Source of the DNA: Candidatus Obscuribacteraceae bacterium
GTDB lineage: Bacteria; Cyanobacteriota; Vampirovibrionia; Obscuribacterales; Obscuribacteraceae
Reading direction: 5' to 3'
Length of the DNA: 64,000 bases
Assembly (NCBI GenBank): GCA_044226015.1
Contig: JBGAHS010000003.1
Coordinates: 256,001 to 320,000 of the forward strand
Position numbers and translations under genes: made by a program. This document shows, piece by piece, positions 1 through 64,000 of the stretch; position 1 is the stretch's first letter, and each line of letters opens with the position of its first letter. Below the pieces are notes generated by a model. The model saw only the letters and a list, made by a program, of their open reading frames with translations. It did no database searches and was not told the origin of the DNA.

Positions 1-480
1 TGAAATTCGACCAGCAAAAACGTCCCACAGCCCAGTTTCTATCAAACCCATCTCGTGTTTTACTTCACAATGCTGTAGTTCGAGACCATGCATAAAAGAG
101 AGTGTTTCACCCATTTGTGCAGCCCGGAATTTATCAACGGAACCTACGCCATGCACCTGCCCATCTATCCACGGGTAAACCAAGGCAGCTTCTCCATTTA
201 CTCGGTTTACAGACTTTCCCTCTCGCTGTACTGCCGATACGGCGTGAACACCGCTGCCAGCGAATTCTCGTCCTATTTGTTCTGTTATTTCAAAATGTTC
301 AAGCGTAGCGGAATTCTGAATCAGCATCGCATTCAAAATCTTGAATGCGAACTTGCCCTCACTGGTTTCAACCTTCAAAACAACGTGGCGTCTCCCGCCC
401 GAGACACGCGCAACACTTCCGAGACGCTCGCCCAGCCCGAAGTATCTACAAACCTCATCGCTCAGTATTGCCTCAGCCAT
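1..480 (-). CDS. Aminoglycoside phosphotransferase / homoserine kinase type II-like protein, N-terminal part (runs off window start)
   Basis: Manual translation from ATG at 478-480 is open to base 1: MAEAILSDEVCRYFGLG...VSGGRRHVVLKVETSEGKFAFK...LVYPWIDG...AAQMGETLSFMH, typical of an APH-family N-lobe. Absent from the ORF track because it is partial. Confidence 0.75.
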   Translation of the reverse strand, partial: MAEAILSDEVCRYFGLGERLGSVARVSGGRRHVVLKVETSEGKFAFKILNAMLIQNSATLEHFEITEQIGREFAGSGVHAVSAVQREGKSVNRVNGEAALVYPWIDGQVHGVGSVDKFRAAQMGETLSFMHGLELQHCEVKHEMGLIETGLWDVFAGRIS

Positions 481-796
481 CTTCTTCTTTTCAAATTGAA
501 AATCGCCCACATCTAACTGCCGGTCGTAGCTATCATCACCATAGTTTCGCGCAATTCTAACAATTCTGTCCAGTGAAGTACAAATTGTGATTACTCAAAA
601 AAGTGCAATAACGTCCCTCCGACCGCACCAACATTCACTAGAGGGAAAGCAAATCTGCGCGTCCCGGAAGACACCAAGAAAAGAGCGTCATTGTATGCGA
701 CGGCGCTTTCACGTCTTTTTCACCTGGATGGATCAATTATGGTTCAGGGCAACTCAAACTCGCGTTTATGCTGGTCTGAGTATAGGAGATTGGGCA

Positions 797-1813
797 ATGA
801 GTAATGAGAAAGACGTGCGACCGCATTCCGAGTCAGGCGAAGGCGACAAAGCAACACGCATAGCAGAAAATCCCACTGAAAAACTTCAAAACGACACGAG
901 ATTTACAGGGTCAGAAGGAAAAGAGCGCTCTGACTCGAGCGCAAAGTCCAGCCGTGACATGCAAGAGCAGGGAAAGCTAGGCAATCTCAGCATTGAAGAA
1001 GCTAGTGGATACAATAAACAACCTGTCACTGATCTGCGTGGCAGAGTGCTAAAACACCAGCCTGGTCCAAACGAGATTCCCGTTCTGCTTCCAGGGCGCG
1101 ATAACAATGGCGGCGAATACAAGAAGTTCGAGCCTGCCAGGCCAGCAGACCAGAGAACACCTCCGCTAAACGCAAATGAAATATTCGACAAGGCAAAAGA
1201 GAGCACGGTGCACATTCGCACACCAATGACTGACGGTCAAATGAAGAAGGATGCCCCTGGAAGCGGGGTAGTAATCGGCAAGTCGGAAGATAAGACCTAC
1301 ATCGCAACAGTAAATCACAACGTCGCCGGCATAGATTTGGATGGTATGAAGATTCGTCCGACGGGTTCTCCTATGGTCGAAATGCCCAATGGAAAGAAAT
1401 ATCCAGCGCGGGTGCTTGAAGGAGACAAGAAAACAGACAGAGCATTGCTAGAAGTTGATACCGGTGCTGATACCAGCACAGCCTCTAAAGCAGCAACGGT
1501 TTCCGAAGCACCTCAACTGGGAGCAAGCATGTCGGTTGGTTTCCCTAGCGATAGTAAGTCTCTCTATGCTTCGCCTGGCGACGCTGTAAATACAGACGTG
1601 AATTTGCCCGCGAAAAAGGGCTACCCCGACCATATGATTCGCTACAAACAAAGAGCGGTGGATGGCAACTCAGGCGGACCTCAATTCAACTCTAAAGGTG
1701 AGGTGCAGAGCCTTTTGGAGGGCGCAGACAAGAATGGACTCTACGAAATTCTAGGAACACCACTAACTAAATCAATGGTTGACGACTGGCAGCGCAAATA
1801 CCGGTTTCGTTGA
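797..1813 (+). CDS. Trypsin-like serine protease (S1) with charged, disordered N-terminus
   Basis: Catalytic triad motifs TVNHNV, TDRALL and GNSGGP. AGGAG RBS at 784-788 supports the ATG at 797 over the ORF-track start at 587. Confidence 0.85.
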   Translation: MSNEKDVRPHSESGEGDKATRIAENPTEKLQNDTRFTGSEGKERSDSSAKSSRDMQEQGKLGNLSIEEASGYNKQPVTDLRGRVLKHQPGPNEIPVLLPGRDNNGGEYKKFEPARPADQRTPPLNANEIFDKAKESTVHIRTPMTDGQMKKDAPGSGVVIGKSEDKTYIATVNHNVAGIDLDGMKIRPTGSPMVEMPNGKKYPARVLEGDKKTDRALLEVDTGADTSTASKAATVSEAPQLGASMSVGFPSDSKSLYASPGDAVNTDVNLPAKKGYPDHMIRYKQRAVDGNSGGPQFNSKGEVQSLLEGADKNGLYEILGTPLTKSMVDDWQRKYRFR

Positions 1814-1860
1814 ACTATTATCGCTGATCCATTTGCGCAGCTTCCTGCTCAGTAAGCCAA

Positions 1861-1980
1861 GCTCTTCTCAGTAATCAAGCTGCTTGTACAGCTCTTCTCA
1901 GTTAGCTAGCTGCCTGTACAGCACTCCGCAGTGAGCTAGCTGCCTGTACAGCTCTTCGCAGTGAGCTAGCAGCTTACACA
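1861..1980. repeat. 30-bp tandem repeat x4
   Basis: Units such as gctcttctcagttagctagctgcctgtaca at 1861, 1891, 1921 and 1951, with no spacers. Confidence 0.9.
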
Positions 1981-2091
1981 TTCAGCCAGCTTACTAATTG
2001 CACGGTCAAATCACCGATTCCTGCTTTGTGAGCTACTTTGCTCAGTTTTATCGCTCAGTCGCTATACCTTCTTACAAATAGTTCGTTAGAC

Positions 2092-2116
2092 AAAAGAGAA
2101 GCCTGTGGGCTTCTCT
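2092..2116 (-). terminator. Intrinsic terminator of pilin-like copy 1
   Basis: AGAGAAGCC-tgtg-GGCTTCTCT hairpin followed by a T run on the minus strand. Confidence 0.75.
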
Positions 2117-2149
2117 CTTGTATGGCTATATCGAGGGATCGTGAAAAAA

Positions 2150-2653
2150 TTAGCTGAACAGGTTAGCGTCACGAGCTGAAGCTACGAGCCAGTTGATTGC
2201 ACCTGGTGTTGCGAGTCCGCCAGTTACACCGGCTGCTCCCCAGAGTACGCGCTTCATTGCGTCCTGCGTTCCTGCTGCCATGTGCATGAAGCCCATAATC
2301 ATTGTTGGTCCGCCCCAGGCAATTCCGAGAATTTCCATTCCGTTTGCGATAATGTTCAAAAGTGCTTCCAGGTTAGCGAGGTTGTTAACGCGCACTGTTC
2401 CTGCGGTGTTCACACCTTGAATCACGGTTGCATCAGCGCCTTGTGGTCCGATTGTACCGTTGGTTGCACCTTGCAACATAGGGGCTGCGGTGCTTCCGCC
2501 TTGCTGCGTCTGTGAGCCAGTGTAATTGCCAGTGTTGTTTGTTTGCGCGCCCGTGTCAGCTGTTGAATTGAACGCGTCTTGCGCTAATGCCGGACCGGCA
2601 AGAGTCAAAACGACCGCTGATGCCATTGTTATCTTTGCCAGTGTCTTAATCAT
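2150..2653 (-). CDS. VirB2/TrbC/Maff2-like pilin-type protein, copy 1 (167 aa)
   Basis: Signal peptide (...GPALA|QD), T/N/G/Q-rich linker, then two hydrophobic helices (LNIIANGMEILGIAWGGPTMIMGF; VLWGAAGVTGGLATPGAINWL) joined by a short charged loop (QDAMKR). Start set by alignment with the paralogues (MIK). Confidence 0.7.
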   Translation of the reverse strand: MIKTLAKITMASAVVLTLAGPALAQDAFNSTADTGAQTNNTGNYTGSQTQQGGSTAAPMLQGATNGTIGPQGADATVIQGVNTAGTVRVNNLANLEALLNIIANGMEILGIAWGGPTMIMGFMHMAAGTQDAMKRVLWGAAGVTGGLATPGAINWLVASARDANLFS

Positions 2654-2694
2654 GATAGTAAATTCTCTCTTTTCAAAATTTGTGGGTGTTCTTA

Positions 2695-2738
2695 ACTCGA
2701 ACTCTTCTTTAACGACCCATCCCAAACTCTTAGGAGGA
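2695..2738 (-). promoter_or_regulatory. 44-nt leader/promoter block identical to 15171-15214
   Basis: actcgaactcttctttaacgacccatcccaaactcttaggagga occurs upstream of copies 1 and 3, while the flanking sequence diverges. Confidence 0.7.
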
Positions 2739-2750
2739 ACTTTCATGATA

Positions 2751-2766
2751 TGTGACTAAGGTCATG
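2751..2766. promoter_or_regulatory. Palindromic operator-like site TGTGAC-TAAG-GTCATG
   Basis: Variant of the CATGAC-N4-GTCATG motif seen upstream of the other intact pilin-like copies, at the same ~98-nt offset as in copy 3. Confidence 0.65.
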
Positions 2767-2773
2767 GTCCAGC

Positions 2774-4225
2774 TCATTCCAAATCGTTGGCGCCATCTTG
2801 CACTGAACCAGACTCAGCGGCAAGAGGCGCTTCTTCCGATACAGACGAAGGATTCGCTACGGTCCTCTTGAAACCCCAGAAAAGCATTGCCGCATAAAGC
2901 GCCCCCCACCACAAAACAGTAGTTCCGCCAGGAAAGGCGAAAAATAAAGCCAGAAGCAACAAGGAGAACCCAAGACAAATAAGCTTCTGCCTGGAGGATG
3001 GAGCCAACAAAGATGGAATCAACACATATGCGCTGATGAGCCAAATTCGCTGCATCTCGAAATCATGCATTGCCAAGGCCGTTCCAGGCTTTGACGGCAA
3101 CATCGAAAAACCAAAGGCAAAACCAAGAATCCATGGCGCTGCTAACATCGCTAAGCCAAGCAGCCATGCTCTCCTGAACAGAACAACAAAACCTGCAAAC
3201 GTCGAGACCAAATACAAATTCATCAGCAAACCAGGCTGATAGAATCCATCTACTAGCCAGTCGTCGTTTGCAGCTGGCACTCCGGGAGGTAGCTTTCGAA
3301 AAGGGCGAAAGTTCCCAAATCGAACATCTTGAGTGTTAAAAACGAAATCACCTTGCAGTTCACTTCCCCTGTATCGATGAGCTGAAGCGAGGTCGGGCAA
3401 CAAGGGTCCTAAGACTTTCGATTCTTTTAGACCAGGCAAGTAGTCTGGCACTTTAGCAGAACCAATGATACCTGCAAGAAGGTTTGCTTTACCCGAACTA
3501 GCTACGAGACAGTGGTCCACATCTACCATGCCATCGAGTGGTGGAACAGCACCCGTGTGACAATCGACCGCAGGAAAGAAAAGCTCATCAGGATTCTTCG
3601 GCTCATACCACCAGACTAACGGCTCTTGCGGCTCTGCTGTTGAGTTATTGTTAAAACAACAAAGAGCAAAGGTCCAACCTGGATACCAGCGCTCGTAAGC
3701 ATCAAAAATAGCCTGATTCAAGTCGGGTCGTTTTTCCTCAGGTACTCGTTGTAGCGCGGTCGGAATAGCCTTTGCAGAGTTCGAAAGAACAACTGTGTAG
3801 CTTCCTTTGTTAAAGACTTCAATATGAACATGACTATCCATGCCATTCGACACGGAATTGGTTTGCATCAAGACACTGTCTAAAGAATCTAGCAACGCAC
3901 TTGATGTATCACGGCAAGACTTATAAAGGTCGTGAGCAATTCCCCGGAACTGCCTGCCATCGAACATATTGTCCTGCGACATAGAGTTCGGAATGGCCGG
4001 AATTGGCAAAATCATCGCATTAGGACCAACGCCAAGGTTTCGCGCGGTGTTGGAATAATAAAGCAGATGCTTGAGCTTTCCCTTATCTTCATACTCACTT
4101 ACCCATCCAACGGTCTGCATTAGCTCGGCTGGATGGAGAGAACAACATGCTTGAGCTTGATGAATTATTCCCAGAGCCAGACCCAAAAGCATAAGGAAAG
4201 ACAATACGTACTTCTTGCCAATCAT
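2774..4225 (-). CDS. Hypothetical exported protein with C-terminal multi-pass membrane region
   Basis: Long ORF with N-terminal signal-like segment (AQA|CC), globular core (YSNTARNLGVGPNAMILPIP...) and about 5 C-terminal hydrophobic helices. Confidence 0.75.
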   Translation of the reverse strand: MIGKKYVLSFLMLLGLALGIIHQAQACCSLHPAELMQTVGWVSEYEDKGKLKHLLYYSNTARNLGVGPNAMILPIPAIPNSMSQDNMFDGRQFRGIAHDLYKSCRDTSSALLDSLDSVLMQTNSVSNGMDSHVHIEVFNKGSYTVVLSNSAKAIPTALQRVPEEKRPDLNQAIFDAYERWYPGWTFALCCFNNNSTAEPQEPLVWWYEPKNPDELFFPAVDCHTGAVPPLDGMVDVDHCLVASSGKANLLAGIIGSAKVPDYLPGLKESKVLGPLLPDLASAHRYRGSELQGDFVFNTQDVRFGNFRPFRKLPPGVPAANDDWLVDGFYQPGLLMNLYLVSTFAGFVVLFRRAWLLGLAMLAAPWILGFAFGFSMLPSKPGTALAMHDFEMQRIWLISAYVLIPSLLAPSSRQKLICLGFSLLLLALFFAFPGGTTVLWWGALYAAMLFWGFKRTVANPSSVSEEAPLAAESGSVQDGANDLE

Positions 4226-4438
4226 AACTCTCCAAAAACGCAAGGGACACTATATATGGTGGCACCAGCAATAAACACAAAACAGGCTCTCAATAATAGC
4301 ATCAGAAAGCGTTTGAAGATCGAGTGCGACTTCCATGCGACACAAGTAATTTCCAAAATTCTCATTTACAAAATCGATTTATTTGAGGTGGCAGAGGAAG
4401 CCAATCGCAGGAATCCAATCTTTGGTGGAACACGAGAC

Positions 4439-4894
4439 CTATTTCGACTTGAAATTTCCTAAGAAATCAAACAAATCTTTGTTGGTATCCGTGATGTTTC
4501 GCCCGAGCTTATCGTATGCCATGCCAGCAAGCGGATTGGTTTCGATAATTTCTGCAATCGAATTGTTCTTTAGCATATCAGCAATTGAGTTATTTCCGAA
4601 GAATTCAGGAAGCGAACTTTTCTGGATTAAATCACCGAAAGCTTCGCGGAGACCAGCTGCTGGAGACGCAGCGAATTGACCGATGTCGCCTACCTTTTCG
4701 CCCACATCAGTTATGTCGAGGTCGCCGAACAACTCACTTACGGCCGAACCTGCAACTCCAAGTCCCTTCATAGCGAAGCTCTCACTTGGAGAAAGAACTG
4801 TTGAGTATGCTTCTGTAGCCAGAGTGCTGACGCCTTCACCGACGGTGCTTGCTACGTCACCAATTGCATCACCGATATCATCAAAAAAAGACAT
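4439..4894 (-). CDS. Hypothetical protein (acidic, amphipathic, Gly/Asp-rich)
   Basis: 151-aa ORF with a GGAGG RBS upstream. Confidence 0.75.
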   Translation of the reverse strand: MSFFDDIGDAIGDVASTVGEGVSTLATEAYSTVLSPSESFAMKGLGVAGSAVSELFGDLDITDVGEKVGDIGQFAASPAAGLREAFGDLIQKSSLPEFFGNNSIADMLKNNSIAEIIETNPLAGMAYDKLGRNITDTNKDLFDFLGNFKSK

Positions 4895-5026
4895 TTCAAA
4901 ACCTCCAGTTCGTTATCTATGCGAACTAGAATAGCCACCAATTCGGACTACCTTGTCCTTAGCTTGTCCCCAAAATGTCCTCGTCGCTGAACTTTACATA
5001 GCTGCTATACTCGCACCAGAAAGGAT

Positions 5027-5356
5027 GTGTGTAGCGAGTTGTACAAACACTATTTTGCCTGCTACTCTGACGCGCCACTAGAACGCGTGACGGCGGTTTT
5101 GCAAATAGAAAATTGGACTCCGCCCTTTATATTCGATCAACACGAGAACTGGGAATATGCCTGGGCTAAAACTGATGAATTTGAAATCAACATCACGAAG
5201 TCCGATGACAACACAACCATTGAAACCTGGATGAATTCTTGCCCTTCTGGGGTCAATTACCAAATCATAATTACTGCGCTCTCTGTCCCCGAGGGGCTGG
5301 TGGATTTCTTGGAAAGCATTTTGAAATCCAGACTGACCCAGTATGCCATCGTTTAA
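5027..5356 (+). CDS. Hypothetical protein
   Basis: 109-aa ORF with protein-like composition and AAGGA upstream of a GTG start. Confidence 0.6.
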   Translation: MCSELYKHYFACYSDAPLERVTAVLQIENWTPPFIFDQHENWEYAWAKTDEFEINITKSDDNTTIETWMNSCPSGVNYQIIITALSVPEGLVDFLESILKSRLTQYAIV

Positions 5357-5518
5357 ACTACAGATGTTTCTTCTGAGCCCAATGTGTCAGCATCTGTGAC
5401 TTTCTCTATAGTCGGCAATGGTCACGTAGGTGGATACAAGCTCCGGACTGCTGGAAGCATGGAGATAAATAACACTGCGGTTTTGTGGCAAACCAAAGAC
5501 AAAAGCTAACAACCAAGC

Positions 5519-5544
5519 AAAAAGGAGGCGCTTGTGACACCTCC
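5519..5544 (-). terminator. Intrinsic terminator of pilin-like copy 2
   Basis: Minus strand reads GGAGGTG-tcacaag-CGCCTCC-TTTTT. Confidence 0.7.
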
Positions 5545-5575
5545 CTTCTGCGGTATGAGTGAACTGTGAAAAAAA

Positions 5576-5899
5576 TTAGCTGAACAGATTAGCGTCACGA
5601 GCTGAAGCAACGAGCCAGTTGATTGCACCTGGTGTTGCGAGTCCGCCAGTTACACCGGCTGCTCCCCAGAGTACTCGCTTCATTGCGTCCTGCGTTCCTG
5701 CTGCCATGTGCATAAAGCCCATGATCATTGTTGGTCCGCCCCAGGCGATTCCGAGAATTTCCATTCCGTTTGCGATAATGTTCAAAAGTGCTTCCAGGTT
5801 AGCGAGGTTGTTAACGCGCACTGTTCCTGCGGTGTTCACACCTTGAATCACGGTTGCATCAGCGCCTTGTGGTCCGATTGTACCGTTCCCCGCCGCCAT
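5576..5899 (-). pseudogene. 5'-truncated pilin-like copy 2 (no signal peptide or promoter; possible silent cassette or signal-less variant)
   Basis: Homology to copy 1 stops abruptly at 5887. The in-frame ATG at 5897-5899 lies in an unrelated GC-rich repeat. The core protein is identical to copies 1 and 3. Confidence 0.7.
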
Positions 5900-5932
5900 G
5901 CGAGACAGCCCCCGCCGCCTTGCCAGACAGCC
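5888..5932. repeat. GC-rich 22-bp direct repeat x2 (plus a degenerate third) at the truncation junction
   Basis: cccgccgccatgcgagacagcc / cccgccgccttgccagacagcc. Confidence 0.8.
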
Positions 5933-6121
5933 TCCCTGCCAGGCCGCCAGCTAGCCACGCAGCAAGCATCAAGCCGGAAAGGCTTCGAGCCGGGCAGTTC
6001 ATTGATCCACCCCAGTTTCTACCTATAAATGCAGCCCACTCTCACTTGGAATTCACCCCCTTGGCTATACCCTTCTCATGTCAGGTTGTGTTTTTTCTCT
6101 CTGGTTCCCGTGGTGAAAGAT

Positions 6122-9100
6122 TTGGCTGAGCAGGAGCTAAAACTCCACAGAGTCCCCGAATTACTTGGACAGAGCAATTCCGAGGATGATAGTGCACTCA
6201 ATGTTTTCACGCGTTCGCTTGCCTACTCTGCAGCAGTTGGTCCGTCAATTGCCATTGGCGAACTTGCGGACAAAGTTGCAAGTAAACTGACTGACTCGCA
6301 ACAATCCATCTGCACCGACACCGTGAAGAGCGTCGCCCAGATGGCTGGAGTTCAAATCAGCCCAGAACAATATTCAATGGGCTCCGCGAAATGGCAGGCA
6401 CAGCAGTTGGGCAATGCAGTCGGCATGCTTGTACCTATGACTCTCCTACACAAATCTCTGGCGCCAGCTCTTCCAGCATCTGCCGGTTTGCGATCAGCCA
6501 GCAGCGGCTTCGCCTACGGAGCAATACTCACTCCCACCAATTTAGATTCAAGCTCCAGCTTGGCTGATTTACTCGCTGCAAAAACGGAAAAAGGAATTTT
6601 TACTTCATTGACCTTCGGTGTTATGGGCGCCAGCGCTTCCCGCATCGAGAATCTTCTAGCAAACTCCAAAGTCACAAACACAGTCGCAGCCGTACTTCCA
6701 GAGATCGCAAGCGTCCATGGCACCAAGCTAGCAGCTGGTGTTCTTAGTGCGATTCCGGGGGGAGTAGTGAGTGCTCAAACAACCGCCTGGGAAAGAGGGG
6801 ACAGAATCGCGAGCCTGCAGGACACGACAGAATCAATAGCTTCCCTGGCCTATGTCGGTGGTGTGTTCGGCGCGGCAAACTTTTTCGCTACCAAACCAGC
6901 AAGCAAGGCAAAACCAGAACAACAGGTATCTACATCTGAAATTCCCAACGTAATCGATACACACCGCTTCATTTTAGAAGAACCCGGCTCCAGAGGGAGG
7001 CTTTCAGGGGACTGGATGGAAACATTGCCCAGGTCAAAAGATGACCCCTTCAGCAATTGCTCAAGTCTTTCTCATCGAATTGGCATCTATAAAGAAGACC
7101 GAATCTCAAACTACTTTCAAGATGAACGAGAGTCAGAGTACGGGCTGAAACAGATGTACTTTGAACACAACCAACTAAAGTATTTTCCTGATCGATCGTT
7201 CGCTAGCCTGATAAAAAAGAGTCCGCTCATAGATAGACAATTCGATGACTCTAGCGCTCGAAATTCACTTCACCTCAAGTACTACAAACTCTACCCGGGT
7301 GAGCCTGGTGTGTCACTAAGGACGCGAGGATCCATTCTTCAGAGTTCAGGAATTACCGAACAAGAATTAGCTGGTCTCATAAAACAACACCTTAATACAG
7401 AAATACAGAATTCATCGCCAGACACACAGAGTAAAGCGATCGATTTCTTCCTGCGCACAGATTTTCCTCCTAGAAGACTTGTTGATCTTGTCCCTCTGGT
7501 GGATGAGAGATTGCTTCATTCGCTGACGCAGACCGAATTAAGAGTTGACCAACAGGACACTATTATTGAGAAATGGAACTCTCTAAGCGAGAAGACAAAG
7601 GAAATGCCTCTGCCTGTTCTGGCAAAGCTATTGAATTACCAAAACGCCTTAACTGAAGAACAGCTCGCTAGCCCGCACGTGCAAGAATATGCTGAACTAT
7701 TACATGAACTTGATTATCACGCTAAGGGTTACGAACATAATCTCGACGATCAATTCATTCGGTTTTATAGCGACCGGAAGCTTAGCTCAGCAGAGGCGGT
7801 TGGGGTCTTGCGCAGCTGGAAGGAACTTACTCCCGATGTAAAACTTCTTCCCAATGAAACGCTGGCTCCCATCGCATACAATTACCACTTAATGACGCCA
7901 GAGCAGCGCTTATTGCCCGTACCAGAACTGTCACGTTACACCAAGATAATTGACGATCTTCAGTTACAAGAGAATGGTGTAAAACAACTGAATAGCGAAT
8001 TTGCAGACTGGTATATCGCTAACTCACCAAGCGTTGATATGGCTCTGTTTGGCTTGAACAAATGGACCGAGTTATCGCCGGAATTGCGCAATCGTTTACA
8101 CGAGCCAGAACTCAAAGACAGAATACATGACCTACAAAGGCAATGGAAAAATCTATCACCTGAGCATCGTAGCTCAACCGGAACCAAGGCTCTTAATTGG
8201 GCTCATTTACGCGCAAATCTAGATGTACCAAGCTCAGCGATTCCAGAAGACTACTTAAGCTGGTACACAGTCAACAGACCCTCAAGAGCAGAAGCGCGTA
8301 AAGTATGGAGAGGCTGGAAAGAGTTTACTCCTGCTGTAAAAGCAATGGATGCTCCTTTGTTGTTTTTTCTGGCTGAGCACTGGAGCGATATTCCGACTGC
8401 CCAGAGGCAGCTCGAACCTAAGGAAATAATTCGGCAACTGAATTTGAGCGGCGAAATTGGCAAACCCCTGAACACAATTGACCCTGAGTTTGTGGAGTGG
8501 CATCGACAAAACGAACCAGCAAAAAAGGATTTGCGAATTCTGGAACGAACATGGGCGGACTTACGCAGTGATCTAAAAACCATGAAAGGCGATGATCTTG
8601 CTTGCATTGCCCGTATCTGGTCAAAACTAAATGACGAACAAAAGACGCGTCCACAGGCTGAACTTTTGCACTGGTCAAAATATTACGAAGCGCTAGGAAC
8701 CAAGCCACAGATCGAAGAGATAGTAAAAGAATCTCCAAGCTTCCGAAACTGGTTCGAAAAGAACAGTACCGATAACGGGCAGTCTATTCCTAACGTATTC
8801 GCTCACTGGAGCGATCTGACACGCGAACTTAGAGACCTTGGTCTAAAAGAAACCAGCGAGCTGATAGCTACTATGTTCTCTCAGCCAGGAAGAAATACGG
8901 CTGGAATAATTCGCGGATTGGAACTTACCGAACTGAGTTCAGGGAAAGACCCGGAGGCAGCTAAGAAACTGCTAGCTTCTCTTAAGAATGGCAGCTCAAT
9001 CACAGACTGGGTCGATGGAGAGGCTCAACGAATGGGGCTTTCGCAACTAGATCTTCTGGACAAAATGACAGCCATTTCTAGAATGAGCAGATCATTTTTT

Positions 9101-11494
9101 CTTGAAGATGCGCCCCTTGCTGAACTACCTAAAGAGCTTGTGGACAAGATGCTTCGTCTACCACTCTGGAAGTTGGAACCTGCTGTTTCCCTCTGGCAAA
9201 ATCAGGTGCGCCGTAACCTGGGGAATGTCTTGTTTACAGACAGAGCATCTGCAGGTCTTGAGGACGTTCCGCTTGTGAATGATGGCATCGAAGGTATCAA
9301 GAAATGGAACGAAACCGTAAACAACAGAGCATTTCTCGACGAGTTTTACTCGCAACTAGATGAGGCAACTGCAGCTGGCAGAGATGCGCAACTCAGCTCG
9401 TCTTCAAGCCCCTACATGGTAGTCAGACAATACTTCCCTGATCTCGAACCAGGATACGTAAACATCCTTGTTCAAAGCTTGCAAGGAGTAAGCCGGCCGA
9501 AAGACTATGTCGAGAGAATACAGCCTACTGAAATTAGAAATGCACTTCGGCGAATTAGTTTTTCGACTGATGCGAAACAGAACGCATTCGAAAAAACCGG
9601 TATTTTAGTTGCTGGCAACAACTCCTGGGTCAATGCTCAAACGGGTCATGACGGGCGCGCGGTGGTCGCGATGAATCTCCTTTCAGTTTTTGGGAAGCAG
9701 TGGGGACGTTGGCTCGATCTCCAGACCCTGAAGCACGCATTGAATTTAGAGGGTGACACAAAAGCCCGCGAAACACCCAACACTGATGAGCTAGACGAGC
9801 CAATAACAACGGAGCCTCTAAACGTGGCTCAAGCTGTCAGAGGCATGAGCGATGCAAGAAAGGCTGAACTTTTTGGCAGCCTCAGCGAATCACAAACGCA
9901 CACAGCAATACATGATGCCATGTGGATGCTTCAAAAAGTAAAGCGAGAACATGCCGAATGTTTATCGCAATGGTTGTTCAAATATTTTGATCGAGACCCT
10001 GCAGAATTGGGAGTTGTGAACAAAAGATGGCACCGCCTCGAAAGCTCATTTCGCACAGCTCCCTACAGATATGCGGACGTAGTGAATGCAGCAAAGTCGC
10101 ATAACTACGAGAACATTCAACATTCAGAGTTTGCAAAAGAAGCAGCCAAATGGGGCGTTTCCGAAGAGCGCTATCCTGAGTATGAACGCCGCTTTCTGGA
10201 CTCACAAAATTCACCTTTGCCATTTCCTCTAGATAAAGCATGGAAAGTAGGAACATATACAGGAAGGTTTCTGCCCCGCGCTGACGTTCGTGGTGTTTTT
10301 CTTGGACAACACTCCACCTGCTGCCAACACCCAGACAACTCAGCTGGTAATAGCGCCGCGTGGATGGGGCAAGAGCACCCTGCTGCGGGTTTCTTCGTAG
10401 TGGAAAGTGCAACAAAAAAAATTGTTGCACAGTCACTTGTTTGGCAATCAGATAACGGCGGTTTGGTTTTTGACAGCATCGAAGGCAAAAGACCAAAATT
10501 AGTTGAATTGGAAGCCGACCAAAACGCAGCTGCGCAAAACGCGTTAGCACAAAACGCGGCAGCACAGGACGAAGGCGCACAAGACGCAGCTGCGCAAAAC
10601 ATAGCCGCACCAAACATTGGAGCACAAGCAGACACAAGGAATGCAGGCGCGCAGGGTGCAAGGGCTCAAAACATAGGCGCACGACAAGCGGGCGCACAGA
10701 ATACAGGTGACACCGCAAATGGTACCACTGCCCAAGAGAAGAGCAATGAGGCAAAAGCAATCGAACACCTAAAGAAAACGGTGTCCGACATTTATGATGC
10801 AGCAGCAAAAGATCTGATCAAGGACTACTCTAGAATATCCGTCGGCGTGGGGCAAAGCGCAGGAAAAAGTATTGCTGATTTCGATCGCTGGCAAGCAAGC
10901 GAAGCCGAGGAGATCATGGAGACGCCGAAAGATTATTCCGGCTATTCAGATGCAAGAAAGAAGCAGCTTACGATAGCCACAAACGAAAATCCAGTTCAAG
11001 CAGAACCGACTACCCAGGCTAAAACGTGGACTCGTGCCGCAACGCCAACTGACCTGGTTAGTGCCAAGAAGATTGCAGAAGCAGTCTATCCAAGGGGATG
11101 GAACTTTATCTCTCCAGGAGATTGGAATAGGGTTTTGCAATCTAAAGAGAAAGGCGTGATTGGATATGCAACCATGGACACGCGTTCTCACTACATTACT
11201 GACGTTGCGGTACTGCCAGAGTATGGTGGCAAGTCCGTCTTGCTTTTGCGAGATATTCTTTCTGAAGTGAAGCGAATAGGTGGCAACTGGAAAGCGAACG
11301 CTCGCGCAAGCACTTCCTATGAGCTCTTGAAGCGAGCAGAGGCTCTCCGCTGGATCCAGATTGATAGAGAGATTCATCGTCCAGGAATAATGAGCGGCGA
11401 AGACATGTACGACATAATCTTCCATGTACCAGACAGACAAAGAAACAACAACGCGGCAGCACAAGCAAACGAAGCTACAGCTAACACGCAGTAA
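6122..11494 (+). CDS. Large (~1790 aa) multidomain protein: hydrophobic N-terminal domain, ~80-aa Trp repeats, CCQH-motif domain, C-terminal GNAT-like domain
   Basis: 5.4-kb ORF with an uncertain start (TTG 6122 preferred; track start 6029). GNAT-like VIGYATMD...YITDVAVLPEYGG...ANARASTSYELL. Confidence 0.8.
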   Translation: MAEQELKLHRVPELLGQSNSEDDSALNVFTRSLAYSAAVGPSIAIGELADKVASKLTDSQQSICTDTVKSVAQMAGVQISPEQYSMGSAKWQAQQLGNAVGMLVPMTLLHKSLAPALPASAGLRSASSGFAYGAILTPTNLDSSSSLADLLAAKTEKGIFTSLTFGVMGASASRIENLLANSKVTNTVAAVLPEIASVHGTKLAAGVLSAIPGGVVSAQTTAWERGDRIASLQDTTESIASLAYVGGVFGAANFFATKPASKAKPEQQVSTSEIPNVIDTHRFILEEPGSRGRLSGDWMETLPRSKDDPFSNCSSLSHRIGIYKEDRISNYFQDERESEYGLKQMYFEHNQLKYFPDRSFASLIKKSPLIDRQFDDSSARNSLHLKYYKLYPGEPGVSLRTRGSILQSSGITEQELAGLIKQHLNTEIQNSSPDTQSKAIDFFLRTDFPPRRLVDLVPLVDERLLHSLTQTELRVDQQDTIIEKWNSLSEKTKEMPLPVLAKLLNYQNALTEEQLASPHVQEYAELLHELDYHAKGYEHNLDDQFIRFYSDRKLSSAEAVGVLRSWKELTPDVKLLPNETLAPIAYNYHLMTPEQRLLPVPELSRYTKIIDDLQLQENGVKQLNSEFADWYIANSPSVDMALFGLNKWTELSPELRNRLHEPELKDRIHDLQRQWKNLSPEHRSSTGTKALNWAHLRANLDVPSSAIPEDYLSWYTVNRPSRAEARKVWRGWKEFTPAVKAMDAPLLFFLAEHWSDIPTAQRQLEPKEIIRQLNLSGEIGKPLNTIDPEFVEWHRQNEPAKKDLRILERTWADLRSDLKTMKGDDLACIARIWSKLNDEQKTRPQAELLHWSKYYEALGTKPQIEEIVKESPSFRNWFEKNSTDNGQSIPNVFAHWSDLTRELRDLGLKETSELIATMFSQPGRNTAGIIRGLELTELSSGKDPEAAKKLLASLKNGSSITDWVDGEAQRMGLSQLDLLDKMTAISRMSRSFFLEDAPLAELPKELVDKMLRLPLWKLEPAVSLWQNQVRRNLGNVLFTDRASAGLEDVPLVNDGIEGIKKWNETVNNRAFLDEFYSQLDEATAAGRDAQLSSSSSPYMVVRQYFPDLEPGYVNILVQSLQGVSRPKDYVERIQPTEIRNALRRISFSTDAKQNAFEKTGILVAGNNSWVNAQTGHDGRAVVAMNLLSVFGKQWGRWLDLQTLKHALNLEGDTKARETPNTDELDEPITTEPLNVAQAVRGMSDARKAELFGSLSESQTHTAIHDAMWMLQKVKREHAECLSQWLFKYFDRDPAELGVVNKRWHRLESSFRTAPYRYADVVNAAKSHNYENIQHSEFAKEAAKWGVSEERYPEYERRFLDSQNSPLPFPLDKAWKVGTYTGRFLPRADVRGVFLGQHSTCCQHPDNSAGNSAAWMGQEHPAAGFFVVESATKKIVAQSLVWQSDNGGLVFDSIEGKRPKLVELEADQNAAAQNALAQNAAAQDEGAQDAAAQNIAAPNIGAQADTRNAGAQGARAQNIGARQAGAQNTGDTANGTTAQEKSNEAKAIEHLKKTVSDIYDAAAKDLIKDYSRISVGVGQSAGKSIADFDRWQASEAEEIMETPKDYSGYSDARKKQLTIATNENPVQAEPTTQAKTWTRAATPTDLVSAKKIAEAVYPRGWNFISPGDWNRVLQSKEKGVIGYATMDTRSHYITDVAVLPEYGGKSVLLLRDILSEVKRIGGNWKANARASTSYELLKRAEALRWIQIDREIHRPGIMSGEDMYDIIFHVPDRQRNNNAAAQANEATANTQ

Positions 11495-11591
11495 AGCAGC
11501 CGGAATAATTCCTGATATCTTTCAAGCAAGAAATGTGATTTTTGAATCTCTCAACACTGTACTTTGTGCTGCTCGCCAGGAGCCCTGGGTA

Positions 11592-11668
11592 CTCGCTAAG
11601 AGCGCAGGATATTCGCTAGGAGCGCAGGATATTCGCTAGGAGCGCAGGATATTCATTCGGAGCGCAGG
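11592..11668. repeat. 20-bp tandem repeat x3.5
   Basis: tcgcta(a/g)gagcgcaggatat units. Confidence 0.9.
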
Positions 11669-11680
11669 CTTCCAGCCTGC
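11659..11680. repeat. REP-like palindrome GGAGCGCAGGCTTCCAGCCTGC
   Basis: GGAG foot plus GCAGGCT-tcc-AGCCTGC hairpin; single copy in this window. Confidence 0.5.
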
Positions 11681-11789
11681 TTCCACACGCGAAAAGCGCA
11701 GCAACTCCTATTACAAAATTCTGCACATGTACACACCTGCGCCTTCACTCCATATTCACATCGGTATCAATATGATTGGGTAACCACAA

Positions 11790-12293
11790 GTGGAGATTTC
11801 GCGAATGTTAGACAGATTAGACTTCGCTCCGGCTGAAGATCAGCATGAAGAAACGGCGTCAGCCAGATTATCAAATTCAATAATGGATGAGCTTCGCCAG
11901 GTGCAAGCTTCGCAATCAACAAATGATGAACCCAACTTAGACCTGGTTGGATACCGAATCACGCCTCAACACGCACGCAATCTATGCAACGGGTTAAATC
12001 AACTTCAAAACGAGATGTGCCTGCAGGCGTGGAAAAGAGACGGCTACCGAACAAATAGTGAGTTAGACACACACGAAACATTCGGAGAAATGTGGGCTCG
12101 TGAAGAGCGAGAAATGCGTTCGTTTGAGCGCAAACATCATTATCGTCCACTCGACCCAAGAGCACCATGGAACCAAGATCCATCACGCCTGAACGCAGAT
12201 AGAACGGTGCGATGCCTTGGTCCCAACGCACCGAAGTCCAAAGGAGACGAACGATATCGCTGCTCCACAGAAAACAGTGGCGGATTCTGGTAA
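11790..12293 (+). CDS. Hypothetical protein
   Basis: 167-aa ORF (start may be the ATG at 11805) with an acidic N-terminus and 4 Cys. Confidence 0.65.
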   Translation: MEISRMLDRLDFAPAEDQHEETASARLSNSIMDELRQVQASQSTNDEPNLDLVGYRITPQHARNLCNGLNQLQNEMCLQAWKRDGYRTNSELDTHETFGEMWAREEREMRSFERKHHYRPLDPRAPWNQDPSRLNADRTVRCLGPNAPKSKGDERYRCSTENSGGFW

Positions 12294-12437
12294 GCAGGAA
12301 ATGCCGGAGTGTGATTCAAATTCACTTACATCCTGGAATCAACGATTGTTATTGCTCTTACACACGGTGATGTAACTCCGCTTGCGGCTCCGGTATATCT
12401 CAGGGCGAGTAGCTTAGGGCAAGACATGACTCCTGGT

Positions 12438-14351
12438 CTAACGACTTAGTGCCGCTGCCTCATCTTCGTGGATTTTGGCAGCCTCTAACTCACCCTCGTC
12501 CCTCAGCAGTTGCGCCTGCAACTTGTGAGCATGAGCCGCCATTTCATTGAAGTGCTTATCGCCTTTAGGCATGTCATCTTTCATGTCCGTAAGAGCACGC
12601 AATATAACTCCAACCAACTTCCCGCTCTTCTGGCGATCGCCTCTTCTCATCATAAAGTCGCAAACCTCAAGACTAAATTCGCAATTTGCAAACCGAAGCT
12701 TGGGTTTGTCAACCAAAATTCCAAATGACCCATGTTGTTGAACCAATTGCGCACTTATTGTAATTGCGGGGTCAACTCCTCCGCCTGTCTTTTCGATTGG
12801 TTTTGAATTCCAGATTTCTTCCATCCTTTTGTAATTCTCTTTAGCTTTAGAGAAATTCTCTGTGGTGTCAGAGTCAACATTGCTTAAATAGTAGATAATA
12901 ATGTTCTTCCGAGCTTCTATTTCTTTGTCAGAAACCTGGCCTTTGGTCGCCCGGTGAATTAGTTCTATCGCCTGCTGGTAGCCCTTTTCAAAAAGCTCCT
13001 GGCTTTTAGCCCCCTCTATGTCAGCACGTCGCTCTATCAGCCTCGCCTTCAAGAGCAGGTCATGCTCATTATTTTCATCACAATAATTTGTCGCCTGGTT
13101 CAGTAAGTCAATTACAGTTTTGCGCGACCGGTTCATCAGCTGAGAAATCTCAACAGCTGTATCAACAAGTGAATTCAATTTCTCTGTCCTTACAGCTTCC
13201 TTTGGTTTAGAATCGAGGGCTTTCTGTAAAGCGTAATAACGTGATTTGAGCTCGTTCACTTTGCTTTGCTCTTGAGCCGGAGGTTTAAATTTCTTGTCAG
13301 CCTGGCCTGCATATTGCCTCTGAGACGACTGCAGCAAATGAGAAACTGCAAAAGTACAAACAATAAAAAATGTAGATAAAAGCAAGACAGATACCATCAT
13401 TGGTTTCTTAATTCGCTCTCTGCGCGCCAGAGAAAATTCCTTAACCTCGCTGTCACTCGCGGAAATCTTCTCGAGTTCAGCGGCAATGAAAGCTATGCTT
13501 TCAGGTCTCTCTTCAGGAGCTTTACGAAGACAAAGATCAAGCAACTGCGCCAACTTCAGTTGCGATTCCGTTTGCGTTTTACTCTCAAGCTTGGGAGGCG
13601 CTTCATGCATATGCTTGTACATAAACTCCATGCCACTGCTGGCGGTGAACACGTGCTCTCCTGTTAAACATTCGTACATTAAGCAGCCTAACGAATAGAT
13701 GTCAGACCGGTGATCTACTTTCGAGCCATTGCACTGCTCAGGGCTCATGTACGCCGGGCTACCTAGCAACAGATTCGATCTTGTTAAAGACAAAGAATCT
13801 GTGCCCTGGTCTGGCATCAGCAATCGTGCTATACCGAAGTCAATTACTTTTACCAGCTCACGTCCATCAGGATCCTTCGTCAAAAATATATTGCTGGGCT
13901 TTATGTCACGATGAACAATATTTTTTCCGTGAGCATGAATCAGCCCCTGGCACACCTGCTCAATAATGTTGAAAAATCTCGCGACCGGAAGTGTTGAAAG
14001 CCTAGAAAGCACCGCAGAAAGTGGCTCACCCTCAAGATACTCAAGCACATGATAGGGATTACCATCATCAGTGATACCAGAGGCAAGAATCTTCACAACG
14101 TTTACATGCTCTAGCGAAGCAAGGGCTTTAGCTTCTCGCAAGAACCGTTCATGCAATTCCTCGCTGCGAGCCCCCTCGAAATTCAGCAGCTTCACAGCCA
14201 CTTCGCGTTGAAGAATCATGTCCTTCGCATGTAACACCACCCCCATGCCACCTTGACCGATGACTGTGACTTCACTGAAACGGCCGGGCAAAAATTTCTT
14301 CTGTACTGTCACATCTTGAAGGTCTATGGAAGGGCTTAAGTTATCTTCCAT
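12438..14351 (-). CDS. Hanks-type Ser/Thr protein kinase with TM helix and helical C-terminal domain
   Basis: IGQGGMGVV, VAVK, HRDIKPSN, DFG, YMSPE and DIYSLG motifs; TM segment MMVSVLLLSTFFIVCTFAV. Confidence 0.95.
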   Translation of the reverse strand: MEDNLSPSIDLQDVTVQKKFLPGRFSEVTVIGQGGMGVVLHAKDMILQREVAVKLLNFEGARSEELHERFLREAKALASLEHVNVVKILASGITDDGNPYHVLEYLEGEPLSAVLSRLSTLPVARFFNIIEQVCQGLIHAHGKNIVHRDIKPSNIFLTKDPDGRELVKVIDFGIARLLMPDQGTDSLSLTRSNLLLGSPAYMSPEQCNGSKVDHRSDIYSLGCLMYECLTGEHVFTASSGMEFMYKHMHEAPPKLESKTQTESQLKLAQLLDLCLRKAPEERPESIAFIAAELEKISASDSEVKEFSLARRERIKKPMMVSVLLLSTFFIVCTFAVSHLLQSSQRQYAGQADKKFKPPAQEQSKVNELKSRYYALQKALDSKPKEAVRTEKLNSLVDTAVEISQLMNRSRKTVIDLLNQATNYCDENNEHDLLLKARLIERRADIEGAKSQELFEKGYQQAIELIHRATKGQVSDKEIEARKNIIIYYLSNVDSDTTENFSKAKENYKRMEEIWNSKPIEKTGGGVDPAITISAQLVQQHGSFGILVDKPKLRFANCEFSLEVCDFMMRRGDRQKSGKLVGVILRALTDMKDDMPKGDKHFNEMAAHAHKLQAQLLRDEGELEAAKIHEDEAAALSR

Positions 14352-14626
14352 TCAAGCGCGCTCCTGTCACCGCTATTAACATATGCCCGCTCGACCGCTA
14401 CTGATTTACATTCTCGGGTATTTTCTTGCTTTATACGCACAAGATTCGGTGGACCACTGGATGGAAGATTGCTTCCGCTTTGTCAGCTTGTGCACAAAGG
14501 AGCCAGCAATCGACATTGGGTGCCTGGAAGAGGGACCATCAGCTTCGTCAACATGGGCTCCCCCAAATATCAAAATCTCTGAGCCAAGTCAAAATCGAAT
14601 GGACCTTCGGAAATCGCTGAATCTCC

Positions 14627-14658
14627 AAAACCAAAGAGAAGAGCCGAGGCTCTTCTCT
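14627..14658 (-). terminator. Intrinsic terminator of pilin-like copy 3
   Basis: AGAGAAGAGC-cgag-GCTCTTCTCT hairpin with a T-rich tail on the minus strand. Confidence 0.75.
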
Positions 14659-14684
14659 CTGTTGGTATTGAGGCGTGGTTAAAA

Positions 14685-15128
14685 TTAGCTGAACAGATTA
14701 GCGTCACGAGCTGAAGCAACGAGCCAGTTGATTGCACCTGGTGTTGCGAGTCCGCCAGTTACACCGGCTGCTCCCCAGAGTACGCGCTTCATTGCGTCCT
14801 GCGTTCCTGCTGCCATGTGCATGAAGCCCATAATCATTGTTGGTCCGCCCCAGGCGATTCCGAGAATTTCCATTCCGTTTGCGATGATGTTCAAAAGTGC
14901 TTCCAGGTTAGCGAGGTTGTTTACGCGCACTGTTCCTGCGGTGTTCACACCTTGAATTACTGTTGCGTCAGCGCCTTGTGGTCCGATTGTACCGTTGGTT
15001 GCACCCTGCAACATTGGGGGCGCACCGGTATCAGCTGTTGAATCAAACGCGTCTTGTGCTAGAGCTGGTCCGGCAAGTGTCAAAACGACTGCTGATGCCA
15101 TTGTTATCTTTGCCAGGTTCTTAATCAT
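14685..15128 (-). CDS. VirB2/TrbC/Maff2-like pilin-type protein, copy 3 (147 aa, short linker)
   Basis: Same architecture as copy 1 but lacks 20 aa of the polar linker; identical C-terminal core. Confidence 0.7.
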   Translation of the reverse strand: MIKNLAKITMASAVVLTLAGPALAQDAFDSTADTGAPPMLQGATNGTIGPQGADATVIQGVNTAGTVRVNNLANLEALLNIIANGMEILGIAWGGPTMIMGFMHMAAGTQDAMKRVLWGAAGVTGGLATPGAINWLVASARDANLFS

Positions 15129-15170
15129 GATGGTAAATCTCTCTTTTGCTTGGGTTTAAAGTGGTTGTTC

Positions 15171-15214
15171 ACTCGAACTCTTCTTTAACGACCCATCCCA
15201 AACTCTTAGGAGGA
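15171..15214 (-). promoter_or_regulatory. 44-nt leader/promoter block identical to 2695-2738
   Basis: Direct sequence identity. Confidence 0.7.
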
Positions 15215-15226
15215 GAATTTAGAAGA

Positions 15227-15242
15227 CATGACCAAAGTCATG
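15227..15242. promoter_or_regulatory. Palindromic operator-like site CATGAC-CAAA-GTCATG
   Basis: Perfect 6-4-6 palindrome 99 nt upstream of the copy 3 start. Confidence 0.7.
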
Positions 15243-15315
15243 CCTTCCCCTTGGCGACCCAACACTCGACCAAGCCCAATATCCTTGGCAAAACAGGCTC
15301 GAACGGCGCTCTGGC

Positions 15316-15591
15316 TCACTCTGGCACGTGATGCAACCCGTCGTTGTAGTATTTGTCCTGCTCTTCTTTAGAGCGAATCTTTCTAGAATTAGCTGGCAAC
15401 GAGCCGTCGTGAACTTCGTCATCGGGATTTTTTACTCCCGGGTCATCATCCCTTTTAGATGAGCGAGAGCCCAGGTGCTGAAAAGATTGGGCTTGGACTT
15501 CATGGCTGGAAGCCTCACATAAGGGCTGAATCATGACAAGAGAACAGAAACAGCTCGATAACACAACTGCGTGTCGGAACAAATGCAGCAT
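15316..15591 (-). CDS. Small putative secreted protein
   Basis: 91 aa with a signal-like N-terminus, AGGAG RBS upstream and a hydrophilic remainder. Confidence 0.6.
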   Translation of the reverse strand: MLHLFRHAVVLSSCFCSLVMIQPLCEASSHEVQAQSFQHLGSRSSKRDDDPGVKNPDDEVHDGSLPANSRKIRSKEEQDKYYNDGLHHVPE

Positions 15592-15770
15592 AAGATGCCT
15601 CCTAAAGCCGCCGCCAAGCTCAACTCGCTTTCGAGTCTAGACATTAAATCCGAAAACACATAGGGGACATTTACGGCTCACCGTCAGTATCAGGTGCTCA
15701 CAGCCACTATCAGTTGTTCACTGTCACTTTCAATTGCTCACAGTCACTGTCAATTGCTCAGTCAGTATCG

Positions 15771-15916
15771 GTTGCTCTCCGCCACACTTAATTGCTTAGT
15801 CGTTTTCAGTTGCTCTCCGCCACACTCAATTGCTTAGTCGTTTTCAGTTGCTCTCCGCCACTCAATTGCTTAGTCGTTTTCAGTTGCTCTCCGCCACTCA
15901 ATTGCTCAGTAATTTT
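15771..15916. repeat. 36-38-bp tandem repeat x4, preceded by degenerate ~20-bp units from ~15680
   Basis: gttgctctccgcca(ca)ctcaattgcttagtcgttttca units. Confidence 0.9.
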
Positions 15917-15929
15917 CTGCCGCGCATCC

Positions 15930-16991
15930 TCAATGTTTATGCCTATGATGAACGTCAGGATAATGCGGATGCGAATGAGTGATTGCTTCGTGGCGATGCC
16001 AATGACTGTGTTCTACGCCTGCAGCGACAGGAAAATCGTGTTCATGCTGATGATGCTCGTCGTGAGTGTGCATGTGCTCATGTTCTTCTTCCAGGTGATG
16101 GTGATCATGTGCGTGGTTCTCAGTTAAATGCAGCCAGACACCATAAGCCATGAAAATCGCAGCAGCCATAAACGACCACGTCAACGATTCGCGAAAGAGG
16201 AAGAGCGACACGATGGCACCAACAAAAGGAGCCGTCGAAAAATAAGCTCCCGTCCTTGCAGTTCCGAGTGAACGCAAAGAATTGATGAAGAGAACAAGGC
16301 TAAGTCCATAACCAACAAAACCAACTAAAAGCCCGAGCCCCAATGAACTGATGCTTGAAGAAGCACCGCCATAAAATGCCAAACAGGTATTTATTGAACC
16401 CGCCACTAAACCTTTGATTGCGGCAAGAAATCTGGCGTCGAGACTTTGAACATTTCTAGTAAGGTTATTGTCTAGCGCCCAACAAAAACACGCCGCAACG
16501 ATAGAAAGAGAACCAGCCTGGAATTGCAGGCTTGATGGTGCGCAAAGCACTACACTGCCAATGACGATTGCAAGCATTCCAATAAAAATGCGAGAATCAA
16601 AATTCTCCCGAAAGAAACACCAGGCAAACAAAGCCGTGAATACAGCTTCAAGGTTAAGCAGTAGCGAAGCTGCCGAGCCAGTGCAAGCCGAGAGCCCGTT
16701 CATCAAGAGCACGGGCGCCGCCATGCCACCACATACAATGGCAGCAAACATCCAGAGCCCTTCCTTGCTAGCAATATAACGAAACTGATCAACGAGATTT
16801 TCGCGTCGGCTCAAGAGCAGCAGCATCAATCCCAGACCCGAACCCAAATACAGAATGCCAGCAAGCAAAGCCGGTTTGAGCTCCCCGGTTAGCAACTTAG
16901 CAAATGGTGTACTTAGCCCAAAGAGAATGGCTGAAAGAAGAGCTATATTAGACGGCGGCAAATGGTGAAGCTTCATAACTCCCTCAAACAC
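15930..16991 (-). CDS. EamA/DMT family transporter with His-rich C-terminal tail
   Basis: About 10 TM helices with an EamA-type pattern; tail HAHDHHH...HPHYPDVHHRHKH. Start may be at 16976. Confidence 0.9.
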   Translation of the reverse strand: MFEGVMKLHHLPPSNIALLSAILFGLSTPFAKLLTGELKPALLAGILYLGSGLGLMLLLLSRRENLVDQFRYIASKEGLWMFAAIVCGGMAAPVLLMNGLSACTGSAASLLLNLEAVFTALFAWCFFRENFDSRIFIGMLAIVIGSVVLCAPSSLQFQAGSLSIVAACFCWALDNNLTRNVQSLDARFLAAIKGLVAGSINTCLAFYGGASSSISSLGLGLLVGFVGYGLSLVLFINSLRSLGTARTGAYFSTAPFVGAIVSLFLFRESLTWSFMAAAIFMAYGVWLHLTENHAHDHHHLEEEHEHMHTHDEHHQHEHDFPVAAGVEHSHWHRHEAITHSHPHYPDVHHRHKH

Positions 16992-17006
16992 AGTTAGTAC
17001 TGAGTT

Positions 17007-18740
17007 TTATTTTACAGCTGAAAGTGCTTGTTGAGCTGACTCACTGAGCCGCCCTCGTTTATCATAGACAAGAGGCTTAATGTAATCAGTGTACTTCCTC
17101 ACAAGCACAGCGTTGCGAGACAACAACCTGCAGCACAAAGCTGCAATGCTGGCATCTTTGCTTACTACAAGCGCTCCAAAAATTTCGTCATCATTTTGTG
17201 GAGCGTATTGCATTTCTTCAAGACCTATCAAAGCGGCCTCGACAGTAGAGAAAACCTCTCCCTGAGAGCCCATTTGCTTGTGCAGCAGCTGAATAATGTT
17301 GATCAATTCTTTTGCAGCCGATGCTGATTCTTGCCCAAACTTTCCGAGGCACCAAACAGCCTCCAATCTTGTTTTGGAATTATCAAGACATTTGATGATT
17401 TCAGGTAAAGCTTTTTCGAACTTCAGTTCAGTGAGAGCTTTCATAGCCTCTTCTGCTTCAGTCTTCGTTGTAGCTACCGCCAGCAAAGCCTGAATTTTCT
17501 CCCCGCATCTCTCAAACAGCTCATTTATCTTTGAACACTCATCATAATCAACCATATCAGGAAGGCAATATCGCTCACAAGCAATCTCATTTATCTCTTC
17601 CATTGCTGATGCACGAACATTTTCCTTTTCAGAATCAAGACTCTGCAGAAGAAATTCAAGTCCGGCTACCATCAACGAAGGCTCGCGCAATACCTTTTTT
17701 CCTACTCCAGCAATTTTTGCAAAAGCCACGCTTGCCCCGTCTTTGCCGTTTGCATTCTTCTCTTTCTTGGCTTTGCTCGGGCGTGATTTTGTTTCAAAGT
17801 CAGCTTCAACTACTGCCTCATCGTCCACTTCCTCGGCATCTAATTCATTTTCGCTGAATTCAGCATCATCCGAATACAAAGAAATCACCTTAGCTTTATT
17901 ATGCACTTCACCAACTAAGCCTTGAAGCGAAGAGGGAAGAGCAATACCCAAGCCAAGACAGTTAGCAATAAAGAAATGCACCAGATTTGGTGCCAAAACA
18001 GTCGGCGTTTCGTCCCGACCAAATCGAATCACTTGCCCAATCTCTCCACCGCTGGCCGGGTCAAGGTCGACCCCAATAAAGTTGCCACCAAAGTCCTTCG
18101 CAAAGGGCACCCAGAGCTCGTTATAGAGCATTCGCTTTACCGGCCCCTCAGCGCCACCACCTGAATAATCGATGTCTTCAAAACTTTCATGTTCAGTAAG
18201 TACTCCATCAACACCACGTAAAGGCATAAAGAAGAAACCGCCAAACAACTTTGTCGTGACCTCTTTCTCCTGGACATCGTCATCCAGCCGATTAAAAGTG
18301 TGGTACAAACATTTATAATCTGCAGGAAGTTTTTTGCCCACCTGTGCTTCCAATTCCTCAAGTTCAGCCACCGGGGCATTTTTTGCGAAACTATGAACTA
18401 TGGCACCATCGTGCTCTTTTAACCAGAGTTTCATACAAACAAAAATGTCTTCAAGCACTGACTCTTTTGCTGAGCTGATTTTTGCATCAGCCACCGGCAC
18501 AGCATTTGAATGTGCTTCAGTATTAGCATCCGCCTCAACCTCGACGTAGCCCTTTGTTTGCTTCTCTACAATCAGCTTATCGTATTCTTTCTTCGCTTTC
18601 GACTCGGAGTCGAAGTCTTTGGATTTACTCTGCCCGCTTGTGCCAATGCGTCCCCATGTTGTGGTGACAGAACAACCATCAAGGTCAATTGCCCAGAATT
18701 TGCTAGAGCTGCCGTCTTGAAACTCAAACCGCCGTGTCAT
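17007..18740 (-). CDS. WGR domain + SMI1/KNR4 (SUKH) domain + HEAT-repeat protein
   Basis: SSKFW...TTWGRIGT...KGY (WGR); LEELEAQVGKKLPADYK...WVPFAKDFGGNFIGVDLDP...GQVI (SMI1); C-terminal HEAT-like helices. AGGAG before the ATG at 18740. Confidence 0.85.
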   Translation of the reverse strand: MTRRFEFQDGSSSKFWAIDLDGCSVTTTWGRIGTSGQSKSKDFDSESKAKKEYDKLIVEKQTKGYVEVEADANTEAHSNAVPVADAKISSAKESVLEDIFVCMKLWLKEHDGAIVHSFAKNAPVAELEELEAQVGKKLPADYKCLYHTFNRLDDDVQEKEVTTKLFGGFFFMPLRGVDGVLTEHESFEDIDYSGGGAEGPVKRMLYNELWVPFAKDFGGNFIGVDLDPASGGEIGQVIRFGRDETPTVLAPNLVHFFIANCLGLGIALPSSLQGLVGEVHNKAKVISLYSDDAEFSENELDAEEVDDEAVVEADFETKSRPSKAKKEKNANGKDGASVAFAKIAGVGKKVLREPSLMVAGLEFLLQSLDSEKENVRASAMEEINEIACERYCLPDMVDYDECSKINELFERCGEKIQALLAVATTKTEAEEAMKALTELKFEKALPEIIKCLDNSKTRLEAVWCLGKFGQESASAAKELINIIQLLHKQMGSQGEVFSTVEAALIGLEEMQYAPQNDDEIFGALVVSKDASIAALCCRLLSRNAVLVRKYTDYIKPLVYDKRGRLSESAQQALSAVK

Positions 18741-19205
18741 TTTCGCTCCTAATTGAGAGAAATAGAAGTCTACCTCAAGAGCAGAAGGCGCTGGCAGGCT
18801 TAATATTACCTCTTTGATTAAATGCACTGGCACACGCTGTCAAAACGAGGAAAACGCCGACCAAGGCAAGCTTACAGGAGTGCAAAGCAAGCTTTATGCA
18901 GGGACACAAACTATCTTGCGGAATTGGGATTTGCAGCCTATCAAATCCTTGCGGCATCAAGAATTTACTTCCCTCGCCATTCGAACCTATCTGTAATTCT
19001 GCCTGGTTGCCAAAGACATAAATGCACAACAATTCGGTCTGCTCGTTGAAAGCATTGAATTTACGAAGTTCAGAAACAGAAGACAAGCTTGCTGAGCCAA
19101 AACCCAAATGCTTGTCCGAAACAAGTTTACGAGACGAAGAGACTTCACGTTCGTTGCAAGTTTACCGGTTAGAATATCTGTCCAATCCCTTACCATACAT
19201 GCATC

Positions 19206-20495
19206 TTGGCTTCGGACGGTCTGCAGAAAACCTGGCTTGAAAAAACGCGCTCATCTCCCAAGATGGTGCTATTTGTTGCATCTTTCGCACTCTTTGTTGA
19301 AGAAGTACTCTACGGAATGCTTGGTCCGTTAATTCCTGATTGCCCTGCCGGCTTCAAGGATGAGCACGTTATCAGTACCCTTTACGGCGCATATGCACTC
19401 GGGCTCATCCTGTCTACACCAATTTTGGGTGTAGTTACCGATCGCTTAGGACGCAAGCAACCTATGCTCATCGGAGCAGCGGTGCTAACCGTGTCTTCCC
19501 TGCTTTTCGCTAACGGCTCAAACAACGAAATAATGTTCATCGGACGTGTACTGGAAGGCATCGGAGCAGCCTGCACATGGACAGCAGGCATGGCTCTGGT
19601 TGCAGAATATTTCATCAAAGACCGCGTCAAAGCGATGGGGTTCGCCATGTTCGGGGCCACGACAGGGTCAATCGTCGGTCCATTGCTAGGAGGCGAGCTA
19701 TTTGACTGGATGGGTTACACCCCAACGTTTTACCTTGCATTTGCTTTCCTCGCTATCAACACCGTTCTTACATACTTCTTTCTGGCGCCATCCGTGCCAC
19801 AAAAAAACGTTCCCTGGAGCAATACTTTCACTGAGCTGAAGGGAATCATCACTGACCGAAGTGTGCTTACTGCAGCTATGGCTGTGGCTCTGGCGGCAGC
19901 AAGCTGGGCGCTGATGGAACCACTTTTCCCTATGCATGTAATGCGCGTAGGGCATGCTTCAACGGCCATGGTTGGAATGCTTGTAACTATCTCCAATTTG
20001 CTTTACGCATTTCTTGCGCCGCTTGTTGGTTTCGTTTCTGATCGCATGGGAGTTAGGCAGACTGCAGTTCTCGGGCTGGTCATGACGGCAATAGTGCTTC
20101 CACTGCTTGCAATTACACCAAACATTTTCGCCGCAACGATAGTACTCTGCCATATCACAGTTTCCTACGCCTTCACCATTAACCCAACCTCAGCTGAACT
20201 TGGAGACGCCGTCGACCGCAGAGGCTCAAGTTCTTATGCAATAGCTTATGCAGTGTACAACCTGGCTTATTCCTTAGGAATGCTAGCTGTGGACGCGTAT
20301 ATCGAGTTCGTCACAGACGAGGCGCACAAACTGGACCTATTTCAAATTCTTGCAATCATGAGCGTATTATTCTTGATTTGCATTCCGATTTTTACTGCTA
20401 AAGGCAAAAACAACAGCTCTGATGCAATGCCAGCGGTAGAACCAATTCCAGTGCTGACAGACTCTGCGGAGGAGACTCTAAAAGAGAATGAATAA
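19206..20495 (+). CDS. MFS transporter (DHA1 / vesicular amine transporter-like)
   Basis: 12 TM helices; motif A GVVTDRLGRK and GFVSDRMGVR. Confidence 0.9.
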   Translation: MASDGLQKTWLEKTRSSPKMVLFVASFALFVEEVLYGMLGPLIPDCPAGFKDEHVISTLYGAYALGLILSTPILGVVTDRLGRKQPMLIGAAVLTVSSLLFANGSNNEIMFIGRVLEGIGAACTWTAGMALVAEYFIKDRVKAMGFAMFGATTGSIVGPLLGGELFDWMGYTPTFYLAFAFLAINTVLTYFFLAPSVPQKNVPWSNTFTELKGIITDRSVLTAAMAVALAAASWALMEPLFPMHVMRVGHASTAMVGMLVTISNLLYAFLAPLVGFVSDRMGVRQTAVLGLVMTAIVLPLLAITPNIFAATIVLCHITVSYAFTINPTSAELGDAVDRRGSSSYAIAYAVYNLAYSLGMLAVDAYIEFVTDEAHKLDLFQILAIMSVLFLICIPIFTAKGKNNSSDAMPAVEPIPVLTDSAEETLKENE

Positions 20496-20543
20496 TTTCA
20501 AAAAAAGTGCGACACAGATAAAGGCAAGCAGGAGGCAACACCA

Positions 20544-22025
20544 ATGGCCGGCTCAGTAATAAGCGAACTTGCAAACACGTTTATTTCAAAGAAAGAACGT
20601 GTCTCACGGCGAGAGGTTCTCAAAGTGATGATGGCGAGTGCCGGAGCCTTGATGCTGAGCACCACATTCGGTGGCGAAGCACAATCAAAGAACCAGCGCA
20701 AAATCATCATTATCGGGGCAGGACTCGCCGGACTGGCAGCCGCTTACGAACTCGGTATAGCTGGCTACAATGTGGTCGTTTTAGAAGCAAGAGATCGGGT
20801 CGGTGGAAGAGTTCATACGCTTTACGACTTCATTCCGGGAAAACACGTCGAAGCTGGTGCAGAACTAATCGGTGCGAACCATCCAACCTGGATGGCCTAC
20901 GCAAAACAATTTAAGCTACAGATGCTTGAGCGCACAGAGTACCCCGACAGCGCCAGACCAGTGATGATTAACAACAAACTTCTAACTCCAAAAGAGGCGG
21001 GCGACCTCTGGGAGGAAGTTGATCATCAGCTAAATCTCTACAACAAGATGGCAATACCAATTGACCCGGTGCAGCCCTGGAAGAGCCCGAATGCAAAAGT
21101 CCTCGATTTCAAAACAGTAAACTCATGGATAGAAGACCTAAAATGCTCAGACCACTGCAAAATGGCAATGCGGCTGGAAGAGAGCTCAGACTCAAACGAC
21201 CCAGGTTGGGACAGCCTGCTAGGACGACTTGCCACAATCAAAGGTGGCGGGCTTGAAAAATACTGGACGGAAACTGAAGTATATCGCTGCAAAGGTGGTA
21301 ATCAGCAAATCGCTGAGAAACTGGCCGACGCTATCGGACGCAAAAACATCAGACTGGAAACTCCTGTCACAGCCGTAGACATATTCGAGAACTCTGTCAG
21401 CGTTGATTTGCACGATGGCACAAAAATTGAAGGCGACGACTTGATTCTCGCTGTTCCACCAGGAACATGGAAACGCATAACTTTCACACCGCCACTGCCA
21501 CCGCAGTTCTATCCACAAATGGCAAATCAGGTGAAGTTTCTGGCAGAAGTACGCGAGCGATTCTGGGAGCATGAGCATCGCTCGCCCGATTCACTCAGCG
21601 ACACACCTGTTGCTGAAACATGGGACGCGACAGACAAACAAGGCAATGACGGACACTTCTGTATGACAGTGTTCGCGGGAGGCAACGCCGCAGATACAGG
21701 TCGAGGCTGGCCGGCGGATCAGAGAATCGCGCACTACGCTCTAGAAATTGAGAAAATCTACCCGCGTTTCACTTCCAATTTTATTAAAGCTAACTTTATA
21801 GATTGGCCCTCAGACCCCTGGGCTCAAGCAGGCTATTCATCTCCAGCACCAGGACAAATCATGACGATGGGTCCTATTCTGCATAACGGAATCGGCAGAC
21901 TTCACTTTGCTGGCGAGCACACTAGCTTTGCCTTCGGTGGTTATATGGAAGGCGCCCTCCACTCAGGTGTTCGAACCGCCAAGAAGATAGCAGACAGAGA
22001 CTGGATGGCAGGCAAACCAATGTAG
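20544..22025 (+). CDS. Flavin-dependent monoamine/amino-acid oxidase with Tat signal
   Basis: SRREVLK Tat motif; GAGLAGL...LEARDRVGGR; C-terminal FAGEHT...GYMEGALHSG. Confidence 0.92.
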   Translation: MAGSVISELANTFISKKERVSRREVLKVMMASAGALMLSTTFGGEAQSKNQRKIIIIGAGLAGLAAAYELGIAGYNVVVLEARDRVGGRVHTLYDFIPGKHVEAGAELIGANHPTWMAYAKQFKLQMLERTEYPDSARPVMINNKLLTPKEAGDLWEEVDHQLNLYNKMAIPIDPVQPWKSPNAKVLDFKTVNSWIEDLKCSDHCKMAMRLEESSDSNDPGWDSLLGRLATIKGGGLEKYWTETEVYRCKGGNQQIAEKLADAIGRKNIRLETPVTAVDIFENSVSVDLHDGTKIEGDDLILAVPPGTWKRITFTPPLPPQFYPQMANQVKFLAEVRERFWEHEHRSPDSLSDTPVAETWDATDKQGNDGHFCMTVFAGGNAADTGRGWPADQRIAHYALEIEKIYPRFTSNFIKANFIDWPSDPWAQAGYSSPAPGQIMTMGPILHNGIGRLHFAGEHTSFAFGGYMEGALHSGVRTAKKIADRDWMAGKPM

Positions 22026-22344
22026 CCCAATGACCATTATTCCGTTATCTTTAAGCCATCGTTATCAAAGATATATGCAAAGCAAGCATTGCGCTGGTAC
22101 TTGGACAACCAAGGGAAACTGATACAAGATGAACAAAGAGGACCGGCACTGCCGGCACATAGGTTTGCTATGATGAATTAAGCCAGACTGATATCTCATT
22201 GCCTGGGCAACTTCACTTTCTCGGTCAAAGCAAAAAAATCAAAAAGCGAATAGAGCTAGACGAAGCCGAGCTAGCGGAGAGACTTAAGAAAACACTGATT
22301 CAAAAGGGGAATAATATAGGACAGTAGCTCTCAGGTTTGCATTA

Positions 22345-24246
22345 ATGAATCACAACACCAACGATAGCGATCATAAAGAGCGTTCGGAAAGACCCGAAAG
22401 CAAAACTGATCGTGTTGAGAAAAGAGCAGAGAACAGAGAGCGCGGCGAAGCCTGCATAGAGCTGGCAAACGGGGCTCTAAACAAAGACATTCAAGCCGCT
22501 ATTGTGGAAAAGCGTCTTTCAAGAAAGAGCGGTGCAACTGGCTATGGTGTAGCTTCTGCTGATTCACTCTTGCCTCTGGATAAAAAGAGCAAAGGCAAAG
22601 TTTCCGTACCGGAAGGAATATCAGAGACGGAATACATCGCAGCAGTAAAGCAAGCTGAGGCACAACAGCAGGAGAAAACGCCAATAGCTTTGATCGCCCA
22701 GGGCGTTGAAAACGATCCATTCAACCAACAATCGAAGATCGTTAGCGATGGCAGCAGTTCAGTATCTCGGAGTAAGTCAGTTGATGCTGGACTGGAAGAT
22801 GCTAGGCAGCAGCTGCTAAAGGATGGGGCGCCATCATCACTAGTAGACTCGCTCAAACCGGAGCCAAAGAAACTAGAGGGCTATATCAACAATACGCCAG
22901 ACGTAAAAGAAAAGATCGAGGAAAGCCCAGTTTCGATGATGGCTAAAGCTATGGAGCCTGTGACAGATAGCTTTAGCAAGTTTACTGCCGAGTCAACGAA
23001 GCACCTACATAACATGATGGAGGAAGCTAAAGAAGCCTTCGGAATTAAGCCATCGGAAAAGCCTCACAACTCAATTAGCCCGGAAGGGTTTGCCGTTCTG
23101 CAATCCGTGGAGAGCCCTAGAGATGCTTCTCATGTGCTTGCCGGGGCTGTAACCGGGTTCGACAAAACAATTAATGAGGCAATGCCAGGACTTACACCAA
23201 GAGGAGCCTTGGAAGCCACAGCAGAATTAGGAAAGCGAATTGTTGATCGTGCTTTGCATCCAGCACCTGAAGCAGTTCTAGATCAGCTAAAGCATCAATT
23301 AGACCCAATCGGAGCCTTCAAGGACGACATCGCAAAGCTTGGAAAAAAATATGATCAGATGGTTGATTGGGCCGCTGATCGAAGTCAAAAGAGTTTTTCA
23401 GAGCGCGGAGAATCGGCAGGCAAAGCCGGTCCTGATGTTTTGATGGCTGCTGAGGGAATTGTGTTCATTGCCAAATCAGGTGAATGGATCACTCGTGAGA
23501 ATGCTATTAGAGCAGGACTAGAGAAGCTCACCCCAGAAGAATTGAAAGAGCGCGGAATAACAAAAACAACAGTGGAGCACATGAAGCCCGAAGACATCGT
23601 TAATCCGATTGATAGGAACGCTTCTCCGGAAGAGAAGATTAGACAATTGCAGAAACTATCAGCTGAGAATCAGCCGTTGATTGAGGACTTCAAGAACCAG
23701 GTTGATTCCAAATATGGAAGCTTTTCATATGGAGAACCAAAAAAGCCGCAAGACATACTCGACAAACCACAAAGGCAAGAAGTACGCGAAAAGTATCCGT
23801 GGTTCGAAATTGAACATGTTAGAGACTCGCAGAGATTCACAACCGTTGTTGATAATTTGGATGCACTGCCAGCGATTGCGAAGGACCTGAAAGAAAGTGG
23901 GTTCCAGGTGATTGATGCACCTATCTCCAAAATGGAACCAAATAAACGAGGCTGGAGAATGATGCCGTTTGACCTTCGTGCGCCAAATGGTCAGCTCATT
24001 GAATATCAAGTCTTGTTCAAAGAAATGGCTGAAGCCGGTCGAGTAACTCACCCAATTCACAAAAAATGGCGTGGTAGTGAGTCATCTGAACTGTCAAAAT
24101 CAGACAAAATCTTGAAGCAGACAGACTTTGTGACTGCACGTGATACTTGTAATGCAGCTTGGGATGCGTATTTGAAGCGTACCGGACAAAACGCAGAACA
24201 CATTAGGACAATATTGGAACAAGTTCAAAACATATTGAGGCAATGA
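22345..24246 (+). CDS. Putative polymorphic toxin with C-terminal RelA/SpoT synthetase-like (nucleotide pyrophosphokinase) domain
   Basis: Ordered motifs K-x6-K-x2-R, VRDSQRF, PNKRGWR, IEYQV and THPIHKKWR at ~23730-24075, after a long N-terminal region. Confidence 0.7.
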   Translation: MNHNTNDSDHKERSERPESKTDRVEKRAENRERGEACIELANGALNKDIQAAIVEKRLSRKSGATGYGVASADSLLPLDKKSKGKVSVPEGISETEYIAAVKQAEAQQQEKTPIALIAQGVENDPFNQQSKIVSDGSSSVSRSKSVDAGLEDARQQLLKDGAPSSLVDSLKPEPKKLEGYINNTPDVKEKIEESPVSMMAKAMEPVTDSFSKFTAESTKHLHNMMEEAKEAFGIKPSEKPHNSISPEGFAVLQSVESPRDASHVLAGAVTGFDKTINEAMPGLTPRGALEATAELGKRIVDRALHPAPEAVLDQLKHQLDPIGAFKDDIAKLGKKYDQMVDWAADRSQKSFSERGESAGKAGPDVLMAAEGIVFIAKSGEWITRENAIRAGLEKLTPEELKERGITKTTVEHMKPEDIVNPIDRNASPEEKIRQLQKLSAENQPLIEDFKNQVDSKYGSFSYGEPKKPQDILDKPQRQEVREKYPWFEIEHVRDSQRFTTVVDNLDALPAIAKDLKESGFQVIDAPISKMEPNKRGWRMMPFDLRAPNGQLIEYQVLFKEMAEAGRVTHPIHKKWRGSESSELSKSDKILKQTDFVTARDTCNAAWDAYLKRTGQNAEHIRTILEQVQNILRQ

Positions 24247-24518
24247 GTATGACTACTACTAAACATATCCTAGCAATGCGCTCCGCACACGGCGAAATCT
24301 CCTTATTTGACACCTTTGATAAATTCATGGCGTCATTCAAAGACGGTAAATGGATTAACGATGACATTTTTAACTTTGATGATGTTTGGGACAATTTTGA
24401 GCATATGACTGATGACGATGAAATTATCAAAATAATGGGGGAGGCAAGATCTGCCCTAGGACAACCGTTAACAACGCAACTTTGCCACTCAGAGCCCTCC
24501 GAATCGAAGTTAGCATGA
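24243..24518 (+). CDS. Putative immunity/antitoxin protein 1
   Basis: Small acidic ORF with an ATGA overlap with the toxin stop; paralogous to the next ORF. Confidence 0.65.
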   Translation: MSMTTTKHILAMRSAHGEISLFDTFDKFMASFKDGKWINDDIFNFDDVWDNFEHMTDDDEIIKIMGEARSALGQPLTTQLCHSEPSESKLA

Positions 24519-24583
24519 CCGAGGGCTGAGTTGTTTCAAAAATGGATGAGCAAGGTACAAGCGCTATTCGAGGATCAGAAATA

Positions 24584-24829
24584 ATGACTACAGATCATAT
24601 CTAGGCGATGCGATCAGAATGCGGGGAAATTCATTTGTTTGACGAAACCGACAATTTCACCGCGGGGTTCAAAAACGGTCACTGGATTGGTGATACAATC
24701 TTTAACTTCGATGATCTTTGGGAGAATTTTAGACACATCAATGATGACGATGAAATTTTGAGACTAATGACAGAGGTCAGAGAAGCGCTAGGTCAATCAA
24801 CGAAACCAAGCAAAGGCTGGCTGATATAG
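24584..24829 (+). pseudogene. Putative immunity paralogue 2 with in-frame TAG at codon 7 (or a shortened CDS from 24608)
   Basis: MTTDHI*AMRSECGEIHLFD aligns with MTTTKHILAMRSAHGEISLFD; shared IFNFDDxWxNFxH and DDDEI motifs. Confidence 0.65.
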
Positions 24830-24884
24830 AGAATCCAAGCGCGTTCAATCGTGGTTCTGATAATAATTTCTATGTTTCATTCAA

Positions 24885-24937
24885 TAAACTGGAATCTTAA
24901 AAGGCTTGCGTAGTATGGCTTTTAAGATTCCAGTTTA
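24885..24937. repeat. Perfect 19-bp inverted repeat with 15-nt spacer
   Basis: taaactggaatcttaaaag ... cttttaagattccagttta. Confidence 0.9.
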
Positions 24938-25202
24938 CTGGCGCCCCGCACCATATCCGGTGACTGGCTGATAATTTTCTGGTTCAAAGCATTTTTGGGG
25001 CAGCCATTGCAGTCAAGAGGCTGATATTCACTAGACTTTCAGCCTCCTTTCTCTTATTCTCCTTCTCATGAATGCCACCGGCCGCGATTTCAATTCTCTA
25101 CCGGCCGACACGAACAGCCTTGATGATCTATGCTTGGACCCAGTCAACGCGGACATTGCTCAGGTCAGTCCGGTCAACAGCCAGGTCACACGGCAGCGAA
25201 AC

Positions 25203-26381
25203 TTATGATGCCTGCTTCTTCAGTTCGCCCTTGCCTAAAGCTATTACTGTTGGAAGCATTAGAGCCGGTGCAATCGCTGACACAGCGAGTCCGTTGTGCA
25301 GGTTGGAACCATCCGCAATGACACCAACAACCCACGGCATGAATACGCCACCAGCATTCCCGAATGCGGCTAGGGCACCAAACATAGTGGCACCACCATT
25401 TGGATACTTGTCTGCAGTTATTGCCAACATCGTGGGCCACAAACAGCTCCCCGTCAGCCCAGCAAGCACGCAGCAAGCAAGAGCAAGCTCAGGCACGGGA
25501 ATGAAAGAGCCTCCTAAAAACAAGAAGACCGATGTCGCACAACCAATCGCCATTATTCGCGGAGCTGATAACTTCTGGCTCAGCGCACCAATTCCCATTC
25601 TGCCTATTGCCATACAAACAGAAAACGCGAAAAGAGCAGCGCCGCCAACCCATTGCGGATATTTCAGAGACAACTCGGCGTATGCAGGCAGCCATTGCGC
25701 CATGCCCAGCTCAGTGGCACCACCTAAAAAGATTGCCAGCAGAGCTCCTAGAAACCACTTACTCTTCAGCAGCTCGGGAAGTGGTGTTCTATCACCTTCC
25801 TCTGCAGTCATTGCAGGAAATTTCATTGGAGCGAACAACACGGTCAAAAGCACCGGAACGGCTACCAGCAGCAAACTAGCGTTTCTCCAGGAGATGCCTA
25901 CTTGGAGCGCCAGAGTTCCTGCTAGAACAGTGATCGTTGCGCCCACACAATAGAACGAATGCAGCCAGTTCATACTGGAAGTTCGACTCTCAGGGTTCAA
26001 TGCAGACACAACAGGGCTCAGCACCATATCTAAGGTTCCGGCCCCAAGCCCAAGGAGAAAGTTTGCACACAAGAGAATTTCATAGCTAGGAGACCACGAC
26101 GTGATGACCAGTCCGATGGCGAGCAACAAGTTACCAGCTATCGCAAAAGCTTTTGCCCCGACCCGATCCGCGAGAGGACCCGTAAACAAAATAGAACCCA
26201 CGAGTCCGATGAAAGTCACAGAGCCGATGCGGCCGAGCTGCTCGCTGGTCAACCCACTTCCGTGCGCACCTGCAAAAGAGTGCTGAATTGTGACTAGAAA
26301 AATTGGAAGCAAGTTAATGCCGATGGCGAGGCTCGTCATCGCGGCATAGCAGAGAATAGTTAAAATGCGCGGACGCAGCAT
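25203..26381 (-). CDS. MFS sugar transporter (FucP/GlcP-like)
   Basis: 12 TM helices; GPLADRVGAK and MNWLHSFYCVGA; located in a sugar operon. Confidence 0.88.
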   Translation of the reverse strand: MLRPRILTILCYAAMTSLAIGINLLPIFLVTIQHSFAGAHGSGLTSEQLGRIGSVTFIGLVGSILFTGPLADRVGAKAFAIAGNLLLAIGLVITSWSPSYEILLCANFLLGLGAGTLDMVLSPVVSALNPESRTSSMNWLHSFYCVGATITVLAGTLALQVGISWRNASLLLVAVPVLLTVLFAPMKFPAMTAEEGDRTPLPELLKSKWFLGALLAIFLGGATELGMAQWLPAYAELSLKYPQWVGGAALFAFSVCMAIGRMGIGALSQKLSAPRIMAIGCATSVFLFLGGSFIPVPELALACCVLAGLTGSCLWPTMLAITADKYPNGGATMFGALAAFGNAGGVFMPWVVGVIADGSNLHNGLAVSAIAPALMLPTVIALGKGELKKQAS

Positions 26382-26387
26382 CAGTAT

Positions 26388-27068
26388 TTAGCTTATAACC
26401 TGCTCTAGCCTCGGACACTCTTTATCGAGCCATTCGCAGACTTCTAACAGCGAATTAAATACACCCTCAGCCAACTCTCGCGAAGCTGCAGATGCAGGAA
26501 GCATATCGGGCACAAGACACGAGCGCATGCCACCAGCGCGGGCAGCGAGCAGCCCACTATGTGCATCTTCGAGCACCAAACAATGCTCAGGAAGTACACC
26601 AACAGCCTCTTGCGCCTTCCTGAAAGTTTCAGGGTCAGGCTTACCCTTTGCCACCATATCGCCACCAACAACAGCAGCGAAGAAATCGGCAAGATTATGA
26701 ACATCAAGTCGTCGCTTAGCTTCGGCGGTGACTGTTGAAGTGCCAACCGCACAGACAAGACCATTGTTGCGCGCCCATACTAGCAACTCTTTGACGCCGG
26801 GCTTTAGCGATAACCCTTCTGTTTCATGAAGATGTTCGTATTGTTCAGCTGCCTTAACATGAAAATGGGCTTTGTCGAACTTGCTTCCGAACTCCTGCGC
26901 TAGAACATCTTCAGCGTCAGCAACTGTGATGCCAATCAATTTCAGGTACAGAGCATCTGTAAGGTCGAAACCCATTTCGGCAGCGACCTGTGTCCACGAT
27001 TTCTTGTACAGCCCCTCTGTGTCAAGCAGCAACCCGTCCATATCAAATATAAGTGCCTTCGGTCTCAT
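26388..27068 (-). CDS. HAD-IA family phosphatase (beta-PGM-like)
   Basis: FDMDGLLLDTE, KPDP and LEDAHSG motifs. Confidence 0.93.
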   Translation of the reverse strand: MRPKALIFDMDGLLLDTEGLYKKSWTQVAAEMGFDLTDALYLKLIGITVADAEDVLAQEFGSKFDKAHFHVKAAEQYEHLHETEGLSLKPGVKELLVWARNNGLVCAVGTSTVTAEAKRRLDVHNLADFFAAVVGGDMVAKGKPDPETFRKAQEAVGVLPEHCLVLEDAHSGLLAARAGGMRSCLVPDMLPASAASRELAEGVFNSLLEVCEWLDKECPRLEQVIS

Positions 27069-27120
27069 CTTTGCCCCTTAACTAAATAGATTTCGCAATT
27101 ACAAATCAAAGAAGAACCAA

Positions 27121-27684
27121 TTAAGCTGGCATCGACACAGGCTCGTCAGCGTCAGGCGCCTTGAAAATATCGACCGCGGGGTCAGCAAAAATATTGTCAA
27201 TTTCCTCATTGCAGAAGGTGCTAACTTCTCCAATCAAAGCGGGACCACCAACAGGTTCAAACTCATGAAAGATGCCCGGAGTCATTTTGATGCGCTCGCC
27301 CGCTTTCAATTCAAAGGGAACTCCAGATTCGCGTTCAACCATTTTCCTGTTGATTTTTATTTCAACCTTTTTCCCTTTTGTTGACGCGTCATTTGGATGA
27401 CCATTCCACAAAGTAATCTTCAAGGTTCCCTGGCGACAGATGATATCTTCACGCTTGTCATTGTGAGTATGTGCAGGAGTTACCATTCCCTCTCGTGCAT
27501 ACATTATTTTCTCGCAGTATTCATCTTCATTGCAGAGCAGAATTTCCACAAGCCCTGCTTTGTTGTAATCACCAAGACCGAAATCAGTAGCAGCCCATTC
27601 TGGTTGAGGCGGCAATACCCAATTGAATTTCTTCAAATAAGAGGCCGCTTCATGGCAAAGCTTGTTTACTTCGCTTTGTTTCAT
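27121..27684 (-). CDS. D-lyxose/D-mannose family sugar isomerase (cupin)
   Basis: TDFGLGD, YCEKIM, PAHTH..KREDI, PGIFHEF and IGEVST motifs; GGAG before the ATG at 27684. Confidence 0.88.
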   Translation of the reverse strand: MKQSEVNKLCHEAASYLKKFNWVLPPQPEWAATDFGLGDYNKAGLVEILLCNEDEYCEKIMYAREGMVTPAHTHNDKREDIICRQGTLKITLWNGHPNDASTKGKKVEIKINRKMVERESGVPFELKAGERIKMTPGIFHEFEPVGGPALIGEVSTFCNEEIDNIFADPAVDIFKAPDADEPVSMPA

Positions 27685-27732
27685 TTTCCTACTCCATTTC
27701 TTCCTATCAAACAAACCAAATTTACTAACCAA

Positions 27733-27872
27733 AAGTACGAATCTAAAATTTGAATCCCAAGTACGAATACCAGGTACGAATCGCGAGTACGAATCCCAGA
27801 TACGAATCAAAGCACGAATCGCAGGTACGGATCCCGGATACGAATCGCAAGTACGAATCCCAGGTACGAATC
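27733..27872. repeat. ~13-bp tandem repeat x~11 (core TACGAATC)
   Basis: gtacgaatc(c/g)ca(a/g) periodicity. Confidence 0.88.
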
Positions 27873-27896
27873 AAAAAGGGCTCGCTGAGCCCCTTT
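27873..27896 (-). terminator. Terminator-like hairpin after the aldolase gene
   Basis: aaaaaGGGCTC-gct-GAGCCCcttt. Confidence 0.65.
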
Positions 27897-27904
27897 CAAA
27901 TCAG

Positions 27905-28750
27905 CTAGCGATTCGCACCGACCTCTTGCCGAATTTTGCCGATTGCCTGAGCCGCTGTGGCGCCATCGTGAAGAACCGCTTGTAACGCCTGAGTCATACC
28001 AAGTGGGTCATGATGCTGAATCACATTTCGTCCATAGATAATACCGGCAACGCCTTCTTTGACTAGTTTCTCCGTATGCTCAAGCACCTCTTTGTCAGAT
28101 GCCCTTCCGCCACCACGCACGGTGACAGGAACACCGGACGCAGCTTCAATCACACGATGAAACTCCTCTTCAGGTTCTGTAGAGTCAGTTTTGATAATGT
28201 CCGCGCCGAGTTCAGCCGCCATTCTAGCTAATGTGACAACGCGTGCAGGAGCACCATCACCAACCATTCCATCTTTTGTTTTCTTGAAAGAAAGTGGTTC
28301 AATACCTAGCGGCATTCCATAACGTTCACAAGCATTCTTGACTTTCAAAATGTTTCTCACACATTGATTCAACATTTCGGGATACTCATCTACCTGCAAG
28401 AGGTTAAGCAAAATGCAAGCAGCATCCAAACGAACAGCAAGTTCGACCACTTCTTCATAGGCTTCACAGAACAATCTGGAAGAAGGCAACACATCGTTGT
28501 AGAAATTTGCAGTATCAGCCCTCATCATCAGCGCTGGCTTTGCTCGCCCGCCAACTGATTGCAGATGAGGTGCTTCACCGGGAGATAAGAGAATTGCATC
28601 TGGATTTGCTTCAGCGAGGGTCTTAACAACCTTTTTCATGTTCTCAATGCCGCCAAGAAATGCAGCGTTGTTAAACAAAGCATGATCAACAGCGACCACC
28701 AGAGTACGCTTTGACTGCGGATGGAACAGACGATTAAGACGATAAAGCAT
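27905..28750 (-). CDS. Class I aldolase, DhnA/FbaB/LsrF family
   Basis: VAVDHA, AAELGADIIKT (Schiff-base Lys), RGGG and GIIYGRNV motifs. Confidence 0.92.
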   Translation of the reverse strand: MLYRLNRLFHPQSKRTLVVAVDHALFNNAAFLGGIENMKKVVKTLAEANPDAILLSPGEAPHLQSVGGRAKPALMMRADTANFYNDVLPSSRLFCEAYEEVVELAVRLDAACILLNLLQVDEYPEMLNQCVRNILKVKNACERYGMPLGIEPLSFKKTKDGMVGDGAPARVVTLARMAAELGADIIKTDSTEPEEEFHRVIEAASGVPVTVRGGGRASDKEVLEHTEKLVKEGVAGIIYGRNVIQHHDPLGMTQALQAVLHDGATAAQAIGKIRQEVGANR

Positions 28751-29066
28751 CAAAATACTCCCAACAAGATTGCCTCGTTCTCCAGAAGCGAAGAACTCCC
28801 AAAAGGGAGTCAGATCTTAGCACGCAGAGAATAGCCCATAAGCGCCCGCGTGCATTAATTCTGGCAAGACATAGTAGTCTCGACGTGAACAACTCTTGAC
28901 TCCCGTCACTCATTGATCTACAGACTTATGCTGGGTTATGATTTTCCACCAACAAGCCATCGCAGAAACAAAACTTGATCAGAACTCAGTTTCTCCTTGG
29001 AAAGCCCTATAAGTGAAATGCTTAGCAGCAATCACAACTACTCATCAAGACACAGCAGGAGCGTTT

Positions 29067-30173
29067 ATGCTAACGATGAATCGATCACAGGAACTCTTAG
29101 CAGGGCTAGATCGCGGCGAAGCAATACCAGCTTATTTTTACACAGACCCTGCTGTAACTGAAAAAGAGTACGAGCGAATTTTCCATAAATCGTGGCAATA
29201 CATCGGTTCGAAACAACAACTTAGGAATGTGGGAGATTTTATTAGCGGCTATATCGGGAGAATTCCGGTGGTAGTCGTCCGCAATGAAAACGGAATCGAA
29301 GGCTTCGTAAATGTCTGCAGACACAGGCGTCATGAGGTCATGAAAGGTTGCGGCAACTCAAAGATAATGCAGTGCCGCTACCATGCCTGGACTTATGACC
29401 TTGAAGGCAAACTGAAAGCCGCACCACGTGCCGACCGTGAACCGAACTTCTGCCTCGATGATTTTCCAATGTTGAAAATTCAAGTCGACACACTCGGACC
29501 ATGGGTCTTCGCGAACGCGGATGAAAACGCAGCGTCATTGCATTCATTTTACGGTCCTCTGCTGGACATTATCAAAGCAAGCGGCATTGACCTGGACAAT
29601 CTTGAGCTCTGGGGAAGAAGCGAATGGGAATCTGGTGCAAACTGGAAAACCATGCTGGAAAACTATCTTGAATGCTACCACTGCCCAGTTGCTCATCCAG
29701 GATTTAGCGCAGCGATTGACGTTGATCAAGACAGCTACAAGTTAACACCACATGAGTGGTTCTCCAGCCAGGTCGGGCACGTCAAAGAGTCAGCCCTTGA
29801 GGGCAAAAGCAAGGTCAAGATTTACGATGCGCAGGGCTCGGTGCGTCAGGCACAATATCATCTACTCTGGCCCAACTTCACCATTAACATCAATCCGGGC
29901 TTTCCAAATCTATCTGTGGACGTCTGGCTTCCAATGGGTCCAAATGAAGCTAGAGGATTCTCTGAACAATTTTTTGGACCTGGAGTTGATAAGAAATGGG
30001 CTGAGGAACTCATCCATTTCAATAAAGAGGTTGGAGAGGAAGATGATGTTCTCACCAATTCAGTTCAGAAGGGACTGATAGGTGGCGTTCCATCAGTAGG
30101 CAGATTCCTCACCAATAGCGAACATTTGTGCATTCACTTTCAAAAACTAATAGTCAAAGCACTCGCTGACTAA
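29067..30173 (+). CDS. Rieske non-heme iron oxygenase alpha subunit (choline monooxygenase/CntA-like)
   Basis: NVCRHR...CRYHAWTY Rieske motif; NWK...ENYLECYHCPVAH; AGGAG before the ATG at 29067. Confidence 0.93.
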   Translation: MLTMNRSQELLAGLDRGEAIPAYFYTDPAVTEKEYERIFHKSWQYIGSKQQLRNVGDFISGYIGRIPVVVVRNENGIEGFVNVCRHRRHEVMKGCGNSKIMQCRYHAWTYDLEGKLKAAPRADREPNFCLDDFPMLKIQVDTLGPWVFANADENAASLHSFYGPLLDIIKASGIDLDNLELWGRSEWESGANWKTMLENYLECYHCPVAHPGFSAAIDVDQDSYKLTPHEWFSSQVGHVKESALEGKSKVKIYDAQGSVRQAQYHLLWPNFTININPGFPNLSVDVWLPMGPNEARGFSEQFFGPGVDKKWAEELIHFNKEVGEEDDVLTNSVQKGLIGGVPSVGRFLTNSEHLCIHFQKLIVKALAD

Positions 30174-31808
30174 ATGAAGACCTGGAGTCCCGCTGAGAAA
30201 AATCGCTCACAAAAGCTTGCTTTAACAGCAATTGCTCTTGCCATAGGCGCACACTCATTTCTCGCGGCACCTTCTGCACTTGCTCGCGAAGATCTCTCCG
30301 ACGCAGAGAAACAAATCGAGCAACTATCGACCGAAATACTCCTCCATGAGATAGATTTTGAGCGCTGTTATCTTCAATACAGAATGTACGGCACGAAAGA
30401 TCCAAAATACAGACGTATGCGCTACTTTCTGTTGCAATTGGCGGCTGGAAGTACAGGACTGGCGTCGAACATTCTCTTCACGAAAGTAGCAAAAGAAGCC
30501 ATTCATTCCAATGAAGCCGACTTCGGAAAAGGTGATGCTAACATCGATAGCAGCAGCACCAACAGCAACTCGGAACTAAATTCGCAAAGCAACGAGGAGA
30601 CGGCAAGCTCTCAGCCGTCGACAGCAAGCAAAGCTACGGAGACAACAACGCCAACAATTGCCACCACTGGCAACACCGAAGACTTCACGATAAAAGAGCT
30701 GAAAAGTGCTTTCATTTTGTCTATTGTTGCAACCGCACTCGACGCCTCCAGCTCACTAATTGAAATGAGCTCGAACGGCTATACAGCAATAAAGAACATA
30801 AAGAAGAAACTGAGCCCAAAAGACTCTGTAAATAATACAAAATCTCGCATCGAGACAATCGACGCTCTGTTCGCTAAGCGCCAGGAATTGATAGATCGCA
30901 ACCCCGACTCAAGTCGAAACGGCGTAAACGCAGCTGAAACACGCGTACTCAAGAATTATAGAGATTGGTGCCTGGCCGAGTACGCCGATGTTTACGCTAC
31001 AGTGAAATCATCACAATCGAGTTATAACATTTACTATGCTATCGATATGGCATCAGCAGGTTGGTATTTAGCATCTTCCGCGCTTGGGCTTAAAGCGCTA
31101 AACGCCAAGCACGAAAAACTTGGAGGACCGGCTTGCTACACGGCTATCGTCGGAGACGGGTTGGGCATCACAGCAGTACCGCTCAGCACCTGGGGTGGTA
31201 ACTGGCTTTACAGCTACTATCGCAACAAACTGAAAAAACAGTTGAAAGAAGAATTGAAAGACACCGAAATTGAAGCCAAAGCCTCTCTCGAGAATTTGAA
31301 CAAAGAGCTTGCCTCAGCTGACATAGGCTTGCTTGAGTCAACAAAATCTTTGCGCGATCGCATCGCTGTGTACGTGCTCTGGTACTCGCGCTACGATAAG
31401 AATCTCAGCAAGCAAATCGCTGAACTCAGACACCAGGCTCGCGTGGCACACCAGGGATTGATCGCAGGTCCGCTGATTTCGGGGTCCTATCTGGCGGCAG
31501 ACATTCTTGCTACAGTAGCCTTCTATGGCGTACCAAATCGTCCGAGAGCTGGGGCTACATTGACATACGCGGGTGGAGTTTCCGGCACCGCCGGAGCTGG
31601 TTTCACCATTGGCTTGACGAATTACATTCTTGCCAACGAGCTACTTCATAGACGGAAATTGAAGAAACAAAATATTCTGCCCTCACAGTTACTTGCAGAA
31701 AGACTAAAAACACTAGAAGACCTCGAAGGAATTCTGAGCAAGAACAACTCCAGGCTTCCAGATGGGAAACAAAGGGTTCCCAAAAACCCCTTTGCTGAGG
31801 CAAAATAG
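30174..31808 (+). CDS. Hypothetical exported helical protein
   Basis: 544-aa ORF with a signal peptide (ALA|RE), S/T-rich insert and alternating coiled-coil and hydrophobic hairpins. Confidence 0.8.
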   Translation: MKTWSPAEKNRSQKLALTAIALAIGAHSFLAAPSALAREDLSDAEKQIEQLSTEILLHEIDFERCYLQYRMYGTKDPKYRRMRYFLLQLAAGSTGLASNILFTKVAKEAIHSNEADFGKGDANIDSSSTNSNSELNSQSNEETASSQPSTASKATETTTPTIATTGNTEDFTIKELKSAFILSIVATALDASSSLIEMSSNGYTAIKNIKKKLSPKDSVNNTKSRIETIDALFAKRQELIDRNPDSSRNGVNAAETRVLKNYRDWCLAEYADVYATVKSSQSSYNIYYAIDMASAGWYLASSALGLKALNAKHEKLGGPACYTAIVGDGLGITAVPLSTWGGNWLYSYYRNKLKKQLKEELKDTEIEAKASLENLNKELASADIGLLESTKSLRDRIAVYVLWYSRYDKNLSKQIAELRHQARVAHQGLIAGPLISGSYLAADILATVAFYGVPNRPRAGATLTYAGGVSGTAGAGFTIGLTNYILANELLHRRKLKKQNILPSQLLAERLKTLEDLEGILSKNNSRLPDGKQRVPKNPFAEAK

Positions 31809-31837
31809 CAAGGTTCACAAAGCTGCTTGAGGCAAAC

Positions 31838-32224
31838 ATGAGCCGAAAAGAATTTGAGAAGATCCTTACAGGATTCAATGTTGAAGTGCAGAATATCGCG
31901 ATAGAAACAAGAGCACTCGTTTTTGATGTATTACCGGAAACCGTTGAAGTCGTTTGGGAAAAACAAAAAATCGCCGGACTTGGAACCGGCCCCAAGAAAC
32001 TCACTGAGCATTTTTGCTGGATTCAACCTAATAAAGCCCACGTAAATCTCGGATTTAACTACGGAGCAGAGTTGCCAGATGCCAACCGTCTCCTGGAAGG
32101 AACAGGAAAATTATTCCGACACGTAAAGATCAGAAAGCTCGAAGATCTCACGAACCCAGCACTCCGTGAACTCATCGAAAAAGCAACCAGGCACCGAGTT
32201 CCACCTCCAAAAAAGACGACATGA
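31838..32224 (+). CDS. DUF1801 / YdhG-like protein
   Basis: HVNLGFNYGAEL.D...LLEGTGK.FRHVKI pattern. Confidence 0.85.
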   Translation: MSRKEFEKILTGFNVEVQNIAIETRALVFDVLPETVEVVWEKQKIAGLGTGPKKLTEHFCWIQPNKAHVNLGFNYGAELPDANRLLEGTGKLFRHVKIRKLEDLTNPALRELIEKATRHRVPPPKKTT

Positions 32225-32325
32225 ATGACGCTGAAGTCGCTTCAAGAGCAACGGGCGATTAAGCGATCTAAATTGCTTCTGTTGAGAATATGTTCTATCT
32301 TTTTCTCATCGATTTGGGAGGCATA

Positions 32326-33177
32326 ATGAATACGCTCTGGCACGCAGTTTTGCTCATCATCGCTTTTGTAGGTGTGGCACTGCTAGGACAATACCTGGTC
32401 AACAAGCGTGTCAAAAGAGAAGTTCTCGAACTCCATCACAGTGCTGGCGAAGCAATGATGGGTGTTGTTGGAACCCTCTTTAGCGTACTTCTCGGCTTCA
32501 TGGTGGCAGGTGCCATGGACAAATACCACGATGCAATGATTCGTGGCGAAGACGAAGCGAGCAATGTCGCCAGTGTGTTTCGTATTGCCAGGGGACTTTC
32601 CGACACAGACAGACCACGAATCAGACAACTTTGTCGTGATTACGTTGATGATGTAATCAATTCAGAATGGCCAAAGATGGAGCAAGGAATCAAAGTAAAT
32701 CATGGCTGGGTAGTGTACCAGAAGCTCTGGGAAGCGGTTGTGGCTACAGTTCCAGAAAACGACAGGCAGAGCAATTTGCAACAGGGCATCATCTCATCAA
32801 TGCAAAGCCTGGGAGAAAATAGACGTGCAAGAATTTTGCTTGCACAGAAACAAACTCCACCTGCACTCTGGGCGGTAGTAGCGGTTGGAGCTTTCATCAC
32901 GCTCGCCTTGAGCTATGTTTTTGCCTCTCAGTTCCCCAAAGTACAGGGCTTCATGACCACCCTCGTAGCCACGGCTCTGGCTTTGAACATATGGCTTCTA
33001 GCTGCATATGCGCACCCCTATAGCGGCGAACTGAAAATACAGCCAACGATGTTCCAGCTCTTGAAAGATTCCATTCTCACCGTTCCAGACGGTCCATCAC
33101 GATATCTTCACGACACACCCGCAGAAGCTGCAGCGTCAAAAGCACTGGAAGAAACAGCGGCTAGCAAAGAGAAGTAA
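32326..33177 (+). CDS. DUF4239-like membrane protein
   Basis: VGTLFSVLLGF, EA..V..VFR, YVDDVINSEWP and ..HPYSG motifs; 4 TM helices. Confidence 0.82.
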   Translation: MNTLWHAVLLIIAFVGVALLGQYLVNKRVKREVLELHHSAGEAMMGVVGTLFSVLLGFMVAGAMDKYHDAMIRGEDEASNVASVFRIARGLSDTDRPRIRQLCRDYVDDVINSEWPKMEQGIKVNHGWVVYQKLWEAVVATVPENDRQSNLQQGIISSMQSLGENRRARILLAQKQTPPALWAVVAVGAFITLALSYVFASQFPKVQGFMTTLVATALALNIWLLAAYAHPYSGELKIQPTMFQLLKDSILTVPDGPSRYLHDTPAEAAASKALEETAASKEK

Positions 33178-33253
33178 TATTCAGAAGATTGTATTCAGAA
33201 AAGCCGATTGCTACAAACACAACAAACCCGCTGACTCAGTCACGGCGATACAA

Positions 33254-35335
33254 TTAGCGTGGTGCGTTTAGAGTGCTAAACACAAACAAAAGAAACAAGA
33301 CTATGATGATTCCTAGCGCAATGAAATTACCTTTGTAGCGCATAAAGAAATTCTCTCTCTTTACGTTCTGCAGCGCGCCCATGTACTCCGCTAAAACAGG
33401 GTCAGTCTGACTTCTTACTGCAATACTCTCTGGCAAGGTCCAGGTTTTTGCATCATAAATTTTGGAGTCAGAGTAATCTTTGCACGCCTTCATCAGCTTG
33501 GAAGGTGTTACCTTTGAAAGCATAATATAGAAGCCTTTTACAGCCTCGCCATAGCGACTAACGTTATCTAGAATTTGCGCAGCAACTTCGTCATTCACCA
33601 TAGGAGCCAAAATCAGGACGAGAATATGTTGATGTCCTCCCAAAATATCAGGCACCACTTTCGCTACCACATATGCTTCGGTGATGAGTTTTTCAAAGCG
33701 CAGTAGAAAGCACAGCTCATCAACTTGCTCGGGCGTCAACTTGTGCGGGAGATAGACATCATCACTTGCAACACTGTTCCAGCAGCGCGAAGCATCATCA
33801 ATTTCCCTCGAAATTTTCAGGCTCTTCTGGTAATACACCTGGGCTTCTTCTTCGCGGCCTCTTGATAAAAGATAGCGACGCACAGCGGTGAATGCTTCGG
33901 GTCCGTGCAACGGTTTTAGCGCAACAGCCTTTTCAAGCTCGCCAATGCCCTCATCGGTTTTCTCACTCAACAGCAGTAGCCCAAGGCTATAGTGCAAATA
34001 ATCACAGTTGGGATGAAGCGCCAACAATGCGCGATGTTTATCGATAGCCTCCGCAGGTTCTGCCATGCCGCTGCATAAGGCAGAAAACTCTTGTGCCTCA
34101 GCTAAACTAAGCGGTCCCTCTTGCAATAGCTTTTCGAGGGCTTCCATACGCTCACGACTTATGACAGCAAATTTGTGCTTCTCTTCCCAAGCAGCTCTAA
34201 TGGTGTTCAAAAAATGCTCTTCCAGCCGGGCTTCAGCAGCAGGAAGAGCAGAGCCAAAGAGGTCCTCGGCAGCAGTTTCTTTTAGATAGAATCTCTCTGC
34301 GGCCTCTATCGCAACAAGTTGCGGCTGGCTCCAATCACTGTCGGGAAGCAGGGCTTTTAATCGTTCTGAGAGAGCGGGGTGAGAGTCGTCAGACGCATGC
34401 TTAGCCCAATCTGCTATCAAAATTTCCTCTGCCCTACTCAACTCAATATTTGAGTCCAAACATTTTCGCAGCGACTTCATCGGATTTGCTGGCGGTAAGG
34501 CCTCGTAGTAAACGCTTTTCCAGTACTTGTCCCAGAAACGTTCTTGCAAAAACTCACCCTTCAAAGCGGTCTGAATCAGAGCCTCAGCAGCACTCTCTGG
34601 ACCGGCAACCTCAGCCGAGATTCTGTCGGCGGCATATTCATGTTCTCGCCGCAATACCATACTTTTGGCCTCAAACATTGGCAAAAACCAATTCGCAAAA
34701 TTGCGAATCAATCCAACTCCCATTGAAGTTTGAGTAGCAAGATTGAGATAAGTTTGCGCCCAGGAGAGCTGAACATGATAGACCCAGCACCCCAGCTTCC
34801 CGTGCTGACTGGAGAGGTGCCCCATCTCATGCGCGAGAATCGAACGAAATTGCCTGGTGCTTACTGATTGCAACATGGGCAATCCCAATATCAAAATATT
34901 CTTGTGCCAACCAAAAATTCCAAGTCTTGGAAATTGGGAAATGGCACAGTTGAACCGATCGTTCATTAGCACCTTATCGATTTTCACACCCTTTGTGGTG
35001 CTGGTAAGTTTGTCGATAAGGTCAAATAGTTTAGGAGCATCGTTGCGATGCAAAACAATTCCATCAGGCTCAGAATATTTGACCCAGAGCGACTTTACTA
35101 TCATCCACACTGCGATAAGAATCAGGAAGGAGAACTTGATCAAAATCCAGACATGAAAAACGAAAAGAAGCCCCAGCAGCAGTAGGACTCCGAAGAGCAA
35201 AAACACAATCAAACCAAAAATGTAAGCATAGCCAAGTAGCGCAAAGCGAACTACGTGATTCCTGTAGCCCGTGGGGTCTTGTTTGGACATGACTTCGAAA
35301 TCGCTTACAATTCGATCAAATTCATCGTCGTACAT
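33254..35335 (-). CDS. M48 (HtpX/Ste24-like) metallopeptidase with TPR-like extension
   Basis: ILAHEMGH, REHEYAAD and SHPALSERL motifs; N- and C-terminal TM helices. Confidence 0.9.
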   Translation of the reverse strand: MYDDEFDRIVSDFEVMSKQDPTGYRNHVVRFALLGYAYIFGLIVFLLFGVLLLLGLLFVFHVWILIKFSFLILIAVWMIVKSLWVKYSEPDGIVLHRNDAPKLFDLIDKLTSTTKGVKIDKVLMNDRFNCAISQFPRLGIFGWHKNILILGLPMLQSVSTRQFRSILAHEMGHLSSQHGKLGCWVYHVQLSWAQTYLNLATQTSMGVGLIRNFANWFLPMFEAKSMVLRREHEYAADRISAEVAGPESAAEALIQTALKGEFLQERFWDKYWKSVYYEALPPANPMKSLRKCLDSNIELSRAEEILIADWAKHASDDSHPALSERLKALLPDSDWSQPQLVAIEAAERFYLKETAAEDLFGSALPAAEARLEEHFLNTIRAAWEEKHKFAVISRERMEALEKLLQEGPLSLAEAQEFSALCSGMAEPAEAIDKHRALLALHPNCDYLHYSLGLLLLSEKTDEGIGELEKAVALKPLHGPEAFTAVRRYLLSRGREEEAQVYYQKSLKISREIDDASRCWNSVASDDVYLPHKLTPEQVDELCFLLRFEKLITEAYVVAKVVPDILGGHQHILVLILAPMVNDEVAAQILDNVSRYGEAVKGFYIMLSKVTPSKLMKACKDYSDSKIYDAKTWTLPESIAVRSQTDPVLAEYMGALQNVKRENFFMRYKGNFIALGIIIVLFLLFVFSTLNAPR

Positions 35336-35465
35336 AATGCACCTGACTGCTCTGATACAACATACCAAGCCTCGCCCGCAGAGCAACATCCTTGGAAAGT
35401 GTTTTTTGCAGCAGATCAGCAACAGGGTCTATAACTGGGGGTTCAAGCAAGCGCCCCAAGATAGC

Positions 35466-35490
35466 AAAGAGGGGAGCTTTCGCTCCCCTC
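35466..35490 (-). terminator. Intrinsic terminator of pilin-like copy 4
   Basis: GAGGGGAGC-gaaa-GCTCCCCTC-TTT on the minus strand. Confidence 0.75.
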
Positions 35491-35517
35491 GACAACTTTC
35501 GCATTCGCTTCGCGTTT

Positions 35518-36021
35518 TTAGCTGAACAGGTTAGCGTCACGAGCTGACGCAACTAGCCAGTTGATACAACCTGGTGTTGCTAGACCACCAGTTACGCCTG
35601 CTGCACCCCAGAGTACGCGTTTCATAGCGTCCTGTGTACCAGCAGCCATGTGCATGAAGCCCATAATCATTGTTGGACCGCCCCAAGCAATACCGAGAAT
35701 TTCCATTCCGTTCGCGATAATGTTGAGCAATGCTTCCAAGTTAGCAAGGTTGTTTACGCGCACTGTACCTGCGGTGTTCACGCCTTGAATAACGGTGGCA
35801 TCAGCGCCTTGTGGTCCGATTGTGCCGTTGGTGGCTCCCTGTAACATTGGAGCAGCTGCGCTTCCACCTTGCATTGTCTGTGAGCCTGTGTAATTTCCTG
35901 TATTCTGTGTTTGATTACCGGTTGCAGCGGTCGAATCAAAAGCATCTTGTGCGAGTGCTGGTCCAGCGAGTGTCAGAACCATTGCCGATGCCATAGTAAG
36001 TTTTGCGACGTTCTTAATCAT
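35518..36021 (-). CDS. VirB2/TrbC/Maff2-like pilin-type protein, copy 4 (167 aa)
   Basis: Most divergent copy at DNA level; core differs only by GAINW>GCINW; strong AGGAG RBS. Confidence 0.7.
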   Translation of the reverse strand: MIKNVAKLTMASAMVLTLAGPALAQDAFDSTAATGNQTQNTGNYTGSQTMQGGSAAAPMLQGATNGTIGPQGADATVIQGVNTAGTVRVNNLANLEALLNIIANGMEILGIAWGGPTMIMGFMHMAAGTQDAMKRVLWGAAGVTGGLATPGCINWLVASARDANLFS

Positions 36022-36308
36022 TGTGGTGTTCTCCTGCGGAAATGCGAATGCGATAAATGCGAATCTGCGTGTGGTGTGTGTGTGCCGCGAGATGCATAAG
36101 TAGTAAGAAACAGGTGGAACGTTCGGTTTGCCGATCGCCCAACGCGCTTTTCATAGCCGAAACAGTACAGGAATAATTTACGGTAGTCAAGATCTATTTT
36201 CCTAATCCTGGCGGATCTTTTCCGAGATATTGGCATGAATTGCTGTCAGCGCAAGGAATAGCGTCTCAGAACCCGAAACGCAGTGATGACCAACGTAAGG
36301 ATCGCCCC

Positions 36309-36345
36309 TATGACTGAGGTCATGCCACCCATGACTAAAGTCATG
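36309..36345. promoter_or_regulatory. Two tandem operator-like palindromes TATGAC-TGAG-GTCATG and CATGAC-TAAA-GTCATG
   Basis: Same motif as upstream of copies 1 and 3; the two sites are 21 bp apart. Confidence 0.7.
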
Positions 36346-36732
36346 GTCTTCCGTCGGCAGGAACCGACAATTTAGATGTATTCAGCAAGTTTTTCACGTA
36401 AATTTCGCGAGCACTCGCTTAGAGTTCAAATATTCTGCTCGTGCAACAACCTCAATAAAGAAGCACAGCAGATTCTACTAATAGTTCAATCTGCAACTAA
36501 TCCCACGTTCAATATCAATAGAGATCGCCCAATGACCTTGGTTGGCACCGAAGGAGCGAATTAGATGAATGATAGTTCCAAATCAAATCTAGAAGATGTG
36601 CAAGTTCTTGTTTTTGACATCGAGCCAGAAAAGAACCAACTGAAGGAAACAGAAGTCCCTGCAGAAACGGCATCGAACAATTATCATCAGTTCTTCTCGA
36701 TTGATGATTAGTCCTCCGCATCCGACTTGTCC

Positions 36733-37722
36733 TCATGCCATCAGATTAAGCACGGCAGCAGCAGCTCGCAGACCGCTCAAATAAGCGCCCTCCACACGTC
36801 CGCTGCTACACCAGTCACCACACACGACAAGATTAGCTGATTGGAGAATCTCAAAATTCTGCTCTTCCTGCGGAATTGCATAGAGCCAGCGATGCGATTT
36901 GATGTATTCTGCGCTGATTGCTTCCTGCTTCGTAACGCTGAAAAGTTCGCCGAGCAACATTGTTGAAACATCGTCAGCAGAGAGGTTCAAGTGCTCTTCG
37001 GCCCATTCATGTGTCGAATGAAGCACCCAGCGCTCACCGCAGGGGCGAAGCGGCTTGCTAGAGTCTCGGCTAATCCAACTCAAAGATGCCCCGCTAACGA
37101 ATAGACCATCATATGGAATTTGCAATCTGCTGCTCAAGCTCACGAAGGTAGCCCAGCAGGCGGCCATCTCTATTGAAGCAGATTTTGCTTGTAAATCTGG
37201 AAAGTTCTCCATTAGCAATGCCGCTTGCGCCGCCGGAACCGCTACTACGACGGCAGCGAACCCCGAAGACTTAGAGCCATCCTCAAACTGCAGATTGTAC
37301 TTCCGTCCATCTATATCAATACGGGTCACACGCCGCTCTGTTTTCACAGCCAAATTTCGAGCGAGATACTCAGCCACAGAGCGCATATAAGGAACACCTA
37401 CATAGCGCTCATGAGTATGCCGCTCGGCTTCAAACACACCTTCGTCAACCTTAGCAATTTGCCCCTTCCATAACGCAGCCGCGTTGTTCGCGACCAATGA
37501 CCTTACTTCTTTCTGGAAGACTTCGGACCTTGCTGTGAAGTACTGTGCTCCATGGTCAAAATATGCGGAAGCGTCTGTCCGACTGGCAAATCTAGTGGCA
37601 ACTCTGCCACCAGTATGGCGTCCCTTATCAAACAACTGAACATCCACATTGTGTTTCAGCAATTCATTAGCGCAACTCAGACCAGATATTCCCGCACCAA
37701 TTATTGCTACCTGAGCTTTCAT
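36733..37722 (-). CDS. Renalase-like NAD(P)/FAD-dependent oxidoreductase
   Basis: IIGAGISG, DKGR..GGR.ATR, FDHGAQYFT and CGDW...RVEGAYLSG motifs. Confidence 0.92.
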   Translation of the reverse strand: MKAQVAIIGAGISGLSCANELLKHNVDVQLFDKGRHTGGRVATRFASRTDASAYFDHGAQYFTARSEVFQKEVRSLVANNAAALWKGQIAKVDEGVFEAERHTHERYVGVPYMRSVAEYLARNLAVKTERRVTRIDIDGRKYNLQFEDGSKSSGFAAVVVAVPAAQAALLMENFPDLQAKSASIEMAACWATFVSLSSRLQIPYDGLFVSGASLSWISRDSSKPLRPCGERWVLHSTHEWAEEHLNLSADDVSTMLLGELFSVTKQEAISAEYIKSHRWLYAIPQEEQNFEILQSANLVVCGDWCSSGRVEGAYLSGLRAAAAVLNLMA

Positions 37723-37728
37723 ATCGTC

Positions 37729-37839
37729 TTATCCACCTAGTCGTCCGGAAGCATGCAGCATTGGTGAGCGCGTCGAGCGATGCAATGCACTTGCGCACAT
37801 GCGTGCACTATAGTTCTGCTCGTGAAACGAAACTGACAT
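37729..37839 (-). CDS. Possible 36-aa small protein
   Basis: AGGAG RBS at 37846-37850; the ORF fills the gap between two co-oriented genes. Confidence 0.3.
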   Translation of the reverse strand: MSVSFHEQNYSARMCASALHRSTRSPMLHASGRLGG

Positions 37840-37861
37840 CACGGTCTCCTAAATCAATCAA

Positions 37862-38620
37862 CTAGCGAGCGGACAGACTCTGAGCCTGCGCCATCTTTAC
37901 CGTGGATAGACCTCCATCAACCGCGATCACCTGCCCAGTCACCCAACTACTCTCAGCGCTGAGAAGCCATGCAATCGCATTTGCCACGTCCTCAGGTTCA
38001 CCGAGCCTTCCCAGTGGGTGCATCGAAAGCGATGACTGGCGACTGGTATCATTTGCGGTGACTGATTTTGTAAGCTCGGTCTGCACCAACCCAGGGGCGA
38101 CGCAGTTCACACGCACTTTCTGACGCGAATACGTTGCTGAGGCAGCCAGCATGAGACCCTCGACACCAGCTTTAGCAGCCGATATCGCCTCATGATTCGA
38201 GAGCCCGATATGAGCAGCCGCGGTCGACAATAAAACGATAGAGCCGCCATCCTTCCTCATCAACTTAGCTGCAGCACGCACACAGGCGAACGCAGAATTC
38301 AGGTTTGTAGAAATCACACCGTTAAAATCAAGTTCGCTGGTGAGGTGAGCAGGTTTCAAGAGCAGACTGCCCACGCAGTTCACGGCTCCGTCGACGCGCC
38401 CGAATTTCTCTGCAGCCCTCTCAAAACAGCCATCAACATCATCGAAATTCCGTGCGTCTAGAACATGGTAATCGCAGCCGAGTTCTTTAGATAGCTCGAC
38501 CAGTTTCGCTTCGTCGCGACCAGCAGCCATCACCTTCGCACCGATGCGCTTGAGACGACGACACAGTGCGGAGCCGATGCCACCACTGGCACCGAGGACA
38601 ACATAAGATGAGTTCTGCAT
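37862..38620 (-). CDS. Short-chain dehydrogenase/reductase
   Basis: GASGGIG, VNCVAPG and VTGQVIAVDGG motifs; the catalytic YxxxK appears as IxxxK. Confidence 0.92.
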   Translation of the reverse strand: MQNSSYVVLGASGGIGSALCRRLKRIGAKVMAAGRDEAKLVELSKELGCDYHVLDARNFDDVDGCFERAAEKFGRVDGAVNCVGSLLLKPAHLTSELDFNGVISTNLNSAFACVRAAAKLMRKDGGSIVLLSTAAAHIGLSNHEAISAAKAGVEGLMLAASATYSRQKVRVNCVAPGLVQTELTKSVTANDTSRQSSLSMHPLGRLGEPEDVANAIAWLLSAESSWVTGQVIAVDGGLSTVKMAQAQSLSAR

Positions 38621-38764
38621 GACTAACGAGCTTGCCTCTGTCTAACACTACGTTGTCACAATAGAACTCTTTGATGAACGCGGCGTGAACAGTCGCGTTC
38701 ACAAAGCCGGTCAAATTCAACTTGCACAATAACGTGAGCAAACGCTTTGACTGCGAACAAAGAT

Positions 38765-39000
38765 AGCCCTAAGCGATACTAAGACAGAGCTACGCGATAC
38801 CAAGATAACAGAACGCGATACTGAGGCAGAGCTATGCGAACTAAGACAGCAAAACGCGATACTTAGACAGAGCTACGCGAACTAAGACAGCACAACGAAG
38901 CAGAGATAACGGCTACGCAATAGAGAGACAGAGCTACGCGATACCAAGGCAGAACTGCGCATATGCGAGAAGCACACAACGAAGTAGCGATAGCGATAGC
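38765..39000. repeat. Degenerate 19-21-bp tandem repeat x~11
   Basis: cgcgatactaagacagagcta-like units. Confidence 0.85.
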
Positions 39001-39002
39001 GG

Positions 39003-40232
39003 CTACGCGATGCTGAGATAGCGCCTGGCACGGCTAGGGTACTGCAGCAATAACTCTAGTGTAGAAGCTGCCGATGGTCCAATCATGAATTCACCCATCT
39101 GCGTTTCCATTGCCTTCAGCGTAGCGACCATATCAACCAGACTTGTTTTATTCGCCTTGCGCGCCTTCGCCAGCCCGCGAGCATGCAATCTTGCTAGCGT
39201 ATATGCCATGACGAGATGATGGAACCCGGTGACCATGCTCAGATGTCCGAACCCGGCACCGAAGTACTTCTTGCCGAACAACATTGAATACACATAACGG
39301 TAGATCATGTCGTTGATCTCAGGATCATCCTCTGGAAAGGGAAATTCCTTCAGCTGGTCAATTGCATATGTTTCGACAGCCGATGGCGTGTTGAATTCAA
39401 AAACGCTTCCCGCCTTGAACCAGACACCAAGCCAAAACTTCGGCACGTTAAAAAGCGCTCGGAAGTTGCGACGAGGGAAATACATTTTGTGAAAGGTGGA
39501 CAGCAAATGCTTATCAATTTTGTTCAGGGCAGCTGAACGCTGCTCTGTTGACGCCTGGGCCGCCGGCGCTTTAGCGGAAGCTGCGCCACCTCGAGGGGTG
39601 CTTGCGACAAGCTCGGCAAGGTAATCACAGCAGTCCATCAAGCGCTCGGTCATCGTTTTACTCTTATCATTGATGCGCTTCATCAGCTCTGCCTCGTACT
39701 GCAGATACTGGTCCCAGGTGATGGGCTGTTCGACTGACAGTTGAATCTTCGACCAATCAGCGGTGTAGTGAGGATACAACTTTTTGAAATCAGCAAACTT
39801 CTGATTGATGGTATCACGCTGCTCGACAAGCGGCGTTCCCTGATTGTGCAAAACGGCTAGGCTGACAAAGCTTACAGTGGCATACACACCCGAAGGAGTC
39901 TCAGTGAAAGCATAGGGAAACTGCTGGCAAATCGTCGGCTTGAACGGCCCACCCTTCTCTCCGTGAATGAAACAAAGCTTGTTCACAAGAAAAGGACAGG
40001 TATCATCTAACGAAACAATACGGTGGGTGTAGCCGGTTCCAGCCCTTTCGTGCGGCTTCAGCTCACGAAACATGGGGCGCTTCCATTCATCCTTGAACTG
40101 CCCCCAATCAACGGAGGAAACACGCTTATAGTCTTCCTCCGACATGTTAACGGACCAGCCGCTGCAGCAAACTCCGCACCCCTGGCAGTCGTAGTTAATT
40201 CCCTCTGGAATGTGAATTTCAGTGTTAGGCAT
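39003..40232 (-). CDS. YkgJ family cysteine-cluster (putative Fe-S/Zn) protein
   Basis: CQGCGVCC...CPFL...CFIH...KPTICQQFP motif. Confidence 0.88.
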   Translation of the reverse strand: MPNTEIHIPEGINYDCQGCGVCCSGWSVNMSEEDYKRVSSVDWGQFKDEWKRPMFRELKPHERAGTGYTHRIVSLDDTCPFLVNKLCFIHGEKGGPFKPTICQQFPYAFTETPSGVYATVSFVSLAVLHNQGTPLVEQRDTINQKFADFKKLYPHYTADWSKIQLSVEQPITWDQYLQYEAELMKRINDKSKTMTERLMDCCDYLAELVASTPRGGAASAKAPAAQASTEQRSAALNKIDKHLLSTFHKMYFPRRNFRALFNVPKFWLGVWFKAGSVFEFNTPSAVETYAIDQLKEFPFPEDDPEINDMIYRYVYSMLFGKKYFGAGFGHLSMVTGFHHLVMAYTLARLHARGLAKARKANKTSLVDMVATLKAMETQMGEFMIGPSAASTLELLLQYPSRARRYLSIA

Positions 40233-40398
40233 AGTGAGTCCGATAAAGTTGATTAGTAAGGTGCCTAAAACAATATGCCAGGGAAACTGCAAATTATGCA
40301 AGACATAACAACGATAAAGACAACATGAATAAGCAAAGAGTTTCCAAGATGAAGATTATGATGGTAGTGCTAGGTACTTTGGAAATTCCGAGGCGACC

Positions 40399-40791
40399 AT
40401 GGAATCAAACACTAACCCCCAAAATCAAAATAACGACAGTTCGAATAATACTTCTAACAACACTCAGGCAAATCAATTTAAAAAGGCAATCGATGTTTTT
40501 GCTGATGCCAGCAACCAGGTTTTAAGCACTGTAGGCTGGGTCGCGCAACAATTGAATGCGCCAGGAAATGTCTTTCGCCTGTCTGACGCATTAGGACAAA
40601 CTGCAGAAATCACACTCTCCATTCCCGCTGCTGGCACTGGTGAAATCGTTGTTTTGCTCGGAAAAAGTCGAAGGTATTACGCGGCAAAAAGCAAAGATCC
40701 GCAAGCGGAAATTAAGCGTGGTAGTAAAGTAAAAATTGTGGATATCGCAGTCAGCACAATGTATGTCGAACCTATTCAAATAGAGTCATAA
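40399..40791 (+). CDS. NfeD-like C-terminal OB-fold protein
   Basis: GQTAEITLSIP...GEI...AKS...IKRGSKVKIVDI...VEP pattern. Confidence 0.75.
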   Translation: MESNTNPQNQNNDSSNNTSNNTQANQFKKAIDVFADASNQVLSTVGWVAQQLNAPGNVFRLSDALGQTAEITLSIPAAGTGEIVVLLGKSRRYYAAKSKDPQAEIKRGSKVKIVDIAVSTMYVEPIQIES

Positions 40792-40982
40792 CGACGCTTT
40801 TGAGGTTTGTAGCCTTCTTCAAGCAAATAATTATTTCTGCGAACTATAACAGACTTGTTGGACGGTTGTTGGCTAAACTATAAATAGAATCCCGCCTCAG
40901 TATTCACGGTGCTGACCAACGAAAGCAAAGCGAATTGCGCCTTTGCGGAATCCCTCCATCGCAGAACGGTAGGATCGCCGCT

Positions 40983-43900
40983 ATGAAGAACACTATCTTT
41001 CCCTCTCATAAAGACCGCACAAATAGTACTCGGCTATTGTGCGCTCTGGCACTCTCCATCGGCATCATTAGCGCAGACTCTGCATTTGCAGACAATCTCA
41101 CGCCAGGTTCAAATAACAGCGGATTACTCGGCAATGTGCTTGGAGCAAATGGACTTCTACACAATGTCACTACATCGCTGCCAGGAACAGTCAACAATTT
41201 GACGGCACCTCTAAGCGGCGTTGCACCGCGCGCGGTGCCTGCAATAAACAACATTAGCAATTCGCTGATTCAGCCGGTAGCGGCTCCTCTCTCAAACATA
41301 ACTGGCAACCTTCCTATCAATAATATTTCGGGAAATCTGCCCATCAACAATGTTTCTCACACGCTACCGATATCTAATATCGGCAGCATGACTGGTAATC
41401 TCCCTGGCGTATTCTCCAGTGCAGCCAGCGCAGTTCAAAACGGCTCTACCGGCTCTCACCTGCACACAGGTCTTCCAAACAACATTCCTGGCACAAGCCA
41501 TCTAAACCATTCGCTAAACAATAAGCTCTTACAGCAAAATCAAAAGGCAAATAAGGTGAGCACACAGTTGTCCGTTCCAGGGCAAGTAACACTCATTCAA
41601 GATGCCTCGAGAATTCCCATATACAGCGTGCCAAGCGTAGCAGCAGCGCGCGGACTGAGTGCCATCAGCGGTAAGTTCACCGAGCTTCCAGTAGCAAAAC
41701 AGATGCCTTCATCGAGCCTTCACCCTAGAGCGGGCACAGAATTTATTCATGATGGCAGCGGCAATATTCAATTGCATCACGGCACGATGCTTGTTTCAGT
41801 GGCAAACCAAAAGCACTCAGGGCTTGTTCATACTCCAACTGGAGCGGTGTGGATAGGAAGGAAGGCAAACGTTATCATTCAACAGAATGACAATCTACTG
41901 CGCATTCAAAATCTAGATAGCATAGGACACAATGTTCGCCTGAACATCGGCTCAAAGCTAGATAAGCTAGAATCTATTGCCGTCGGTGCAGGATATGAAT
42001 TGGTTGCATCAAATTCGCCGCTTACTAGAGAACAGCTATTTCCCGCCGATGGAGTAGGTAGAAGAGCAAGCATTCTGGTCGGCAACGGCCACATTGGCGT
42101 GTCCGAAATCAATCTTGTCTCGCTTATAAAATCAACCCCAACCATTCTGGGTCTGCAACGGTCGAATGCTGAAGATAGACAACTCTTCAATACCCTTACA
42201 AAAACAGCGGCAGTACTCGACTTCACGCGGGGAAGAGTGGGCTTCATTAGTATTGCTCCGATTGTACAAGACCTTGGACAAACAGCACGAACTGTAACCA
42301 GAACGGTGACAGGAGTAGTGCGCAACGCGGCGTCGGATGTGCTGGGTATAGTATCAGATATTTTGCCAGGAACCGGGGGTGGAACGACACCACCGCCTGT
42401 GGTGCCCCCTGTCGTTCCTCCGGTTGTTCCACCCATCACACCGCCACCTCCCGGAACACCAGGCGGTCCAGGCGTGGGCAACGGAACTGGGTCATCAGCT
42501 CAGCAAGTTCTACCAAACGCCTCAGCTTCATTACCTGGAACAACAGTTGCACCAGTTGAACCATCGATCTTACAAGCAACCACATCGGAAAGTCGTTCAC
42601 CGGTAGTTCCAACCGACATAACTCCAATGTCCCGCCAATTCAAAGAAGACCGAGCGCAGCGGCAGCAGAGCCCTGCTTCATTGACGAAGTCACGATCGCA
42701 GGACAAACGGCAACTCGCACTTTTCCACGAGCAAGCACATCCAGCCGAAACGGCATCGGGCAGTCGCAGAGACAAAGAACAATCGAAGCAATGGCTCAGA
42801 CAAGACAATCAGCAAGACCCTTATGCTATGCCAGACTACCCATTCCTGAGCAATCTGGTCAGCCCAACGCATCACCCGTCCGCATCCAATCAAGCACCAA
42901 TTAAGGTTTCGTATCCGAGACATTTCATGTCTGCGGTAACGGAGAACGTCCGAAGGTTTCCAGAGTTCTTCATAGCGATGGCAGCAGCAATTGCTTTGCT
43001 ATTCATCGTTGCTTTATCTCTGGCTAGAACCGCTCTAACTCGCGCGCGACAGCTAAGCTCAACTAACGCTACTCTCAGCAAAGAAATTCAAGAACGCAAA
43101 CAGCTTGAATCAAAAACTCTTGAGCTTAACGAAGCGCTGGAAAGGAGACTTGATGAATTAGCACTGCTGAACAAAGAACTGGAGCAAGCGCGAGACCAAG
43201 CAGTAGAAGGCTCGCGCCTGAAGTCAGAATTCGTCGCGAATATGTCGCACGAAATTCGCACTCCTTTGAGCGCGGTCATCGGCATGAACTCACTTCTGCT
43301 GTCATCAAATAATCTCGATAAATCTGAAAAGGAATATGCAGAATCAGCAAATAGCGCTGCGCAATCACTCCTCATTTTAGTAAACGACATATTGGACTTT
43401 TCGAAGATGGAAGCAGGAAAATTGCAAGTCGAGTCAGTGCGATTCTCGCTGCCAGATCTTGTTAAAGAGGTCGTTGAAATGTTGACGCCCGAGGCGAAAC
43501 AAAAACAAATCGTCTTGAGAAGCCGCATCGATAGCGACCTGAGAACGTTTTATGTTGGGGATCCACTCCGCTTGCGGCAAGTTCTGGTCAATCTGGCGAA
43601 AAACGCACTGAAGTTTACTAACGACGGAGAGGTGTATATTTCTGTTGACCCTGCCAGGCAGAGCGCCGAATTAGACAACGTTCGATTCACTGTTTCCGAC
43701 ACAGGAATTGGCATTTCTGATGAGGCAAAGGATTTATTATTCCAACCTTTTGTTCAAGCTGATGGTTCCACCACACGAAGATTTGGAGGCACCGGATTGG
43801 GACTCTCCATAAGCAGAAAGCTGGTAGAACTAATGGGAGGTTCAATTCAGTTCAGAAGCGTTCTTGGAAAAGGTTCAAAATTTTGGTTTGACTTGCCATT

Positions 43901-44378
43901 GGAAGCAACAAAAGAAGAGAGCAAAACACAAGACGCCGTCGCAGCAAAAACCGAAGAACCATCATTGAAAGCACCACCATTGGCCGGCGCCGTGCTTGTA
44001 GCCGAGGACAGCCTCGTTATGCAACGACTCACTCGCCAGCTACTTGAAAAACTCGGATGTACTGTAAAGCTTGCATCAAACGGACAGGAAGCACTCGAAG
44101 CTGCGACGCATGAAAAGTTCAGCATTATCTTCATGGATTGGCAAATGCCAGAGCTAGACGGGCTTCAGGCAACTCAGAAGATTCGCGAAATTGAAGAGCA
44201 GCAGGGCGACCACACACCGATAATCGCGCTGACTGCCAATGCAATGCAGGGCGATAAGAAAACTTGCCTTGCTGCAGGAATGGATAGTTATTTGAGCAAG
44301 CCTTACAAAATCGAGGACTTACTGAGCAAAATTCACAAGTATGCAAGAAAAGAAGAAGAACAGAAGGCTCAAGATTAA
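40983..44378 (+). CDS. Hybrid sensor histidine kinase/response regulator with large atypical ectodomain
   Basis: [27 protein letters not shown] and GGTGLGL motifs; receiver domain FMDWQMP. Signal peptide plus one TM helix near 42965-43030. Confidence 0.93.
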
Positions 44379-44431
44379 TAAATTGGAGAGACAAAAAAGA
44401 TAGAATTCCCTGACCGAACCGGGGATCCTAA

Positions 44432-45112
44432 GTGAAGTTTGACATTTCAAGAAGGCGTTTCACACAGATAGCAATCGCGAATGCTTCACTCGCGGCACTT
44501 GTTAGACTCGACTCTAAAGCAGCAAAAAGTTCGGTGGAATCAGGTTCTCAGCCGCCGTTTCCAAGGGGCTCACTAGTGGATATTCAACTAAAAATAAATG
44601 GGGAATCGCATTCGATAAAAAATGTCGATACTCGAACAACCTTGCTCGACCTCTTGCGAAATCAGCTTGATTTAACAGGAAGCAAGAAGGGCTGCGACCA
44701 CGGTCAGTGTGGCGCATGCACCGTACTTATTGACGGCAAAAGAATGAACTCATGTTTCCTGCTTGCAGTGATGCAAGAAGGAAAGGAAATTACTACGATT
44801 GAAGGATTGTCCAACGGAGACCATTTGCATCCACTGCAAGAAGCTTTTATTGAGCACGACGGCTTTCAGTGCGGTTATTGCACCTCAGGTCAAATAATGT
44901 CGGCGCTAGGTTTGATAAACGAACCTTGCGGTCACACAGACTCTGATGTTCGCGAGTGCATGAGCGGAAATCTATGCCGCTGTGGAGCTTACCCAAATAT
45001 CATCGCCGCGATACAAGATGTGCGAAAACAATCAAGGACAGGAGAACTCAATTTAGACGCCTGGCTTTCCGCTTCATCATGTAGCAATCAGCAATCAGGG
45101 GGCAAAAACTGA
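44432..45112 (+). CDS. paoA: Aldehyde oxidoreductase 2Fe-2S subunit with Tat signal
   Basis: SRRRF Tat motif; GCDHGQCGAC, QCGYCTSGQ and CRC motifs. Confidence 0.9.
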   Translation: MKFDISRRRFTQIAIANASLAALVRLDSKAAKSSVESGSQPPFPRGSLVDIQLKINGESHSIKNVDTRTTLLDLLRNQLDLTGSKKGCDHGQCGACTVLIDGKRMNSCFLLAVMQEGKEITTIEGLSNGDHLHPLQEAFIEHDGFQCGYCTSGQIMSALGLINEPCGHTDSDVRECMSGNLCRCGAYPNIIAAIQDVRKQSRTGELNLDAWLSASSCSNQQSGGKN

Positions 45113-46095
45113 TGCACCCCTTTGATTACAGCAAAGCCACTACAATTGAGCAAGCAAGAAAAGCTCTGAGTGAAAATAGCAACACAGCATTCATCGCCGG
45201 TGGTACCACTCTGCTAGACCTGATGAAACTGAATATCGAAAGGCCTGAGCGATTGCTCGACATCAATCGGCTAGACCTCCACGAAATCGACCTATCAGAA
45301 GATAAAGTAATCATCGGCGCCCTGGTAACCAACAGTGCCCTTGCCCACAACAAAGAGGTGCAGAGAAGATTTCCAGTTCTATCAGAGAGCATTCTTGCAG
45401 GGGCTTCCGCACAGCTTCGAAACATGGCTACAGTAGGCGGAAATGTTATGCAAAAGACTCGATGCTACTATTTCCGAGACAGCGCATTTCCGTGCAACAA
45501 ACGTGTACCAGGGTCGGGCTGTCCCGCTATTGACGGTTACAACAGAATGCACGCTGTTCTTGGGGGAAGCGACGACTGCGTGGCCACACACGGCTCAGAC
45601 ATGTGCGTGGCGCTGCTCGCTCTGGAAGCGAAGCTGCATATTGACGGCTCAAATGGAAAACGTGTTATTCCACTTGAAGAGTTTTATCTGCTGCCAGGCT
45701 CTACACCCCACAAAGAGAATCTCTTGCAGCCAGGCGAAATTATCACGGCAGTCGAAATCAGCGATAAGCCATTCTCACACCTGTCACATTACATTAAAGT
45801 CAGAGACCGGGCATCCTACGCTTTCGCCTTGAGTTCCGTCGCAGTAGCTCTAGAATTAGACGGCGACACTGTTAAAGATTGCCGCATCGCGCTTGGTGGA
45901 GTCGCGACAAAACCATGGCGCTGTAGCGAAGCGGAAAAGTTTTTGAAAGGACAAAAGTTTTCGCAGCAGGCTTTGACAAAATGCGCAGATGTCGCCCTTG
46001 AAGGAGCGAGAGGACTCAAACACAACTCCTTCAAAATTGAACTAACGAAACGAACTCTGGTCAGAGCCCTGAGCAATCTGGGGGCAAAAGCATGA
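45112..46095 (+). CDS. paoB: Aldehyde oxidoreductase FAD-binding subunit (with 4Fe-4S insert)
   Basis: AGGTTLLD, QLRNMATVGGN, RCYYFR...CNKR.PGSGC and KVRDRASYAFAL motifs. Confidence 0.92.
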   Translation: MHPFDYSKATTIEQARKALSENSNTAFIAGGTTLLDLMKLNIERPERLLDINRLDLHEIDLSEDKVIIGALVTNSALAHNKEVQRRFPVLSESILAGASAQLRNMATVGGNVMQKTRCYYFRDSAFPCNKRVPGSGCPAIDGYNRMHAVLGGSDDCVATHGSDMCVALLALEAKLHIDGSNGKRVIPLEEFYLLPGSTPHKENLLQPGEIITAVEISDKPFSHLSHYIKVRDRASYAFALSSVAVALELDGDTVKDCRIALGGVATKPWRCSEAEKFLKGQKFSQQALTKCADVALEGARGLKHNSFKIELTKRTLVRALSNLGAKA

Positions 46096-48302
46096 ACAGC
46101 AAATTAGAAAAAAATGTCGGCAAGGCGGTTGATCGCGTCGATGGGCGCCTCAAAGTGACGGGGCTGGCAAAGTATGCTGCCGAGTATCCAAAGGACAATC
46201 TCGCGCATGCATTTTTGGTTCAAAGCACCATAAGTAGTGGCAAAATCAAAAGCATCGACAGCAGCAGGGCAGAAGCAGTAACAGGCGTCATCGCTGTAAT
46301 AACATATAAAAACGCCCCCAAGCTTCCACCAAAGAACAATGCCAACTTCGACGACTCATTGCACTTGCTTCAAAGCAATGAGATTTTTCATGACCGCCAA
46401 AATATTGGTGTAGTCGTGGCAGAAACTTTGGAGACAGCAAGGTACGCAGCTTCGCTTTTACAAGTCGAATATTCTAAAAAAGCTGTCGATGTAGACTTGG
46501 CAAAGAACCTGAGTAAAGCAAAATATGCAGAAGGGAAGAAGAACTCTCTTAAAACCCGAGGCGATTTCCAGAATGGGCTAGCTTCAGCCGATGTGAAGAT
46601 TGAAAGCACCTACGTCACTCCAGCAGAAATGCATTCGATGATGGAGCCCCACGCCACAACTGCAGAATGGGATGGCAACAATCTCCATATCTGGGAAAGC
46701 ACACAAGCAATCTTCAACACGAGAAACAAAGTAGCCAAAGCCTTCGGACTAGCAGCGGCAAAAGTGCGTGTAAGCACAGAATTCCTGGGCGGAGGTTTTG
46801 GCTCTAAGTTGGAATGCTGGTCAGGAACCATTCTGGCGGTTCTCGCAGCAAAAATGACACAGCGACCCGTTCGACTCGCGTTAACGCGAGAACAGACCTA
46901 CGGCAACACTGGTAACCGCCCGCAGACTGTTCAGAACCTGATTTATGCAGCCGATAAGAAGGGAAAACTTACCGCCATAAAGCATGAATGCATATCTGAG
47001 AATTGCCGATTTACCGATTTTTCGGAAGACGGCTCAACTGTCTCAACTCATCTTTATTCGTGCCCGAACGTAGTCACAGAATCAAAAGTAGTGGCTCTCG
47101 ACATTAGCAAACCAATCTGGATGCGAGCCCCGGGTGACTGTCCTGGCATGTATGCTGTTGAATGCGCAATGGATGAACTAGCTCACACTTTAAAAATGGA
47201 CCCATTGGAAATTCGTCTACTGAATTACTCAGAGAAAGACGAAAGTTGCGACTTGCCGTGGTCAAGCAAAAGCTTGAAACAATGTTATGAGCAAGGTGCC
47301 AAACTTTTCGGCTGGAACGAACGTAAGCTTGAACCGTCTTCGATGAAATATCACAACAAGCTCGTTGGCTGGGGCATGTCATCGGCAATGCACGGGGCCT
47401 ACCGCATGGAGGCGGGTGCCAAACTTGTTCTAAAAGAAGATGGCAGTGTCACCATAAGCAGTGGCACGCAAGACATTGGTACCGGCACCTACACGATTAT
47501 GACCCAGATTGCCGCTGATGCTTTGGGCTTGCCTTTGGAAAAGGTTCGATTCGAGTTAGGCGACACAAACATGCCAGAAGCACCGCTTAGTGGCGGCTCC
47601 ATGACTGCAGCCACAGCGGGTTCGGCAGTTCATGGTATTTGCCATAATGCAATTGAAAAGCTAAAAGAATTCCTCGTTCAAGAAAAGGGCACAATATTTT
47701 CCGACGCAAACAAAGGCGAACTCTGCGCGCGAAATGAAGGCATTTACCTCGCATCACAAGAAGGCAAGGGTGAATCCTACGTTTCGATATTAAAGCGCTT
47801 ACCCGAGAAACAACTGCTTGTCGAAGCGAAGTTCTCTCCAGATTCGAAGCAACTGGACAAATACTCCAAATACTCATTCGGTGCGCATTTCGCTGAAGTA
47901 ATGGTAGATGCCGAGCTCGGAATTGTTCGAGTCACACGCTTCGTGTCAGCAATTTCAGCAGGCAAGATTATCAATCCTAAGACTGCTGCCAATCAAATCA
48001 AAGGTGGGGTCATATTCGGTATCGGCATGGCTTTGACAGAGGCTCTTCTTCGCGACGAGAAAACCGGGCGAACAATCAATGCAGACCTCGGCGAATATCA
48101 CCTTCCTGTCCACGCAGACATTCCGAACATCGAAGTAGTTTTTGTTGATGAGAAAGACGATGTTGTAAATCCACTCGGAGTAAAGGGTGTTGGTGAAATT
48201 GCCGTTATCGGTGTTGCAGCGGCAATCGCAAATGCGATATTCCATGCAACAGGAAAACGAGTTCGCGAACTTCCAATTACTCTGGACAAACTTTTGACCT
48301 GA
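46092..48302 (+). CDS. paoC: Aldehyde oxidoreductase molybdopterin (MCD)-binding subunit
   Basis: GGGFGSK, MRAPG, QDIGTG and KGVGE motifs; operon with paoAB. Confidence 0.92.
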
Positions 48303-48316
48303 ACAGGAGAATAGCC

Positions 48317-48904
48317 ATGTCAGCAAAGAAGATCCTCATGATCGTTGGAGACTTTGTAGAGGACTATGAAACGATGGTTCCCTACCAGATGCTACTTATG
48401 GTGGGGCATTCAGTTGATGTAGTTTGCCCACAAAAGAAAACTGATGAGCGAGTAAAGACTGCGATTCACGATTTCGAGGGAGATCAGACATACACTGAAA
48501 AGCCGGGTCATCTGTTTAAGCTAACTGCCGACTTTGAGAAAATCGATGAAACACAGTATGATGCGCTGGTCTTGCCTGGCGGCAGAGCACCAGAATATTT
48601 GCGCCTGAATCAGCGTGTTTTGGAAATCGTCCATCACTTTTTCAAACATAATAAGCCGGTTGCAGCAATCTGTCATGGTCCCCAAATCCTCGCGGCAGCT
48701 GGCGTACTGGAAGGACGGCAATGCACCGCCTATGTAGCCTGCCAGCCGGAAGTCTTCCGCGCGGGAGCCACCTGGATAGAACCAAGCACAAGCGCAGACA
48801 ACGCCCACATAGATGGCAACCTGGTCACCGCAGTTGCGTGGCCAGGTCATCCACAATGGATGCGCAAGTTCATGAAATTGCTCGGCAGCAAAATCGAAGC
48901 CTGA
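48317..48904 (+). CDS. DJ-1/PfpI family protein
   Basis: [18 protein letters not shown] and AAICHG motifs. Confidence 0.93.
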
Positions 48905-48968
48905 ATTCGTCGTCGAAATTGAAGTTGAAATCGAACTTGAATTTCATTGAACTTAGCGCAGATGAGGT

Positions 48969-50663
48969 TTAGTCTTTCTTCGCTGGTTGCTGAATTAGCG
49001 CAGAATTTTCTCCGTAACGACGTTGATAGAAATCAAGCATTTGCTTGCGCTGATCCGACGACAGCCCATTAATCCATTGATGGTCAGGTGTTGCCAGCTC
49101 GGCTGCAATGAGTTTTTTCAATTCCTCGTCATGATTCTTCTCTGCTATTTCTTTTGCTAATGGCAGGAAGTGGAAATAGAAATTACGAGCAACTTCGAAA
49201 GCACCGTGCCATTGCGTATAATCTGGACCCATCATGCTTGCGCCCATGCGCATGCGTCTTCCTTCATGATGCCAGAGTTCATAGAACTTCCATTCAATAT
49301 CGCTTCCAAAAGGAACTTTGGTATCAATATAGTTATGAGCCTTGATGTAGTTCATGATTTTGGTTGCAGGTTCTGCAAACTTGCCGTTGTACAAGGCAAC
49401 CAGAGCATCGTATTGTGCATAGAAGTTCTTGATGTGAGTCGGTCCGTGGCAAGCACTACAGACTTCCTGCATTCTCTTCCGTTTGTCTTCAGCCGAGAGA
49501 GTTATCTTCTTAACCTCACCAAGTTCATCAAGAACCGCAGAGTGAGAAGTCGTTAGTTTGCTAACGATTGGTCGCAGAGTGTAGCTGATTCTCAACCCAA
49601 CGTCATGGGTAACAGGTTGAGTACGAGTAGCAGACATGTGACATGTAGCGCATGTCGGAGCAGCTGAATAATCCTTACCGACAATCCATGTAGGATGGTC
49701 TAATTTCATGTCAGATAGCCTGTTTCGAAATGCAATGCCGTGCTTGCTTTCGTTATAAATTTCGATCTGTGGATGGTCCGGACCCATGTGACATTTTCCG
49801 CAGTTATCAGGCTGGCGAGACAACGCCTTGCTAAAGTTGTGGCGTCCATGACATGCATTGCAACTACCCATGGTGCCATCGGGGTTTATACGCCCCATTC
49901 CCGAGTTAGGCCAGGTATCTTTGTCAATCGAGATGCCTGCTGTCTCTGGCTTCAACTCTTTGTTTTCAAATGGCTTAAAATCTTCAACAACGATTTTCTT
50001 CATCTCGTCGCGGAGAAGATCTTTCTCAACCATCGGATCTTTTCCAAGCTCTTTCATTTTGTTCAGGGCTTTTGTCGACACGTCTTCCATATCAAGTTTA
50101 AATTCACTGCCATCGGTGAAGTGCTTGGTTATCTTCATACGACTGCCGTGACATTGCTTACAACCAGAAACAGTTGCCTGGTGCCCTTCTACAAACGCTC
50201 CCAGATAATTGTCCAGAGAACCGATAAACAATGAAGCTGTGGCATGGTGGCTGCCCATAAATTCCACAGTTTGTTGGTTGTGACACTTGGCGCAATCGCC
50301 AGGAGTGACGATACTCGATATGTAAGTTCCCTTGTGAAGCCACGAATCAGGATCACTCTTTTCAGCGCCGTGACAATTAGAACAAGTCACTCCCATCTTC
50401 GCATGCTTGGAAGAATGCCATTGCTCTACGGTGCCAGGACTGACTGTTTCAGCGTGACATTTTATACATGCTTCCTGCTTAGGTTCGCCAGATTTCGCTG
50501 GCGTCTTTGATGCAGTTGATTTCGCGCTTACGGCAGGTTTCTTAGCTTGCACTTTAACCGCTAATTTAGTTTTTGCGCTCTTTGAATTTTCTGCAAGGGC
50601 AGAAACAGCGCCAATATAAAATGGCACTAGAGTACAAACCAGAAGTGTCGTTTTGATTTTCAT
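48969..50663 (-). CDS. hao: Octaheme cytochrome c, hydroxylamine oxidoreductase family (probably reductive, epsilon-Hao-like)
   Basis: Eight CxxCH motifs; CGKCHMGPDHPQIEIYNESKHG, APTCATCH and GPDYTQWHG motifs; signal peptide. Confidence 0.85.
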   Translation of the reverse strand: MKIKTTLLVCTLVPFYIGAVSALAENSKSAKTKLAVKVQAKKPAVSAKSTASKTPAKSGEPKQEACIKCHAETVSPGTVEQWHSSKHAKMGVTCSNCHGAEKSDPDSWLHKGTYISSIVTPGDCAKCHNQQTVEFMGSHHATASLFIGSLDNYLGAFVEGHQATVSGCKQCHGSRMKITKHFTDGSEFKLDMEDVSTKALNKMKELGKDPMVEKDLLRDEMKKIVVEDFKPFENKELKPETAGISIDKDTWPNSGMGRINPDGTMGSCNACHGRHNFSKALSRQPDNCGKCHMGPDHPQIEIYNESKHGIAFRNRLSDMKLDHPTWIVGKDYSAAPTCATCHMSATRTQPVTHDVGLRISYTLRPIVSKLTTSHSAVLDELGEVKKITLSAEDKRKRMQEVCSACHGPTHIKNFYAQYDALVALYNGKFAEPATKIMNYIKAHNYIDTKVPFGSDIEWKFYELWHHEGRRMRMGASMMGPDYTQWHGAFEVARNFYFHFLPLAKEIAEKNHDEELKKLIAAELATPDHQWINGLSSDQRKQMLDFYQRRYGENSALIQQPAKKD

Positions 50664-50970
50664 TGCTGGATATCTCCTCGTTTTGAGTATAGAAAGGCAG
50701 AAATCAGCACGTAACTGGTGACAAACTCGACACCAGGCACCCGAAATGGTTAAAAGGCTTGCACAATTTGGCTTAAGCGACGAAGAGGTATTCAGAGGAT
50801 GATTCTTCGGACTCTCAAAAGATCAAAAATAGATCAGCCTTAGGAATCATGTGGACAAATATATATTGTGGTCTAATTATCTAAATTAGCACTCTGAAAT
50901 GAGCGTAAAAGCTTGTACACACGATGTTTCAGGAGTCGGTTCAGCAGGTTTCAAAGAAGGGAGACAGATA

Positions 50971-51291
50971 ATGTCCGGGGCAAAATTCACGAGTTTTATC
51001 GGCTGGGTCTGCACAGTTTGCCTGCTCAGTATTCTCATGTTCAATTCAGCGCAAGCGGACGATAAAGCAGGAGAGAAGCTGTTTAACAATAACTGCGCTT
51101 CCTGCCACCGAGATGGAAAAAACTCGATTGATGCGAAAAAACCCGTGGTGGGTTCAAAGAAATTGGCTAGTAAAGCTGATTTCAAATCGTTCCTCGCAGT
51201 AAAAAATGGAATGATGCCACCATTCAAAGCAATTGCTGACAAAGACGAAGCTCTCACAGCGTTATACAACTACGCCAAAACATTGAAGTAA
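50971..51291 (+). CDS. Monoheme class I cytochrome c (c6-like)
   Basis: Signal peptide, GEKLFNNNCASCH and distal MPPF. Confidence 0.9.
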   Translation: MSGAKFTSFIGWVCTVCLLSILMFNSAQADDKAGEKLFNNNCASCHRDGKNSIDAKKPVVGSKKLASKADFKSFLAVKNGMMPPFKAIADKDEALTALYNYAKTLK

Positions 51292-51327
51292 GCAGAGCCA
51301 GCGTCGCCTCACGTTCAAGGTTCCAGA

Positions 51328-52704
51328 ATGCATGAAGAAAGTAATCAAACAAATCTTTCGCCTCTAAAAAAAGTCATTGATGGTCTTGCCAGCCTTGAGC
51401 TAACAATCATCTCCATTGTTCTTCTTGTACTCTTAGTCCTTGCCGGGGCATGGATTCCACAAGAAAGCACTGTTGACCAGGCTGCTCTGTTGGCGAAATA
51501 TGGAACAGATGGCATGGCGATGTTGAAGAACAGCGGGCTGCTTAACGTCTATGCTTCGACACCATTTTTAGCAGCGGTCGGATTGCTCTTCGTTAACTTG
51601 ATGGCTTGCACAGTAGCCAGAATGGCTCCAAGAATTCGTCGTCGACTGCGACAACAAGACTTTTATGACAGCGAAACGATCGCTTCATTCAAAGAAGTCT
51701 TGAACTCAGACTTGCCGCTATCAACAAGTGAAGCGAGCAGTTTCCTGCATACAAAAATGCGCGACCTGGGTTATCACGTTTGTCAAAGAGACAATCAATT
51801 CATTTTTGAGAAAGGCAGATCTGGCTGGCTTGCAGCGCCAATCACACATCTGGGACTTTTCGTTTTACTTGCAGGTGTAGCGATAACGGCCACTACATCA
51901 TACTCAGGACGTTTCACTCTTATGGAAGGAGAGGCGACAACTCTGAGCGAACATATTGAGAAAAAACCATTGTTTGGAACCATTCCAGAAATAAACATCA
52001 AACTCTTGTCCACGCGACGCGAAGACAACAAAGATGGCTCACCCAAGCAATGGCATAGCAAATTATCTATGACATCGCCTGCGGTGGCAACACCGGCTGA
52101 ACCTGAAATTTCGGTAAATAATCCAAGCACATTTAACAACGTTGATTTTAACCAATCAGATTGGAAAATCGCAGGAGTAAGAGTACTTCTAGCTGACAAT
52201 GACATCAATGTGCCCACAGAAGAAATGGGACACGACAGCATGGGGGTCGTTCCTATCTCGGACAAACTGATGATGGTGCTTGCGCTGAAAGATGCAAACG
52301 CGCCCTTACGTGTTTATTTCAAGCACTCCCAGTCTAATATGCCGAAGCTATTCACCAGCCTGACTAAAGGTGAAACGACCAAAGACTGCCCACTACCAGT
52401 GAAGTATGAGGGCACCATATTGAGTTCAGGAATTCAATTCAAAAGCGATCCTGGACTGCCTGTAACCTATGCCTCCTTTTTCATTCTTATGATTGGCGCA
52501 TTTTTCGTCGCGATGCCAAGCCAACGAATATGGGGCAGCATCAGTGAAACTGCCTGCAACCGTTCTCAAATAAGCATCGGATTTTCCGGCTTGAAAGCGC
52601 TGAACATGATGAAACGTGATTTGAGACAGATTGAGCGCTCAGCGAAAGAGCTAAGCAACACTTCGGAATGCGAACGACTGGAGGTAGGAAGCCTTGACTC
52701 TTGA
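51328..52704 (+). CDS. ccsB: Cytochrome c biogenesis protein Ccs1/ResB
   Basis: LASLEL..IPQ, NLMACT, ITHLG, ISVNNP..Q.DW and K.DPG.P motifs. Confidence 0.9.
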   Translation: MHEESNQTNLSPLKKVIDGLASLELTIISIVLLVLLVLAGAWIPQESTVDQAALLAKYGTDGMAMLKNSGLLNVYASTPFLAAVGLLFVNLMACTVARMAPRIRRRLRQQDFYDSETIASFKEVLNSDLPLSTSEASSFLHTKMRDLGYHVCQRDNQFIFEKGRSGWLAAPITHLGLFVLLAGVAITATTSYSGRFTLMEGEATTLSEHIEKKPLFGTIPEINIKLLSTRREDNKDGSPKQWHSKLSMTSPAVATPAEPEISVNNPSTFNNVDFNQSDWKIAGVRVLLADNDINVPTEEMGHDSMGVVPISDKLMMVLALKDANAPLRVYFKHSQSNMPKLFTSLTKGETTKDCPLPVKYEGTILSSGIQFKSDPGLPVTYASFFILMIGAFFVAMPSQRIWGSISETACNRSQISIGFSGLKALNMMKRDLRQIERSAKELSNTSECERLEVGSLDS

Positions 52705-53686
52705 AGCAACCATTACAAACACAGCCGGCGTGTGTAGCATCACTGCGTTGTGGCTTTTCGTTGCTAATAACGCAATCACTTACAAACGAATTCTCACAGG
52801 CGTTGCAGCAAAAGGGTTCATGATAGTTTGTTTTCTTTGCCTCTCCGCAGCAATAGTGACGAGAGGAATTGAAGCCGCACGCTTTCCGATTGCCAATCTA
52901 TATGAAAGCTTGCTCCTTTTTTGCTGGGGGCTACTTGCCGCTTTTTTCCTTTTTTCCAGAAAAGTCAAACTCCCGCAATTAGGCTGGATAACCGCATTAG
53001 CTGTTAGCACGACATTTCTCTACGCAAGCTGGCTTCCTGCAACACAGCACGATATTCAGCCATTGATGCCTGCACTTTTGAGCTACTGGCGAGCGATCCA
53101 CGTGCCACCACTCATAGTGTCTTACGCTTTCCTTCTATTGGGCGGACTTCTGGCACTTTTGCAACTCTGGACGTCCGGCAAAAAGCGTAGCTGCCTGGGT
53201 GGACTGATAGCTTTAGCCGTGTCTCTATCTTGCGTTGGCATGGGCAGCATTGCAAGCATTTCAGCAGACACAGTCAGACTAATATTCTGGTCAGGAACAA
53301 CTCTGTCATGCGCCTTCATGCTGTTTCAATCTTTTCGCGAAGGAAAGGAAACCGATTCGACAAGTGAGCTTGCTGACACACTGGATGAGCTATCACAAAG
53401 GTGTATAGGTGTCGCATTTCCTTTGCTAACCTTTGGTATCATCACCGGTGCCCTCTGGGCAAACCATGCCTGGGGAACCTATTGGTCGTGGGACCCGAAA
53501 GAATCAATGTCACTTGCAACCTGGCTCAGTTATGCGGCTTATCTTCACTTGCGCGCCCGAGGGAATTGTTCAACTTGTGCCATTTCTACCTGCGCTGTGT
53601 TGGGTTTGCTGATAACCATTTTGACCTATCTTGGCTTTAACTTTCTGGGATTCGGCGGGCTGCACTCCTACGGAAAGCTTAGCTAA
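52694..53686 (+). CDS. ccsA: Cytochrome c biogenesis protein CcsA/ResC
   Basis: WWD motif WANHAWGTYWSWDPKE; NLYES and GLHSYG motifs. Confidence 0.95.
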   Translation: MTLEATITNTAGVCSITALWLFVANNAITYKRILTGVAAKGFMIVCFLCLSAAIVTRGIEAARFPIANLYESLLLFCWGLLAAFFLFSRKVKLPQLGWITALAVSTTFLYASWLPATQHDIQPLMPALLSYWRAIHVPPLIVSYAFLLLGGLLALLQLWTSGKKRSCLGGLIALAVSLSCVGMGSIASISADTVRLIFWSGTTLSCAFMLFQSFREGKETDSTSELADTLDELSQRCIGVAFPLLTFGIITGALWANHAWGTYWSWDPKESMSLATWLSYAAYLHLRARGNCSTCAISTCAVLGLLITILTYLGFNFLGFGGLHSYGKLS

Positions 53687-53941
53687 CGCGGACGCTGCCA
53701 AACCAAAACTAATCAGAACTCCGCAGCGACTCAAACCGGGGAATGACATAGGCATTCCATAAACGTCAAATTCGCGCCCGTTCGCGCTCCGTTCTTAGCC
53801 GCATGGTTTAATCGGCATTGGTTAAGTTTACGGCTTTTCAACGAAATGCTATGGAAGCTTGGCAACCAAATCACTATCATTTAGTGTTTCCCCAACCCAG
53901 GACCTGCTCGGCATTAAATCACGGCCAAGAGCAAGGACAAA

Positions 53942-55369
53942 ATGAAAGAGTTACAGACCATCTTTGCAGAGCATGAGAAGGCGCATTCGCAGGGAACTCC
54001 AGCGGTGTTAACTACTCTGCTGAGGCTCAATGGCTCAGCTTACCGCAGACCCGGTGCACATATGCTGGTACTGGCTGATGGCAAGCATTTCGGCTCGGTC
54101 ATCGGTGCCTGCCTGGAAAGAGATTTGATTGAAAAATGCAAGCATTACTTGGATTCGGATGGCATCGCCGAAATTACTGAGTATGACACAAGCCATGATG
54201 ACGATGAGATACTCGGTTCTGGCAGCGGTTGTACAGGGCGAGTACAAATTCTCATAGAGAAACTCTCCTCTAATGAATTTGAGAATCCATTATTTTTGAT
54301 GCAATCAGAGATTCAACGACTAAAAACCACTGCAATAGCAAAGACTTCTGGAACTTTTTCAGGCGGAACTTCCACACCAACTCAGAACAAAGACTTACGC
54401 AGTGCCTTACTGACTGTAATCTTGAGACAAAAACAAAACGAGAACAAGGTTGTACAAACGATACGTTTCATCATACATACAGACTCGTCAAATGAAGAAG
54501 TGGGAAATCAGCTAAGCTCGTCTACTTGTGGAATCAAGATTTCAGAACTCACAGCAGCTGCGCTGATTGCCAGCGCCGAGCGCCCATTGAATTTGGCACA
54601 AAAAGCAATCGCCCAAAATCGATTTTGCTCGGGACAGATAATTGTTGGTGAACAAATAATTGATCTATTTGCAGAGCCACTAAACGCACCGAAAAGACTG
54701 TTAATTTTCGGTGCTGGCTACGATGCGGAGGCACTAGTTTTGCAGGCAAGCCATCTTGGTTATACGGTAGAAGTTTACGACCACAGGCAAGCGATGACTG
54801 AGGCAACGCGCTTTCCAACGGCTTCTGCAGTTGTTCACTGCAGATATGATGACAAAAACTTTCCGGCGATTGATCAAAACTCTTACTGTATCCTCATGTC
54901 GCACAATTTGCTTATCGACAAAATGGTGCTCAGCTTGCTTCTAGATAGAAGTCCAGCATATATTGGTGTTCTGGGACCAAAGCGAAGAACAGCCAGAATT
55001 CTGAAACAACTCCTGGAAGAACACACAGAAGCCGGTCACAAGCGAGTCATTGCAATGGGCGAGAGCGCGCCCCAAGAAAGCATAAAGGAATCGCACAACG
55101 CTACCAGAAGCTATGCAGAGCAACAGGAATTCATTAGAGAAAAAATCAATAGACTTCATGCACCGATAGGTCTCGACATAGGCGCTGAAACACCCGAGGA
55201 AATCGCACTTTCGATTCTCGCAGAGATACAAGCTTACTCGCAATCGCGTCAAGCTGGATTTTTATCTGATAGCGATGAGCCCATCCATGAGCCTTACAAT
55301 CAATCGCCAGACAGCGAATTCTCCTCAACTACAGAGTCAGGTGCTGAATGCCAGATATCGCAGTTGTGA
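53942..55369 (+). CDS. xdhC: XdhC/CoxI family Moco chaperone
   Basis: GSAYRRPGA, G.CLE, GC.G, LIFGAG, YIGVLGP and APIGLDIGAETPEEIA motifs. Confidence 0.92.
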   Translation: MKELQTIFAEHEKAHSQGTPAVLTTLLRLNGSAYRRPGAHMLVLADGKHFGSVIGACLERDLIEKCKHYLDSDGIAEITEYDTSHDDDEILGSGSGCTGRVQILIEKLSSNEFENPLFLMQSEIQRLKTTAIAKTSGTFSGGTSTPTQNKDLRSALLTVILRQKQNENKVVQTIRFIIHTDSSNEEVGNQLSSSTCGIKISELTAAALIASAERPLNLAQKAIAQNRFCSGQIIVGEQIIDLFAEPLNAPKRLLIFGAGYDAEALVLQASHLGYTVEVYDHRQAMTEATRFPTASAVVHCRYDDKNFPAIDQNSYCILMSHNLLIDKMVLSLLLDRSPAYIGVLGPKRRTARILKQLLEEHTEAGHKRVIAMGESAPQESIKESHNATRSYAEQQEFIREKINRLHAPIGLDIGAETPEEIALSILAEIQAYSQSRQAGFLSDSDEPIHEPYNQSPDSEFSSTTESGAECQISQL

Positions 55370-55950
55370 TTTTAGCTGCGGGAAACTCCTCTCGCCTGGG
55401 TTCACCCAAACAACTAAAAATGTTTAACGGCGAAACCTTGCTTTCACGGATCATAAAAGCCGCCAGCGCATCTTCAGCATCGAAAACTCTGCTTGTGCTG
55501 GGAGCAAACTCCCAATTAATTTCAGAAACGGTCGACCTCGGCAACACTATAGTTTTGCAAAATGACTCGTGGCAAAACGGCATGGGCACCTCGATAAGGT
55601 GCGCTGTTGATGCGCTTGAAGCACGTGGCGCTAACGCTGCCATCTTCGTGTCTTGCGACCAACCATTCATCAACGCAACGGTTCTAAACGAACTCATTGA
55701 AAAATTCAAAATTCACAACACTATCGTGGCAAGCTCATACGCCGAACTTGTAGGTATTCCCGCTTTGTTTCCTGCTGAAGAATTTGAATCATTGAAAGCA
55801 CTTGCTCCTGAAGAAGGGGCAAAAAGAATTCTAAGAGACAAAAGCAAACATATTCAAACAATTGCCTTCGAAGCCGGAAAATACGACATAGACACGGAAA
55901 AAGACTGGGATGAGTTCACTCGACTAGCCGAAATTCATGGAAGCGTTTAG
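55348..55950 (+). CDS. mocA: Molybdenum cofactor cytidylyltransferase
   Basis: LAAGNSSRLGSPKQL, GMGTSI, CDQP and DIDT motifs. Confidence 0.9.
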   Translation: MPDIAVVILAAGNSSRLGSPKQLKMFNGETLLSRIIKAASASSASKTLLVLGANSQLISETVDLGNTIVLQNDSWQNGMGTSIRCAVDALEARGANAAIFVSCDQPFINATVLNELIEKFKIHNTIVASSYAELVGIPALFPAEEFESLKALAPEEGAKRILRDKSKHIQTIAFEAGKYDIDTEKDWDEFTRLAEIHGSV

Positions 55951-55991
55951 CGAATCAAGTAGAATCAAAATTCAATTGCCCTGAGGATTCC

Positions 55992-57347
55992 ATGAAGATT
56001 AGCCTGATTTCAACAGCTCTGTCTCTTTGCATTTTGACTTTTACTAGCTGCATTCCCGTTTTTTCAGAAGCAGCAAAAACCGATGAAGGTAAAAGCGCAA
56101 CATCCGCTCAATCTAAAACAGAATTTGAGCCAGATGAACTTGCAGTGGAAAACAACCAGGCGCTGCAGTCATACAAAAACAAAAATTACAACGAAGCAGA
56201 GACAAGTTTGAAAAAAGTGCTCGACGGTTTAGTCCGCGAGAATGCTGAGCTTAGCAAATCTGAAGTGCTGACAAATCTCAGCATCATCCAGAAAGCGGCT
56301 GGAAAACAGAAGGAATCAGACGCATCAATCGCAGAAGCAAAGGCAATCAGAGCAAAGCTACACATGCCACCACTCAACTCAAATTTCGTTGATATTCTGC
56401 CTACAGCAGCCGTAAGAAGCCAAGCCACAGAAAGAGTGAAGGAAGCAGCTGAGATTCTCGACGGAAAAGATTCCATGTTTCCAGCTGGCAGCATAAAAGA
56501 CATGACAGCAGCGGGATGGAATGCAGCAATGGCTGCTGCTGAGAGCCACAGAAAAGCGAATGATCTTACTGGCGAAATGCATGAGCTGAGAAAAGCAATC
56601 ATGATTGCAAATGCATTGAAGCGCCCGAATGCAAAAGCTGTCGCTTCCATGAATATGCTGGCAGACCTTTACCGTCACATGCAACGACCCTACTCAGCAA
56701 GAATGTTATTTCTAGAATGCGTCGCTGAGCACGAAAAGCTTGGCATGACAGATAGTACTGATTACGCGACACTTCTCGACCATGCGGCACAAACTATGGT
56801 GATGCTGCATGAGGAATCTGAGGCAGAAAAGTTGCTTGAAAAATCGATTGCAATCTACAAGAAACACCTCAGCAATGGCAGTGCAGACGAGGCAATGGCT
56901 TTATGCACTCTAGGTGAGCTTTACGTCAAAACAAAAGACTTAGCAAAAGCAGAAACAAAGCTTTCAGAAGCAGTATCAATGATGAAAAAAACAATGAAGG
57001 AGAACGACCACCGCCTCCTCATTGCAGATGACATGCTTGCAAATCTCTACGTAAAAGAGGGAAAGCTAAAAGAGGCAGAACAACTGCAACGTACTATCCT
57101 TGAGAAAATGGAACGTACATTCAAGAAACCTAGCACGGATTTGATACTCGCTACTACAAATCTCGCCCACACTCTTTCGAAAGAAGAGAAATACAAAGAT
57201 GCGGAGCCTCTGTATAAGCGCTCTATGGAACTGACCAGGGAAGTTTTTGGACCCAGCAGCGTGCGAACCAAAGCAGCCACAAAGGCTTACGCTAACGTTC
57301 TTAACAAGCTCGGAAAAACCGACGAGGCAACAAAGCTTCAAAATTAA
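55992..57347 (+). CDS. Exported tetratricopeptide-repeat protein
   Basis: Signal peptide; ~42-aa TPR-like repeats (NLA..Y...EAE.LY). Confidence 0.88.
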   Translation: MKISLISTALSLCILTFTSCIPVFSEAAKTDEGKSATSAQSKTEFEPDELAVENNQALQSYKNKNYNEAETSLKKVLDGLVRENAELSKSEVLTNLSIIQKAAGKQKESDASIAEAKAIRAKLHMPPLNSNFVDILPTAAVRSQATERVKEAAEILDGKDSMFPAGSIKDMTAAGWNAAMAAAESHRKANDLTGEMHELRKAIMIANALKRPNAKAVASMNMLADLYRHMQRPYSARMLFLECVAEHEKLGMTDSTDYATLLDHAAQTMVMLHEESEAEKLLEKSIAIYKKHLSNGSADEAMALCTLGELYVKTKDLAKAETKLSEAVSMMKKTMKENDHRLLIADDMLANLYVKEGKLKEAEQLQRTILEKMERTFKKPSTDLILATTNLAHTLSKEEKYKDAEPLYKRSMELTREVFGPSSVRTKAATKAYANVLNKLGKTDEATKLQN

Positions 57348-57415
57348 CTAGTGTAAGTTCGATTTGATAATCCAAGCCGCGAGCACCACAGCGATACTGA
57401 AGCACACCAAATGAA

Positions 57416-57439
57416 AACGGGAGCCAGAAAGCTCCCGTT
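57416..57439. terminator. Hairpin between convergent genes
   Basis: AACGGGAGC-cagaaa-GCTCCCGTT. Confidence 0.65.
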
Positions 57440-57462
57440 CCAAATAACCTGATTCGCGACGT

Positions 57463-58248
57463 TTAGGGCCTAAACAAATCGCACTTGATGATTCCGGCTT
57501 TAGCACCCATGTACTTAGCCAGAGTCTTTAATACGCCAATACCGTATTTGCAGCTGTTCCAGAAACTGATGGAGCTTGCTTCAGCGAAATAGCGTGTTTC
57601 AACACCGATTTCAGCAATCTTGAACCCAAAATATGCTGCCTGACACAGAATCTCAGCATCGAAAACAAATGCAAGAGAATTGCGCAAGAACGGAACTGTT
57701 TCCAGGAATCTGCGGCTGTAAGCGCGATAACCTGTGTGGAATTCGGAAAGATTTGTTCCAAGCACAACATTTTGAGTCGTCGTGAGGAAGCGATTAGCAA
57801 CAAATTTGTACATCGGCATACCGCCCTTGAGAGCGCCGCCGCCGAGAAAACGTGAACCCAAAACGATGTCAGCTTCGCCACGAAGAATTGGAGCCACCAT
57901 ATCTGGTATCTTCAATGGGTCGTACTGATAGTCTGGGTGCAACATGATGACCACATCGGCTCCGTCTCTCAGAGCTTCTGCATAGCCGGTCTTCTGGTTG
58001 CCGCCGTACCCAACATTGTGTGGGTGGCGAATTACTTTAATAGGAAGAGAGCTAGCGACCTCGACAGTGTCATCTTTACTGCAGTCATCAACAAGGATGA
58101 TTTCGTTGACGAGATCCTTATCAATTTCCTTCCAGGTCTTAATCAAGGTCTTAGCCGCGTTGTACGCTGGCATGTGAACGATGACTTTGACTGACTTCTT
58201 GGTGTCTTTGGTGGCGCTTTCGCGCTGTGTTGTCGCTTGAGGGCTCAT
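57463..58248 (-). CDS. GT2 glycosyltransferase (DPM1-like)
   Basis: MPAYNAA, VDDCSKD, GYGGNQK, HPDYQY and GSRF motifs. Confidence 0.93.
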   Translation of the reverse strand: MSPQATTQRESATKDTKKSVKVIVHMPAYNAAKTLIKTWKEIDKDLVNEIILVDDCSKDDTVEVASSLPIKVIRHPHNVGYGGNQKTGYAEALRDGADVVIMLHPDYQYDPLKIPDMVAPILRGEADIVLGSRFLGGGALKGGMPMYKFVANRFLTTTQNVVLGTNLSEFHTGYRAYSRRFLETVPFLRNSLAFVFDAEILCQAAYFGFKIAEIGVETRYFAEASSISFWNSCKYGIGVLKTLAKYMGAKAGIIKCDLFRP

Positions 58249-58539
58249 TTAGTAACTCCAATACTTTCAACAAGCTCAATGCAGTAATGACAATGAGTCT
58301 AGAGTAGCTAAGAGATCTTAACCAGAGATATCTTCAGTTGCTAGGAACTTATGCTAATCCGCTAGCACAATTAATGACAACCTGGAGCGATTTTTGCCAG
58401 CTCGAAAACCGCCAAATGATATATCCACCGGGCTTTTAAGCTAGTAAGCCGGTAATTACCAAGAAGATAATATTGCGCTAAGAGTTTCGCCACTAGCTAA
58501 ATGCAAGCTAATCTTTTTCAGCTCGTATAGTATGACGAT

Positions 58540-59499
58540 ATGACAAAGAAAAACTACTTACTGATTGGGGTTCTTTTAGTAGGTTTGTTTTTGGCCGACT
58601 TTATCAGCTACCCGTTTTTGCAAAGTGAATCCTATTTATCTCAAAACAAGGGTGAAAATGGCATCTGGCTTCGTTATCTCTGGTACTTCGGCAAACATTC
58701 AGAGGAAGACGAGCAGAAACTCTTTGCCCGGCTTTCCACAGGGCAATTTAGGTATGCCTACTTCCATGTTCGGTCTATTCAGAAAGACGGTTCGCTGCAG
58801 TTTCATCACAAGGAAACAGCACGCCCTTTGCTCGAACGTTTACATCGCCTTGTGCCAAACTGTAAGAATATCGCATGGGTCTACGTTGGCACCGCCACCG
58901 AATATGGTGGCGTAGACTTATCTCAAGCAAAGGTACGCAAAAAGATGGTCGAGGAAGCAGACTGGTTAGTCCAGGAATGCGGATTCGACGGAGTTCAGTG
59001 GGACTATGAATTTGCCAATAATCAGAACCCTTATCTCTTGACCTTGCTTGAGGAAACACGGTCCCAATTTAGCGAGAAACAGATTATTTCGGCAGCAACA
59101 CCGATGTGGTACCCAGGCACACTCTGGGGATGGGATGATGACTACTTCAAGAAAATCTGCCAACGTTGTGATCAAATTGCTGTAATGTGCTATGACTCAT
59201 TCTTTTATTACCCACGAGCATACAGCTGGCTTTTAGGCGAACAGTGCCAACATCTTCTAAGTGACGCAGCGCTTGCAAATGATTCCTGTAAGGTTGTCTT
59301 AGGCGTCCCTAGCTATGAGAAAGGAACTCTGGGACACCTAACCTTCACAGAGAATCTGCGAGTTGCGTTGCCCGCGATCAGCAAATCGGTAGCAATCTCG
59401 AAGCACAAAGACTCATTCGCCGGAGTCGCAATTTTTGCTGAGTACACAACAGACAAAGATGATTGGGACGATTACTTCAAGCTATGGATGAGACAGTAA
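58540..59499 (+). CDS. GH18-like glycoside hydrolase (TIM barrel) with N-terminal anchor
   Basis: GFDGVQWDYE (DxxDxDxE variant) and AVMCYD motifs. Confidence 0.75.
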   Translation: MTKKNYLLIGVLLVGLFLADFISYPFLQSESYLSQNKGENGIWLRYLWYFGKHSEEDEQKLFARLSTGQFRYAYFHVRSIQKDGSLQFHHKETARPLLERLHRLVPNCKNIAWVYVGTATEYGGVDLSQAKVRKKMVEEADWLVQECGFDGVQWDYEFANNQNPYLLTLLEETRSQFSEKQIISAATPMWYPGTLWGWDDDYFKKICQRCDQIAVMCYDSFFYYPRAYSWLLGEQCQHLLSDAALANDSCKVVLGVPSYEKGTLGHLTFTENLRVALPAISKSVAISKHKDSFAGVAIFAEYTTDKDDWDDYFKLWMRQ

Positions 59500-59511
59500 C
59501 GCGAATTCAGA

Positions 59512-61011
59512 TCATTGCTGCAGCATTCCAGCTTCGGTGAGGCGATCGACCCATTCTGCCAATGCGCTGGCACTTTCAATGTCTAAGGCAGACCAGGGCA
59601 TTGATTGCCCCTCTTTCATTTCCTTCCACTGTTCAAATGAACTGCGTGGATACAATCGCGGACCAAACGGCGTATCTTCCGCCGGCTTAAATGGATCTCC
59701 CGCCCAGGTCACTTCTCTGATTGTTTCTATGCGAAACCATAACAGCCAGGATTTCGGCCGATTACCGATTTTCGCAGCAAGCAAGCCACTTGCATAGTGA
59801 CGAACGTCGGAAGTGAACCGGGAAGGGAAATCATCGTAAGCTACTGTTTCATTGCTACCTTTCTGAAGCCAACCTACAATACGGTCTAACGCATCGTTAT
59901 CGGGAACAGCACCAAACTTAGACATTTCTCCGTTCAAAATCGCAACCGTGCCATTGCAGTGAATTAAATCCTTCATGCTAAAGCGTCCCTGCACGAGAGT
60001 TCTCAGCAAGGGCTTTTTCGTCAATCTATCAACTATTTTTGAAACAATTTCAAAAGCCTGTACTTTGCGCTCAGATTGCTCAATTTTCGCCAACCCCGTA
60101 AGCCGCGTCGAACAGACATCTGCAATGGATTCGTAAATAGCAGCATCAAAAAAGGTTAGTCGCAAAGGTCTTCGATTGTGACACGCAAGCAGCCCCCAAA
60201 ATTTTCCATTTTCAAACAATGAAATGGACATGGAAGCACCAACCTCCATATTCCGCAAGTACTGCAAATGCACTTCAGAAACGCTTCGAACAAAGGAAAA
60301 ACTCATATCTAAGGGCTCTGAGGCATCGAAATCAAGCAGCTTTGCCTGAACTGAATCTACATCTGCGATGACACGAACTCTGTTTCGTTGATATAACTCT
60401 CTAGCCTGTTTAGGAATATCAGTGTGAGGGAAATGCAAACCCAAATAAGAAGGCATCTCGGGCACCTTAGCTTCGGCAATAACCTCCCCATTCCAATCTT
60501 TATCGAACTGATAAACCTTAACGCGATCTATTCCAGAAAGTTCTTGAATAAAGGAAGCCAACATTTCTGCAAGCTCGCCAATCGAGCCAAGCTTGCTAGC
60601 TCGGTTAACAAAATCACGCAAGACAGCCACCGCATCTGGTAGCACGCGGGTGTCATCGACCGGAATAATATCCAAGAAATATTCAGACCGTTGTTTGTGC
60701 AAGTGCACATCGACGGGAATACCAGATTTAAGCCTTACCCTGACAGGTTCCCACCCATTTGTTTTCTCTCGAAAAACCTCGGGAATATCACCCGAAAAGA
60801 AAAGGGTATCTGCCGTTTTGCCAGCTATTTTTTCTGGCTCAAAACCAAGCAAAGTTTTGATGTTATCGCTGCAACGATTTACAACACCATTTTTATTGAA
60901 ACATATTAGTGCACCAAAGTTCTGCACAGATCCGGGAATCTGTATTGGCTCCCGTTCGCAATTGCTCAGGTCAACCAGTTCGTCATTACCTTTGGTACCT
61001 TTTGCAGCCAA
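59512..61011 (-). CDS. bphP: Bacteriophytochrome photosensory module (PAS-GAF-PHY) without output domain
   Basis: NCEREPIQIPGSVQ (biliverdin Cys), HFPHTDIPKQAR, HLQYLRNM, WAG and PRSSF motifs; ends right after PHY. Confidence 0.9.
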   Translation of the reverse strand: MAAKGTKGNDELVDLSNCEREPIQIPGSVQNFGALICFNKNGVVNRCSDNIKTLLGFEPEKIAGKTADTLFFSGDIPEVFREKTNGWEPVRVRLKSGIPVDVHLHKQRSEYFLDIIPVDDTRVLPDAVAVLRDFVNRASKLGSIGELAEMLASFIQELSGIDRVKVYQFDKDWNGEVIAEAKVPEMPSYLGLHFPHTDIPKQARELYQRNRVRVIADVDSVQAKLLDFDASEPLDMSFSFVRSVSEVHLQYLRNMEVGASMSISLFENGKFWGLLACHNRRPLRLTFFDAAIYESIADVCSTRLTGLAKIEQSERKVQAFEIVSKIVDRLTKKPLLRTLVQGRFSMKDLIHCNGTVAILNGEMSKFGAVPDNDALDRIVGWLQKGSNETVAYDDFPSRFTSDVRHYASGLLAAKIGNRPKSWLLWFRIETIREVTWAGDPFKPAEDTPFGPRLYPRSSFEQWKEMKEGQSMPWSALDIESASALAEWVDRLTEAGMLQQ

Positions 61012-61594
61012 ATTTCGTCTCCCAGCACAGCAATAGATATTTTGCCATCACTTAGAGAGCTTAAAAGGTTCGTACAATATTGACTGCAGCGAGCCTTCCC
61101 AAACCGCCAGCATCGAAGCGCCATTAGTGGTATAAACTTTTGTTGCTTTGTGTACGATCTGCCACAGGGCAAAAATCAGTGCCACTCAAAGATCAGTGCC
61201 ATCAAATGGCATCAAGAAAAAAGACTAGAACGCCATGAATGCCAATTGAATTGAGCGCGCAGCAAATAGGCAACCGCAAAAAATAAAATGCGCTGCTCAC
61301 AGAAGACACTAAATTAGCGCCTCCGCAAATTTATTCAATTAGACAAACATGGCGCGAAGTCAGATCAAATGCAATAGCAAACGTAAACAAAACCGGCAGC
61401 TGTAGCTGCTGCAACGCCTACGTAATACAAACCTTCTACTAATAAGATCATTTCTCAGCACCTCCATGCGCTAAGAATAAAGTGCAGTGGTAAACGTTCG
61501 GTTAAGGAAATCGATTTCGCTAAGTTTTTTCAGTCTCCTTTATAATGAGACTGATTCTTCTAACTAACAAAACCCGCCCCCAAGTGCTCAGTAA

Positions 61595-62407
61595 ATGAAT
61601 AGACCCACAAAAGCTGCTCTAATTCTCATTGCAATATGTTTCGCGATGCCAATAGCGCAAGCTAAAAAGAACGCCTTTGCCGGTAGCTGGCTTTCAAAGC
61701 AGTACACGAACGGCAAAGAGTTTCAACTCAAAATTCAACAGAACGACGACGAGTTGCTTGGATGGGAAGGCATCATTCCTCAAAACCTGGATAATGTTCC
61801 TCCCGATTTCACTGGAACAATAAAAGGCAAAGAAGCCGACATCGAAGTACAACACCGCAGAGGCTACAAAGCTCACGCCCACCTGCGCCTGCAAGGCGAT
61901 AAACTGGTCTGGCAGTTGTTCGATTCTGATAGCAGAAGTAACAGGTATTTTCCCTTAGCTTCGACGCTTTCAAAGCGTGACGAAGACGCAGAATCAGCGA
62001 CAGGTCAAAGCGCAATGCCAACAACTGAAAAAAATCCTGACCAATTTTTGTATGACATTCTTGCGAATTGCGACTCATTTGATAGCGGAACAGTAGGTGA
62101 GGGCGGAGGAATGCCTGCCTCGTTCAGTGCGTTCAAAGCTATTGTTAGCCACGCTCCAACCAGCGATAGTGCGGCGCTGAAAGCACTCTCAAAAAGCACC
62201 AAGCCCGCGGCGCGTGTCTATGCCGCAGCTATTAACTGGGAAATAAATCACGAAGCTGGACTTCAAGCATTCAAAGCTTTGGAAAGTGACAGCACTCCTG
62301 TGGCGTTCAAATCAGGCTGCGAAGTCATGAATGTTACCGTTCAGGAAATCGCTAAAAGCTACCTCGAAAGGGGTTCTTATTTGGACTTTCCCTCGAAGAA
62401 ATACTGA
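61595..62407 (+). CDS. Hypothetical exported two-domain protein
   Basis: Signal peptide (AQA|KK), beta-rich N-terminal domain and helical C-terminal domain. Confidence 0.8.
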   Translation: MNRPTKAALILIAICFAMPIAQAKKNAFAGSWLSKQYTNGKEFQLKIQQNDDELLGWEGIIPQNLDNVPPDFTGTIKGKEADIEVQHRRGYKAHAHLRLQGDKLVWQLFDSDSRSNRYFPLASTLSKRDEDAESATGQSAMPTTEKNPDQFLYDILANCDSFDSGTVGEGGGMPASFSAFKAIVSHAPTSDSAALKALSKSTKPAARVYAAAINWEINHEAGLQAFKALESDSTPVAFKSGCEVMNVTVQEIAKSYLERGSYLDFPSKKY

Positions 62408-62423
62408 TCAGGTCAGGGCAAAC

Positions 62424-63104
62424 ATGCAGAAAAGAACGCTGGAAGAACTCTTGAACAGGGATGATCCTGCATGGCCTCTAATTATCAATTGGATGAATGA
62501 AGGCAAAAACAAAGTCGAAGTTCTGCCTGCTAGAGAGCCTGATAGAGCGAACGCGCTGCTAGAAGTTCAGGTCACAACACGCTCACCCATGGGTGCCATC
62601 GTTTATGAAACTGGTGGCATGCTCGTCGACCATGGCTGGCTGAGAATACTTGGTTCGGGTTCTGACAAAATGAATCGGTCTCTAGCAGGATGGAACGCAG
62701 AGATAGGCAACAACATAAATTCAGGAGATGTGCCACCATTTTTGTTGATTGCTGACGATGTGATCGGTGGATTTTTTGCGCTGGACAATGGATTTTTCGG
62801 AAACCCATCGCGCGTCTTCTATTTCTCTCCTGATTCTCTTGATTGGGAAGACACAGAAAAGGGCTACACAGATTTCCTGCTCTGGTGCTTTAACGCAGAT
62901 CTGACTCTATTCTATTCCGACTACAGATGGGCTGGCTGGGAAAACGAAGTCGCCGAACTGAACGGCAACCAGGCATTTACTGTTTATCCATTCCCATTTG
63001 CAGATGGTCCACCAATCGGCCAGCGCAGCCGAGGTGTCGCACCTGTAGCCGAATTGTTTGGACTCTACACAGGCGACCTTCGAGAGCAGTTAGGATTTGA
63101 ATAG
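62424..63104 (+). CDS. DUF2625-like protein
   Basis: QVTTRSPMGAIVYETGG..VDHGWLRILGSG, ADDVIGGFFAL and YFSPDSL.WE motifs. Confidence 0.85.
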   Translation: MQKRTLEELLNRDDPAWPLIINWMNEGKNKVEVLPAREPDRANALLEVQVTTRSPMGAIVYETGGMLVDHGWLRILGSGSDKMNRSLAGWNAEIGNNINSGDVPPFLLIADDVIGGFFALDNGFFGNPSRVFYFSPDSLDWEDTEKGYTDFLLWCFNADLTLFYSDYRWAGWENEVAELNGNQAFTVYPFPFADGPPIGQRSRGVAPVAELFGLYTGDLREQLGFE

Positions 63105-63306
63105 GCTTCAATCAATAATTTTTTTGTTTGACCGCGACAAACCTTGTACCGTGCAAGCAAATTTCAGTGCTAGCACATTTTTTTGTTTGTTTTTCAACTT
63201 AGCCGAAAATGATGGGGCATGTTGAACCTGACGACCATACTGAATGTGGAATTAACCATACCAAAATCAGACCGGCCCAGTTAGCATTGCTCCAATCGGA
63301 GGGATT

Positions 63307-64000
63307 ATGATTGTAGATGGCGCAGCCAGGTCATTCTTTGCCAACCTTGGTCGACTAACTGGGGCTGCAGAAACAGCTTCTGCCGAGCGACTGTCGGCTT
63401 CCGCGTGGGCACATGCAGTCGAAACTTTGGCTCCCAATCCGAAACAAATCGAGAATGCGGCTCTAGCAACATTGTCCAGGGTGCCGGCATTGCCAACAAT
63501 GGGTCGAGCTGAGCTTGAGAGTCTCCTATCAAATGGCAGCATCAAATACACAAGCAAACCCGCAGAAATGGCAGGCTTTACACACATCAAAACTGGAATT
63601 ATTCAATCGCAAAATGGTGAAATCGTACCAATCGTAGAACGTTCGCTCACTCCACAAAAGACAGCAACAGAGCTGAAAGTGGCGAAAATAAGTGAACTTA
63701 TGCCATTTAGCAATATTTCGCCCGTGACAGTTCCGAACGGCGCCAGCGACGTAATACAACAGCGCGTCGGCATGTCCCTGGAGGAATGGGCCTCCAGAAC
63801 CGACCATAGTTTGCTGGGTGTTGCGCGGGAATGGAACCATGGAGCAACGCCCTTTAGTTTCTCGAGAAGCATGAAAAGTATGCCGTTTCGCGAACAGATG
63901 CTTCAAACCCAGGTACAACGCTCAATTCTGGGCGATTTTGATTCCACTCCTGCTAATTTCGGCATAGCCTTACAGAACCGACGCATAATGATAGCTAACC
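63307..64000 (+). CDS. Hypothetical protein with HipA/PI3-PI4-kinase-like motifs (partial, runs off window end)
   Basis: Manual translation from ATG at 63307 (GGAGG upstream) is open to the end: ...TELKVAKISELM...SPVT...ILGDFDSTPANFGI...IAN. Not in the ORF track. Confidence 0.6.
   Translation, partial: MIVDGAARSFFANLGRLTGAAETASAERLSASAWAHAVETLAPNPKQIENAALATLSRVPALPTMGRAELESLLSNGSIKYTSKPAEMAGFTHIKTGIIQSQNGEIVPIVERSLTPQKTATELKVAKISELMPFSNISPVTVPNGASDVIQQRVGMSLEEWASRTDHSLLGVAREWNHGATPFSFSRSMKSMPFREQMLQTQVQRSILGDFDSTPANFGIALQNRRIMIAN

Follow-up and report, generated by a model that had tools for sequence, protein, structure and literature searches.

The TrbC/VirB2/TraA pilins of type IV secretion systems (T4SS), along with the DUF4134/TraE, DUF2976, DUF3852, and Maff2 families, are small subunits that consist of a cleavable signal peptide and a hydrophobic hairpin. 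Modular type IV pilins are also known: PilB and PilC of Streptococcus sanguinis bear a VWA or lectin module. And in three families that carry C-terminal sorting domains (the XrtN target TIGR04477, PEP_integral TIGR02921, and MSEP-CTERM TIGR04286), N-terminal membrane helices are followed by VIT and VWA domains and a C-terminal membrane module. Here we compare these systems with a hairpin protein from the Obscuribacterales, which are non-photosynthetic relatives of cyanobacteria and are often found in activated sludge, soil, and water.

The window (the whole 64,000-nt stretch of DNA that we analyzed) contains four paralogous open reading frames, all on the minus strand (Table 1). A sequence-only reading had described them as four copies of a VirB2/Maff2-like pilin gene; the four are indeed present and co-oriented, but copy 2 is truncated, and the genome has eight close copies in all (six on contig C6 and two on C3), of which the window holds four. 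What these genes encode is an undescribed domain of about 105 residues, which is C-terminal in other proteins and here stands alone; its core has no match in Pfam, NCBIfam, or the PDB (a search of NCBIfam with the domain itself also gave no hit). According to an AF2 model from an alignment of 61 sequences, the domain comprises a conserved juxtamembrane helix and a two-helix hydrophobic hairpin (helix 83-126, the 5-residue loop TQDAM, and helix 132-162, with pLDDT >90), and it is preceded by a signal-peptide helix and a disordered linker. This agrees with the signal peptide and the two hydrophobic helices around a short charged (basic) loop that had been read from the letters. The signal peptide is predicted to be of the Sec type, with an AxA site and cleavage between ALA and QD, and the mature protein has about 143 aa, including about 60 residues of disordered N/Q/T-rich linker. 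The predicted topology is N-out/C-out, with the conserved GTVRVNNLANLEALLN and PGxINWLVASARD in the periplasm. The C-terminus reads ...ARDANLFS, without a basic tail.

Table 1. Features of the window and related features elsewhere in the genome. Positions without a contig name are counted from the first letter of the window.
Feature	Position	Strand	Remarks
Copy 1	2150..2653	-	Full length, 167 aa, with signal peptide, linker rich in N/Q/T/G, and the invariant 103-aa core
Copy 2	5576..5899	-	5'-truncated, 107 aa; core only, without signal peptide
Copy 3	14685..15128	-	Full length, 147 aa; short linker
Copy 4	35518..36021	-	Full length, 167 aa; Cys for Ala in PGxINW
Terminator-like hairpin and T-run after copy 1	2090..2121	-	
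Terminator-like hairpin and T-run after copy 2	5517..5552	-	
Terminator-like hairpin after copy 3	14632..14661	-	
Terminator-like hairpin after copy 4	35466..35489	-	
CTTACTA element	36101..36107	-	86 nt upstream of copy 4 start
M48-peptidase-domain gene	33254..35422	-	722 aa; directly downstream of copy 4
CxxCxxCC-domain gene	39003..40301	-	Conserved boundary of the short-copy array slot across the order
Other slot boundary	C6:237254-242143		Upstream of window
Long form	C7:664808-668521		
Long form	C9:248904-251801		
Genes of the T4SS-like locus	C10:63038-71022		VirB3-like, VirB4-like, T4CP, and Replic_Relax genes
Module P, small exported protein	C10:86355-86783	-	In T4SS-like locus
VWA-like protein ending in module P	C1:953535-954968		477 aa; called from sequence

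Copies 1-3 agree in all of their last 103 residues, and a single replacement, Ala>Cys (GCA>TGT) in PG[A/C]INW, sets the core of copy 4 apart, so the reported identity of about 103 C-terminal residues despite synonymous differences is borne out. Copies 1-3 differ pairwise by 6-8 synonymous changes and no replacements (dS 0.08-0.11); for example, all 6 differences between copies 1 and 2 are synonymous. Given this low dS and the lack of replacements, these three are recent duplicates or products of conversion. Copy 4, with 30-34 synonymous changes from the others (dS 0.55-0.67), is an older paralogue. Copy 2 also lacks the linker, and the DNA upstream of it is unrelated. For copy 1, the start at 2653 that was proposed earlier is the most likely one, and a longer frame to 2746 is probably unused. 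Other observations of the sequence-only reading stand as well: each of the four copies has its own, different GC-rich hairpin and T-run on its 3' side, the cargo genes that separate them are unrelated, and a Pfam scan of the 42 larger ORFs found no T4SS or pilus gene in the window. Of the 7 full-length copies in the genome, 5 have the CTTACTA heptamer in the 100 nt upstream.

Repeats such as these might be strain-chimeric assembly products, as had been cautioned. In an independent DNA run from 2016, two contigs reach copy 4: one enters it from the flank on the downstream side, and the other extends from its interior out through the upstream flank. Both are broken within the repeated core. Copy 4 is therefore not the chimera of a single assembly.

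The constraint on these proteins is extreme. Among the eight paralogues, dN/dS (a comparison that had been suggested beforehand) is 0.004-0.04, with dS up to saturation, which indicates extreme purifying selection. At 20 loci of other genomes, the best copy per locus is 93-100% identical over the 103 residues; as a yardstick, the VirB4-like orthologue in the same order is 64-93% identical. This conservation extends to lipid-facing positions of the hairpin, which suggests contacts on all of its faces, as in the subunits of filaments or rings. The short forms are also predicted to be highly expressed: by codon adaptation index (CAI), 7 of the 8 copies rank at the 96.7-99.8th percentile of 2209 long ORFs, not far from the range of the ribosomal-protein genes, and long forms of the domain are near the 48th percentile. 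Copy 4 is also covered in RNA, by contigs of two libraries that come from different studies.

The hairpin family is an order-wide chromosomal trait. We found the domain in all 101 of the Obscuribacterales genomes sampled (1-22 matches per genome, short and long forms together) and in essentially none of 300 other genomes in the phylum. Across the order, the short copies often form tandem arrays, and these sit in a housekeeping slot that is conserved across at least 17 genera (its flanks are HtrA-like, IMPDH-like, AnmK, and CxxCxxCC; ThiF-like, RNase T/WYL, and TPR). One or both flanks are recognizable in 19 of 20 loci of other genomes. Where we compared the listed positions by eye, the array was never next to VirB4-like genes. 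So the expectation of a pilin gene that is normally single-copy inside a conjugation operon does not describe these genes, which lie in a housekeeping slot and are unlinked to T4SS genes.

Neither this trait nor the modular use of the domain had been brought out by the sequence-only reading. The domain is also the C-terminal part of 552 longer proteins, and VIT and VWA domains are present in many of these. Of 537 clusters (at 50% identity), the best 150 almost all have it at their very C-terminal end. By eye, these long forms begin with about five membrane helices, and then follow VIT, VWA, and the C-terminal module. Their VIT region has weak hits in NCBIfam to TIGR04477, TIGR02921, and TIGR04286 (37-83 bits, against a cut-off of 250).

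A genome without any secretion machinery would speak against a pilin, and the sequence-only reading had proposed a search for virB4 and virD4 elsewhere. A divergent VirB4-like/T4CP machine is present and is fixed in the order: the VirB4-like protein (C10:67854-70709) scores 59.8 bits against PF19044, 35.4 bits against AAA_10, and 27.8 bits against TraC_F_IV, and its orthologue is found in 100 of the 101 genomes. Outside the order there are only distant hits (23-28% identity, in 8 of 95 genomes of the class). PF03135 (VirB4) has no hits in this genome, and screens that are based on it miss the conjugation-type machines of this lineage. The VirB3-like and VirB4-like genes are on another contig than the array of the window.

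The T4SS-like locus encodes a small exported protein of its own, module P, in which a signal peptide and a linker precede a predicted helix-loop-helix (AF2 from four sequences, mean pLDDT 60, which is low confidence). It is 87% identical between genera and has no detectable similarity to the hairpin domain (hhalign probability 0.5%). As with the hairpin domain, stand-alone and VWA-like-fused C-terminal forms both exist. We saw one case of the fusion, and this protein is related to the long forms of the hairpin domain, with which it has the motif LWIHGPQP in common. We found one stand-alone copy in this genome, inside the T4SS-like locus, as opposed to eight hairpin copies outside it; another genome (G316) has two adjacent paralogues in this locus. 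Since module P is encoded in the T4SS-like locus, the parallel points towards those machines.

We tentatively favor the view that the hairpin domain is a pilin-type structural subunit, VirB2-like in design and not in sequence, that self-assembles, possibly with a VirB4-like machine. The short forms would oligomerize or polymerize with themselves in or from the inner membrane, the long VIT-VWA forms would co-assemble via the same module as cargo- or adhesin-bearing subunits, and one of the two conjugation-type (VirB4-like) machines that are fixed in the order might serve their assembly. The eight copies, the ribosomal-protein-like codons, and the extreme purifying selection all fit the earlier suggestion of an amplified structural subunit, and at the level of design the signal peptide, linker, and hairpin and the language-model leads to small conjugation pilin-type families (see below) support a pilin-type protein. 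Against this view, there is no homology to any pilin family and no linkage to VirB4-like genes, and with module P there is already a candidate for the small subunit in the T4SS-like locus itself. The N-terminal helices of the long forms would also keep these in the membrane if they are not cleaved. Also, the co-distribution of the domain and the VirB4-like gene within one clade is not independent evidence.

The main rival to the pilin-type reading is a T4SS-independent membrane oligomer or anchor, and we consider it a real possibility. The hairpin, together with the pair of periplasmic helices, would form a homo- or hetero-oligomer or scaffold in the inner membrane and would anchor and display variable N-terminal parts in the periplasm, with the short forms as the bulk subunit. 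The N-terminal parts range from a short N/Q/T-rich tail to VIT-VWA domains, and this modular use puts the domain at the place that sorting or anchor signals occupy in related proteins. The location of the array in a housekeeping slot, away from T4SS-like genes, fits too. Also, in the wider domain family, the highest column conservation is in the periplasmic juxtamembrane motifs and not in the membrane helices. On the other hand, a plain anchor does not explain why the short forms are so nearly identical across genera, membrane helices included, or why there are eight copies with such codons, and the parallel with module P points towards the T4SS-like machines.

It seems improbable that the domain is a cleavable C-terminal sorting signal (compare PEP-CTERM, LPXTG, and GlyGly-CTERM), which a dedicated enzyme would recognize and remove while attaching the N-terminal part to the envelope. 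The domain does have the same position as the signals on the related VIT-VWA families, and each genome has many paralogous small low-complexity carriers, as is the case for PEP-CTERM proteins. Furthermore, 2 of the 10 M48 peptidase genes in the genome directly adjoin genes that carry the domain, but this adjacency was not seen in the array loci of 20 other genomes, and the relevance of the M48 gene next to copy 4 is uncertain. Against such a signal, the domain has about 105 residues and two hydrophobic helices, without the basic tail; the discarded part would be the ultra-conserved part; and cleavage of the short forms would leave a remnant of about 40-60 low-complexity residues. As for the PEP-CTERM/exosortase class in particular, we rejected it: the domain does not have the sorting motif, and exosortase (PF09721) is found in 58 of the 101 genomes of the order (17 of the 39 high-quality ones), as compared to all 101 for the domain.

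A diverged true TrbC/VirB2 pilin, as a remnant of a mobile conjugation element, is disfavored and in our opinion very improbable. Topology and size class agree, and a language-model tool gives leads: the nearest named clusters are DUF4134, DUF2976, TrbC, T4SS_pilin, DUF3852, and Maff2, all of them small conjugation pilin-type families, at 0.79-0.83, where at least 0.9 is needed to count as more than a lead (the Maff2 lead, at 0.80, is to a cluster where 24% carry Maff2). But the profile searches were negative. The four window proteins gave one hit to TrbC (PF04956), with E 0.44 and 11.2 bits as compared to a gathering score of 27.9 bits, and it falls on the signal peptide; among the 61 family members, 3 match, with a best E of 0.091; and a six-frame search of the whole genome gave no matches at E<=0.01. 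True TrbC is readily detected in the same order: the relative G309 gives 61.6 and 56.8 bits, from genuine TrbC adjoining VirB4. Compared directly with that TrbC, our domain has an hhalign probability of 0.3% (BLASTP, E 0.86). Maff2 (PF12750) does not match the four window proteins at E<=1 and is absent from the 25 most-matched families for the 61 members (E<=1). Structure searches, which had been proposed as a check along with profile comparison, returned only generic helical hairpins (Foldseek, no matches at E<=0.001; the VIA wide search, best Z 8.3), and a two-helix hairpin is too simple a fold to speak for or against the solved pilins TraA and VirB2. On the profile comparisons, we reject membership in TrbC/VirB2 or Maff2: the VirB2/Maff2-like reading survives at the level of design (signal peptide, linker, hairpin) and fails at the level of the family. 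The slot that is kept across genera and the universality of the family in the order also argue against a mobile remnant. Type IV pilins are rejected separately, as the proteins are without the N-terminal class III signal (cleavage between G and FxxxE) and the single N-terminal hydrophobic helix of that class and have a Sec-type signal peptide and a C-terminal hydrophobic hairpin; no pilin family of Pfam matched the window proteins or the 61 family members.

A hairpin peptide that damages membranes, like a holin, a bacteriocin, or a pore former, is scarcely credible: the top Foldseek and VIA rows include the alpha-pore-forming toxin hairpins of MakA and AhlB, with non-significant scores, but we noted no partner for immunity or export in the neighbors that were examined, the domain is fused to VIT-VWA proteins, and identical cores in eight copies with near-invariance across the order are the opposite of what is expected from antagonistic peptides.

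If the pilin-type reading is correct, it could be taken further, although we think this extension unlikely: the order would be defined by an organelle that is fixed in its chromosomes and goes back to conjugation-type machinery, either a filament or a conduit. Its ultra-conserved hairpin subunits would be unrelated in sequence to VirB2 and of two module types, the multi-copy one and module P, and VIT-VWA proteins with these modules at their ends would be adhesive or cargo-bearing "modular pilins." Bacterial surface structures would then include a new class, and there may be a relationship to the apparatus for attachment and predation that has been proposed in Vampirovibrio, the sister lineage. 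In any case, a whole order without cultured members has, among its most conserved and probably also its most abundant proteins of the envelope, one without a name, a family, or a known partner. The reuse of its domain on VIT-VWA proteins and the parallel module P in a fixed VirB4/T4CP locus are a concrete lead to an undescribed surface or periplasmic polymer, or to a new way of anchoring large adhesin-like proteins.

How do these proteins compare to the systems that we began with? First, like the T4SS pilins, the hairpin protein has a cleavable signal peptide, a hairpin that turns at a short charged loop and is predicted to have its two ends outside, and a small size with (in our case, predicted) abundance. 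Unlike them, it has no sequence or profile similarity to them, it is longer when mature because of its linker, its eight copies are dispersed or in tandem in a housekeeping slot instead of being one gene beside virB3/virB4, its module also ends hundreds of larger proteins, and it is fixed in a whole order rather than on mobile elements. Second, the long forms have the same build as the proteins with sorting domains, and in both cases the C-terminal module also ends many small low-complexity exported proteins. But the similarity of the long forms is confined to the VIT region and is far below the cut-offs, the sorting domains are a short motif with one helix and a basic tail instead of a long two-helix module, and the hairpin domain is present in the 43 of 101 genomes where exosortase is missing. 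Third, in S. sanguinis a polymerization module is common to a small major subunit and to larger adhesive (e.g., VWA) subunits, much as we propose for the assembly of the short and long forms; there, the module is an N-terminal type IV pilin helix that is processed by prepilin peptidase, whereas our module is a hairpin at the C-terminus of proteins with a Sec-type signal peptide.

The four window genes that the sequence-only reading described as pilin-type paralogues are open frames at the positions it gave, all on the minus strand (see the table), and behind each of them lies a separate GC-rich hairpin and T-run, as it had claimed. The full-length products have a Sec-type signal peptide (MIKN...LAGPALA/QDAF), a linker of 20-45 residues that is rich in N, Q, T, and G, and then a core of 103 residues. 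This core is indeed identical in copies 1-3, and copy 4 has one change, from Ala to Cys in PG[A/C]INW. Copy 2 is truncated at its 5' end and has neither the signal peptide nor the linker. Despite the truncation, it differs from copy 1 at six positions, all of them synonymous, so either the truncation is very recent, or gene conversion has kept the two copies in step, or the gene continues to be used.

There are several paralogues, as proposed, but not four: we found eight close copies in the genome (8.19 Mb in 13 contigs), six on contig C6 and two on C3. The window itself corresponds to C6:256001-320000. Across the final 103 codons, copies 1-3 differ from each other by 6-8 changes, synonymous only (dS of 0.08-0.11); for the remaining pairs, dS runs from 0.55 up to saturation and dN/dS is 0.004-0.04. 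This pattern implies that the set combines old duplicates, all under extreme purifying selection, with a single recent expansion that was local. An independent DNA sequencing run from 2016 has one contig that spans the downstream flank into copy 4 and a second that starts inside copy 4 and covers the upstream flank; these contigs end within the repeated core.

When we searched the genome with one copy as the query, the C-terminal ends of long open frames matched as well. Read by eye, these long forms have a VWA-like region behind several N-terminal membrane helices, and two of the three (on C9 and C4) match the VIT domain (PF08487). Protein collections hold 1049 short relatives, every one of them "hypothetical" and from Candidatus Obscuribacterales or Melainabacteria bins, along with 552 longer proteins that have the domain at their end, many of which also match the Pfam families for VIT and VWA. 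An exhaustive profile search gave 537 clusters at 50% identity, 344 of them at E<=1e-10; in nearly all of the best 150 of the 537, the domain is at the extreme C-terminus, in proteins of 80-1190 residues. In this wider family, the near-invariant columns are GTVRVNNLANxEAxxN, ahead of the first hydrophobic helix, and PGxxNWxxAxxRD, which follows the second. Both helices are variable, except in the short subfamily, where everything is fixed. We also note a 458-residue protein about 3.2 kb past the end of the window, in which the domain is internal and a 200-residue domain that has no match in Pfam comes after it. This protein is the sole member of its 50%-identity cluster, so we rejected it as a general component, and it is probably a lineage-specific fusion.

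The domain profile matched all 101 sampled genomes of the order Obscuribacterales (35 of 35 genera), with 1-22 matches per genome, and the short copies are often in tandem arrays. Among 300 sampled other genomes of the phylum, there was one match, which is weak and has stop codons in it. Pfam and NCBIfam hold nothing that matches the domain, and a full-text literature search (for Obscuribacterales pilins and for highly expressed Obscuribacter hypothetical proteins) returned nothing on the family. Our robust result is that this is an undescribed domain that is found across the order and is restricted to it.

We clustered the open frames of 20 array loci from other genomes together with two regions of our genome (22 loci). 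In most of these loci, the array lies in the same chromosomal slot, with an HtrA-like protease, an IMPDH-like gene, AnmK, and a CxxCxxCC protein on one side and a ThiF-like gene, a small gene with a weak sub-threshold match to VWA7_N, an RNase T/WYL gene, and a TPR gene on the other. Every flanking gene cluster is present in 12-16 of the 22 loci, and all but one of the 20 loci from other genomes have at least one such cluster. Our genome retains both flanks, and its array is spread over about 46 kb by inserted unrelated genes, which is why the copies had appeared to be dispersed. Four large open frames without Pfam matches are inserted among the copies. When the 103-residue core of copy 4 is compared with that of the best copy at each of the 20 loci from other genomes, identity is 93-100%. 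In a DNA tree of the cores, copies mostly cluster with those of their own genome or genus, and some orthologous pairs link closely related genomes.

The short form is probably abundant. With codon adaptation weights taken from 18 ribosomal-protein genes, seven of the eight copies lie at the 96.7-99.8th percentile of 2209 long open frames, near the range of the ribosomal genes; the long forms rank as average. Two RNA libraries, each from its own study, have contigs that cover copy 4 with 1-4 differences in each contig, which by itself is no proof of transcription, and RNA run X7 has one short contig piece at window 36690-36862. RNA contigs are absent over most of the genes that flank copy 4 (window 33000-38000), where absence of cover is not evidence. 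Upstream of the copies, no k-mer of at least 7 bases is common to at least five of six. Five of the seven full-length copies have the heptamer CTTACTA at 20-86 nt before their start codon (six occurrences, against a genome-wide rate of 0.033 per kb per strand); this heptamer was not found upstream of the T4SS-like or rpoB2 genes. The two recent copies that start at window 2653 and 15128 have a leader in common that is different from that of the CTTACTA copies.

From 61 sequences, AlphaFold2 (AF2) predicts a helix for the signal peptide, then a disordered linker, and then a long hairpin of two helices (83-126 and 132-162, joined by a loop) with pLDDT >90. If the signal peptide is cleaved, then the N-terminus, the conserved pre-helix, and the C-terminal motif should be periplasmic and the basic loop cytoplasmic. 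We counted by eye about five N-terminal helices in the C9 long form, so its VIT-VWA part, and hence its domain, should have the same orientation as the short forms. The linkers of the short forms (for example, window 35842-35950, minus strand) have 1.65 N-x-S/T sequons each, versus 0.74 in shuffled linkers; this hints at glycosylation, with the caveat that the 60 members are mutually related, which makes the test weak.

The sequence-only reading had named the absence of secretion or pilus machinery from the genome as grounds for rejecting it. What we found, on C10 and outside the window, is a conjugation-type locus. The VirB4 model PF03135 has 0 matches in our genome and matches in 2 of the 101 genomes of the order. 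The C10 cluster encodes DUF2225, a VirB3-like protein (114 aa, two helices), a VirB4-like ATPase (952 aa; P-loop_TraG, PF19044, 59.8 bits; AAA_10, 35.4 bits; TraC_F_IV, 27.8 bits), a bitopic protein (215 aa), a coupling protein (T4CP; PF02534; 1047 aa), and Replic_Relax; further along are a polytopic protein (1201 aa) and a small exported hairpin protein, which we call module P. The ATPase has an orthologue, 64-93% identical, in 100 of 101 genomes of the order and a paralogue, about 33% identical, in most of them; outside the order, only 8 of 95 genomes of the class have matches, and these are distant (23-28% identity). It follows that the order carries fixed conjugation-type machines that the standard VirB4 model misses. 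G316, a relative's genome, keeps a cluster of the C10 type, joined by a 1305-aa polytopic protein with a weak TrbL_4 match (E 0.0026). The second ATPase locus has a weak PrgI/VirB3-like neighbour. The second ATPase gene itself has 2 in-frame TAA codons in our genome and may be broken there; it is intact in G316 (917 aa). Among the neighbours of a second rpoB (C11:706080), Pfam matches revealed no T4SS genes.

None of the other candidate partners that we considered was convincing. Ser/Thr kinases adjoin copy 3 and lie near all three long forms, but the kinome is unusually large (at least 150 PF00069 matches in 8.19 Mb), so this adjacency is uninformative. Open frames with weak similarity to TrbI/VirB10 occur in 60 of 61 genomes of the order and also in 74 of 121 genomes of the class, among them genomes from orders that lack the domain, and therefore show no specificity. 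Of the 10 peptidase genes of the M48 family in our genome, 2 lie directly beside genes with the domain, where about 0.03 would be expected by chance. This is unexplained, and no M48 neighbour was seen in the array loci of 20 other genomes.

Features located in the window, elsewhere in the genome (contigs C1-C12), and in the relative's genome G309
Feature	Location	Strand	Length	Remarks
Copy 1	window 2150-2653	-
Copy 2	window 5576-5899	-
Copy 3	window 14685-15128	-
Copy 4	window 35518-36021	-
ORF without Pfam match	window 2774-4243	-	489 aa
ORF without Pfam match	window 6029-11494	+	1821 aa
ORF without Pfam match	window 22345-24246	+	633 aa
ORF without Pfam match	window 30174-31808	+	544 aa
Slot flanks	C6:237254-242143; window 39003-40301
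CTTACTA sites	window 36101-36107; upstream of C6:254151, C6:245741, C3:86502, C3:79012
Long form	C7:664808-668521		1237 aa
Long form	C9:248904-251801		965 aa
Long form	C4:152810-154492		560 aa	decayed domain copy
Minimal form	C12:62548-62832		94 aa
Internal domain	C6:323214-324590	-	458 aa
Conjugation-type locus	C10:63038-71720 (-); C10:82068-86783			loci L025, L061, L065
Module P	C10:86355-86783	-	142 aa	adjoins polytopic gene
Module P, fused	C1:953535-954968		477 aa	L066:36-1469
Second VirB4-like gene	C1:183328-185706		699 + 193 aa	split frames
TrbI/VirB10-like ORFs	C9:73471-73869; C10:34755-35162; C1:1274659-1274928; C1:210516-211022		240-400 aa	stand-alone; 20-45 bits; no canonical T4SS nearby
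Exosortase	C6:353269-354021	-	548-aa open frame	PF09721, 83 bits; longest start-codon ORF 515 aa
M48 peptidases	window 33254-35422; C4:154670-155221
Trb operons	G309:C1:68127-76724; G309:C1:154892-162934			loci L054, L055

Module P is 87% identical between genera, and its AF2 model (four sequences, low confidence, mean pLDDT of 60) has a signal peptide, a linker, and a helix-loop-helix. It has no similarity to the core domain (hhalign probability 0.5%), to TrbC, or to any PDB sequence. It is also the C-terminal end of a 477-residue protein that looks VWA-like by sequence and that has the motif LWIHGPQP in common with the long forms of the core domain. So two different C-terminal hairpin modules occur on related proteins. 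Because each of these unrelated modules is found both by itself and as a fusion to VWA proteins of one kind, and because one of them is in the locus of the machine, a similar pilin-type role for the core domain becomes more likely. On the other hand, module P gives the T4SS-like locus a candidate small subunit of its own.

With no more than moderate confidence, we propose that the multi-copy, almost invariant stand-alone form is a structural subunit that resembles pilins in design and assembles with itself, and that the long VIT-VWA forms co-assemble with it. This subunit may be linked to the order's VirB4-like machines. Nearly as probable as our proposal is a T4SS-independent oligomer or anchor in the inner membrane. 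A cleavable sorting signal is less likely: the domain's place at the C-terminus would suit one, and the long forms have weak sub-threshold matches to the NCBIfam exosortase-target families TIGR04477, TIGR02921, and TIGR04286, but these involve the VIT region only, and an exosortase, which we rejected as an obligate sorting partner, occurs in just 58 of 101 genomes of the order (our genome has a single one). A membrane-damaging peptide is less likely too.

Finally, a true but diverged VirB2 is less likely than a subunit of similar design. The sole pointer to pilins is a language-model atlas, in which the nearest named clusters are DUF4134, DUF2976, TrbC, T4SS_pilin, DUF3852, DUF6750, and Maff2 (0.79-0.83, leads only by the tool's own scale). 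Foldseek, which the sequence-only reading had suggested as a check, and an all-against-representatives VIA search gave generic hairpins only, with scores typical of chance for helical models and no pilins among the matches listed. A Pfam scan of 61 members gave scattered noise only (TrbC in 3 of 61, best E 0.091), and a profile search of all PDB sequences with the domain gave one chance match (E 0.51). As a control we used G309, which has two near-identical canonical Trb-type T4SS operons (TrbB, TrbC, TrbD, TrbE, TrbI). The PF04956 model matches the TrbC genes of G309 at 61.6 and 56.8 bits and finds nothing in our genome at E<=0.01, and hhalign of the domain profile against the G309 TrbC gives a probability of 0.3%. 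These comparisons give no support to the proposed membership in TrbC/VirB2 or Maff2. The G309 operons are probably mobile elements and are distinct from the machine found across the order, and the resemblance of the core domain to the TrbC/VirB2 pilins is one of design.
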